In this document: piece by piece, positions 1-64,000 of the stretch
Position numbering within the stretch: position 1 is the first letter of the stretch
How the letters are laid out: each line of letters begins with the position of its first letter
Origin: Ranitomeya imitator
Taxonomy: Eukaryota
Length of the DNA stretch: 64,000 nucleotides
Direction: 5' to 3'
Assembly (NCBI RefSeq): GCF_032444005.1
Contig: NC_091288.1
Location: forward strand, 204,290,001 to 204,354,000
Translations under genes and position numbers: made by a program
The notes under the pieces: generated by a model
Told to the model about the DNA's origin: nothing
The model's database searches: none
Seen by the model: the letters and a program-made list of their open reading frames with translations, nothing else

Positions 1-570
1 AAATGGAGAATTTGTTTTCTCCACATCCAAGAAAAACTGATCCAACTCTGATCAGAATAATCGGACTATCTTTCTCCGATGTGAAGACACGGTTTTGTGA
101 ACCTATCCCAACCGTCCATTTTTTTTTCACATGCAAGAAAAAAAAAAAGTGTTTTTTTTCCAGGTGCCGGATTAGATTTCCATCCATTCTGGTTCGTGTG
201 TCCATTAGAACCATTAATATTTAATACGTTTTTCTTGCATACAAAAAAAGAAAAAAATCTTCTACCTATCAAACAGCTAAAAACAGACGGCACATAGATG
301 ACATCCATTATTTTTCTTTAAGGATCCATTGATTTTAATGGGTGACAAATAATTTGGATAAAAATCGGACAAGTCTCCATTTTTATTTTTTGCAGGCACT
401 TGGTATTAAAAAAAAAACACATAGCTGTGACGAGCCCCGTAGACTATAATGGGTGCGTGTTCTAGCCGTGAAATCACAGATCGGACATGCATGTGAAAAA
501 CAGACTCCATTAAACATGATGGGAATTTTTGGGCGTGCTCCTTACACCCAATATCTATCTTACTCCTTAG

Positions 571-3500
571 ATTAACCTTGTGATTTTTATGAGGATCTTG
601 AAAATGATATTGTCCAAGCTCAGAGCCAATCAGAAAGGTTTTGCGGACTACAAACTGAGGTGAGGATCAATTATCCCAGTTATGTCCTGTATGCCCCCAG
701 GGATGCCATGTATATTGCCTTTGCGGGGGATGTAGTCGCACTTTGTCCTGGCCGATAGAGCGGGTATATCCTGAACACAGTATGGCGGCACTATTTCATG
801 CACGGTATAAGAAAGCAATATGAAAACCCAATATGGTGGGAATCAATTTGTAGGACCCGTCACGACAGCAATCTGTGCCCACCGGATTAGAGCCCTAAGA
901 AGCGTCTCCCATCTCCCGGCATCTGCGGCTCTTTAGATTAGTTGGCCTGGCATGCCGTCACATATGCATTATACTGCAACAAGGCCGGGTAACCAAAAGA
1001 GGAGCTGCAGCTGCCGGGAGGAAAGAAGCGTTTCTCAGGGCTACTGCACAGCTTTTAGAATTGAATGGAATGGGTCTTGCAGGTGTGGTGCCGCTTCCCA
1101 TCATTAGGATACGTTTCTCTGATTGCTTCACCTGTCATTCACATCAATTAGCGCTCTCCCCCGCCGCTTTATACAGCTCCGCTTGGTGCTGATTGCACAG
1201 TCTGTACCTGACAGATCCTCGTCACAGCAGAACGCGCGCTGGTGGAGCCGCCATTCATCACTTACCCACAAATAGAGGCCACACAAATACCGATTATTTA
1301 GATGCTTTTTCCTATACTGTGTTTTTAGCTTGCATTTCTAGGCCTAGAAAAGTTTTAAAGGCGACGCATCACCTGCCATAAATACGATTTTTATGACCCG
1401 GTGTAAAAGCCGCTGTTCTCCTGAATCCGGCGTTGCCTTTCTTTTGTTCCTGCGCCTCTCCGTTCCTGAGATAGGGACCTCTGTTCTGTGTATGTAAATC
1501 TACTGTAGTCCTCAACTCTTCTCTGTGAACATTCTCTTGCTGACCACACCCAGTTGTCTAACACGACTTATGCACAAGGAAAAGGGGGCCATATCTTGGG
1601 AACGGAGAGGCGCAGAAAGAAAAGAAAAACATCGCCAGATTCAGAAAAACAGCGGCATTTACATGGAGTAAAAATACATTACATATTCATGAAGAGTGAC
1701 AGATCCTCTTTTAAAAGACAAAGAACTTTAGAAACATTTGGGGTCTATGATGGCATTTATTTACTGACGCTTGGTACCGACAGCAGGTTTGGATGCTTCT
1801 TCCTTGGTTTAGCACTAGCCCATGTAAAGCAGATCTTTTATTCACCAATGGACCCTACAGACTGCCTCTTCACATGAACACTCTGCAGTGGGCGGCTGGA
1901 AGCGACGCTGTGCAGAGGATGCAGCGGCCTCTTCATTGTCAATGGTCGGCTGGGGTCCCCACCAATCCAAAGCGGCAGCATATCCTAGTAATAGGCAATT
2001 ACCTACAGAGCTGGAATACCCTTGTGACGTACAGTTCCCTAAACACCTCATTGGGGAGTGATCACTACATGTTATTACACCTTTCTGTGTGTCAAATTCT
2101 GTTATTGAGCAGAATAATTGTATAATTTTGCCATACAGGGGGCTCACAGCTCCATTTTTCATATTCTCCATTTTTAGGCTGGCTAAGGCGACCCTGACTC
2201 TCATCCCGCTCTTTGGGATCCATGAGGTGGTGTTCATCTTCGCCACGGATGAGCAGACATCAGGGATCCTGCGGTACATTAAGGTCTTCTTTAACCTCTT
2301 TTTCAGCTCCTTCCAGGTAAGATGAGCTCAGAGAGAAACTAACACAAAATGAGCTAACACTTTAGTCAAGTTTGATTGATTACATATAGTTATCTATTTT
2401 TCATAAATTTTCATTTTAGAACAAAAGCAAAAATGAAATATAGCAATTTTCAAACAATGGCCGCAAAACTCACCCTTCCTGACTGCTACAGAAGACTTTT
2501 CATTAGTCTCATTATCAGCACAGACAGGATCACGATAAAACAACACCTGTGTATGACTGATAACACCTCTATATACAGTAGATAACACAGGATCCACCAT
2601 TCACAATAGATGATGTCACAGCTCACCTCCTCCTGTACAATGACTGATAACACCTCTATATACAGTAGATAACACAGGATCCACCATTCACAATAGGTGA
2701 TGTCACAGCTCACCTCCTCCTCCTGTGCAATGACTGATAACACCTCTATATACAGTAGATAACACAGGATCCACCATTCACAATAGATGATGTCACAGCT
2801 CACCTCCTCCTGTACAATGACTGATAACACCTCTATATACAGTAGATAACACAGGATCCACCATTCACAATAGGTGACGTCACAGCTCACCTCCTCCTCC
2901 TGTACAATGACTGATAACACCTCTATATACAGTAGATAACACAGGATCCACCATTCACAATAGGTGATGGCACAGCTCACCTCCTCCTCCACCTTTTATG
3001 GCTTTTGTCCTTACCGGAGCATGCTCAGGATAGACGCTTTGATACGAAAGCTAAGAATAATCTGACTCTGCCAATATCCATGTGACGAACCTGGAATCTA
3101 TTAGGTTTAATGACCAGTGAGAAAATTAAAAGATAAATTAATAAAACATTTTTTCCTATTATCAAACACAATATGTAACTTTCTGACTAATCATTTTCCT
3201 TACTCCTGAGTTCTGGGACCTGGAGAAGCTCCAGAGACGATATACTTGGATAGACATTAAGATGATTTTACAAACTTCAATATTTTTCCACCTTTTTGAT
3301 GCCACTTTTTTTGTGACGTGGGTTTTTTTTCCCCCTTAAGTGTTACATGCTTCAGATGTGGTTTTTTTGTTTGTTTAATGTGTGCTCTCTATAAGAAAGA
3401 CAATACATGAAAAAAAAACGAATTCTGGCTCTCAGAGAGTAAATGAAGCAATGGTGTACCTGCCCAACTGAGCCCCGTTCTCAGGACCGCGGGGGGAGTC

Positions 3501-3913
3501 TAGCGGGCAGTAAGGGACCCCCTATCCTATGGGTACAGAACTACTTTCCATGAACTCTTCATACAAGACCCCCAGCCCACTGTGGACGTCATCTAACCTC
3601 GTTCCCGCTGTCATTGTGTCTTGCAGGGTTTCCTGGTGGCGGTATTATACTGTTTTGCTAATAAAGAGGTAAGTTAATAGAACCTCCATTCACTATAAAT
3701 TGCAATCCTGGTTCTACCAATGTACACAGATTAAAGGCGAATAAATAAATTGGCAGAACCCTGCTCCAGTGGTCATTTCTAATACAGACCGATGAGAAAA
3801 AATAAATCCTATTATTAAAAGCGGAGTTGGATTGATCAAAATGCACACCTTTCACACCGATCTGGGGGAATTGCAAATTACAATGCATCTGTTAAAAAAA
3901 AAAAAAATAAATA

Positions 3914-3972
<59 letters not shown>

Positions 3973-4497
3973 TTTTTTATATAATATTAAATATATATTT
4001 TTTACAAATATTAAAAATATTATTATTATTAAAATATTATAAAAAATTATATTTTTTTATAATATTAATATTTTTAATATTTTTTTAAATAAAAATATAT
4101 TTACAGTATATTATTTAATATATATATTTTTTTTAATATATATTTTTTTATATATATTTAATATATATATATATTTTTTTTATATATATTTAATATTTTA
4201 TTTTAATTTAATATTTTATTAATCATATTTTATTATTTTTAGATAAAATAATAAAACATTATATAACTATATGTGTGCACACAAACACACGCAATGACAA
4301 ATTAACCCTCTCCCCATTCAAGTGCCCTTTTATTCTGCCGATTGCAATAAGGCCTTGAAAACCCCCATTAATATTCTGCACCATTATATATGACGGCATT
4401 GTAGACCGTAATAATAATTATGGCTCGTTTTCAGGTAAAGTTTGAAATACAGAAAAAGTGGCAGATGTGGAAAATGGACGGCTCCTCTCTGCGGTGA
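571..4497 (+). CDS. GCRPR: Glucagon-receptor-family class B GPCR, 3' four coding exons (TM5 end to C-tail); most like the glucagon-related peptide receptor (GCRPR/GCGR-like) of non-mammalian vertebrates; 5' part lies upstream of the window
   Basis: Exons 571-659 ([30 protein letters not shown]), 2178-2316 ([46 protein letters not shown]), 3627-3668 (42-nt [14 protein letters not shown]) and 4435-4497 ([20 protein letters not shown]). All have AG/GT sites with compatible phases. The motifs are typical of secretin-family TM6/TM7/helix 8. Family is secure; the exact paralogue is recalled, not searched. Confidence 0.85.
2554..2990. repeat. Minisatellite, alternating 87/90-bp units, about 5 copies, in a GPCR intron
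   Basis: TGACTGATAACACCTCTATATACAGTAGATAACACAGGATCC... starts at 2554, 2641, 2731, 2818 and 2908. Confidence 0.9.
3890..4270. repeat. AT-rich low-complexity tract with (TA)n
   Basis: Almost pure A/T, with a (TA)n run at about 3922-3966. Confidence 0.9.
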
Positions 4498-5643
4498 CCA
4501 ACACAACAAACTTTACAAACTTTTAATCTAAGCCGGTCTGCGCGGAGTCTAGATGTCAAGCAACGGCTGCTTCATGGGCTTCACCCCGACAGGCGAGAGC
4601 CCATCATGTGCCTGTTAAGCATCGAGGGGTTACAGGCCTCAGAAGAAACATTTAGCAGAACGCAAAATCCCAATGGGGGTGCAAATAATGGAAGTGTTGC
4701 CAAAAACTTGGCTCCGAGAGTCATCTGGACGATTCTTTGTCCTGCATTTTTTCATCAGAAATGGAGCCTGCAACTTTTTTTTTTTAATTTTTTTAAAATT
4801 TTATTTCGAGTACATAACGTTGAGCTGTGCCCCATTATAACATCGAGGCACAGTTTACCCGTTAAACCCTTCTTCTAAAAGAAAAATCATGGACAGGAGT
4901 CTAAACCCTATGATCCTGCACCTGTCCGATACAATAAAAAGTCTCGTGAACCGCAATGGCTGCTTCACTGAGAAAGCATAAAAATGTCACCTTCCCCATC
5001 GCACATTCTGCATAAAAAAGGGGGATCAGTAGAATATCACTGGAGATTGCAGTCTGCCTCCGACGTCGTCAGCCCAGGAAGGGTACTGCGTCAGTGTCGC
5101 CATCTGAGCCGAGAAGACCGGGGGCTGCCATGGGCGGCGTGATCAAGGATCGGAAACATCTTCGGGGTGGAAAGTTTCACCCGCCGTCTGAGGTATGGTA
5201 AAAGCATTTCCTAGAAAGGGGAAGATTACAGTCGTTAGGCGATATTTGGTGGCGGAGGCTTGGAAAGACCCAAACATGGGAAAACGCCAAGATAAGGGCC
5301 ATACAAAGCTGGACTCATGGACAGGGAGTTATAAAGGGGCTTTGGAAAAGGTTTACAGGGGTCTGCTGGAAATAAAGATTCTGCACTGTATAATAAAAAG
5401 GTCCGCGGTTTTGTCAGTTTCTTTAGGTTTTGTTTTCTGGGAGACCCCAATGTCCCCATATAGGTAGACGGGTGAAGGACATTGATAAAACCTTCCTTTC
5501 ATTATTTATGTCCCCTGAGGCAGCACCACCTTGCCCAAAGGCCGTTTTGGGTTTTGCAACTAAACCTCATTGTTGCTTAAAGGCAATCTATCAGGACAAA
5601 ATGACTGTTCAAACCAAGCACAGGCGCTCGGTGTACACCCTTA

Positions 5644-6403
5644 GGGTACCGTCACACAGTGGCACTTTTGTCGCTACGACGCTACGATTCGTGACGTTCC
5701 AGCGATATCCATACGATATCGCTGTGTCTGACACGCAGCAGCGATCAGGGATCCTGCTGAGAATCGTACGTCGTAGCAGATCGTTTGGAACATTCTTTCG
5801 TCGCTGGATCTCCCGCTGTCATCGCTAGATTGGTGTGTGTGACACCGATCTAGCGATGCGTTCGCTTGTAACCAGGGTAAACATCGGGTTACTAAGCGCA
5901 GGGCCGCGCTTAGTAACCCGATGTTTACCCTGGTTACCAGCGTAAATGTAAAGAATAAAAAACAAAAAAAAAAAAACAGCACATACTTACATTCCAGTGT
6001 CCGTCAGGTCCCTTGCCGTCTGCTTCCCGCACTGACTGACTGCCGTAAAGTGAAAGCAGAGCACAGCGGTGACGTCACTGCTCTGCTCTGCTTTCACTTT
6101 ACGGCCGGCAGTCAGTGAGTGCGGGAAGCAGACGGCAAGGGACCTGACGGACACTGGAATGTAAATATGTGTTTGTTTGTTTTTTACGCTGGTAACCAGG
6201 GTAAACATCGGGTTACTAAGCACGATCCTGCGCTTAGTAACCCGATGTTTACCCTGGTTACCCGGGGACCTCGGCATCGTTGGTCGCTGGAGAGCTGTCT
6301 GTGTGACAGCTCTCCAGCGACCACACTACGACTTACCAACGATCACGGCCAGGTCGTATCGCTGGTCGTGATCGTTGGTAAATCGTATAGTGTGACGGTG
6401 CCC
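5644..6403. mobile_element. PIF/Harbinger-type MITE (GGTACCGTCACAC family)
   Basis: TTA|GGGTACCGTCACAC...GTGTGACGGTGCCC|TTA, with two internal hairpins GTAACCAGGGTAAACATCGGGTTACTAAG...CTTAGTAACCCGATGTTTACCCTGGTTAC. Confidence 0.8.
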
Positions 6404-7155
6404 TTAGTGTGGCCCATCAGTTTAGTGCACCTTCACACCTGTCCCGCCCTTCTCTCACTATATAAATTCAGAGCTGTCAATCAAACTAGAAGGGGGAAAA
6501 ACAAGTAGGTGGGAAGCTGCTCGGAACGGTTTGGCCGCACCGACGGTGCACCGAGCGTATGTGATTGCGCTGAACAGGCGATCTGTGCTGACAGACTCCC
6601 TTTAAGGCACTGTGTAATGCTTAATTCCCCCTGCGGAGGCACTGTAGGGAAATTGAACACTTCCTGCTACATTCCAGGTGATTGTTTCCGGTTATCAGCT
6701 TCAAGGGGTTACTGAGTGGTCAAAAAATTAGGCAAGATGAAGCAGTCTTGTGCTGTATAGTGCCGAGGCCGGTCACATGTGACATATAGCACGTCTTTGC
6801 TGCGGCCAAATAGACAACGGCCGGCTCGTACCTGCACTGGTGGGTACTCGCCAAGTAAGCAATGGTTCACTATTATTTTATTGTGCCCCCATCTAACAAG
6901 AAGGCACTGATCAAAGGAGATGGAGCCGAGTGGTGGTCTCTCTCTAATGAAGCAGACACATTAATGGAGGAGGTCCGGCCTCACCGACCATCGGAGGTGT
7001 GTGGGGGATGGGGAGTCATGGTTCTTCCCCAACTAAGATGACAAGAAAAAGAAGGACAGGGTATGAATAGAGGGTGGAAAGAATCTAGAGGAGATTTCCA
7101 ACAACGGGTCGCTGCCACATAGAAGAAAACCACGTCTTCCGCTTTACCTGCCTCC

Positions 7156-10100
7156 TCAGGGATCCGGCCATTTATGTCTCCCCTTGTCGGACGTTCTCAT
7201 CTTCTCCAGGTTCTCCTGCAGCGCTCTCATTGCCTTCTCTGCAGAGACAGGAGCCGTTCACATCTCCACTCTCTTATAATGGAGAGTTAGAAGGTCTCTC
7301 GCGACTTACCCAACACCGCCGTGCTTTCCTCCAGAGACGACGAAAGCTCCTGCACATTAAAAGACTTCACCGGAGCAGCATTACTGACCTGTGGGGCTAA
7401 GAGAAGAAGATCGTCACCCGAAATCCAGGGCACTCACTATCCAGCCCATGCCTATATACTGTACTGAAAAAGAAAAAAATGCAAGTGGGGTGGTGAAAGG
7501 GAGAAGGAACTTTGTAATGAAAAAATATTTTGCTGTGTTGCCCGGTAATACCAAGCATGTTAACATTTTTATTTCTTTATTTTTGGATGGGAAAAAAAAA
7601 AGGAACGGACTATTTTTAAGACTTATTCCATTACACTCATTATTTCAGTCTCCCTAGGGAGTTTGCGATCACTTGTACTATATACTGCAATACTACTGGA
7701 TTGTAGTAGTAATATATAGTCAAACTCATGACCTCCTATGAAGCCAATCTGGCAGCATCAGGGGTCTCCGCTGCCCCCCCGCCATCTGCCTTGGTGACAC
7801 CGTGCAGGCAGCGAGTGGCAATTTAAATTCTGCTGTCAGTTATTGACAAGCGGCGTCTAAGTGGTTAAATAGCAGTGATCAGAGCTCGCCCTGATCACTG
7901 TGTGTGCCCTGTAAGGAGCGGGATCATCTTCTGAGCCTGCTCCATACACCCGCACCCTGTACATGACATACATGGACGTCAGGGATTAGTAAGGGGTTAA
8001 TGGACATCACGTTCCTAATCTGATGCTTTCCATCCCCCAGCCTCTTACCTGTCAGTCTGCAGCCAGGCGGCCTTGTCCTTGTAGTGCCACCCTTGCCAAG
8101 GCGCAGTGACAGTACTTCCTGGCAGCTCCTATGGGCAGTCCACAAAACTATAAGCTCCTCATAAGCGCTATATTATGGTCACATAACATATCAGTCCGGC
8201 TTTGACTATCGTGGGTACCTGAATTGATCTAGTGCCCGCTGGGCATCAGTAGCCAGGATGCTAGTGGCGTCCAACTGGCTACGAAAAGCCCTCCATTTGG
8301 TCTCTTGCTCCATAAGACACCCCTCGGCTACGGCTCGGAGCTCCCTCTCCTGGTCCACCTGTCCTTTCAACGTCTCCGTCTCCTCGCAATGCTATGCAGG
8401 AAAACAAAGAGAAATGATCCGGGGTCCAGGAGGCAAATCACGACTGATGGCACTGTAGGCGGCTACCTTATGCAGCTGGATGGCTAGTTCCTGCATCTCC
8501 GCTTCCAGACGGTCGGCGTAGGCTTGTTCTAGCGCAGCTCCGGGAGGGCGGGCAGAACTATGCCAACGGGCAATGGCGGACGTCATTTTCCGCTTCGGCC
8601 CAAATAAGCTATAAAATAAAAAAACAAAACCATTATATACAAGAGTTTTCAGGCAGCTGCTATTCGTCTCATTTACAGAAGGGCGGACATTCTAACAACA
8701 CTTGGCTCAGCTGCTGCAGAATCTCTTTTTGAAGGAGCATCATGGAGTCACCGTATCATTTACACAATTCGCTCTCTTTGTGCAGCCACAAATCCCACCC
8801 TCCCTTTACTTACGTGATGCCCACCTCCCGCAGGTCAGTTTCAGTAAGGGTGAGGAAGATTCGGAGATTAACGTCCTGCTCCTGGAAGACAGACAAGTAC
8901 TTGGAGCAGCCGATCTGCTCCAGAAGCTCCGCCAGGTCCTGACCACGGGACATAAAGGAACACAGAGGTTAGAGCAGGAATCAATGACCGGCCTTCATCC
9001 AAACCAGTCGCCGCAGCTCATTGTCATTTTTGCACTTTTTTGGGTTTTGTTTTTATGGCATTCGGTGTGCGGTAAAATTAACCTGGTGCCACGATTCTAG
9101 TATAGTTGCTTTAATATTTTATGAATTTCAAATTATTTTTTTAAACTAAGATTATATATACCGCATATATATTTTTTGGCAATGGAGTTTTTTTTTGCAG
9201 GGAAAGTCGTCTTTTGATTGGTACCATTTTTGAGGAACTTCCAATATTCTGACTATTTTTTATTGATTTTTATTTCTTTAGGGTGGTGGTGGAGGACCGA
9301 GGAAGGTTGCAGTCACACAAAAATAAAAATAAAACATTTTTTTTTACATTTATTTTTGTATTTGGAAAAGAGTGGTGGTGGACTTTACCTTTTATTTTCC
9401 TAATAAATCTGTTTTTTCCCCCTCTAGTCTTGAAGGTACTTGAGCCTGCGATCATTTGATAGACTGTATTGTATCACCTATGAAGCTTAGCCCGAAGCTG
9501 GGCTTCAAAAGAATACAAAGATGGCAGTGACCGAATCTTTTAATAGCCCCCACCCCAAATTGCATCACTGTCACAAAGGTGAAGTATGAACCATCTTGCT
9601 ACCAAGTATCGCGCAGGCTCAGCTCCTTGGCTCGCTCCGTGCGCTGGCTCGGCCTCTGGGCCCGCTCCGTGCGCAGGCTCGGCCCCTGGGCTCGCTCCGA
9701 GCGCAGGCTCGGCCTCTGGGCTCGCTCCGAGCGCAGGCTCGGCCCCTGGGCTCGCTCCGAGCGCAGGCTCGGCCCCTGGGCTTGCTCCGTGCGCAGGCTC
9801 GGCCCCTGGGCTCGCTCCGAGCGCAGGCTCGGCCCCTGGGCTCGCTCCGAGCGCAGGCTCGGCCCCTGGGCTCGCTCCGTGCGCAGGCTCGGCCCCTGGG
9901 CTCCCCCCGTGCGCAGGCTCGGCTCCTGGGCTCGCTCCTACACACTAAATATCTACAGCAGATGTTGGGAAGGGGCTAAATAGGCATCACCTTATTAGTG
10001 GAGGGGTCTGATGTTTGACACCCACTGTTCTTGAGAATTGAGCCACTCTGGGGGAGGCGAGAATGGATCACAGAGCAGATTCAGTGCTGTGATCCCTTCA

Positions 10101-13100
10101 TTATCAAAGTCGATCGGACCCCCGTAATCATACATTTATGGCATATCCTAGTGACATCTCATCACTCTATGAGAGGAGACCTTTAAGTGCAGGTGACACG
10201 GGATATTATTGCTGCTGTTGAAACACAGAACAACTGATGAAGTTTCCAACAAAGCTGCCCAGGATTCGTTACGAAGCGCCATGACTGGCATGCTAATGGA
10301 CCCCCACTGACCAGTTTATAAGAGGAAAAATATTCCAATAAATAGTGATATATTAGATCTGTGCATTGTACCTTGGGTCCGGTATATGGTGGGCTGTTCG
10401 GATCTGCCGAGGGGTTAGATGCCCTGCAGTGCGCGGATCCAGCGGCAGTATGGGCGTCACCATTGCGCTGTCTCCCTTTGCCCAATGATTTGCTGTGCTT
10501 CCTGTTGGCAGTTTCTAACGCTGGATCAGAGTCCTAAAGATGGAGATAAGCTTGGCTTAAAAAATTGTCGCTCTTTTCAGTGGTGACCTGCAATACCAAA
10601 TGTAACCTAAGAGGGGCACCATTTCCAAAAAAAGAAGACCCTTGTAAATGCTTGATCCTTTTAAATCTGCATGGAGGGCGCGAGAGCGAGATTACCACGC
10701 AGGTCCTGCTTACCTCATTGCTCTCCAGGGAGGCCTCGCTGCTCACGCCTGTGCTGATACAGATCCCCTCACTGCTGCTGCACCGCGGCCCCCCGGCGTA
10801 CCCCTCCTCTGAAATAGAGCAGATTTCGTTCAATAAATCATAAACTCATAGGTGCCATGGTTATTCTATATCCAGAATACCGACCTTTACTGCTGCCGTT
10901 ACTCTCCACGTCGCGCTCGTTGATGGGCGAGGTGACGTCCCGATATCTGAGATCTGAACCTCCAGACTCATAGTCGCCGTCACTGAAGGTAACGTAGCCC
11001 TGAGGAGGAACCTGAACACCTAAAGCGAAGGGAAAGAGGGGACCACCTTATACCCTACCGCTGTGATTCTCTCCGACTGCTGCACAACTACAACTCCCAG
11101 CATGTAATCTCTAAACAAACAGCTAACGAAACCACAAGTAGAGGATGAATGGACTCACCAGAGCTGGGCCCACCAGCCGTCATCTTGGCCAGGGCTTGCG
11201 GACCATCGTGAATACTGGGACCTTTAGGCTTACGTTGGTGCCTTGGTCGGTGGGGGGTGAAGGAGGATTCGTCCGACGAGCTGAGATCCTCGTGACGTGC
11301 TGAAAAACCAGGAACACAATGGGACATAATGATACCCAGAAGACTCAAACGACTTTACCGCCATCTAGGACGTAGGAAAAGTCATCAATATCAGTATGGT
11401 GGGGGTCCGACACCCAATCAGCCGGTATTTAATAGTTTATGGAGCCAGAACATACAGTGTAGTGGTCACTCTCGGTACTGCAGCCCAGATCCCATTCATG
11501 TCAATAGGAGCAGAGCTGCAGAATCTAAGAATGGCCACTGAACAGTGCACGGATCGCCATCTTCTCATGCTAGAAGCAACACCGGCTATGCATGTGGCCT
11601 AGAAACCCGATCATTGTGCACACTCCGGCAGCATAATCATATGCAATTATATTGGCTTCACTTTAAGATCTTACCTGATCCTCGACTGTGAGTCCGGGAT
11701 CCCTTGACACGATGGGAGTCCAAAAGCGACACTATCCTAGAATGGCCGTACCTGGCTGCTAACATGCGGGCGGTGTCTCCTTTGTGATCTGTCTCACTCA
11801 CTTTGACCCCCTTTAAAATACAAAGAATTGGATTGATTTTTTTTGGAGACAGAAGTCAGAGGAACCACAACAGGGAAAAAAGACATATGAATCTGTAGGA
11901 GGTCTTGATTTTGTGCAGTTTTACAATTTGCCCAAGTTGTCATCTTCTGTGTGTTGATGAAAAGTAAAGCATGGTGGAGACCCGTCAACGGGACGTCATC
12001 AGAGCGGCAGACCACCCAATGCAGAAGGAAGCGGAAAAACTACGGCTGCTGGAGACTTACGTGGTCCAGTAAGTGCTGCACTATGATCTCGTGTCCTGAC
12101 GCCGCGGCCTCCATTAGGGGAGTGAAGCCGCACACCGGTTCCCTAGAAGGAGTCAAGCAGTTTTCTAGTTACCTTCAAGCAAAAGACACTTCCAAATCCA
12201 ATACAGGGACTTCAAGAGGAAAATGTCTGCGTGTTACATCAGGCTTAAAGGGATTGTCCAGTCTAAGAAGAAAAAAGTCTGCAGTCACCCTATGCTGACA
12301 CACTCCCTTTAAAAAGTGTGCGATCACGTGATAGGAGGTGTGCGACTGGGTGAACTGGTGAGATTCAGTAGTCTGCATTCACAATTCACAGCCTATCTGC
12401 AGACTATGCTTAGACTGGACAACCACTTTAAAGGGAAGGTGTTGGCCCAAACTGACAGCCCCATGTAAGGGATGATGGCAGGGGTGCGGAGCGCCAGGGA
12501 CTTGGCATTCTTACTTGGCATCTGCACTGGCGCCATTCTCCAGCAGGAATCGCAGCATCCGCTGATGCCCAGCACTGGTGCAGTGGAACAAGGCGGTCCA
12601 GCCACGGGCGTCTCTCGCCTCAATCTCAGCCCCCTGCTATGGGGCGAAAACAGAGACCAATGGGAATCACGGAATATGGAGAAGACCAGATCTAATCCCA
12701 CCCAAAACCCAGGGTCCTACCTGGATCAAGAAGTAAGCGACGCTTTCATTGCCACAGCTGGCTGCCAGTATGAGAGGGGTCTGCCCGCTGGGGGTCCTGC
12801 AGTTCACATCTACCCCGGCCTCCAGCAGCAGGCTGACCACAGCGTCGTGGCCTATGTAGGAGGCATACATGAGCGGCGTCCATCCACCCAGGTTCGCCTG
12901 GTTCAGATCCACGTCTTTCCTGTGCAAAGACAAATCACACAAGATCAGTTCCCGGGAGCAGCGACTGGCACTGATGAGGGAATAACCAGTAAATACAGCA
13001 GAAAGGAGCTTAAAGGGGTTGTCAAACACAGGAGACGGCACTACGAGGGTTAAACAGTTAAGTGCAGGTGCTTCTTCCAAAATTAGAATATCGTCAAAAA

Positions 13101-14104
13101 GTGAATTTATTTCAGTTCTTCAACAAAAAAGTGAAACTCATATATAGAATCATTACAAACAGAGTGATCTATTTCCAGTGTTTATTTCTGTTAATGTTGA
13201 TGATTATGGCTTACAGCCAATGAAAACCCAAAAGTCATTATCTCAGTAAATTAGAATACTTTATAACACCAGCTTGAAAAATGATAGAACAATCTGAAAT
13301 GTTGTCCTACTGAAATGTAGGGAAATGTCATTTCCCAGCAAGACTTGGCCCCTGTCCACACTGCCAAAAGTACCAACACCTGGTGTACAAACAACAGTAT
13401 CACTGGGCTGGATTGGCAGCAAACTCGCCTGACCTTAACCCCATAGAGAATCTATGTGGTATGAAGAGGAAGATGAGAGACACCAGACCCAACAATGCTG
13501 AAGGCTGCTATCAAAGCAACCTGGGCTTCCATAACCCCTCAGCAGTGCCACAGGCTGATCTCCTCCATGCCACGCCGCATTGATGCAGTAATTGATGCAA
13601 AAGGAGCCGCGACCAAGTATTGAGTGCATTTACTGATCATACATTTCAGGAGGCCAACATTTCAGACTTTAAAATAATTTTTTAAGCAGGTGTTATAAAG
13701 TATTCTAATTTACTGAGATAATGACTTTTGGGTTTTCATTGGCTGTGAGCCATAATCATCAACATTAACAGAAATAAACACTGGAAATAGATCACTCTGT
13801 AATGACTCTATAATATATGAGATTCACTTTTTGTATTGAGATTCACTTTTTGACGATATTCTAATTTAGTGAGAATCGCTTGAATGTTATATGGGAAATG
13901 GAAAAAACATCTCATTAAACTCCTCATCATCATCATCACTTCTTACCTGCGCACACAGCACTGAACCACCTCATACTGACCGATAGAGGCCGCAGTGTGA
14001 AGATCCAGGGACAACTCCTGACCGTCCACAGGTTCTCCATACCACATAGACAGGCTGCAGCTCAACATCTCAGTCTCACTGGCTTCATCGCTGAGCTCTG
14101 CCAT
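7156..14104 (-). CDS. ANKS3: Ankyrin repeat and SAM domain-containing protein 3, complete, 15 coding exons, 1920 nt = 639 aa + stop
   Basis: Exons (high to low): 14104-13947, 12919-12721, 12636-12515, 12142-12061, 11810-11675, 11299-11159, 11019-10885, 10808-10714, 10533-10372, 8938-8814, 8608-8467, 8391-8219, 8128-8049, 7396-7310, 7238-7156. All phases are compatible. Peptides: MAELSDEASE, LDLHTAASIGQYEVV, GWTPLMYASYIGHD, GFTPLMEAAASGHEIIVQ, EDLSSSDES, SAM domain DLAELLEQIGCSKYLSVFQEQDVNLRIFLTLTETDLREVGITLFGPKRKMTSAIARWHSSARPP, coiled coil YADRLEAEMQELAIQLHK. Confidence 0.96.
9613..9939. repeat. 30-bp GC/CpG-rich minisatellite, about 11 copies
   Basis: (GCTCGCTCCGAGCGCAGGCTCGGCCCCTGG)n in the ANKS3 intron 8939-10371. 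Confidence 0.9.
13081..13867. mobile_element. Internally deleted non-autonomous Tc1-like element in an ANKS3 intron
   Basis: About 180-bp imperfect inverted repeats (AATTAGAATATCGTCAAAAAGTG... / ...CACTTTTTGACGATATTCTAATT) around a remnant reading [10 protein letters not shown] (13430-13460). Confidence 0.8.
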
Positions 14105-14151
14105 GTCACCGACCTAGACCGTGATGTCCTACAAAATAAGGGGACCGATTA

Positions 14152-16348
14152 CAGCCCCGTCCTCCTCCTAATACACAGCAATCAGGACACGGCCCCGTCC
14201 TCCTCCTAATACACAGGGATCAGGACACGGCCCCGTCCTCCTCCTAATACACAGCCATCAGGACACGGCCCCGTCCTCCTCCTAATACACAGCCATCAGG
14301 ACACGGCCCCGTCCTCCTCCTAATACACAGCCATCAGGACACAGCCCAGTCCTCCTCCTAATACACAGCCATCAGGACACGGCCCCGTCCTCCTCCTAAT
14401 ACACAGGGATCAGGACACGGCCCCGTCCTCCTCCTAATACACAGGGATCAGGACACGGCCCCGTCCTCCTCCTAATACACAGGGATCAGGACACGGCCCC
14501 GTCCTCCTCCTCACACACGGCCCCATCCTCCTCCTAATACACAGCGATCAGGACACGGCCCCGTCCTCCTCCTAATACACAGGGATCAGGACACGGCCCC
14601 GTCCTCCTCCTAATACACAGGGATCAGGACACGGCCCCGTCCTCCTCCTCACACACGGCCCCATCCTCCTCCTAATACACAAGGATCAGGACACAGCCCC
14701 GTCCTCCTCCTAATACACAGCCATCAGGACACGGCCCTGTCCTCCTCCTCACACACGGCCCCATCCTCCTCCTAATACACAGGGATCAGGACACGGCCCC
14801 GTCCTCCTCCTAATACACAGGGATCAGGACACGGCCCCGTCCTCCTCCTAATACACAGGGATCAGGACACGGCCCCGTCCTCCTCCTAATACACAGGGAT
14901 CAGGACACGGCCCCGTCCTCCTCCTAATACACAGGGATCAGGACACGGCCCCGATCTCCTCCTAATACACAGGGATCCGGACACGGCCCCATCCTCCTCC
15001 TAATACACAGGGATCAGGACACGGCCCCGATCTCCTCCTAATACACAGGGATCAGGACACGGCCCCATCCTCCTCCTAATACACAGGGATCAGGACACGG
15101 CCCCATCCTCCTCCTAATACACAGGGATCAGGACATGGCCCCGTCCTCCTAATACACAGCCATCAGGACACGGCCCCATCCTCCTCCTAATACACAGGGA
15201 TCAGGACACGGCCCCGTCCTCCTCCTAATACACAGCCATCAGGACACGGCCCCATCCTCCTCCTAATACACAGCCATCAGGACACGGCCCCATCCTCCTC
15301 CTAATACACAGGGATCAGGACACGGCCCCGATCTCCTCCTAATACACAGGGATCAGGACACGGCCCCATCCTCCTCCTAATACACAGGGATCAGGACACG
15401 GCCCCATCCTCCTCCTAATACACAGGGATCAGGACATGGCCCCGTCCTCCTAATACACAGCCATCAGGACACGGCCCCATCCTCCTCCTAATACACAGGG
15501 ATCCGGACACGGCCCCATCCTCCTCCTAATACACAGGGATCAGGACACGGCCCCGATCTCCTCCTAATACACAGGGATCAGGACACGGCCCCATCCTCCT
15601 CCTAATACACAGGGATCAGGACACGGCCCCATCCTCCTCCTAATACACAGGGATCAGGACATGGCCCCGTCCTCCTAATACACAGCCATCAGGACACGGC
15701 CCCATCCTCCTCCTAATACACAGGGATCAGGACACGGCCCCGTCCTCCTCCTAATACACAGCCATCAGGACACAGTCCCGTCCTCCTCCTAATACACAGC
15801 CATCAGGACACGGCCCCATCCTCCTCCTAATACACAGGGATCAGGACACGGCCCCGTCCTCCTAATACACAGCCATCAGGACACGGCCCCATCCTCCTCC
15901 TAATACACAGGGATCAGGACATGGCCCCGTCCTCCTAATACACAGCCATCAGGACACGGCCCCATCCTCCTCCTAATACACAGGGATCAGGACACGGCCC
16001 CATCCTCCTCCTAATACACAAGGATCAGGACACAGCCCCGTCCTCCTCCTAATACACAGGGATCAGGACACGGCCCCATCCTCCTCCTAATACACAGGGA
16101 TCAGGACATGGCCCCGTCCTCCTAATACACAGCCATCAGGACACGGCCCCGATCTCCTCCTAATACACAGGGATCAGGACACGGCCCCATCCTCCTCCTA
16201 ATACACAGGGATCAGTACACAGCCCCGTCCTCCTCCTAATACACAGGGATCAGGACACGGCCCCGTCCTCCTCCTCACACACGGCCCCGTCCTCCTCCTC
16301 ACACACGGCCCCGTCCTCCTCCTCCTCACACACGGCCCCGTCCTCCCC
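14152..16348. repeat. 39-bp minisatellite, roughly 55 copies, upstream of the ANKS3 ATG exon
   Basis: (CCCGTCCTCCTCCTAATACACAGGGATCAGGACACGGCC)n with GGG/GCC variants and shortened units. Confidence 0.93.
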
Positions 16349-16349
16349 C

Positions 16350-17250
16350 ATACACCGGTTCCTGTAGCTGACCACCTTTCTTGGCTCTCGCAGCCTTCAG
16401 CCTCCAGCTGTTGTTCTCTCTTCCCGCTCGGGACTCTGGATTCTGTAGTTCTCTCCTATTTAGTAACTTCTAACTTGCGATTTTCTGCCAACTACATTTC
16501 CCACAGTACTCTGCGGCAAGCTCGGCCTTTCTTTTGAGTGACAGCAGTTGTATCCAATCAATGCACAAATCATTGAAGGGCGTCTATAGTAAAGTAACCA
16601 ATAGGAAGACACCACACAACGTCCTGTCCGCTGCACACTGCAGAATATACATAAACGCTGCTCTAGCTAATAGAAGTGACACACAAGTGCTCGTGCAGTC
16701 CCGGGACTCTGTGTCCTTATATTCTGAGCCCGAGCTCTGTCCGGACACCGATTACAGACGCTGCGATTTCGCTTGTGTTTTATCTATCTGCCAGGACCTC
16801 AAGAGGCGGAGCGTGGACTGGTTGTCTGGGTGACGAAAAGGTGAGCGACGCGAAAGGACGTTATGGGCGTGGCTAGAATGAGTTTAGTAGGCGTGGTTTG
16901 TAGTTGGCAACCTCGCATTAGCTTGGAAGTGGGCGTGGTATATCCTCGCACCTGTAGTTATCCGGCAGGTGGGCGTGTCCTAGTGAAGGGGCGGGGCTGT
17001 TCCCGGTGTTTTGAAAGAAGAACGCAATAAGTGACAGACGGTTGTTCGGTGAACGTCAGTATTAACGTTAAGGCCCCGGAGGGGAAGGTGCCGGGAAATA
17101 GGGAGTGTATACAGGAGGCGAATATTCACCGCGGCCGTACCCGGTACACACGGAGCAGGGAGACGGGGTTTCCATGGAGACAGGTACGCTGTGAGGAGTA
17201 ATGAAGGGACACAGCAGGGGCGCGGAAAGGGGCAACGAGTGACTGCGCCC
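16350..17250. promoter_or_regulatory. CpG-rich bidirectional promoter of ANKS3 (-) and DNAAF8 (+)
   Basis: Lies between two divergently transcribed genes. ZNF143/Staf-type ACTACATTTCCCA at 16491-16503. CCAAT at 16554 and 16598. Several GGGCGTGG/GGGGCGGGG GC boxes at about 16865-16996. X-box GTTTCCATGGAGAC at 17168-17181, followed by a candidate donor AG|GTACGC at 17183. Confidence 0.7.
17168..17181. promoter_or_regulatory. RFX-type X-box
   Basis: GTTTCCATGGAGAC is a near-palindrome matching the X-box consensus GTNNCCATGGNAAC at all but one position, in the promoter of two ciliary genes. Confidence 0.65.
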
Positions 17251-17384
17251 CCCCAAAAAAAACAATGATATATGTATCTATCTATATGTCCCTATTGTGT
17301 TCCCCAGCAGGCGCCTGGTGTGGATACTATAAAGTATGACGCCCCAAAAATGGCCTCATCTACCCACTAAGCAAGATGGTGTCC

Positions 17385-19410
17385 TCCAGCAGCCCCCCAA
17401 TCAGTGAGATAGCCCCCCAATCCGTATAATGCCCCGCAATCAGTGAGATAGCCCCCCAGCCCCACAATCAGTATTATATACCCCACCAGCCCCCCAATCA
17501 GTGAGATAGCCCCCCAATCCGTATAATGCTCCGCAATCAGTGAGATAGCCCCCCAATCAGTGAGATAGCCCCCCAATCCGTATAATGCTCCGCAATCAGT
17601 GAGATAGCCCCCCAATCCGTATAATGCCCCGCAATCAGTGAGATAGCCCCCCAATCCGTATAATGCCCCGCAATCAGTGAGATAGCCCCCCAATCCGTAT
17701 AATGCCCCGCAATCAGTGAGATAGCCCCCCAATCCGTATAATGCCCCGCAATCAGTGAGATAGCCCCCCAATCAGTATAATGGCCCCCAGCCCCCCAATC
17801 AGTATAATGGCCCCCCAGCCCCACAATCAGTATAATGGCCCCCCAGCCCCACAATCAGTATAATGGCCCCACCAGCCCCCCAATCAGTATAATGGCCCCA
17901 CCAGCCCCACAATCAGTATAATGGCCCCCCAGCCCCACAATCAGTATAATGGCCCCACCAGCCCCACAATCAGTATAATGGCCCCACCAGCCCCCCAATC
18001 AGTATAATGGCCCCCCAGCCCTACAATCAGTATAATGGCCCCCCAGCCCCACAATCAGTATAATGGCCCCCCAGCCCCACAATCAGTATAATGGCCCCCC
18101 AGCCCCACAATCAGTATAATGGCCCCCCAGCCCCCCAATCAGTATAATGGCCCCCTAGCCCCACAATCAGTATTATAGTCTCCACCAGCCCCAATCAGTG
18201 AGATAGCCCCCCAATCCGTATAATGGCCCCCCAGCCCCACAATCAGTATAATGGCCCCCCAGCCCCACAATCAGTATAATGGCCCCCCAGCCCCACAATC
18301 AGTATAATGGCCCCCCAGCCCCCCAATCAGTATAATGGCCCCCTAGCCCCACAATCAGTATTATAGTCTCCACCAGCCCCAATCAGTGAGATAGCCCCAC
18401 AATCAGTATAATGGCCCCCCAGCCCCACAATCAGTATTATAGTCTCCACCAGCCCCAATCAGTGAGATAGCCCCCCAATCCGTATAATGGCCCCACCAGC
18501 CCCACAATCAGTATAATGGGGCCCCCCAGCCCCACAATCAGTATAATGGCCCCACCAGCCCCCCAATCAGTATAATGGGGCCCCCCAGCCCCACAATCAG
18601 TATAATGGCCCCACCAGCCCCACAATCAGTATAATGGCCCCCCAGCCCCACAATCAGTATAATGGCCCCCCAGCCCCACAATCAGTATAATGGCCCCCCA
18701 GCCCCACAATCAGTATAATGGCCCCCCAGCCCCACAATCAGTATAATGGCCCCCCAGCCCCACAATCAGTATAATGGCCCCCCAGCCCCACAATCAGTAT
18801 AATGGCCCCCCAGCCCCACAATCAGTATAATGGCCCCCCAGCCCCACAATCAGTATAATGGCCCCCCAGCCCCACAATCAGTATAATGGCCCCACCAGCC
18901 CCACAATCAGTATAATGGCCCCCCAGCCCCACAATCAGTATAATGGCCCCCCAGCCCCACAATCAGTATAATGGCCCCCCAGCCCCACAATCAGTATAAT
19001 GGCCCCCCAGCCCCACAATCAGTATAATGGCCCCCCAGCCCCACAATCAGTATAATGGCCCCCCAGCCCCACAATCAGTATAATGGCCCCCCAGCCCCAC
19101 AATCAGTATAATGGCCCCACCAGCCCCACAATCAGTATAATGGCCCCCCAGCCCCACAATCAGTATAATGGCCCCCCAGCCCCACAATCAGTATAATGGC
19201 CCCCCAGCCCCACAATCAGTATAATGGCCCCCCAGCCCCACAATCAGTATTATAGACCCCACCAGCCCCCAATCAGTATAATAGCCCCCCAGCCCCCAAT
19301 CCGTATAATAGCCCCCCAGCCCCCAATCCGTATAATGCCCCCACCAGCCCCACAATCAGTATTATACACACCACCAGCCCTCAATCAGTTTGATACCCCT
19401 ACCAGCCCCC
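17385..19410. repeat. C-rich minisatellite with a 28-bp main unit and a 39-bp variant block, decaying to about 19700
   Basis: (AATCAGTATAATGGCCCCCCAGCCCCAC)n, plus (AATCCGTATAATGCCCCGCAATCAGTGAGATAGCCCCCC)n at about 17510-17770. Confidence 0.92.
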
Positions 19411-20029
19411 ACAATCAATATAATGGCCCCTCAACAACCCAACCAGTTGGGTTATGACACCCACCAGCCCCCCAATTAGTATTATAGCCCTCAACACTCA
19501 GTATCATGGACCCCACCATCCGTCCAGTCAGTATAATGATCCACATCAGCCTCACTGCTCAGTGTTATGGAAAATCTGTATAATGTCCACACTCAATATG
19601 ATGGCGCCCAACATCCTCCCCAATCAGTATGACGGCCGCCACCAGCCCTACCACTCAGTATGACGGCCCCTACATTACAAGCCCCCCTATCAGTATCATG
19701 GCCCCTACCAGACCCACAATTGCTAACATTACTACTCGCCTCGCCCCGCTCCCCCAGCATGCTCCTCCAGTCTGGGCAGTGTGAGTACTGAGACTACTGG
19801 CGCCACCTAGTGACGTCATCGCACCTGCAGGGCACGGAGTCTCCGACTCACCCGGCTGAATGGTGGATCACGGACGCTTTGGCTCCTGATTCACGGTTCT
19901 ATTCAGCGGGATCCACAGCCTGAGGATTCGGATACTGCGGAAATTGTGATGACGGGAAGAGGAGGGGGTCCCCTAATAGACACGTGGGCTACCAGCCTCT
20001 ATGGATAGTACACCCCTGGTACACAGTGA

Positions 20030-21776
20030 TTCCACCCGCAGAATAGTGAGTGCAGCTCTGGGGTATAATACAGGATGTAACTCAGGATCAGTAATGCAAT
20101 GTATGTACACAGTGACTGCACCAGCAGAATAGTGAGTGCAGCTCTGGGGTATAATACAGGAGGTAACTCAGGATCAGTAATGTAATGTATGTACACAGTG
20201 ACTGCACCAGCAGAATAGTGAGTGCAGCTCTGGAGTACAATACAGGATGTAACTCAGGATCAGTAATGTAATGTATGTACACAGTGACTGCACCAGCAGA
20301 GTAGTGAGTGCAGCTCTGGAGTATAATACAGGATGTAACTCAGGATCAGCAATGTATGTACACAGTGACTGCACCAGCAGAATAGTGAGTGCAGCTCTGG
20401 GGTATAATACAGGATGTAACTCAGGATCAGTAATGCAATGTATGTACACAGTGACTGCACCAGCAGAATAGTGAGTGCAGCTCTGGGGTATAATACAGGA
20501 GGTAACTCAGGATCAGTAATGTAATGTATGTACACAGTGACTGCACCAGCAGAATAGTGAGTGCAGCTCTGGGGTATAATACAGGAGGTAACTCAGGATC
20601 AGTAATGCAATGTATGTACACAGTGACTGCACCAGCAGAATAGTGAGTACAGCTCTGGGGTATAATACAGGATGTAACTCAGGATCAGCAATGTAATGTA
20701 TGTACACAGTGACTGCACCAGCAGAATAGTGAGTGCAGCTCTGGGGTATAATACAGGATGTAACTCAGGATCAGTAATGTAATGTATGTACACAGTGACT
20801 GCACCAGCAGAATAGTGAGTGCAGCTCTGGAGTATAATACAGGACGTAACTCAGGATCAGTAATGTAATGTATATACACAGTGACTGCACCAGCAGAATA
20901 GTGAGTGCAGCTCTGGGGTATAATACAGGATATAACTCAGGATCAGTAATGTAATGTATGTACACAGTGACTGCACCAGCAGAATAGTGAGTGCAGCTCT
21001 GGAGTGTAATACAGGATATAACTCAGGATCAGTAATGTAATGTATGTACACAGTGACTGCACCAGCAGAATAGTGAGTGCAGCTCTGGGGTATAATACAG
21101 GATGTAACTCAGGATCAGTAATGTAATGTATGTACACAGTGACTGCACCAGCAGAATAGTGAGTGCAGCTCTGGGGTATAATACAGGATGGAACTCAGGA
21201 TCAGTAATGTAATGTATGTACACAGTGACTGCACCAGCAGAATAGTGAGTGCAGCTCTGGGGTATAATACAGCATGTAACTCAGGATCAGTAATGTAATG
21301 TATGTACACAGTGACTGCACCAGCAGAATAGTGAGTGCAGCTCTGGGGTATAATACAGGATGTAACTCAGGATCAGTAATGTAATGTATGTACACAGTGA
21401 CTGCACCAGCAGAATAGTGAGTGCAGCTCTGGGGTATAATACAGCATGTAACTCAGGATCAGTAATGTAATGTATGTACACAGTGACTGCACCAGCAGAA
21501 TAGTGAGTGCAGCTCTGGAGTATAATACAGGATGTAACTCAGGATCAGTAATGTAATGTATGTACACAGTGACTGCACCAGCAGAATAGTGAGTGCAGCT
21601 CTGGGGTATAATACAGCATGTAACTCAGGATCAGTAATGTAATGTATGTACACAGTGACTGCACCAGCAGAATAGTGAGTGCAGCTCTGGAGTATAATAC
21701 AGGATGTAACTCAGGATCAGTAATGTAATGTATGTACACAGTGACTGCACCAGCAGAATAGTGAGTGCAGCTCTGG
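20030..21776. repeat. 86-bp tandem repeat, about 20 copies
   Basis: (CAGCAGAATAGTGAGTGCAGCTCTGGGGTATAATACAGGATGTAACTCAGGATCAGTAATGTAATGTATGTACACAGTGACTGCAC)n. The ORF track repeats every 86 nt. Confidence 0.95.
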
Positions 21777-22001
21777 GTAATTGTATTTGGTGGAGGCCAT
21801 AGCTCAGTGTGTAGGACACGGTTGCCCTTTCACCATTCCCAGTGGTGGTCCGGCCATACCTGTGTGGTAGCTCCTTATGGAGAATGTGATATACAGGGCA
21901 GGACGCTCTATAGGGGGCTGCAGAGGGAACGTTCTCCCACCCACAGTCCATTTTTCGTATATATGTGTGTATTCACCTTACAGGTCCGTGAAGGTGAGAA
22001 C

Positions 22002-25000
22002 ATGGCCAGCGAGAACGGACATGAGCTGGAGCTGCTCCTCTCCTCCCTGAAAGCTCCCTCCATAGCTTCGGATGTCAGTTCCCTGGTGAGCGCCTTACGG
22101 GGGGATCCGCGGCCCCCAGATGGGATAATCCGAGTGTCACATTCTGCTGCTTCTGTCTCTGCACAATAATCTCTCATGAACTTGTCGCTGTTTCCAGTCT
22201 GACCTGGAGTCGGAGGATGCGGAGATCCTGCAGATGGACGACTGCCGCCTCTCCGATGTGTCGGACGATGGGAGTGATGGTATTATACAGAAGGTGAGAA
22301 AAGCCAGGAGGAACGTAATGTGAACGGAGGCCGGGGCCCTGGATGAGGGCATTTACTATGGTAATCTCAATGACTCCATACTGGGAAATGGGGGAAAAAA
22401 ATGAAAGTGCAGTGGTAAAAAAAACCCAAGCAATCCGCCACGTTTACTGGGTTTCATTCTTACAGCGTTCTTTCTATATATGGTTAATATTACTATTACG
22501 GCAATGTGTGAGAGTTTTTTTATTGCATTTTTCTGAGGATGTGCCAGTTTTGTCATTTTTTTTTTTAAATCAGATATTTTTTATTAAACCATAAATATTG
22601 CACATAAACAATAAAAGGAATACTTTGTTATCAGCAATATACCAGTGTACAATACTTGTTTTTTTAAAAAAAGGAAAACATATTTAGTCCCAAACCAAAC
22701 TCCTACCCCCCTTCCCCCCCCCCCCCCTCTAGAGACCTGTCAAGAGTCGACCCCCCCTACTTTGTCATATATAAAAGTACAAGAAAAGGAAGATGATTTG
22801 TCAATAAACCTCCCAATGGAGCACAAGGTCTTTTAAATCACATTGATTCAAGCCACGGGTTCCACAGCCTGTCAAAGAGGTCCGCCTTGCTCCTCCTAAC
22901 GTAGATACTCCTCTCCAAAGCAATGATATGGTCCACTTGCTTCATAAAGTCTCTCCTTGTTGGTGGCTCTTCTCTAATCCAGAATTTGGCAATCAACTTT
23001 CGCGCGATAAATAACAGTCTGGCAATAACCACTTTATACATCTTATCAGTTATGATCTCCTCAACATAGCCCAAAACACATACCAGGGGATCACGCGGCA
23101 CAGTGCAACCATATGCCAGTCCCACTTTATTCAGCACCACCACCCAGAAGGAGGACAACCTGGGGCACTGCCATAACATATGAAGGATGCCCGCATCGGA
23201 CTGCGAGCATCTGGGGCATTCTGAACTAGATCTCAATCCGGCTTTGAATAACATATCCGGAGTTCTATATGCCCTATGAATAACAAATAATTGTGATAGC
23301 CTCCCAGGCTCGCTCATTGATATTTTGGGCACATAGTCCAGTACTGATTCCCAATGATCATTATCAATTGCCCCAAGGTCCGCCTCCCATTTCGCCCTTG
23401 CTCTAATAGGGTGTTCCTCCAAGAAAGAGAACAAAAGGAATTCGTATATTCCCGAGATCACCCCCTTCGTGCCACCCCCTACAAGGATAAAATCTAGCAT
23501 TAGGTCCACCTGTATTTCAACGGGTCCTCTCCTACACTGTGCCCGATGCGCATGTGAAAGACGGCGGTATTGAAACAACTCAGAGTCCGGTAGTAAAAAC
23601 TCCTCCTGCAGTGCATCAAAGTCTCTAATTCTGCCCTGATGTAGAATCTGGCCCATCCGAGAGATGCCTGCCTCCCTCCAATTATGAAATCCCTCCATCT
23701 GTCTAAACTCCTGTAGGACACAGTTATTCCAAATGGGTGAGAATCTAGTGAGTGCGTGCACACCCCTAATCCCCTTAACTTTGTCCCAAACCTTATGGAT
23801 GAGCCTAATAGTACAAAATTTAGAGCCCTTCTCTCGGAAATGTCCCCCCTCCAGACCCTCACTCAACACCTTCGTCCCAATCAGTGATCTCAGGCTGCAA
23901 GGTGCCCGCGTCCCACCTACCACATCTCCCCATCCCTTGAAATGCTGGCACTGTGAAGCCAAAAAATACAACCACGGATTAGGCAATGCCACCCCTCCCT
24001 CCGTCTTTGGTCTCTGTAGAGTTTCCTGTTTAAATCTGGGGCTCTTTCCACCCCAAATCAGCTCCCCAAACAAAGATCTAATCCTCCGAAACCTATTCTG
24101 CGATATCCATATAGGGGAGTTGTGCAGCACATAAAGTAGTTGTGGCATCACAATCATCTTTATCAAGTTTATCCTGCCGATTACTGATAAATGTAACTTC
24201 CTCCACGCCTGGACCTTAGTACGTATCCTCCGCAGAAGAGGTGCCAAATTCAGTTCCTCAAAGCTAGTCAAAGGGAGAGTGATCTGAATCCCCAGGTATT
24301 TAAATTTATCAACTAGCTTCAACCTTGTAGAAGAAACCTCCCCACCACCGTCCCCGCTATCCCCATCTATCAACATCATATTCGATTTGTCCCAATTGAT
24401 CCTTAGGCCCGAGTAACTACCAAATTCCTCAATAATGGCTTCCGTCTTAACCAGGGTCTCCTCAGAATCCTCCAAGAATAGCAGAATATCATCAGCGTAC
24501 AACGCTACTTTTTCCTCTGCCTCCCCGTATATAAAACCCCTCACCTCCCGGGAACCTCTGATCTTCGCAGCAAGGGGTTCCACCGCCAACGCAAAGAGCA
24601 GCGGGGACAAAGGGCAGCCCTGTCTAGTACCTCTAGACAATGAAAAGGTCTCAGAGAGAGCGTTATTCACTCTAATTTTGGCTACCGGAGAAGAGTACAA
24701 CAGCTGCACCCATGAAATAAATTTAGGTCCAAACCCCATTCGTTCCAGTACTGACCACAAATAGCTCCACTCCACGCAATCAAAAGCCTTATGGGCGTCT
24801 AAGGATACCACAACCCGTCTTCCGACATTGTCAGAGGGGATTTGCAAATTTAAAAATAACCTTCTCAGATTGAGTGCCGTTGATTTGTTGGGCATAAAGC
24901 CTGACTGATCCGGGTGAACCAGTCTGTCAATCACCCTGGATAACCTATTTGCCAGAGCTTTTGCCAGAATCTTGATGTCGGCCGTCAAAAGTGAGATTGG

Positions 25001-28000
25001 TCTATAGGATTCTGGTAGTTGTGGGTCCTTATCGGCCTTAGGTATAACGACCACAATAGCCTCTCTCATTGATGAAGGTAGCTCCCCTCTTTCCAGTGAA
25101 CTATTATACACCTCCGACAATCTGGCCAACAATGTTTCTTTCAGTACCTTGTACACCTCGGCTGGAATACCGTCCGCCCCCGGAGCCTTACCCCCAGCAA
25201 CCCCTGCCAAAGCAGCTCCCAATTCTTCCTCCCCAATCGGCTCCTCCAACTCCTCACATTCTTCTCTGCTCAACCTAGGCAGGTCAATCCCCTCCAAGTA
25301 ACCCATCATGTCCTCAGCCCCTCTCTCCACACTAGAAGTATATAGTTTATCATAGAATTTCCCAAACACTTCCAGAATCTGCTCCCCCCGAGTAGCCAAT
25401 GTTCCATCCTCCCTCTTAATGGAGTAGACGTGCGAGGAATCCCTTTGTGCGGATGCCACTACCGACAGTAAATGCCCCACCTTTTCCCCCTCTGAATAGA
25501 AAGATGCTCTTTGAAAAGCCCGCAATCTCTCCGCCTTTCTCAGATACAATTGATTGACCTCCTGTTGAGCCTTCCTCATCCGACTCTGAGACTCCCTAGA
25601 GCAATGGGCCCCCAATGCCGCCTCAGCTTCCTTCAGTTCCTCCAGGACAGCTTGATCCTGTGTTCTAGTCCTAGTCTTGTGTCGTGATATGTCCCGAAAC
25701 AAAATACCCCTCAAATACGCCTTCATAGTGTCCCATACTACATGGCATTCTGCACTACCCTCATTGATCTTAAAGAACTCCTCTATCTCAGCCCCCACAA
25801 TCTCCATGTCCAGGAGTTGTAGCCAGGAGGGGTGAACCTTCCATCCCATCTTCCGTGACCCAACCTGTTCTGATAGCTTTAATGAGACCCGCACCGGACT
25901 ATGATCTGATAGAATCCTAGGATTATATTCCACCCCACTTAGTAATTCGTTCATCCCATCATTACCCAAGGCGACATCGATTCGAGACATAGAACCGTAC
26001 GTGGTCGAGTAGCAAGAATAAGAATATGTGCTAAAATTGCGAACCCGCCATAAGTCAATCCAGCCTATTTCTCTAAGATAGTTCCCGAAAGGGGTGCCAT
26101 TCCCATCCCCGCGTAGCGGAGCGTGATTACTCTTATCCCAATGGTCATCAGCAATGTTGTTCACATCTCCCACCACCAAAAAGGGAACCCCGACCCACCC
26201 TCTCATATGCTCCAAAATCTCTTGAATTTTCTTGCCAGAATACGGCGGGGGTATATATAGTGAAACAATGCAAATCAAGCGGTTAAAAATTTTACACACT
26301 AAAAAAACATACTGACCATCCTTATCAATTTTTACTTCAATTTCCTCAAATGGAGTACTTGTATGGACCAAAACAGACACCCCCCTTGCATAATTAGAGA
26401 ACGTCGAGTGATATGCCCTGCGCACCCATTTTTTCTGTAACATATCAACTTTTTCCTCAACTAAATGAGTTTCTTGCAGGCATATCACCGAGGGCCTCTG
26501 TTTCAATAGGTACTGGAATATTGCCGCCCGCTTAGTGGCATCTGCTAGCCCCCTAACATTCCAACTTATAATATTAACATTCCCTCCCATTTCCTTAAAG
26601 AAAGATATAAGATGAGTCACCTCTCCCAGGTCTCCACCAATGCCCTCCTCCCCCCCCCTTCCCACCCCCCACCCCAACAACTAAACCAACCTTCCCCATC
26701 TGGAATTCAAAATAACTCAGATACTCCGAACTTTCTTTCTCTATATGAGAATTGAGGGCACTGGATATACCCTAGAGCTAGTTCCTTTACCGTCCATCTC
26801 TCCCCCACCCACCGCGATCAATATGAACTATTCATTGCGCCGCCGAACACAATACTGTAATCGTTAGGTATAATTAGGCCAACTTCAACAGTAACATTCA
26901 AACAGAGCCCCTCCCCCAAAGAGAGGCAGATCCAGTAGAGTTATAGATCTTCAGAATCAGTCTCAACGGTTCCGATCAGTGCCAATTTTCTTGGCATTGG
27001 TGTCCAGCCATTGCGTCGCCTCCTCCGGATTTTGAAAAAATTGAACACGATCCATCGCCACCACCCTGAGCTTGGCTGGGTAGAGCATTGAGTATTTTAG
27101 GTCCAGTTCACGGAGCCGTCGCTTGACTTCACCAAACTTCATTCTAAGTTTCTGCACCGATGCCGAGTAATCCGGATAAATGGAGATCCGACTTCCGTTT
27201 ATGCTCAGGCCATCACTCAGCCTAGCCTTCCTCAGTAGAGTTTCCCGATCCCGGTAGTCCAAAATTTTTGCCAATATAGCTCGAGGGGCAGATCCAGGCG
27301 GCAGAGGACGAGTGGGGACCCGATGAGCCCTCTCCACCGAGAAATGGTTGGTAAGGTCTGCTCCTCCCACCGAGTTCTTAAGCCATGCCTCAATATATTC
27401 AGTGGGGTTGTTTCCCTCCACCTTCTCCGGCACCCCGATTATTCTTAAATTGTTTCTCCGGGATCGATTTTCCAAATCATCTGTCTTAAATTCTAACTCT
27501 GTGATTCGTTGAATATATTTCTTTTCTCTTTTTAACAGTTCGTTTGTCTGGTCCTCCACACTGCCCACACGCTCCTCCACCACCTCCACTCTTTTTTCCA
27601 CTTTGCGCATAGCAGAATTAAGGGACTTCATTTCAACTGTGAGATCATCCACCCTTAGGTTCAGCGCAGCCAAAGCAGATTTGCAGTGTATAACGACAGA
27701 GAAAATGTCCTGCAGTGTTGGTTCCCCCGTAGTTGGCTGCTGCACTTCATTAGAATCATTGGTCTGCACAGGGCTATCAGCAGGTGTCACATTTTCTGCA
27801 CTGTGCACTCCCTGCGCCCTCCCTGGGGAACGCTGCACCTCCACTTCACTGGCCCTGACTTCCCCTCCACCTTTCTGCCTCATCAGGGCTTCCACCTCAT
27901 CAAGTCCTTCTGGACCCAACAGCAGGGCTCCGTACGGGCAAAGCGCTCCAGCCGGGCTATTACCTCCAGCCTCCGGCGGTATGAAACGCTGGCTCTGGCC

Positions 28001-31000
28001 GCCTCCTCCTCAGCCACGGCGCCATCTTGAATTTTCGCGCCGGCTGCTGGCGCCACCTGCTTGCGGCGCGGCATCTCCGCTTCTCACCGCTCGTTAACAG
28101 CGGTGCTTTCTCCCCCTCGCCGGGTACTTGCGGGACCTCTCTGGCCGGTTTTTGGCGTTCGGCGGCGCCTTCAAAGGCCACTTTTCAGAGCGGTGCGGGG
28201 AGAGAGATCAGCCGCACGTCCGCTCACATTCCTCGCTAGGCCACACCCCCCGCCAGTTTTGTCATTTAGATTATTTTTTTTCTTTACGGAGTATATAATA
28301 CTGGATGAATAATTTTTATACATCACGTTTTTAGGAACGTGGCCTTACCAAGTATTTTTATTTCATTTTTGTATTATTATTATTTTTTTTTATTTGGAAC
28401 ATAGGCTGTTAATTTTAGCTTTTTAATTTTTTTTTTAATTATAATTATGTATTTGAACTTTTTATATTTATTATTTATTTTAACTTTTCTTTATTTTTTT
28501 TAATNNNNNNNNNNNNNNNNNNNNNNNNNNNNNNNNNNNNNNNNNNNNNNNNNNNNNNNNNNNNNNNNNNNNNNNNNNNNNNNNNNNNNNNNNNNNNNNN
28601 NNNNNNNNNNNNNNNNNNNNNNNNNNNNNNNNNNNNNNNNNNNNNNNNNNNNNNNNNNNNNNNNNNNNNNNNNNNNNNNNNNNNNNNNNNNNNNNNNNNN
28701 NNNNNNNNNNNNNNNNNNNNNNNNNNNNNNNNNNNNNNNNNNNNNNNNNNNNNNNNNNNNNNNNNNNNNNNNNNNNNNNNNNNNNNNNNNNNNNNNNNNN
28801 NTCCTGATATATGTCCTGTACTAACACCACTCTTCGATCCGTCCACCTTTAGGTTCTTCCTGCGCCAGCGATCGGACAGTCAGACCATGGCGGTGCGGTG
28901 GCATCAGACATTGTGGCGTCACGAAACCTTCCAGATTTGTCAAGTCCATCATTAGAGCGCGAAACTTCACCCCAAGAAGACCCGACACGTGCGGCTCCTT
29001 CCCAGACGCTGCCAGGAAGTGTTATCTCACCGGAGCCGGGTCATCCTGAAAGAATAGCCGTAGACCGACTTGTAAAGTCAAGAAGCGGTCCAAAAGAGTA
29101 CGACTCCCATCTGTTCCCATCGCCCGACGTCCAGGTGTGAGACGCTCCTCAAACTTGGCTAATACCTGAGTCAAAAAAAAAACGTAAAAAAAAACTTTAG
29201 TATGGAGCTGAGTCCAGACCATACGAGGAAGATGCCGGCTGTGTTATACAGTCAGCGCCGGCTTGTAACAGCAGCGATCCGAGCTAACAACAAGCAGGCG
29301 GGAAGGAGCACTGAGCTGTTTGGCCACACTAAGGGTGCACCGAGCGCCTGTGCTTGGTTTGAACAGTCATTTTCGGCTGACAGATTTGATAAGTCATTAG
29401 TATATGGCCTGGGGGGGGTGGAGCACAGACCCTGGGGGGCATTTGTTCCATGGAAAGTTCCTTTAAATGAGATCCATACGCCACGAAATCTATAAAGATG
29501 TATATATATCAATAATATATAAATATGTGTCTCTAAAATGTCTTCATTTCCATTTCAGCCGATCGATCAGGGGGATTTGGAGACGTTCCTTCTGCAGCTG
29601 GAGGCCGAGGTTAAACTATCGCAGTCTTCTAAGGATGCGGGTGAGCGCCGTATACGTGGGGTCTGGCACCAGATCCTGCGCCGTCCTGGCACAGTGAGAT
29701 TTGTAACTTTCTCCATACGTTCATACACGGCCTCTTTTCAGAAGAAGCGGCGCCCCCATCCGTACCATTGATGGCGACCAGTGCGAAGAATCGGCAAGAG
29801 CGGATCATAGAGCAGCTGGTAGAATTAAGTGCCCGGCAATCACAGGGTCACGTATACAATGAAGGAGTCAAGCCCCGGGGTAACAGGTATCCAGATCGGG
29901 GGTTTTGGGAGGGCAATAAGTTTAGCATCATTGTCCTGGATGTATGGCCCGTTCTGTCCACTAGGGGTCAGGCCATCTATACATCTGCTATTGCCCCATG
30001 TCCATCTCCCTCCATATGTAACTGATTGCAGCATATGACGGTGTCTTCAGCAGCGCAAATGTGACCGAGAAAAATGTCCACGTGGGGCGTAAAGAGAATA
30101 ACCCCACAGTCTTCATAGACCTGAGAGCCGCGTCATCCAGTCCAAGCCTGACAACCGGTATGGGGGAAAAACTAGCACCGAAGAACCAGGGGAGAGCAGA
30201 TGTGCCACGGTACGTGGAAGACGCAGCATTTACTGATTGCAGACAATGCGGAAAATGGCGAATATCGGCCCCCGCGTCCGAAAAACGGATACAGAGACGT
30301 CATGGCCAAATATGTGTCCACACGTCGCCATCTAATGGACATCGCTGCCACTGCAGCTTTATGCTACCTTTTATATCGTTTTCTTTTATTACAGCCGCAG
30401 CTAATTCTCATTTTTGCTATTTTCTTTTTTTTCTTTCTGCCAAATACAATGTCATCTTTTTTTTTTTCCAATTTTGTTTTTTTACGGCGTGCAATGTACA
30501 GTCAAAATTACACAACAGCATAAGTCTTCAAGACAGTACGATTGCAGCGATGAGAAGCTTGTGTGTCTTTTTTTTAATTTAAGTTGTGAAAAAAAAATTT
30601 AAAAAAAAAATTGTTTTGTGTCACCATTTTCAGAGATGCGTAACTTTTTTTTTTTTTTTTCATTTTTTCTGTCAGTGGAGCTGACGCAGCGTTAGTTTGT
30701 TTGTATAGTGAGCTGTTGTTTTTATTGGTACAGTTTTGGGGTACATAAAACATTTTGATCGCTCGTTATTGCCTTTTGGGGGGGTGGGTTAGGTGTAGGG
30801 CTTGGGCACGGCAGCGGGAAAGCTGCAGTCCTGGCATTGCCTTTTTTTTTCTCACACTTTTTCTCACACTATATATAGTGTGTGTGTATGTATGTATATA
30901 TATATATATATATTTATTTATTTTTTTTCAAAGCACCCCCTTTATCCAATTCATAAATTAAAAAAATTAACATATTTAGTATACGTCTGATCAATCACAA

Positions 31001-33343
31001 AAAAATAAGTAAAAAAAAAAATATATATATATATTATTTTTGTGATTGATCAGACGTATACTAAATATGTTAATTTTTTAAATTTATGAATTGGATAAAG
31101 GGGGTGCTTTGAATTTTTATATATATTTTTTTGTTTTATTTTTATTGTTTTATTTTTATTTTTTATACTGTTTAACCTGTTATGATTTGATCTTTTGTAC
31201 TATATCCCCAAAGATTGCAGAATACAGTAAAAATCACAGCCCCCTGTGAAGTCCAGCCTGGGCTTCACAGGAAGACTTAGATGGTGACAATAGACCCCCA
31301 ACAACCCATTGGCACCCCTTCGATCGCGTCACTGGGAAAGTGGGGCTGGGGGAGGGATGGACATCTCCGCAGAATCACTGCAGCAATGATGGCATTTCAG
31401 TGGTAAAACAGCTTTGGTCGCTGCTGATGGTGGCAGGTGCTGGCTGTATAACACAGCTGGCACCCGCCATGTGTGGAGCAGGATCAGCTTCTCAGCCTGC
31501 ACCATACACGTGCACAAGCTCCGTGATTATTTGGCATTATTTTAAGCTTTTAGTCTGATACCGAGAAATTCCCTTCTATCTGTTCCTCCTTTTCTTGCTA
31601 ACATAGATTCGGTATGTTAAGAAGGAGATGAGAGCAGATAAAATGAACACATTACTCAAGATCAGACTACACTGGGTTTGTTTGTAGTCTGTTACCATGG
31701 TGACACATAGGTCGGTATTAGAGCTGTTGACACAAAACCATTGTTTGTTTATTTATTTTGGCAGTAATTATATTGGTTGCACAGATGGATGTTGCCTTTT
31801 AGTGCCTGTTTATAGCCTTAATAAAGTCAGAACAGTAATAACATCAGGATACGTGGTATAAAAGAACTATACCAGGCAAACATGACATGAAGAAGGGTTC
31901 GGGATTAATAACACATATTCATTGCGACCATTGCACCTTTATCCCGCAGGTCGGTCCACACCGGGAAAAGTGCGTTGCTGCACCAGCTGCGCTGGAGCAA
32001 GATGGGACCTGGTTCGCCACCTCCGGACCGTAGTGCTCAGCCGCCTGTCGCCGGCAGCCCGGAGCTGCCCAAAAAGATCAGATCCCATCCGCTGCACAGA
32101 CCGAACGTCAAGGCGGATATCCGAGCAGGCGGCCTCCTGAACAAAGAAGACATGCCAGAGATGGACAGAAGGTTCCAAGATGGAGACACAACAGAAGAAC
32201 GTCCAAGGAAGGAGACCGAGGAACCCCGAAAAACTCAGGAAAGCCGCAGGTAAGGAGAAGCTTTGGATGAGCCCCTAGGACTTTTCACAGCAACATGCAT
32301 TTAAAAAGTTTGGGGTCTTTTTGTTTTCTTCTCCCAGCAGCACAGAGGAGCTGTCACAGGTAGAAAAGCAACTCAGAGAAAAGAAAAGCAGACAGAACAT
32401 GCAGATCCAGATAGAGGGGATGAAACCTCTAAGCTCTGTGAGCAGTCGGCAGCCCACGGCGGAGCAAACACCGGCGCTGTTCCATCTGGTAAGACGTCTG
32501 ATCGGCGATAAGATGGCGCGGGAGGGGGCCTGTATGTGATAACCAAATGGCTTCCTCCTATGAAGCTCAGCCACTGGTGTCGTAGGAGGCGATGGTCATC
32601 GGAACTGATGGCCGCCGTCTTGTATATGCCGCTGTTGCCTTTGGCAGTGGCATTTAAGAGGTTAAACTGCTGAGATCGGCACCCAGGCTTTATGGAGCGG
32701 GCTCAACTCCTGAGTCCGCTCCATACAAGCAGGGTGCACAATGGCTTAAATGGATTTAAATCGGTGAAAGTCTGACCATTTTGACACCAAAATTAAGGGG
32801 CTGCAGCGCTGCATTTCCGTGACTGTTTTTCTTGCACAGCTGCGCTCCCTACCAGCCAGCTGGGAAGTGAATGGAGATGATGTTGTTCGTTGCATAACCA
32901 GTAAGAGAAAACAGTGATGGAAACCGACGCTGCTGCTGCGTGCTGCTTTCGCTTTATTCATGGCGATCCCTGAGGTTGGACCCAAGACGATCATAAAGTG
33001 AATTAGAATACCCCTTATAGGGATCCCCGCTCTTTGGTGGCCATTAGCGTACACACAGGCGATGTCTCTGGTCCAGCATGACAAAGTTTGTTAAGTTCAT
33101 AAACTCTGGAGAGCTCCAGGCACAACAAAAACAGCATTTTATAGCATAAAGGTACACCAGCTGGCACATCAGTATGGGCACACCCGCTCAGATACAGGTC
33201 TAACTCCCGCAGGACCTTCAGCGACTAAACAACCTTAGTCCTTCCCTCCTCCCACACAAAGCCTGGATTGGAGCTATGGGAGCGATCATTCCCACCCAAG
33301 ATCTTCTGGTCACTCCTAAAACCTGGACCCAAAATCCTGTCCC

Positions 33344-33378
<35 letters not shown>

Positions 33379-34647
33379 CCCAGCCATCTTTTATTGCTGG
33401 AACTTTAATCTCCAGGATGTACATCACCGAGACTAGCCACGTCGGTGACACAACTCTCCCACCCAGGACTTTACCACCTGCTTCTTTACACCCTTTACTA
33501 GTTGTGTGTGTTGCTGCAGCCCCTTATTAGAATATTCTGTGTCCTGATGGCAGGTTTTATATAAATGTCCTAATATATGAGGTGGTTCACAGTAAGGAGG
33601 ATGCGTATAGAAGGAGCTCTGCTATGTCTCCACAGGAAGCCTCCTACAGCCCGGAGATTGACACGTTGCCACCAAGGAGCGGAGTGGAGACGTTACTACT
33701 CACCATCTGGCTGTCCAGCTGCGGGCAGCTTCTCATGCCAGGGCAGCACATCAGCCGCTCCGCCGCACTACCAATGGCCAACGCTTACAACGCTCTGCTC
33801 GTCTGGCTTCTCTCCCTGGTAAGAAAGATAAGTGCCCCCTCCTGCTCCAGGCCAATATCCAGCATCATCTAGTCATGGTGTCCTCTCTCACTGTAGGTTG
33901 CCCCTTTAAACCCCCAGTACAAGGGCGATGCCCCCTTCCAGGTGCTGGGACTTCAACAGATGTGGCGGGAGGAAGGATTGGCGCTGTATGTCTGTGTCTC
34001 GCCACGAGACGTTCCGGCCCACAAGAGTATCAGGATGCTAAAGTACAAGGTAGGAGGACTGTGGTTAGATGTGTGATTATTGGGGGGGCAAGGTCACAAT
34101 CGGTTTTCACTTTTTTTCCCTGTCAGTTCCCATGAAATGTTGATTCTTGCTCTTTTGTGCGGTGCCGTTCCTCTATTATTCCTCCTGGAAGTTCTTGTAT
34201 AAATCGACTACTGGCCGTTGCAATACTTGCTGCTGTCATATCATTTCTGCAATATTATGTCATAATGTACTTGTATTACCCATAAAATTACAGTTCAGGA
34301 ACTTTGTGCTGTTCCGTCCCTCTGTTATTCCCCCTGAAAATGGCAATTCAAATTGACAACGGGGCGTTCCCAGGAGGATTCTGTGACGTGGGATTTATGG
34401 TTTTGCCTCGCAGACACAGACACAGGGCTTATGTGGGACGTCAAGGTTCTACCAGCATGTGTCCACGTTCCTGTCGCACCACACCCTGCAGAGCGTCAGC
34501 AGCTGGAAGGAGGGCGTCATACAGCAGCTGCAGGGGCGGCTGTTCCCGTTACACCTGGAGGTCCCCGCCATGAGGCTAAGCAGCATAGTAATGCTAAACC
34601 CCGACCCACAGGTAACAAAGACCACCCTCAGATGGCTATGTATGTGA

Positions 34648-34703
<56 letters not shown>

Positions 34704-37700
34704 CTTTTTACATTTGTATTGGTCCCCCTAGGGCACCTGGGTCTGTGAACACTTAAATCACTTCTACAATACACTGCAATTCCGTAAAATTAGCAATATA
34801 TGTACAGGCATGGCAGACATGTTGGGCCTCATTAGGCCCCCGGCTACCATGACAATGCCATTGGCACCCTACAATCATGTTGTTGAGGGCGGGGAAGTGA
34901 ATGGACATCTTTCCTCATTTCCATCCTCTTAACTGTCATGATTGGCAGCAGCATCTGAGAGGTTAAACTGCTGCTTTTGCTCCTTGCACATAAATGACTC
35001 TGGCTATATAAAAAAATATTTAGAATTGAGAGTCCTCAGTGGTTGATACCTTTTTAATGGCTGATTGTTTTATTGTCCTGTGGTTAGGGTCTCTGTTGTG
35101 ATGACCCCACATGGTCTGAGGGGCAAGTTCCTTAGTTGATGTAAAAAGACATAAATCCATGCGACACAGTCATTCCTGCACTAAGAGTGTCAAAGGTCAT
35201 CATCAGTTTATATTCCCATGTTCTTCTGTCTCTTTGAGATTTGAAGCTACCTTTTAATACAAGTAATTTCATGTCCATAATGTAATGATCCGGGAGACAG
35301 AAATGTATTGCCACAGGTAGATCCATTCTTTTTTCTTTTATTGTGTGGCGATGAGAGTTCATCCTTGTTCTCAGTTTCTGCCCTGTCTCCCCCACATACA
35401 GACCCCCAGTTGGACATTTAATACAAATAATTAGGTACACCACATTAGAAGTGGCGCAGCTGAAAGTTCCTGGTATCTTGTAGTCCTGATGTGAATTGGG
35501 GATCTTTATCTTGTCTGTGGTCTTTATAAATGGACAGGTTTTACATTTTTCTGATTGCAAGGAAAGGTTCCTGCAGCTGTTGCAGAGGACAGAGAGCTTC
35601 TGACAATGATGCTTCTTAGATTTGGGGGCTGCCTAAAACACAGTAGTGGGGGGGTCTGGAAAAATGGATTGTAAGCGGTCATCTTTTTGTAGTAAAGGTT
35701 GTAATTTCCGTGCAGCTCCCCTTAGCACCTCCAGATTTGGATTGTAGGTGGCTACTAGAGGCACCCGGTTATTTTCTTCTTTAGCTGTGTAATGTAGCAG
35801 GTGATTCCTTGATATTCTGGTGGCTCTTGTAATCTGGTTTTCAATTGTTCTTGGATGGTCGCCCTGATTCAAGAAGGTCTTTCTGAGGCGACCAAGGTGT
35901 TCATCCCTATCTATTGGGTTGGAACATATCCGATTGTATCTGATGGCTTGGCTGTAGACAATGGAGTTTTTTATGTGTTTTGGATGGAAACTGTCCTATT
36001 TAAGTTATGTTGGACGGTCGATTGGCTTCTGATACAGGGATGTCTCTATTTTATTGTTCTGCAGCTTAATGATGGTGTCCAAAAAGTTAATTTCAGTGCA
36101 GGAGTAGTTGAGTGTCAAGTTGATGGTTGGATGAAATTGATTAAACTGTTCATGGAACGTCTTTAGCTGTGGCTCAAACTCCGTCCAGATGATTAAAACA
36201 TCATCAATGTAGCGGTAGTACACCAGAGGCCGATGGGACATGAGGACAAAAAGTCGCTTTCAAGCTTGGCCATGAAAAGATTTGCATACTGTGGGGCCAT
36301 TTTACTTCCCATTGCTGTGCCAGTCTCCTGTAGATAAATCTTGTTGTCAAATTCAAAGTACCGTATTTCCCGGCGAATAAGATGACGTTTTAACCCCTAA
36401 AAATTGTCCCAAAAGTCGGGGGTCGTCTTATATGCCGGGTACGGCATGTGCAGGGAGCGATCCTGGATGTTCCCAGGGTCTGGAGGAGAGGAGACTCTCC
36501 TTCAGGCCCTGGGATCCATATTCATGTAAAAAATAAAGAATAAAAATAAAAAATATGGCTGTACTCACCCCTCCGACGAACCCTGGCTGTCGCCGCTGCA
36601 AGCATCTGCCTCCGTTCCTAAGAATGCAGTGAGTGAAGGACCTTCGATGACGTCGCGGTCAGGTGAGCGGTCAGGTGACCGCGACGTCATCGAAGGTCCT
36701 TCACTCACTGCATTCTTAGGAACGGAGGCAGATGCTTGCAGCGGTGACAGCCAGGGTTCGTCGGAGGGGTGAGTATAGCCATATTTTTTATTTTTATTCT
36801 TTATTTTTTACATGAATATGGATCCCAGGGCCTGAAGGAGAGTCTCCTCTCCTCCAGACCCTGGGAACCACACGCCTTATAAGATGACTGGGTGTATAAG
36901 ATGACCCCCGTCTTATACGGCGGTTATATCCCAAATTCCATATTTTATATGGAAAAGTTGGGGGTCGTCTTATACGCCCAGTCGTCTTATACACCAGAAA
37001 ATACGGTAATTGTGGGTGAGGATGAATTTTATAAGTTTCAGCACAGAATCGGCATCAGTCCCTGTGTTTTCCAGGAAGAATTTGCAGGCATTTAATCCAT
37101 CCTGGCGTGGGATATTGGAGTACAAAGATTCCACATCCATGGTGGCCAGGATGGTTCCTTCTGGTAGAGGACCTATTGCTGATAGTTTATTCAATAGGTC
37201 AGTTGTGTCCTGAATGAAGCTGGGTGTATCCTTTACCAGGGGTTTAAGAATACCCTCTACCCATCCAGATACCTGCTCAGTAAGGCCATGTTCACACAGT
37301 GCGTTTTTTACTGCGGAACCGCAGCATTTTTGCCGCTGCGGTTCCGCAGCTGTTTTCCATGCAGGGTACAGTACAATGTACCCTATGGAAAACAGGAACC
37401 GCTGTGCACATGATCCTGAATTTCAAAAAAAAAAGCCGCGCTGAATAGCTGCGGGAAAAAAGAAGGAGCATGTCACTTCTTTTTTCGGAGCCGCAGCGGT
37501 TCTGCACCCATAGACCTCCATTGTGAGGTCAAACCCGCAGTAAAACCCGCAGATCAAAAATATATCTGCGGGTTTTATTGCGGTTTGTGGTGCCGAACCG
37601 CTGCAGCAGGAAGTGCGGGGAAGCGGGCGGAAGTGCGTGGGCGGAGTGTGGCTGCCCCGATCCCTCCCCCCCATGCTCCGATGCCCCTCCCCCGTGCTCC

Positions 37701-40700
37701 GATGCCCCCCCCGTGCTCCGATGCCCCCCCCGTGCCCTAATCTCCCCCCCTTATACTTACCGGGCCTCCCGGTGTCCGTCCGGCCGTCTTCTCCCTGGGC
37801 GCCGCCATCTTGCAAAATGGCGGGCGCATGCGCAGTGCGCCCGCCGAATCTGCCGGCAGGCAGATTCGTTCCAAAGTGCATTTTGATCACTGAGATAGGT
37901 TATATCTCAGTGATCAAAATAAAAAAATAGTAAATGACCCCCCCCCCCCCTTTGTCACCCCCATAGGTAGGGACAATAAAAAAATTAAGAATTTTTTTTT
38001 TTTTTTCCCACTAAGGTGAGAATAGGGGTAGGGTTAGGGTTAGGGTATTTTCAGCCATTTTAACCCTAAAAAACTTCCTAGAAAACACACAGACTCTGCA
38101 TAGAAAACTGCATAAAAAAAAGGATAAAAAAACGCACCAAAAAAGCACAAAAAAAAGGACCAAAAAAAGGACCTGCGTTTTCTGCCAAGAGCTGCGTTTT
38201 CAGTCCTGAAAAAAAAAGGATGGAAATCAGGAACGTGTGAACATACCCTAAGGTGCCCACACATTGGTCTTCCTGGATTTCCATATTTGTGGATTTGGGA
38301 GCATGTATAATGTCCTTGTTCTTGGACTTCCTGGTATCAGGTCATCGGCTCTTATGGATTCGTCGGGCAGAAAAGATACCAACTTGTTTAGTTCCTTGTA
38401 ATTGTCTTGTGTAGAATCCGACTCCAATTTTTTGTAGTAGCGTGTGTCCATAAGTTGTCTGTATAACACAGCTCCTTATCCCGCTCCATACTTGCATATG
38501 TCCGCCGTACACAAGCAGCGCGGTTTGAGAATTTCATTACAGCCCCCCTAACACCATGGGACCCCGGCTCTTGCCCACTGATAGCCCTGCGAATAGACCT
38601 AGAGATAAATGATATAATTCTGACTGCCACTAGGGGGAGCCGTGGTTTTATTATTGAGTATGTGAGCTCCCCCTAGTGGTGGCCGGCTGGTTGTGCAGAT
38701 TCTGTAATGAGAATCGTCTCCTGAAATGCCAGAATATTATTAGTTTTTCCTGTTTTGCCATGTTCCAATGATATATGACCGGGACGCTGGTTTTCTGTTC
38801 TCATTGTCGCCCCTTGTCAGGCTGTGGAGAAGGTTTTCTGTTCCCCCTGCGGATTCTTCTGGCAGACGATGGACACTGAGGAGAAGCTGAGTCCTCTGGC
38901 CCCGGATTTCTTCGAGGATGGTGAAATGGAGGTGGGAATTTGTCTTCCAAGCACTTATGTAAATCCCAGACCTGCTGTTCTGGACCTCGGAGAAGTCGCT
39001 GACAACTCGCCTTTTCCTGGCTCCTATTACTGGTTGTCACTCAGCCGATTGTCGCATTGAGTCTTCCTGGACTCACTTGGGTCTCTCCTCTTTCGTTAGG
39101 TGGTTACAGTCAAAATGTATGACACCCTCCTGCAAGATTCTCTGGCTTTCCACCATGCTTTACACCTCATCCTCACCGCAGGGCTGGACGTATGTGGAAT
39201 AAGACTGCTGTACCCACAATGCTCTGCTCTGTGTCCCAAAATATGTAAGTATGAGTCTATATATATACCTGTCATACATAGACCCTCCTAATATTGTGGG
39301 GGTCTTGTGCTCCAGCTCTGACCCTTCGTGGCCGGATCACTGGATCCCGTGGTCCCGAGCGTGGCTCGCTGACGCCTCAATGGATCAGACTTGTGTTTCC
39401 GGATCAGTCAGATTCCGATCTGGAGAATTTGGAAAGAAGTCCATTATCCTACTGTGAGGGGCACTGCTGTTAGGGAACCCCACTGCCATGACGGGGTGCT
39501 TGGTCTATACAATGTTAGGCGGGTGTCACATGATGGCAGGACACAAGGGTCCCAGCAGGACATTGCCCATCACTCGGCCTCCGCCATCTTGTCTTCTTCC
39601 CATAGTGCATCCTGGTCCCATCTCTTTACAGGTAAGACCTCTTTCACACTTCAGTTGTTTGGCGTCAGTCTAAAACCGCCATTTTCCTCAAATAATGGAT
39701 CTGTCAATTTTTTTTGACGGATCCGTTATTTTCCCATAGACTTGCATTAGCGACGGATTGTGACGGATGGTCGTCCGTTCCATCCGCCTTGCGACGGATC
39801 CGTCGAAATTTGACGGACGTTTTCTGAAAATAGACGGACATTGAAACGTTTTTTGTCAATGCCGAAATGGCGGATCGCGACGGATCCGTCGCGTCCGCCA
39901 TTCCATAGAATGGCCGCCTATGGGCGACGGATCCGCCGCAACCGTTTTTTCGACGGATCCGTCACCCCAATCCGTTTTTTCAATTGCGCATGCTCCAAAA
40001 AGTAGATACTTTTCCCAGACAACCCCCAAGTAACGGATCCGTCAAAAAAACGGATCCGTTAGAACCGTTTTCTCAAAAATTGTGACGGATCCGTCAATCC
40101 GTCACTATGTCGGTAGTGACTGACGCCAAACAACTGAAGTGTGAAAGAGGCCTTAGTGACGCACACGCATCAACGGTCCATATGATGGAAATAGGGATTC
40201 ATCAGACCCAGCGCCTTCTATCATTACTGCTGGTCCAGGTCTGATGCTCGTGTGCCCAGTGTAGTTGGTGGACAGGGGTCATCATGGGCGCATTTAAGGC
40301 TCCATTTACAGCAAGCTGCGATGCTCTGCACCTCTCTATAACATCCCGCAGTAACAGTGTTATCAGTTTCTGCATGTGAAGATCTCCTGTGTATTTAGAC
40401 CAGACAGACTAAAGGTACCGTCACACATAGCGACGCTGCAGCGATACCGACAACGATCCGGATCGCTGCAGCGTCGCTGTTTGGTCGCTGGAGAGCTGTC
40501 ACACAGACCGCTCTCCAGCGACCAACGATGCCGGTAACCAGGGTAAACATCGGGTTACTAAGCGCAGGGCCGCGCTTAGTAACCCGATGTTTACCCTGGT
40601 TACCATCGTTAAAGTAAAAAAAAACAACCACTACATACTTACCTACCGCTGTCTGTCCCCGGCGCTGGGCTTCTCTGCCCTGTGTAAGCACAGCGGCTGG

Positions 40701-43700
40701 AAAGCAGAGCGGTGACGTCACCGCTCTGCTTTCCGGCTGCCCGGCGCTCACAGCCAGAGCAGAGAAGCACAGCGCCGGGGACAGACAGCGGTAGGTAAGT
40801 ATGTAGTGGTTGTTTTTTTTAGTTTTACGCTTGTAACCAGGGTAAACATCGGGTTACTAAGCGCGGCCCTGCGCTTAGTAACCCGATGTTTACCCTGGTT
40901 ACCAGCGAAGACATCGCTGAATCGGCGTCACACACGCCGATTCAGCGATGTCAGCGGGAGAGCCAGCGACGAAACAAAGTTCTGGACTTTCTGCAGCGAC
41001 CAACGACAGCACAGCAGGGGCCTGATCGCTGCTGCCTGTCACACTGGACGATATCGCTAGCGAGGACGCTGCAACGTCACGGATCGCTAGCGATATCGTC
41101 TAGTGTGACAGTACCTTAACCCTCACTGCAAAGATCAATGAGCTTTCGGTGATCATGATATTGTGGTCAGTTTTACTGGTCATCCTCCTTTGGACCACTT
41201 TTAGTAGGTACTAAGACTTGCCATATACCGAGAATACCCTCCAGGACCAGCCGTATACCGGGAACACCCACAGGACCTGCCGTATGCCAGGAACACCCCA
41301 CAAGACCTGCCGTATACCGGGAACACCCCACAAGACCCTCCGTATACCGGGAAGACCCCACAAGACCTTCCGTATACCGGAAACACCCCACAGGACCTGC
41401 CGTATACCGGGAACACCCCACAAGACCTGCTGTATACCGGGAACACCCCACAAGACCTGCCGAATACCGGGAACATCCCACAAGACCTGCCGTATACCGG
41501 GAACACCCCACAAGACCCACCGTATACCGGGAAGACCCCACAAGACCTGCCGTATACCGGGAACACCCTCCAGGACCCGCTGTATACTGGGAACCCCCAC
41601 AAGACCTGTCCTATACTGGGGACACCCTACAAGACCCACCATATACTGGGGACACCCCACAAGATCCACCGTATACCGGGAAGACCCCACAAGACCTGCC
41701 GTATACCGGGAACACCCCACAGGACCTGCCGTATACCGGGAACACCCCACAAGACCTGCCGTATACCGGGAACACCCCACAAGACCTGCCGTATACCGGG
41801 AACACCCCACAAGACCCGCCGTATACCGGGAACACCCCACAAGACCCGCCGTATACCGGGAACACCCCACAAGACCTGCCGTATACCGGGAACACCCCAC
41901 AAGACCTGCCGTATACCGGGAACACCCCACAAGACCTGCCGTATACCGGGAACACCCCACAAGACCTGCCGTATACCGGGAACACCCCACAAGACCTGCC
42001 GTATACCGGGAACACCTGCCGTATACCGGGAACACCCTCCAGGACCCGCTGTATACTGGGGACATCCTACAAGACCTGTCATATACTGGGAACCTCCACA
42101 AGACCTGTCCTATACTGGGGACACCCTACAAGACCCACCATATACTGGGGACACCCTCCAGGACCTGCTGTATACTGGGGACACCCTCCAGGACCCGCTG
42201 TATACACCCCACGAGATCTGCCATTTTGAAGGTAGCTCAGACGCTTACCCATCACAATTTGGCCCTGGTCTCAGTCACTCACATCCTTAAGGGATGTGAC
42301 AGCTCTCCAGCGACCAAACAGCGACGCTGCAGCGATCGACATCGTTGTCGGTATCGCTGCAGCGTCGCTGAGTGTGAAGGTACCTTTACACTTTTCTGTT
42401 TTTCCACCTTCCAGCACATCACGGAGACCTGACCAGTCACTTGGTGATAGGTGATAATCTCTCCCCCTGATCGGCGCCGTTGTCACCAGATTATCTTGTC
42501 ATTCATTGCGGCTGTCAGTGGCGATGGCCGCTNNNNNNNNNNNNNNNNNNNNNNNNNNNNNNNNNNNNNNNNNNNNNNNNNNNNNNNNNNNNNNNNNNNN
42601 NNNNNNNNNNNNNNNNNNNNNNNNNNNNNNNNNNNNNNNNNNNNNNNNNNNNNNNNNNNNNNNNNNNNNNNNNNNNNNNNNNNNNNNNNNNNNNNNTTTA
42701 GTCAGTCAGCAATAGTGCAAGTTCCACCACTTAAAAAGACGAGAGGCGTCTGTAATTTACATCATAGGTAGACCTCAACTATGGGAGACAAACTGAGAAA
42801 AAAAAATCCAGAGAATCACATTGTCTGTTTTTTTAACATTTTATTTGCATATTATGGTGGAAAATAAGTATTTGGTCAGAAACAAAATTTCATCTCAATA
42901 CTTTGTAATATATCCTTTGTTGGCAATGACAGAGGTCAAACGTTTTCTGTAAGTCTTCACAAGGTTGACACACACTGTTGTGGGTATGTTGGCCCATTCC
43001 TCCATGCAGATCTCCTCTAGAGCAGTGATGTTTTTGGCTTTTCGCTTGGCAACACGGACTTTCAACTCCCTCCAAAGGTTTTCTATAGGGTTGAGATCTG
43101 GAGACTGGCTAGGCCACTCCAGGACCTTGAAATGCTTCTTACGAAGCCACTCCTTCGTTGCCCTGGCGGTGTGCTTTGGATCATTGTCATGTTGAAAGAC
43201 CCAGCCACATTTCATCTTCAATGCCCTTGCTGATGGAAGGAGGTTTGCACTCAAAATCTCACGATACATGGCCCCATTCATTCTTTCATGTACCCGGATC
43301 AGTCGTCCTGGCCCCTTTGCAGAGAAACAGCCCCAAAGCATGATGTTTCCACCACCATGCTTTACAGTAGGTATGGTGTTTGATGGATGCAACTCAGTAT
43401 TCTTTTTCCTCCAAACACGACAAGTTGTGTTTCTACCAAACAGTTCCAGTTTGGTTTCATCAGACCATAGGACATTCTCCCAAAACTCCTCTGGATCATC
43501 CAAATGCTCTCTAGCAAACTTCAGACGGGCCCGGACATGTACTGGCTTAAGCAGTGGGACACGTCTGGCACTGCAGGATCTGAGTCCATGGTGGCGTAGT
43601 GTGTTACTTATGGTAGGCCTTGTTACATTGGTCCCAGCTCTCTGCAGTTCATTCACTAGGTCCCCCCGCGTGGTTCTGGGATTTTTGCTCACCGTTCTTG

Positions 43701-46700
43701 TGATCATTCTGACCCCACGGGGTGGGATTTTGCGTGGAGCCCCAGATCGAGGGAGATTATCAGTGGTCTTGTATGTCTTCCATTTTCTAATTATTGCTCC
43801 CACTGTTGATTTCTTCACTCCAAGCTGGTTGGCTATTGCAGATTCAGTCTTCCCAGCCTGGTGCAGGGCTACAATTTTGTTTCTGGTGTAGTTTGACAGC
43901 TCTTTGGTCTTCACCATAGTGGAGTTTGGAGTCAGACTGTTTGAGGGTGTGCACAGGTGTCTTTTTATACTGATAACAAGTTTAAACAGGTGCCATTACT
44001 ACAGGTAATGAGTGGAGGAAAGAGGAGACTCTTAAAGAAGAAGTTACAGGTCTGTGAGAGCCAGAAATCTTGATTGTTTGTTTCTGACCAAATACTTATT
44101 TTCCACCATAATATGCAAATAAAATGATAAAAAAACAGACAATGTGATTTTCTGGATTTTTTTTTCTCAGTTTGTCTCCCATAGTTGAGGTCTACCTATG
44201 ATGTAAATTACAGACGCCTCTCATCTTTTTAAGTGGTGGAACTTGCACTATTGCTGACTGACTAAANNNNNNNNNNNNNNNNNNNNNNNNNNNNNNNNNN
44301 NNNNNNNNNNNNNNNNNNNNNNNNNNNNNNNNNNNNNNNNNNNNNNNNNNNNNNNNNNNNNNNNNNNNNNNNNNNNNNNNNNNNNNNNNNNNNNNNNNNN
44401 NNGGACGTTCGCCCTTTTCTTTCCAGACGTCGTTCCTTTTTCCTACGCCAGACGAGATGGCGAGATCCGCCCAGTCCTGGTCCTGGCACTTCGTGGCTTC
44501 CATGCATTGAAGATTTGGGACGACCTATCAGGCCCCTGTGACCCGCAGCTCGCCCGTCAGACAGACCCGGACTCACTGAGCGCTCTCTACGGTCTCACAA
44601 AGGAATCTCCCCTCCTGCATTATTCCCGCACGTCCGGCAATGTGATGCGAGACCTCTGCCTTTGGTTCGGGGGCAGAATACCCGGTAATGGTGTCCTCAA
44701 TACTAGACCTTCGTACTGGTCAGGAAGGAGCGTCCCGCCCAGGTAGTGAGGCTTCGTTTTATCTTATTATGTTCTTTATTATTATTATTATTTTATTTTT
44801 ATTTTTATTTTTTTAGCTCTCGGAGCCCGACCGAAATGCAATGCCGCCCTCCTGCTCTGCTGACAGCGACTACGAGGGGTAAGTCAGACAGTGCCCGGTA
44901 TGGATGTACTACTATGATGCCCATTCTTATAGCGGGGGTCTCTGGAGCCTTTGTCTGCGTCTGACTGTGTATGATGGGAGTTGTAGTTTTGTAACCACTG
45001 GAATGGGAGTGATAAAGCGCGGGTATAACCTGAGACTGTCATGTTGGCCCCTACAGGTGATGTTTTTCTGGTGGTCTCTCCTGCGGTGCCTCCGTCCGCC
45101 TATGGGGATTTGATTGACACCTGCCACCAGCGAGGATTTGCCGTTCATGGTATCCGACGCCTTCGTCTCGCTGCTAAACGAGGAGCCATGCTGAACATGT
45201 CTGCTGCCCAGGTAGGATGTAACATACATAGTAACATAGTAACATAGTTAGTAAGGCCGAAAAAAGACATTTGTCCATCCAGTTCAGCCTATATTCCATC
45301 ATAATAAATCCCCAGATCTACGTCCTTCTACAGAACCTAATAATTGTATGATACAATATTGTTCTGCTCCAGGAAGACATCCAGGCCTCTCTTGAACCCC
45401 TCGACTGAGTTCGCCATCACCACCTCCTCAGGCAAGCAATTCCAGATTCTCACTGCCCTAACAGTAAAGAATCCTCTTCTGTGTTGGTGGAAAAACCTTC
45501 TCTCCTCCAGACGCAAAGAATGCCCCCTTGTGCCCGTCACCTTCCTTGGTATAAACAGATCCTCAGCGAGATATTTGTATTGTCCCCTTATATACTTATA
45601 CATGGTTATTAGATCGCCCCTCAGTCGTCTTTTTTCTAGACTAAATAATCCTAATTTCGCTAATCTATCTGGGTATTGTAGTTCTCCTATCCCCTTTATT
45701 AATTTTGTTGCCCTCCTTTGTACTCTCTCTAGTTCCATTATATCCTTCCTGAGCACCGGTGCCCAAAACTGGACACAGTACTCCATGTGCGGTCTAACTA
45801 GGGATTTGTACAGAGGCAGTATAATGCTCTCATCATGTGTATCCAGACCTCTTTTAATGCACCCCATGATCCTGTTTGCCTTGGCAGCTGCTGCCTGGCA
45901 CTGGCTGCTCCAGGTAAGTTTATCATTAACTAGGATCCCCAAGTCCTTCTCCCTGTCAGATTTACCCAGTGGTTTCCCGTTCAGTGTGTAATGGTGATAT
46001 TGATTCCCTCTTCCCATGTGTATAACCTTACATTTATCATTGTTAAACCTCATCTGCCACCTTTCAGCCCAAGTTTCCAACTTATCCAGATCCATCTGTA
46101 GCAGAATACTATCTTCTCTTGTATTAACTGCTTTACATAGTTTTGTATCATCTGCAAATATCGATATTTTACTGTGTAAACCTTCTACCAGATCATTAAT
46201 GAATATGTTGAAGAGAACAGGTCCCAATACTGACCCCTGCGGTACCCCACTGGTCACAGCGACCCAGTTAGAGACTATACCATTTATAACCACCCTCTGC
46301 TTTCTATCACTAAGCCAGTTACTAACCCATTTACACACATTTTCCCCCAGACCAAGCATTCTCATTTTGTGTACCAACCTCTTGTGCGGCACGGTATCAA
46401 ACGCTTTGGAAAAATCGAGATATACCACGTCCAATGACTCACCGTGGTCCAGCCTATAGCTTACCTCTTCATAAAAACTGATTAGATTGGTTTGACAGGA
46501 GCGATTTCTCATAAACCCATGCTGATATGGAGTTAAACAGTTATTCTCATTGAGATAATCCAGAATAACATCCCTCAGAAACCCTTCAAATATTTTACCA
46601 ACAATAGAGGTTAGACTTACTGGCCAATAATTTCCAGGTTCACTTTTAGAGCCCTTTTTGAATATTGGCACCACATTTGCTATGCGCCAATCCTGCGGAA

Positions 46701-49700
46701 CAGACCCTGTCGCTATAGAGTCACTAAAAATGTGTAGCGTCCCCTTGGTCTGGACGCTCATTTAGCCGACAGTGGTCCCTGATGACCCCATATATACATG
46801 CACGATCGACTGGGCTGAGGGTGCCTGTGTTCGATAGGAGGTAATAAGCTAGTGACAGACACCAACCGCTGCTTATCTTCCATGGGGCATTTTGATGGCC
46901 TCCTTGCCTGAAAGTCCTCACCCCTGGTCTCTACTATGTATACAACGCACATAACCACCCTTAAAGGGATTGTCCAGTGGAGACAAGCATGTCCCTTTTG
47001 AAGGGATAGTCCACAGGATAGGTGATAACTTATTGACCCGTACAATTGACTGTAAGGGGAACCTTTATCCCCAGCAGGGCCCTTTCTTCCCGTTCCAAAA
47101 AAATGGATCATATCTCCATTCATTCTCTATGGGGCCAAGCTCCGTGCTGGGCAGCACCATAGAGCATGAACGGGTACTGGTGGCATATGTGCACCGCTGC
47201 GTGTAGGAGATAAAGCGGCCCTGTTCTGCGGATCGGTGCAGGCCCCGGCGGTCGCACATGGCAGCGCTTATCACAGCTTCCCTATACTTGTCATCTCTTT
47301 ATTGCAGGTGGGTTTCTTCTGCCCCAATAAACCATCGTCCGCCCCAGAGGTGAAGCCGAGCGCTCCGGCTCCGCATCTCCACTGCTTACTGCTGCTCCTG
47401 AGGAAGGAGAACGCCGCTCATCACACCGCCGCTCTGCTCCAAGGTGACGTCCCTATAGGTGGGCTAATCCAATATGCCCCATCCTTCTTTCCCCCGGTCA
47501 CACCGAGATCGTCAGGTTTGGCCGACATTAATCCAGTGTGAATGGCGACCTGTTTGCAGCAGCTATTTTTGCAAAAGTGACCGCAGGCCTTGCAGTCATA
47601 TATGGAGTAAAGCTGTATTCCCATCTCCACGACCCTATCCCAATATGTAGTAGATGTAATAATACTCATATTAGCAAATACCTCCAATTACAAATGCAGT
47701 CTAGTTTTTTTGATTAGCTTTGTCTCTTACCCCATGTGCAGGCATTGCAGTAGCTTAGGTATCCATGACTACAACCACTCCTATAGTGACAGTTAGTTGT
47801 TAGTGGTTATAACCATGGATACCTAAGCTACTGCAGCGCCCTGCACATGAGGGAAGCGACATAGCGAACCAGAAGAACTATATCACATTTCTAATTGGAG
47901 GTATTTGCTAATATTATTATTATTACACCTACTACATATTGGGATAGGATCTTGGAAATGGGATAAATGTTATTTTTTGGATAACTCTTTAAAGAATTGA
48001 CCAAAGGGAGTGCGACTACGGGGATTGTTTGTAGTCTGTTACCATGGAGATACATAATTCTACATGGGAGCTGTATACACAGAAGGATAGGTTTGGCTTT
48101 GGCTGCTTTTCGAGGTATTTCTATAAGAAAGCGGCCTATGGCAGACGTTGATTGATCACATAACGCCCCCTTTGTCTCCCAGGACTAATGAACAATCTGG
48201 CTGAGCAGGGTCTTCTGGGTGTCATCCGGACGAGTGAACTTCTGGTGGATCCCACCTTGTGCTTCCATGCGCTGCCTTTTACTGACAGTCTGCTACAAAG
48301 CCTGGGTAAGACGTGGTCAGGACACCGTGGACGGCCACAGTGTGGAGAGATGGGGAGGGAGAGGGGGGAGATGCAGCTGCAGATTCCTTCTTTCTTTGCA
48401 CCTGTGAATCTACATAAGGAAAGGAGACATCTGATCATCTCTGCGGGTGCAGGAAACTCCACCAAAGGAAGGGCAAATATAAATCCGGGGAAAGTGATCC
48501 TTGTAGCGCAGGTGGGACCCATTTCTGGTTACATATGAATGGGCCGGTCACTGCCTTCCTCAAGGTCAGCACACTCTGCTCCCGCTGCTTTCATCATTCT
48601 CACCATAGGCACAACCTGCATGTGTGTACACCTCCGTTTGTTTTGTGATTTTCGGCAGGCGGCACCTTGCACACTGTACCAGACTCCAGCACCGTATGGC
48701 ACATGCAGTCCCGGCGACCTTGTAGTTTTGACCCCGAAGTGGAACAAGTGGTGGTCCTGACTATTAGCGGCAGGCAGGCCCTGCAGAAAGCCGGGCGCGT
48801 CCTCCGTCAGATCCTTAGACCAAAGCCTAAAATGCAAGAGTCAGCGCCAGGTAAGAATAAGTATCTACCGCAGCTCATGGGACATACCGTACATCCATAC
48901 GTATCCACACAGATTTCTTGCTTGTGTTGTCCTCCTAGTCCTTACAGGGTACAATGGTATTACATCTCTTTCTGCCATCTTGTAGGTTTCCTTATCCATA
49001 GAATAATCAATAGTCTGAGGGGTGATCATGTCATCGTCTTATCATGTTGTGTGCTATTCACAATCACGCCACTAGGTGGCAGCAGAGACATTGTAATAAA
49101 TAGGTTTATTCTCTTCTGTATCTGCTGATGGCAAATTCCGTAAATCCACCAGGGAGTGAATCACATTGAGTCCTCCAAGTGGCAGGAAGGCAGATAATTG
49201 TATATCAAATAAGAATAATTATTGTATTCTTTGCCATAGCTTAAAGGGATATGGTACATATTGCAAGGATATGCCATCACTATATGATCGGTGGGCGTCC
49301 GATCTCCAGGACCCCCCTACCGACACTGAGAATGAAAGGACTACAGCACCGATTTAGTACTGTGTACAATTCACTGCACAGCAGCTTTTTTTTATCACTT
49401 GATTTGCCAGAAATTGCAGCCGGCCTCATTCACTTGAATGGGGCTGCAGGTTAATTCCCTGCGCAGCGGGCGGCCAGGTTGTCACCGTGCAAGATGAAGG
49501 GGCGACAGCATCACACCAGCATTGCATCCCCCTCCTTTTCAAAATCAGTGGGGGTCCAGGAGTCAGATCTCCACCGATTTAGAAGGTGGTGATGCATCCT
49601 ATCATTACGGGAAAACCCTTTAAACATGGCTACCGACAGGACTTTTATGACTGGCTGTGAATCATGGTATGATATATGACCGTACAGGTACGGATGTATA

Positions 49701-52700
49701 GGGACTTGTCCCACGATAAAAACGATACCTTTTTTGTAAAAATCCGATGTGCTAGTCTTGAGAAATCAAGTGTAGAAGCCATATGCAAATCAGACAGAAA
49801 GAGCACTGGGGGCGTGTCAGGAAGCAGTGATGACACGCCTCCAGTGCACTTCCTGTTGAATTTGCATATGGCTTCTACACTAGATTTCTCATGACTGGCA
49901 CGTCGGATTTTTACAAAAAAGGTATCGTTTTTATCGTGGGACAAGTCCCTATACAGCCGCGTCACAATTCCCATATGTAGAAACGTGCTGACTGGTTCTC
50001 TTTAAGTCATAACAATTTTTAGAAGCGAATAGCAGATATCCCATCTCATGCTAGATCTTCAGGCAGTCAGAGAAGTAAGTACCCCCTTCCCCCCACTCTA
50101 TCCCACAAGGCCATGGCACCCATGGTATAGTGAATGTGGATCACATCTGCCCGACTTTCTGCAACTTTCACGTTACGATCGATCGCAGAAACTTGTGGTT
50201 TGCAATGCAAGTAATGCCGCATTACGTGCTGTACCTCCAGCCTAAGAGCAATGAATCTTCCGGAAAACGGATGAAAATTAAAATCTGAATACACAATGTG
50301 TAGATGAGCCCGTCCCCCGGCGCTATCAGATCCTGCCCAGTCGTCATAAATACAGTTCTAACCTCGGCCATCGCTTCCAAACAGCCAAAAAAAATGTTCT
50401 TCCCATCACAGATGTCCTTGCCAGACGGCGACAAGTCATTTATCATCTCCGCCGCTCTCCAGTATTAATGTAATCTGCAGAGCGACGGTCCGGTGTCTGC
50501 AGCACATTCACTGACCCTGCGGACACCGTGCGTCTACGGGGAGCCAGGATCCTAATATATTGGATACAGTTCCAGTGCGTCATCTACTGAGTAAATTCCA
50601 TGAAAAGAGCATAAGTATGTAGCAGAGCTGAACGTGTCAGATGTAGCAGAGCTAAACACGTCAGATGTAGCAGAGCTGAACACGTCAGATGTAGCAGAGC
50701 TGAACACGTCAGATGTAGCAGAGCTGAACACGTCAGATGTAGCAGAGCTGAACGTGTCAGATGTAGCAGAGCTGAACGTGTCAGATGTAGCAGAGCTAAA
50801 CACGTCAGATGTAGCAGAGCTAAACACGTCAGATGTAGCAGAGCTAAACATGTCAGCTGTAGCAGTGCTGAACGTGTCAGATGTAGCAGTGCTGAACGTG
50901 TCAGATGTAGCAGAGCTGAACGTGTCAGATGTAGCAGAGCTAAACACGTCAGATGTAGCAGAGCTAAACACGTCAGATGTAGCAGAGCTAAACATGTCAG
51001 CTGTAGCAGTGCTGAACGTGTCAGATGTAGCAGTGCTGAACGTGTCAGATGTAGCAGAGCTGAACGTGTCAGATGTAACAGAGCTGAACGTGTCAGATGT
51101 AGCAGAGCTGAACGTGTCAGATGTAGCAGAGCTGAACATGTCAGATGTAGCAGAGCTGAACGTGTCAGATGTAGCAGAGCTGAACGTGTCAGATGTAGCA
51201 GTGCTGAACGTGTCAGATGTAGCAGAGCTGAACATGTAAGCTGTAGCGCTGAATGTGTCAGATGTAGCAGAGCTGAACATGTCAGATGTAGCAGGGCTGA
51301 ACATGTCAGATGTAACAGAGCTGAATGTGTCAGATGTAGCAGAGCTGAACGTGTCAGATGTAGCAGAGCTGAACATGTCAGATGTAGCAGTGCTGAACGT
51401 GTCAGATGTAGCAGAGCTGAACGTGTCAGATGTAGCAGAGCTGAACATGTAAGCTGTAGCAGAGCTGAACGTGTCAGATGTAGCAGGGCTGAACGTGTCA
51501 GATGTAGCAGGGCTGAACGTGTCAGATGTAGCAGGGCTGAACGTGTCAGATGTAACAGAGCTGAACGTGTCAGATGTAGCAGACCCGCCCCCGGAAGAAG
51601 CATCCTTGCGAAATGGCGCTCGTCGGGCGTCGGGAGAGCGCAGCCACACGCCTCTGTATGCCTGCCTGACCCCCCTGGCACTTGCCTTCATCTCCTCCAC
51701 GATATTGCACAGGTAAAAAAACATCCACCTTACAAACGCCATTTTTTCAGCCATTGATTCAGTTACCAAATAGGGATTTCCTCATCAGCCTTAGGAGTAG
51801 CTGTTTATTATTTAAGCCCTTTGGTTTCTGTATCTTGAGATATCCCTTACAATTACATTATCTCTGGCCTTTTTATCATATGTGTTATAATTGTGACAAT
51901 ATTCCTAGGTGGCAATGTATGCCTGTCTTATGTGTGCGGTCTATTAAGCCAGACTCTGGTAGCCACACTTTTGCTCTATAGACCACCTATATTTTGTGTT
52001 GGAGGGGGAATCTGTTCATGCGGCACATATACTACTTTATAAATATATCCATCTTTGCTGGCTTCTCTCTCCCTTTACCACTTGGAGGTCCCATTTTTGT
52101 GTCTTTATTATGTTATTTTTTGGTCCATTCCCCCCTCCCCCCCTCCATTGCCTTTTAACTATGTATTAATAAACAGTTATTTTAACTTTATCTATTGTTC
52201 ATCTCACTTCTTATCCTCTGCCTGGTGTACCCCTCAGAGGATTATGGTTGTATATACCTGCTGGAGTGACTTGTGAGCCACTAATAATTAGGACTATGAT
52301 AATGTATGTCAGATGTAGCAGAGCTGAACACGTCAGATGTAGCAGAGCTGAACACGTCAGATGTAGCAGAGCTGAACACGTCAGATGTAGCAGAGCTGAA
52401 CACGTCAGATGTAGCAGAGCTGAACACGTCAGATGTAGCAGAGCTGAACACGTCAGATGTAGCAGAGCTGAACACGTCAGATGTAGCAGAGCTGAACGTG
52501 TCAGATGTAGCAGTGCTGAACGTGTCAGATGTAGCAGAGCTGAACGTGTCAGATGTAGCAGAGCTGAACGTGTCAGATGTAGCAGAGCTGAACGTGTCAG
52601 ATGTAGCAGAGCTGAACGTGTCAGATGTAGCAGAGCTGAACGTGTCAGATGTAGCAGAGCTGAACGTGTCAGATGTAGCAGAGCTGAACGTGTCAGATGT

Positions 52701-55700
52701 AGCAGAGCTGAACGTGTCAGATGTAGCAGAGCTGAACGTGTCAGATGTAGCAGAGCTGAACGTGTCAGATGTGAACGTGTCAGATGTAGCAGAGCTGAAC
52801 GTGTCAGATGTAGCGGAGCTGAACGTGTCAGATGTAGCGGAGCTGAACGTGTCAGATGTAGCAGAGCTGAACGTGTCAGATGTAGCAGAGCTGAACGTGT
52901 CAGATGTAGCAGAGCTGAACGTGTCAGATGTAGCAGAGCTGAACGTGTCAGATGTAGCAGAGCTGAACGTGTCAGATGTAGCAGAGCTGAACGTGTCAGA
53001 TGTAGCAGAGCTGAACGTGTCAGATGTAGCAGAGCTGAACACGTCAGATGTAGCAGAGCTGAACACGTCAGATGTAGCAGAGCTGAACACGTCAGATGTA
53101 GCAGAGCTGAACACGTCAGATGTAGCAGAGCTGAACACGTCAGATGTATCTCCCAGCTGTCCTGCTGTATTATCTAACCTTGCCTTAGTTATCGCAATAC
53201 ACAATAAAAGTAATTCACACTGAGCTCTGATAAATCTTAGGGTAAAGCCCCGAGAAGCAGCCGAGTCACGCTGTCGTGTGGTCGCAATATGGCCTAAACT
53301 CGCAGCGGCCGAGAGCATGAGATAAACATACAGTAACTTACCTAACATTCACCCACTTGTGATGTCACAGCAGTATGTCTGAGTGATACCCACTTGTGAT
53401 GTCACAGCAGTATGTCTGAGTGATACCCACTTGTGATGTCACAGCAGCACGTCTGAGTGATACCCACTTGTGATGTCACAGCAGCACGTCTGAGTGATAC
53501 CCACTTGTGATGTCACAGCAGTATGTCTGAGTGATACCCACTTGTGATGTCACAGCAGCACGTCTGAGTGATACCCACTTGTGATGTCACAGCTGTATGT
53601 CTGAGTGATACCCACTTGTGATGTCACAGCCGCATGTCTGAGTGATACCCACTTGTGATGTCACAGCAGCACCTCTGAGTGATACCCACTTGTGATGTCA
53701 CAGCAGCACGTCTGAGTGATACCCACTTGTGATGTCACAGCAGCACCTCTGAGTGATACCCACTTGTGATGTCACAGCAGTACGTCTGAGTGATACCCAC
53801 TTGTGATGTCACAGCAGTACGTCTGAGTGATACCCACTTGTGATGTCACAGCAGTACGTCTGAGTGATACCCACTTGTGATGTCACAGCTGTATGTCTGA
53901 GTGATACCCACTTGTGATGTCACAGCCGCATGTCTGAGTGATACCCACTTGTGATGTCACAGCAGCACCTCTGAGTGATACCCACTTGTGATGTCACAGC
54001 AGCACGTCTGAGTGATACCCACTTGTGATGTCACAGCAGTACGTCTGAGTGATACCCACTTGTGATGTCACAGCAGCACGTCTGAGTGATACCCACTTGT
54101 GATGTCACAGCCGCATGTCTGAGTGATACCCACTTGTGATGTCACAGCCGCATGTCTGAGTGATACCCACTTGTGATGTCACAACAGTACGTCTGAGTGA
54201 TACCCACCTGTGATGTCACAGCAGTATGTCTGAGTGATACCCACTTGTGATGTCACAGCAGCACGTCTGAGTGATACCCACCTGTGATGTCACAGCAGTA
54301 TGTCTGAGTGATACCCACTTGTGATGTCACAGCAGCACGTCTGAGTGATACCCACTTGTGATGTCACAGCAGCAAGTCTGAGTGATACCCACTTGTGATG
54401 TCACAGCAGTATGTCTGAGTGATACCCACTTGTGATGTCACAGCAGCATGTCTGAGTGATACCCACTTGTGATGTCACAGCAGCACCTCTGAGTGATACC
54501 CACTTGTGATGTCACAGCAGTATGTCTGAGTGATACCCACTTGTGATGTCACAGCCGCATGTCTGAATGATACCCACTTGTGATGTCACAGCAGTATGTC
54601 TGAGTGATACCCACTTGTGATGTCACAGCAGTACGTCTGAGTGATACCCACTTGTGATGTCACAGCCGCATGTCTGAGTGATACCCACTTGTGATGTCAC
54701 AGCAGCACGTCTGAGTGATACCCACTTGTGATGTCACAGCAGTATGTCTGAGTGATACCCACTTGTGATGTCACAGCAGCACGTCTGAGTGATACCCACC
54801 TGTGATGTCACAGCAGCACGTCTGAGTGATACCCACTTGTGATGTCACAGCAGTATGTCTGAGTGATACCCACTTGTGATGTCACAGCAGTATGTCTGAG
54901 TGATACCCACTTGTGATGTCACAGCAGCATGTCTGAGTGATACCCACTTGTGATGTCACAGCAGCACGTCTGAGTGATACCCACTTGTGATGTCACAGCA
55001 GCACGTCTGAGTGATACCCACCTGTGATGTCACAGCTGTATGTCTGAGTGATACCCACTTGTGATGTCACAGCCGCATGTCTGAGTGATACCCACTTGTG
55101 ATGTCACAGCCGCACGTCTGAGTGATACCCACTTGTGATGTCACAGCTGTATGTCTGAGTGATACCCACTTGTGATGTCACAGCAGCATGTCTGAGTGAT
55201 ACCCACTTGTGATGTCACAGCAGCACGTCTGAGTGATACCCACCTGTGATGTCACAGCTGTATGTCTGAGTGATACCCACTTGTGATGTCACAGCAGTAT
55301 GTCTGAGTGATACCCACTTGTGATGTCACAGCAGCACGTCTGAGTGATACCCACTTGTGATGTCACAGCAGCACGTCTGAGTGATACCCACTTGTGATGT
55401 CACAGCTGTATATCTGAGTGATACCCACTTGTGATGTCACAGCAGCACGTCTGAGTGATACCCACCTGTGATGTCACAGCAGTATGTCTGAGTGATACCC
55501 ACTTGTGATGTCACAGCAGTATGTCTGAGTGATACCCACTTGTGATGTCACAGCCGCACGTCTGAGTGATACCCACTTGTGATGTCACAGCAGTGTGTCT
55601 GAGTGATACCCACTTGTGATGTCACAGCAGTATGTCTGAGTGATACCCACTTGTGATGTCACAGCAGTACGTCTGAGTGATACCCACTTGTGATGTCACA

Positions 55701-58700
55701 GCAGCACGTCTGAGTGATACCCACTTGTGATGTCACAGCAGTATGTCTGAGTGATACCCACTTGTGATGTCACAGCAGTATGTGTGAGTGATACCCACTT
55801 GTGATGTCACAGCCGCATGTCTCAGTGATACCCACTTGTGATGTCACAGCAGTATGTCTGAGTGATACCCACTTGTGATGTCACAGCCGCATGTCTGAGT
55901 GATACCCACTTGTGATGTCACAGCCGCATGTCTGAGTGATACCCACTTGTGATGTCACAGCCGCACGTCTGAGTGATACCCACTTGTGATGTCACAGCAG
56001 TATGTCTGAGTGATACCCATTTGTGATGTCACAGCCGCACGTCTGAGTGATACCCACTTGTGATGTCACAGCAGTATGTCTGAGTGATACCCACTTGTGA
56101 TGTCACAGCAGTATGTCTGAGTGATACCCACTTGTGATGTCACAGCAGTACCTCTGAGTGATACCCACTTGTGATGTCACATCAGTACGTCTGAGTGATA
56201 CCCACTTGTGATGTCACAGCAGCACGTCTGAGTGATACCCACTTGTGATGTCACAGCAGTATGTCTGAGTGATACCCACTTGTGATGTCACAGCCGCATG
56301 TCTGAGTGATACCCACTTGTGATGTCACAGCCGCATGTCTGAGTGATACCCACTTGTGATGTCACAGCAGTATGTCTGAGTGATACCCACTTGTGATGTC
56401 ACAGCAGTATGTCTGAGTGATACCCACTTGTGATGTCACAGCCGCATGGCTGAGTGATACCCACTTGTGATGTCACAGCAGCATGTCTGAGTGATACCCA
56501 CTTGTGATGTCACAGCAGCACGTCTGAGTGATACCCACTTGTGATGTCACAGCAGTACGTCTGAGTGATACCCACTTGTGATGTCACAGCAGTATGTCTG
56601 AGTGATACCCACTTGTGATGTCACAGCCGCACGTCTGAGTGATACCCACTTGTGATGTCACAGCAGTATGTCTGAGTGATACCCACTTGTGATGTCACAG
56701 CAGCACGTCTGAGTGATACCCACTTGTGATGTCACAGCAGCATGTCTGAGTGATACCCACTTGTGATGTCACAGCAGCACGTCTGAGTGATACCCACTTG
56801 TGATGTCACTGCAGCACGTCTGAGTGATACCCACTTGTGATGTCACAGCAGCTCGTCTGAGTGATACCCACTTGTGATGTCACAGCCGCATGTCTGAGTG
56901 ATACCCACTTGTGATGTCACAGCCGCATGTCTGAGTGATACCCACTTGTGATGTCACAGCCGCACGTCTGAGTGATACCCACTTGTGATGTCACAGCAGC
57001 ACGTCTGAGTGATACCCACTTGTGATGTCACAGCCGCATGTCTCAGTGATACCCACTTGTGATGTCACAGCAGCTCGTCTGAGTGATACCCACTTGTGAT
57101 GTCACAGCAGTATGTCTGAGTGATACCCACTTGTGATGTCACAGCAGTGTGTCTGAGTGATACCCACTTGTGATGTCACAGCAGTACGTCTGAGTGATAC
57201 CCACTTGTGATGTCACAGCAGCACGTCTGAGTGATACCCACTTGTGATGTCACAGCAGTATGTGTGAGTGATACCCACTTGTGATGTCACAGCCGCATGT
57301 CTCAGTGATACCCACTTGTGATGTCACAGCAGCTCGTCTGAGTGATACCCACTTGTGATGTCACAGCAGCATGTCTGAGTGATACCCACTTGTGATGTCA
57401 CAGCCGCATGTCTGAGTGATACCCACTTGTGATGTCACAGCTGCATGTCTGAGTGATACCCACTTGTGATGTCACAGCAGTATGTCTGAGTGATACCCAC
57501 TTGTGATGTCACAGCAGCATGTCTGAGTGATACCCACTTGTGATGTCACAGCAGCATGTCTGAGTGATACCCACTTGTGATGTCACAGCAGCATGTCTGA
57601 GTGATACCCACTTGTGATGTTACAGCAGCACCTCTGAGTGATACCCACTTGTGATGTCACAGCAGTATGTCTGAGTGATACCCACTTGTGATGTCACAGC
57701 CGCATGTCTGAATGATACCCACTTGTGATGTCACAGCAGTATGTCTGAGTGATACCCACTTGTGATGTCACAGCAGCTCGTCTGAGTGATACCCACTTGT
57801 GATGTCACAGCCGCATGTCTGAGTGATACCCACTTGTGATGTCACAGCCGCATGTCTGAGTGATACCCACTTGTGATGTCACAGCCGCACGTCTGAGTGA
57901 TACCCACTTGTGATGTCACAGCAGTATGTCTGAGTGATACCCACTTGTGATGTCACAGCCGCACGTCTGAGTGATACCCACTTGTGATGTCACAGCAGTA
58001 TGTCTGAGTGATACCCACTTGTGATGTCACAGCAGTATGTCTGAGTGATACCCACTTGTGATGTCACAGCAGTGTGTCTGAGTGATACCCACTTGTGATG
58101 TCACAGCAGTACGTCTGAGTGATACCCACTTGTGATGTCACAGCAGTATGTCTGAGTGATACCCACTTGTGATGTCACAGCAGTATGTGTGAGTGATACC
58201 CACTTGTGATGTCACAGCAGCTCGTCTGAGTGATACCCACTTGTGATGTCACAGCAGCATGTCTGAGTGATACCCGCTTGTGATGTCACAGCCGCACGTC
58301 TGAGTGATACCCGCTTGTGATGTCACAGCAGCACGTCTGAGTGATACCCACTTGTGATGTCACAGCTGCATGTCTGAGTGATACCCACTTGTGATGTCAC
58401 AGCAGCACGTCTGAGTGATACCCACTTGTGATGTCACAGCAGCACGTCTGAGTGATACCCACTTGTGATGTCACAGCAGCACGTCTGAGTGATACCCACT
58501 TGTGATGTCACAGCTGCATGTCTGAGTGATACCCACTTGTGATGTCACAGCAGCACGTCTGAGTGATACCCACTTGTGATGTCACAGCAGCATGTCTGAG
58601 TGATGCCCACTTGTGATGTCACAGCAGCACGTCTGAGTGATACCCACTTGTGATGTCACAGCAGCACGTCTGAGTGATACCCACTTGTGATGTCACAGCA

Positions 58701-61700
58701 GCACGTCTGAGTGATACCCACTTGTGATGTCACAGCAGCACGTCTGAGTGATACCCACTTGTGATGTCACAGCAGCACGTCTGAGTGATACCCACTTGTG
58801 ATGTCACAGCAGCACGTCTGAGTGATACCCACTTGTGATGTCACAGCTGCATGTCTGAGTGATACCCACTTGTGATGTCACAGCAGCACGTCTGAGTGAT
58901 ACCCACTTGTGATGTCACAGCAGCATGGTGACCGTGGGTCTCTGCACAGTCCGTGCTGCACTTATCCTGCTTTTCTTTGCCGTGGTGCCATTCTCTGTAG
59001 ATCTTTCCAGACCATCCCCGGGAGCACTCACCACTTCGCTGCTTCCAAACAAAAGTGGGCTCCTCCGTGTCCCAGCAGGGATGACTCAACAATGCGATAA
59101 TATGGAGTCAGCCCCCCGGGACAAGGGATCACATAGAAACAGAGCTCCGCTTTTGTGCTGGGAGATTTCTGCAGACGGAGTGCAGACGCTGCTGACATCA
59201 TGGTGCCGGGCAGCAGCTGCGGGAGTGCCCGCATACACCGATGCCCCGCTGCCGCTCTTCTGGTTCCTGACATCATTCCCTTTTTCCCGCCACACTCTCA
59301 GGATTTTAGAGGGTTTTGCTTTAGGCCACAAATGCAAGTTTTCTAATATCTATCCATGAAGTTTACGTAAAATTTCTATTTGCACATGCTCAAAAGAAAG
59401 CATCTCACTTTACAGCCTGCAGTAAAAGTTATAGCCCCATTGTAATTAGCAGGTAGATATAGAGCAGAGTGAGAGGACAGGGGGCATCTTGGAAGGGTTG
59501 GGGACATCACAGAGTGAGGGGCGCAGTCATCTGTGGATTTGGTAATGATGCCACAATGAAGGGGCATGGTTATCTTCAGGAAGGGGGTGTGGTTATCTGA
59601 AGAATGCTGATGTCACGTAGGAGGCGGAGCTATCTGAAGTGAGCTGATGATGTCACTTAGGAGGAAGAGCTTCTGAAGTGGGCTGATGATGTCACTTAGG
59701 AGGCGTGGGGTTATCAGTGGAAACCTGGTGATGTCATTGGGTGAGGGGCGGTGATGTCATGGAGTGTAGAGCAGGGTTATCAGGGGGAGCTGGTGATGTC
59801 ATTGGGTGAGGGGCGGTGATGTCACGGAGTGTAGAGCAGGGTTATCAGGGGGAGCTGGTGATGTCATTGGGTGAGGGGCGGTGATGTCACGGAGTGTTGA
59901 GCAGGGTTATTGGGGGGAGCAGGTGATGTCATTGGGTGAGGGGCGGTGATGTCACGGAGTGTAGAGCAGGGTTATCAGGGGAGCTGGTGATGTCATTGGG
60001 TGAGGGGCGGTGATGTCACGGAGTGTTGAGCAGGGTTATTGGGGGGAGCAGGTGATGTCATTGGGTGAGGGGCGGTGATGTCACGGAGTGTTGAGCAGGG
60101 TTATCAGGGGGGAGCAGGTGATGTCATTGGGTGAGGGGCGGTGATGTCACGGAGTGTTGAGCAGAGTTATCGGGGAGCTGGTGATGTCATTGGGTGAGGG
60201 GCGGTGATGTCACGGAGTGTAGAGCAGGGTTATCAGGGGGAGCTGGTGATGTCATTGGGTGAGGGGCGGTGATGTCACTGAGTGTTGAGCAGGGTTATCA
60301 GGGGGAGCTGGTGATGTCATTGGGTGAGGGGCGGTAATGTCACAGAGTGTTGAGCAGGCTTATCAGGGGGAGCTGGTGATGTCATTGGGTGAGGGGCGGT
60401 GATGTCATGGAGTGTTGAGCAGGGTTATCAGGGGGAGCAGGTGATGTCATTGGGTGAGGGGCGGTGATGCCACGCAGTGTGGAGCAGGGTTATCAGGGGG
60501 AGCTGGTGATGTCATTGGGTGAGGGGCGGTGATGTCACGAAGTGTAGGGCAGGGTTATCAGGGGGGAGCTGGTGATGTCATTGGGTGAGGGGCAGTGATG
60601 TCACGGAGTGTAGAGCAGGGTTATCAGGGGGATCAGGTGATCTCATTGGGTGAGGGGCGGTGATGTCACACAGTGTTGAGCAGGGTTATCAGGGGGATCA
60701 GGTGATGTCATTGGGTGAGGGGCGGTGATGTCACGGAGTGTTGAGCAGGGTTATCAGGGGGGAGCTGGTGATGTCATTGGGTGAGGGGCAGTGATGTCAC
60801 TGCTAATCTCCATTTCTAGATACTTTTGACCATAAAGCGCCCCTCTTCTGCTGTGAAGTCAGACTGTGGGGGGTATTTAAGAACTGGCTGGAGGAATATG
60901 AAACAATGGAGTGAAAGACGTGAATTGTATAAATATTCCCCTGCTTTAGTCGACTGTGTCTGTCCAGGATTTCCCCATTATCTTTCCCACACTGACCTTG
61001 GGGTAAACCTGTGTTTTCGCGTCCCCCCTGCCTTTCGCAGTGGGTGTGAAGCATTTTCCTGCTGTTCTGTGTCCTTCTCATTACAGATTTCTCAGCTTGC
61101 ACTCTGCACATTCGCTCCCATCCCCCAGGGCTCGCTCTCCTTAATGGGCACAGAGAGCCTGAGGCTTTGCCACCAGCTCATCCGAATGTAAGAATCGTCT
61201 ATTTTAGGGTGTTTCCATAGGAGTCCGAGGGCTTCCCCCGCGGGTGTCGTCTGAGCTCCCTGCTGCCAGTGCGTCACTAGTTCTGACAAAGCCAGATAAA
61301 TGCTGGCAAACGGGTTGTCTGGCAGGACCCTGCTTTCATTTGCCTTCAAACAAATTCCCAAAGAGATTCCCCAGTGTTCTCATCCACATAATCCTGCCCC
61401 AAAGGATCAGCATCATAAATTATAGAGGTGGTCACCCAGCTTCTCTTGGGTGCTGCATGGCAAATGTGCCTCTAAACCTCTGCAGAACCAGGCGCATGGT
61501 CAGTACAGGAGTTTGGGAATGAGGGGGGTTCTACCAATGTCTGCCGTTCTTCATCATCCTGCTACCTCACAACTGGCTAGATAGAAGTTTTTCCGCCCAA
61601 CAGAAGGAGACAAATTAATAATTAAGTGTCCTCTACACGTAGCCAACCTGTATGTTCCTATCCATTGTCAGTGCATGGTATTGATGTACCTGTAGATAGC

Positions 61701-63278
61701 ATTAATGAAGTTTCTTCCTTCTAAAGGAGAGCTACTTTACATATTCTTTACCATTGTAATACTTCACACATCAGCCGAATCTCCACAGTGACTCTGACAC
61801 ATCTATCTGCAAATAGGTGTCTAGTTTAGGTAATATCCCAATTAAAGGGGTCATTCCCATCTTCGTGGATAGGTATTGTTAGATAGAGCATGCAAAAACA
61901 AGCACTTTTGTAATTTACTGCTTATTAAAATTTTCAGCCATTGTTGAGATATTAACACTTTTCTTATCTGTACGGCTTGTTGCCTTGGAGTCCGACCACC
62001 GCTGTTGGTCTCCTAGACAACAAGGTGTAAACAAAATGAAAATGTTAATATCTCAAGAACGGCTGCAAATTTTAACAAGCAGTAAATTGTAAAAGTGTTT
62101 GTTTTCGCAAGCCCTACCCAACAAAATATCAAACTATGAAGATATGAATAACCCTTTAATGTTTTATAGATTTACATTTTTGTCTCCTCCACCCTCATCT
62201 TATGTATTAGAGGAGAGGTGGGTGTTTTTTAGTCTCTTGTTTTTTTGTTTTTCTTTCCAGGAGGAACTGAATTTCAAGGCTTCGAGCTTTTGGGTCTGAA
62301 GTGGATGCCTTCCCTGAGTTTGGCCCAGGCTACTGAGATCACCCCGTATGAGGTGGGAGAACATTTCTGGCAGGAGAGCGTGGACCAGCTAGCCTCCAAC
62401 CCAGCCTTGGTGTGTGTCCTGCGCCGCGTCCAGGCCTTCTCCAAACTAGCCGAAGTCATCAAAGAGCTTTTTCCGGGGATCGGAAAATGCCCAACCCCGC
62501 TCTTCATGTCTGCTACCCCTGAAGTGGCTTTTCGTCAGGCCGTCCATTTTTTCACAGAGAAGGACTTGGTTTCTGGTAATCAACATCTTAAGTGTCAGCT
62601 CTGCTTTTCCTTATTGTTTATGTGTCTTCCTTTTTTTCCCAACTGATTGTTCCATCCTTTGATTCCTCCAGAGATGCATAGTGACCTTGTAATCTTGCAA
62701 TTTGTTGTCCGCGGTGGACAATTTATGTTAAAAGTCTGTGTGGCCTCCATTATCAGGCTGCCTTGGGTTCCTTCTCTGCTGGTAACGCGTCCTTATAGCA
62801 ATATTCTACTTTTTAGATTCCCAAAGTCGCCCCTTTCTGAAATATCTCGCTCCTCCTGAGATCTACTGCAAGACGGAAGGTAAGTGTGACCTTAACCTTA
62901 CGGATTAGACAGTGGAGAGTAGAACCCAAGAAGGTCTTGCTCTGGAGGATCTGGCCCATCCATCCAGTACATGGATACCCTATCCATATCACTGAGATCA
63001 GTGTAATGCTTTATTTCTCCTGCGGGGGCACTGCAGGAAAATGGAACACTTGCTACTGGGTTCCTGTAGATCATCATTGATCACAGGCAGTAACTTGGCT
63101 TCTCTGCTGCATTGTTTCCCTTATTTTAGAGGCCGTTGATACAGTGAATGACTCTGGACTGCACCGTCGCACCATCATCTGTGTATACCCCAGACCTAAA
63201 TAGCATTTTTGGCTTTTCTGACAGGTGGAGGAGAGCACAGGGGACAGACGGAGTCCATATTTACATACATGCTGTCTG
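22002..63278 (+). CDS. DNAAF8: Dynein axonemal assembly factor 8 (C16orf71/Daap1), long non-mammalian form with C-terminal tandem NDK-like modules; continues beyond the window
   Basis: Exons: 22002-22085, 22198-22293, 28853-29134, 29559-29640, 29742-29879/29886, 30032/30051-30157/30209, 31950-32249, 32338/32341-32488, 33636-33818, 33897-34049, 34414-34611, 38821-38931, 39100-39244, 44427-44742, 44817-44878, 45057-45211, 47308-47443, 48183-48305, 48659-48850, 62261-62575, 62817-62879, 63225-63278 (about 1150 codons). C16orf71-like motifs: [34 protein letters not shown]. Head-to-head with ANKS3 as in human. Splicing at 29879-31950 is ambiguous. Confidence 0.82.
22838..26590 (-). CDS. L1 ORF2p (APE endonuclease, reverse transcriptase, C-terminal Cys/His knuckle), uninterrupted, 1250 aa from ATG 26590
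   Basis: Motifs [48 protein letters not shown]...HMLWQC with no internal stop. Confidence 0.95.
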   Translation of the reverse strand: MGGNVNIISWNVRGLADATKRAAIFQYLLKQRPSVICLQETHLVEEKVDMLQKKWVRRAYHSTFSNYARGVSVLVHTSTPFEEIEVKIDKDGQYVFLVCKIFNRLICIVSLYIPPPYSGKKIQEILEHMRGWVGVPFLVVGDVNNIADDHWDKSNHAPLRGDGNGTPFGNYLREIGWIDLWRVRNFSTYSYSCYSTTYGSMSRIDVALGNDGMNELLSGVEYNPRILSDHSPVRVSLKLSEQVGSRKMGWKVHPSWLQLLDMEIVGAEIEEFFKINEGSAECHVVWDTMKAYLRGILFRDISRHKTRTRTQDQAVLEELKEAEAALGAHCSRESQSRMRKAQQEVNQLYLRKAERLRAFQRASFYSEGEKVGHLLSVVASAQRDSSHVYSIKREDGTLATRGEQILEVFGKFYDKLYTSSVERGAEDMMGYLEGIDLPRLSREECEELEEPIGEEELGAALAGVAGGKAPGADGIPAEVYKVLKETLLARLSEVYNSSLERGELPSSMREAIVVVIPKADKDPQLPESYRPISLLTADIKILAKALANRLSRVIDRLVHPDQSGFMPNKSTALNLRRLFLNLQIPSDNVGRRVVVSLDAHKAFDCVEWSYLWSVLERMGFGPKFISWVQLLYSSPVAKIRVNNALSETFSLSRGTRQGCPLSPLLFALAVEPLAAKIRGSREVRGFIYGEAEEKVALYADDILLFLEDSEETLVKTEAIIEEFGSYSGLRINWDKSNMMLIDGDSGDGGGEVSSTRLKLVDKFKYLGIQITLPLTSFEELNLAPLLRRIRTKVQAWRKLHLSVIGRINLIKMIVMPQLLYVLHNSPIWISQNRFRRIRSLFGELIWGGKSPRFKQETLQRPKTEGGVALPNPWLYFLASQCQHFKGWGDVVGGTRAPCSLRSLIGTKVLSEGLEGGHFREKGSKFCTIRLIHKVWDKVKGIRGVHALTRFSPIWNNCVLQEFRQMEGFHNWREAGISRMGQILHQGRIRDFDALQEEFLLPDSELFQYRRLSHAHRAQCRRGPVEIQVDLMLDFILVGGGTKGVISGIYEFLLFSFLEEHPIRARAKWEADLGAIDNDHWESVLDYVPKISMSEPGRLSQLFVIHRAYRTPDMLFKAGLRSSSECPRCSQSDAGILHMLWQCPRLSSFWVVVLNKVGLAYGCTVPRDPLVCVLGYVEEIITDKMYKVVIARLLFIARKLIAKFWIREEPPTRRDFMKQVDHIIALERSIYVRRSKADLFDRLWNPWLESM
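26963..28074 (-). CDS. L1 ORF1p (coiled coil, RRM, CTD); probable 1-nt frameshift near 27890-27960 relative to ATG 28074
   Basis: Motifs [40 protein letters not shown]. The upstream ATG ORF (MPRRKQ...QDGA...ARLERFAR, 28074-27883) overlaps in a different frame. Confidence 0.85.
28505..28801. other. Assembly gap (297 N)
   Basis: Run of N, 52 nt upstream of DNAAF8 exon 28853. Confidence 1.
30929..31111. repeat. Foldback palindrome, about 77-bp arms
   Basis: CAAAGCACCCCCTTTATCCAATTCATAAATT... / ...AATTTATGAATTGGATAAAGGGGGTGCTTTG. Confidence 0.85.
36361..37006. mobile_element. TA-flanked MITE with CCGTATTT termini (TcMar-Tc2/Kanga-like), carrying an internal 400-bp hairpin
   Basis: TA|CCGTATTT...AAATACGG|TA. 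Removing it restores the Penelope RT frame (...[12 protein letters not shown]). Subfamily assignment is recalled from the terminus. Confidence 0.8.
37284..38248. mobile_element. PIF/Harbinger-type MITE nested in the Penelope RT
   Basis: TAA|GGCCATGTTCACAC...GTGTGAACATACCC|TAA with a 3-bp TAA TSD. Removing it rejoins ...[20 protein letters not shown]. Confidence 0.8.
39100..44742 (+). CDS. DNAAF8: DNAAF8 NDK-like module 1 (exons 39100-39244 and 44427-44742)
   Basis: [17 protein letters not shown]...[69 protein letters not shown] aligns by eye to the NDK consensus GPVVAMVLEG..AV..WR.LMGPTDP..AR...P.SLRALYG.....NAVHGSDS..SA.REI.FFF. The phase-1 junction is compatible. Confidence 0.8.
39636..40152. 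mobile_element. MITE with CTCTTTCACACTTCAGTTGTTTGGCGTCAGTC TIRs (probably Harbinger-type)
   Basis: About 35-bp TIRs with many internal GACGGATCC/GGATCCGTC motifs. The flanks are TAA/TTA, so the TSD is not exact. Confidence 0.65.
40413..41116. mobile_element. PIF/Harbinger-type MITE, same family as 5644-6403
   Basis: TAA|AGGTACCGTCACAC...GTGTGACAGTACCT|TAA, with the same two internal hairpins. Confidence 0.8.
41228..42205. repeat. 30-bp minisatellite, about 32 copies
   Basis: (CCGTATACCGGGAACACCCCACAAGACCTG)n, homogeneous in the centre and degenerate at the edges. Confidence 0.92.
42290..42384. mobile_element. Terminal fragment of the same Harbinger-type MITE family
   Basis: GACAGCTCTCCAGCGACCAAACAGCGACGCTGCAGCGA...GTGTGAAGGTACCT is the reverse complement of the 40413 left end. 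Confidence 0.65.
42533..42696. other. Assembly gap (164 N)
   Basis: Run of N abutting the Tc1 left TIR. Confidence 1.
42697..44266 (-). mobile_element. Tc1/mariner DNA transposon with long TIRs; both ends run into assembly gaps
   Basis: About 190 bp of inverted repeat is visible at each end (42697-~42886 and ~44076-44266), nearly identical, around an intact transposase. Confidence 0.93.
42895..43917 (-). CDS. Tc1 transposase, DD34E, 340 aa, intact
   Basis: Paired-like HTH N-terminus, [31 protein letters not shown]. There are 34 residues between the second D and the E (counted). Confidence 0.95.
44267..44402. other. Assembly gap (136 N)
   Basis: Run of N abutting the Tc1 right TIR. Confidence 1.
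45057..48305 (+). CDS. DNAAF8: DNAAF8 NDK-like module 2 (exons 45057-45211, 47308-47443, 48183-48305), strongly degenerate
   Basis: [37 protein letters not shown] resembles the NDK N-terminus (TL.LIKPDAV...GEII.RIE..GF.IVAMKML.L). It is followed by [11 protein letters not shown] and CFHALP. Phases 1-0-1-1 are consistent. Confidence 0.65.
45221..46732 (-). mobile_element. 5'-truncated CR1 LINE (RT C-terminal ~465 codons open) with (ACTATGTT)n tail
   Basis: Motifs [53 protein letters not shown]. 3' UTR hairpin GGCTGAACTGGATGGAC...TTTTTTCGGCC and an 8-mer tail at 45221-45250. Confidence 0.93.
47733..47849. repeat. Short hairpin, core of a probable MITE
   Basis: CATGTGCAGG...GCAGTAGCTTAGGTATCCATG / CATGGATACCTAAGCTACTGC...CCTGCACATG. 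Confidence 0.7.
48659..62575 (+). CDS. DNAAF8: DNAAF8 NDK-like module 3 (exons 48659-48850 and 62261-62575), split by a 13.4-kb intron
   Basis: [25 protein letters not shown]...[58 protein letters not shown]...[18 protein letters not shown]. Both exons have strong splice sites and a phase 1-1 junction. Confidence 0.75.
49695..49955. repeat. Foldback palindrome / MITE, about 120-bp arms
   Basis: TGTATAGGGACTTGTCCCACGATAAAAACGATACC... / ...GGTATCGTTTTTATCGTGGGACAAGTCCCTATACA. Confidence 0.85.
50617..51582. repeat. 24-bp tandem array A, about 40 copies
   Basis: (GTCAGATGTAGCAGAGCTGAACGT/AC)n. Confidence 0.93.
52308..53148. repeat. 24-bp tandem array B, about 35 copies, same unit and orientation as array A
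   Basis: (GTCAGATGTAGCAGAGCTGAACGT/AC)n, more homogeneous than A. Confidence 0.93.
53351..58926. repeat. 37-bp satellite array, about 150 copies (5.6 kb)
   Basis: (TACCCACTTGTGATGTCACAGCAGTATGTCTGAGTGA)n, with variation concentrated just after GTCACA. Confidence 0.96.
59727..60800. repeat. About 65-bp G-rich tandem repeat, about 16 copies, with degenerate precursor units from about 59590
   Basis: (GGTGATGTCATTGGGTGAGGGGCGGTGATGTCACGGAGTGTAGAGCAGGGTTATCAGGGGGAGCT)n. Confidence 0.92.
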
Positions 63279-64000
63279 GTAAGTTCTCCATCTCATTTTT
63301 TGGGGGGAAAAAAGTAGCACTTCCAACAATCTGAAGAATGGACAATCTATACAGTTGTAGAATGACCAAAGATATATCTTAAAGGGGTTGTCCAAAGAAA
63401 ACAAGCTACCACCTATCGACATGATAGATAAAGGTACCAAAATTCTTCCCATGGGTCGGACCCACGCCGATCAATAGGTTATCATCTATACTGTGGAAAC
63501 CCCTTTAAAGGGCCATGCTTTGATATTCAGTCTGCTGTTCTGTTATCAGCCATGTCAGGCTGGGTAACAGATGACACAAATCCCTTTCAATAGCTTTAAA
63601 TATATCCAAGGAGGCAATCGTTTAGTCTAGCCTTACATATTACATTGATGGTGGCCCGTCCCTTTAACTTTAAAGGGATCAGCCAACCATCGAGTGTGCA
63701 TCGGGGTGACCCAACTTTCCCCAGCATCAGATGTTGGAAGAAAAAACCGATAGTTGTTTGTCGGGTTTCATTCTTAGAGGAGGTAAGATGTCAGGCTCGG
63801 ATCTATTCTTTTTCCGCCGGAAGAACACATGCACGCTCTGCTGAATAGAGCACGCACGTGTCTAGGAACAAGCATTGAGCCCATAGCTGTCACAAGGGTC
63901 ATGGCCACCTGTAATCTAGACCTTGTTACCTGCAGTGGACACCTCCTCTTTAGCCAAACCGTGCCCCTTCGTCAGCCAGGCCCAGATTAAAATGGATGAG

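Follow-up and report, generated by a model that had tools for sequence, protein, structure and literature searches.

The stretch of DNA analysed here, called the window, comprises 64,000 nucleotides from the frog Ranitomeya imitator and is vertebrate genomic DNA with many minisatellites and transposons and three runs of N. Searching the exon at 44429-44683 against 1.84 billion protein representatives returned a set of proteins of 1400-1900 residues, of which the best relatives are named DNAAF8, DNAAF8-like or Daap1 in frogs, newt, lungfish, bowfin, paddlefish, sharks and chimaera, and the nearest found is the Hyla sarda "dynein axonemal assembly factor 8-like" protein (XP_056389962.1, 1536 aa). 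In tblastn this protein is colinear with the window from residue 42 (at 22195) to residue 1211 (at 63292), and the colinear alignment of aa 42-1206 identifies the gene as an orthologue of proteins annotated as DNAAF8. Judged from this alignment, the window carries most of the frog DNAAF8/Daap1 gene, with about 325 residues remaining 3' of its end by the length of the Hyla sarda protein. DNAAF8/Daap1 is needed for the deployment of outer dynein arms in Xenopus (PMC7785291, the only functional paper, which mentions one NDK domain in non-mammals). It ranks among the least understood dynein assembly factors, and reviews describe it as mostly disordered and as containing a domain of unknown function.

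The exon chain was assembled from tblastn with Hyla sarda, from a search for GT/AG pairs scored against the orthologue and from spliced contigs. The coding exons and the two assembly gaps that interrupt one of their introns are as follows, with M1, M2 and M3 standing for the NDK-like modules of the window and L for the domain that precedes them:

22002-22293, forward strand: start of the DNAAF8 coding sequence, with the ATG at 22002 (a ten-residue start was read) and the exon end at 22293 (AAG/GTGAGA); placed from the Hyla and Discoglossus N-termini
28853-29134, 29559-29640, 29742-29886 (or -29901), forward strand: N-terminal exons 1-3 (DAAP1/DUF4701 part)
30051-30209, 31950-32249, 32338-32488, forward strand: N-terminal exons 4-6 (DAAP1/DUF4701 part)
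33636-33818, 33897-34049, 34426-34611, 38821-38931, forward strand: exons 1-4, domain L (Hyla sarda aa 468-683)
39100-39244, forward strand: exon 5, N-terminal third of M1 (beta1-alpha1-beta2); acceptor TTAG/GTG, donor TAT/GTAAGT, tblastn
42533-42696: assembly gap, intronic (within 39245-44426)
44267-44402: assembly gap, intronic, with the acceptor of exon 6 24 nt downstream
44427-44742, forward strand: exon 6, remainder of M1 and start of the linker; Pfam, PDB, spliced contigs
44817-44878, forward strand: exon 7, 62-nt linker; contig joint 44878/45057, splice signals, Hyla sarda aa 839-858
45057-45211, 47308-47443, 48183-48305, forward strand: exons 8-10, M2 with CFHALP, 138 codons; contig joints, hhalign
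48659-48850, forward strand: exon 11, short linker and beta1-alpha1 of M3; spliced contig
62261-62575, forward strand: exon 12, remainder of M3 with LFMSAT; Pfam, hhalign, PDB profile
62817-62879, forward strand: exon 13, linker; Hyla sarda aa 1168-1189, perfect donor
63225-63278, forward strand: exon 14, last coding exon in the window (a 17-residue peptide was read from it); Hyla sarda aa 1189-1206

At the amino-terminal end of the gene, the exon ending at 22293 matches Hyla sarda aa 42-72 (tblastn and junction search), and between the ATG at 22002 and this exon end there is either a frame change or a short intron. The six N-terminal exons (28853-32488) contribute 373 open codons, colinear by the same two methods with Hyla sarda aa 72-467. 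The Pfam family DAAP1 (PF15773) gave no match to these exons when they were searched singly, nor to the whole Hyla sarda DNAAF8-like protein, and it is clear in Discoglossus, newt, lungfish, bowfin, paddlefish, shark and one transcript-derived orthologue; the DAAP1 N-terminal region is disordered and quickly evolving. A LINE that looks intact lies in the first large DNAAF8 intron (22844-28009, reverse strand) and adjoins the assembly gap at 28505-28801. Its ORF2 (endonuclease, reverse transcriptase, zf-RVT) runs uninterrupted for 1279 codons and is preceded by an ORF of 347 codons. The reverse strand upstream of DNAAF8 carries an ankyrin-repeat coding exon (12670-13119; Pfam Ank, E 5e-15), which may represent conserved synteny with ANKS3, the gene next to human DNAAF8.

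From 33636 to 63278 the forward strand carries 14 exons, all with AG/GT borders, which sum to 2194 nt (731 codons and 1 nt) without a stop; once joined and translated, they share 74.5% identity with the Hyla sarda DNAAF8-like protein over its residues 468-1206. The original prediction had described 14 phase-compatible exons with about 730 stop-free codons up to 63278, which the rebuilt chain reproduces, and the motifs that it quoted were all recovered in place on the forward strand (GPCDPQ at 44531, SLSALYG at 44573, PLLHYSR at 44609, CFHALP at 48260 and LFMSAT at 62500). Acceptors are ambiguous by 3-12 nt at two points (34414/34420/34426 and 62261/62264). Exon 6 encodes a Kpn-loop-like stretch of 21 residues and the motif LLHYSR. 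A donor for this exon at 44684 was ruled out, since the spliced contigs show 44742 followed by the 62-nt exon 44817-44878; the two models are 120 nt apart, so that the frame is kept either way. Exon 14 stands directly before beta1 of a further module (M4), which is encoded past 64000.

In spliced contigs of four public runs, six exons (44427-48850) are joined exactly as modelled. These contigs come from at least two organisms and carry the GT..AG joints 44878/45057, 45211/47308, 47443/48183 and 48305/48659, the last three of them each seen in three to four of the runs, and one contig of run X1 spans three exons and continues past 48850/51 into sequence outside 44403-49000. This read comparison covered 44403-49000, and the RNA label of the runs is a guess; the joints 32488/33636, 39244/44427 and 48850/62261, as well as the last three exons, are placed by orthologue colinearity and splice signals. 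Between the window and the contigs of a related organism there are 6 synonymous and 7 non-synonymous differences, too few to say much. The run words in common with 44403-49000 (a share of about 0.3) come mostly from intronic transposons and not from the gene, because of the repeats at 45173-46866 and 47637-48098, which reach summed contig word depths of about 2e5 in public runs and the first of which has a 474-codon reverse-transcriptase ORF on the reverse strand.

The two assembly gaps before exon 6 can be taken to hide no DNAAF8 coding sequence, because both are intronic, because the phases of the flanking exons fit (39100-39244 ends with one extra nt and 44427-44742 begins with two), because residues of the Hyla sarda protein cross the junction 39244/44427 with none missing (tblastn and junction search), and because a 601-nt contig of run X1 begins its match exactly at 44427, its 230 further letters not lying on 44403-44426. 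Between these gaps, in the same intron, there is a Tc1/mariner-type transposase (42898-43917, reverse strand) with an uninterrupted 340-codon ORF (Sleeping-Beauty-like HTH, DDE_3). The 13.4-kb intron 48850-62261 consists largely of minisatellite arrays, among them a 5.6-kb one at 53351-58927 (a 37-bp unit repeated 151 times with 95% matches), and other arrays in DNAAF8 introns lie at 50617-51583, 52307-53148, 59708-60800 and 41213-42205, with units of 24 bp (40 and 35 copies), 65 bp (17 copies) and 30 bp (33 copies).

The protein encoded by the gene can be followed past the window in its orthologues. Pfam, applied to ten of them, finds in most vertebrates DAAP1 at the N terminus together with one strong NDK domain, which in the Hyla sarda protein occupies residues 1213-1346 (M4), past the last window exon. 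As this is the sole strong Pfam NDK domain and the window exons end at residue 1206, the NDK domain published for Xenopus Daap1 is assigned to M4, encoded beyond the window, and is not to be sought among the three modules within it; M1-M3 are by this assignment cryptic modules additional to the published domain. After M4 comes a fifth NDK-like module (M5), which lacks a Kpn loop, the two together taking up aa 1213-1536 of Hyla sarda, and the earlier suspicion that another module might follow beyond the window is thereby confirmed by orthologue Pfam and hhalign results. The reading of the roughly 730 codons as NDK units needs correction for the first 211 or so (33636-38931), which are not NDK-like by hhalign, Pfam or PDB searches. 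These 211 codons constitute domain L, which is 77% identical to Hyla sarda aa 468-683 and is conserved in 29 orthologues, from sea urchin and snails to frogs, with invariant Trp, Phe and other residues; a profile of domain L compared with PDB and Pfam found no relative, the thioredoxin family included.

The block made of domain L and M1-M5 is present and colinear in Strongylocentrotus purpuratus (LOC580349), Biomphalaria and Nucella, in whose proteins Pfam finds NDK only and no DAAP1. Alignment of the orthologues demonstrates that the conservation of domain L and five predicted NDK-fold modules extends from sea urchin and snails to frogs, and a search confined to the literature turned up no paper assigning DNAAF8 more than one NDK domain. 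Within the block, M2 may be an alternatively spliced cassette: its exons 8-10 amount to 414 nt, so that skipping them keeps the frame, and a Hyperolius riggenbachi protein, 'isoform X2', is without exactly M2. No joint that skips M2 was seen in the contigs compared over 44403-49000.

The NDK nature of M1 is apparent from single-sequence searches, as its exon alone (44405-44743) reaches 27.0 bits against Pfam NDK (PF00334; E 4.4e-6), exactly the gathering score, and M1 matches NME7, NME5 and TXNDC6 chains in the PDB with a best E of 7e-10. For the other two modules such searches give little: exon 12 of M3 alone has an E of 0.029 against Pfam NDK, below threshold, single exons of M2 have no match in Pfam, and single exons of M2 or M3 find nothing useful in the PDB. 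Pairwise comparison of the window's own M1, M2 and M3 gave no significant similarity either (z 0.09, 2.28 and -0.53). Alignments of 28-33 orthologue sequences for each module were compared with M4 by hhalign, with the following probabilities and E-values:

M1 against M4: 98.6%, E 1e-15
M2 against M4: 96.5%, E 8e-10
M3 against M4: 98.0%, E 2e-13
M5 (the fifth, C-terminal module) against M4: 98.8%, E 6e-17

The controls, in which the N-terminal region and domain L were compared with NDK modules, remained below 2%. When profiles were run against PDB sequences, M2 obtained 32 matches (best E 0.03) and M3 18 (best E 4e-5), all of them NDKs aligned in register. The NDK fold consists of a beta-alpha-beta-beta-alpha-beta core with the alphaA/alpha2 hairpin. 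The folds of M2 and M3 were modelled for Hyla sarda, whose modules are 71-79% identical to those of the window (M2 74%, M3 79%). The AlphaFold model of M2 (pLDDT 90.8) superposes on solved NDKs with Z 11.9 and rmsd 2.7 over 115/147 residues, that of M3 (pLDDT 87.7) with Z 15.8 and rmsd 2.3 over 128/147, and the top 50 structural matches of the two models are all NDKs covering the full domain. From profile comparison, and in M2 and M3 also from predicted structure, M1-M3 are three NDK-fold modules, as had been claimed when three consecutive NDK-like units were proposed; M1 is supported by Pfam, and for M2 and M3, on whose fold the original prediction had staked its validity, support comes from profile-profile comparison, PDB matches and models.

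Two other accounts of the modules bear on this conclusion. That M2 and M3 might be generic ferredoxin-like alpha/beta domains, resembling NDKs by convergence and not by duplication, would fit the failure of the window's modules to recognise one another, the empty PDB searches with single exons and the E of only 0.03 reached by the M2 profile, but it is very unlikely in view of the hhalign values of both modules against M4 with negative controls, of PDB matches that are exclusively NDKs and in register, and of a structural neighbourhood made up of NDKs over the whole domain. Very unlikely, too, is an arrangement in which the NDK-module exons are a neighbouring gene wrongly joined to DNAAF8 in gene models. 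In its favour it can be said that no junction read links 32488 to 33636 (reads were compared over 44403-49000), that the sea urchin and snail orthologues have no Pfam DAAP1 N-terminus and that the window's N-terminal exons do not match DAAP1. Against it, the junction 32488/33636 is phase 0/0, its splice signals are strong and the frame stays open across it, an identical colinear architecture recurs in more than 25 species, and the cloned Xenopus cDNA has both the DUF4701 and the NDK parts (PMC7785291). In addition, an intronless 4.7-kb Logan contig encodes a 1486-aa orthologue with both Pfam DAAP1 and NDK, which provides transcript-level support for the fused architecture. The earlier view that the exons continue the DNAAF8/Daap1 frame is in this way upheld by colinearity with Hyla sarda and by the open frame across that junction.

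A single gene with NDK-fold modules leaves the matter of catalysis, for which residue equivalences were derived from the hhalign alignments and an alignment with NME7; the residue numbers used (K12, R88, T94, R105, N115 and H118) are those of human NME1. At the histidine position of M1, 33 orthologues have Tyr in 19 cases, Phe in 7 (26/33 for the two) and His in 2, the residue being His in the window frog and in Hyla; D/N, D, S, N and P stand in place of K12, R88, T94, R105 and N115, and a Kpn-like loop is present. Since most orthologues have Tyr or Phe and the nucleotide-binding residues are replaced, the His of the window frog and Hyla is probably a change peculiar to their lineage, in a site that was dead already. 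M2 has a histidine in 29/31 orthologues, with a nearly invariant Phe before it, and in the model this residue sits in strand beta4, the strand of the NDK catalytic histidine; it is predicted to occupy the catalytic position from this placement and not from a residue-level superposition. At K12, M2 carries an invariant Ser, and its Kpn motif is absent. M3 has Met at the histidine position in 26 orthologues and a short loop instead of Kpn. M4 keeps K12, R105 and N115, with Tyr for His in 24/33 orthologues and His in six, sea urchin included. Taken across orthologues, M1-M3 do not qualify as carrying the catalytic histidine of NDKs (H118), nor do they combine the nucleotide-binding residues with a Kpn loop.

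It is possible to ask whether at least one of the modules, M1 or M2, functions as a phospho-histidine kinase or a phosphotransfer domain, through which DNAAF8 would supply or sense nucleotides during dynein assembly. The catalytic-position His and Kpn-like loop of M1 in the window frog and Hyla, and the M2 His that persists in nearly all orthologues within beta4, speak for such an activity, but M1 is without equivalents of all five nucleotide-binding positions and has mostly Tyr or Phe for the histidine, M2 lacks a Kpn loop and has K12 replaced by Ser, and even the canonical M4 has more often Tyr than His, which leaves this account quite unlikely. True kinase activity in any of M1-M3 is unlikely, and the three are very probably pseudo-enzymes because other residues stand at the nucleotide-binding and catalytic positions. 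The "graded loss of the catalytic site" of the original prediction describes the sequence of this genome and does not extend across species, given the Tyr/Phe of M1 and the His of M2; of its kinase/pseudokinase scaffold, the inactive-scaffold half is favoured and the kinase half is unlikely, the residues being replaced. The best reading is one of five putative pseudo-enzyme modules, of which M4 may still bind nucleotide.

The explanation preferred here, which we consider highly probable as a whole, is that of a DNAAF8 gene in which domain L and M1-M3 precede M4 and M5 and in which the modules form an array of pseudo-enzymes serving as a scaffold. By analogy with other inactive ciliary NDK-fold proteins, such an array would bind or package outer-arm components, and it may act as a rigid multi-domain scaffold that holds them in the cytoplasm; the nearly invariant M2 histidine would then have a structural or binding role. 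Xenopus Daap1 binds Dnai2, Dnai1, Dnah9 and Nme9 and is located in the outer-arm sub-region of DynAPs, and when cut to the DUF4701 part it still localises to DynAPs (PMC7785291). Since the DUF4701 part alone reaches DynAPs, the array is not needed for localisation. NME5, NME7 and TXNDC6, the proteins recovered in the PDB matches, occur as structural proteins in axoneme structures.

A more far-reaching proposal, which is tentative and on present evidence rather doubtful, is that the ancient core of DNAAF8 is not the disordered DUF4701 region, which is what mammals retain, but a bilaterian-wide unit of domain L and five NDK-fold pseudo-enzymes, a scaffold holding dynein arms in the manner of Tetrahymena Q22MS1, in which the M2 His and the largely intact M4 would keep a nucleotide- or phosphate-sensing capacity. 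If this were true, what disappeared in mammals would be the protein's original functional core. Apart from this proposal, two-thirds of non-mammalian DNAAF8 is by the present results an ordered five-module NDK-fold array with one conserved domain, and the presence of the array in echinoderms and molluscs changes which part of DNAAF8 looks ancestral. The module boundaries are now concrete enough for deletion and rescue work in Xenopus. The array would add one more case to the growing set of inactive NDK-fold proteins with a structural part in cilia. It is a refinement of a known gene and introduces no new kind of system.

Among known systems, Tetrahymena Q22MS1 is a large cytoplasmic protein with an inactive NDK domain that binds outer arms before their delivery to cilia (Mali et al., bioRxiv 10.1101/2020.09.04.282897); according to its paper it has no homology outside the NDK domain, and it is likened to DNAAF8 by description only. 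NME7, an axonemal microtubule inner protein and thus also a ciliary protein with tandem NDK domains, is the closest of the solved sequences to both M1 (E 7e-10) and M4 (E 7e-17), but it consists of DM10 and two NDK domains, whereas the DNAAF8 array has five modules with largely replaced catalytic residues, and no Pfam DM10 match occurs in the ten DNAAF8 orthologues. NME8/NME9 (TXNDC3/TXNDC6) resemble DNAAF8 as axonemal proteins with arrays of partly degenerate NDK domains, and the highest-scoring matches outside the orthologues are chytrid proteins that bear the names TXNDC3/6 and have seven NDK repeats; the two families differ in that NME8/NME9 have a thioredoxin before the NDK repeats, where DNAAF8 has domain L with no thioredoxin match, and solved TXNDC6 matches the DNAAF8 modules more weakly than NME7 does. 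A further close system is Xenopus Daap1/DNAAF8 (C16orf71), known from a full-length cDNA with DUF4701 and NDK (Lee et al. 2020; PMC7785291), which binds outer-dynein-arm subunits in DynAPs and belongs to the same family as the frog gene, having in common with it a disordered DAAP1/DUF4701 N terminus and, in non-mammals, a long C-terminal NDK extension. As published, Daap1 is vertebrate-specific and has one NDK domain 'similar to Nme8 and Nme9' (PMC7785291), whereas the extension described here comprises domain L and five predicted NDK-fold modules, which are also found in sea urchin and snails.
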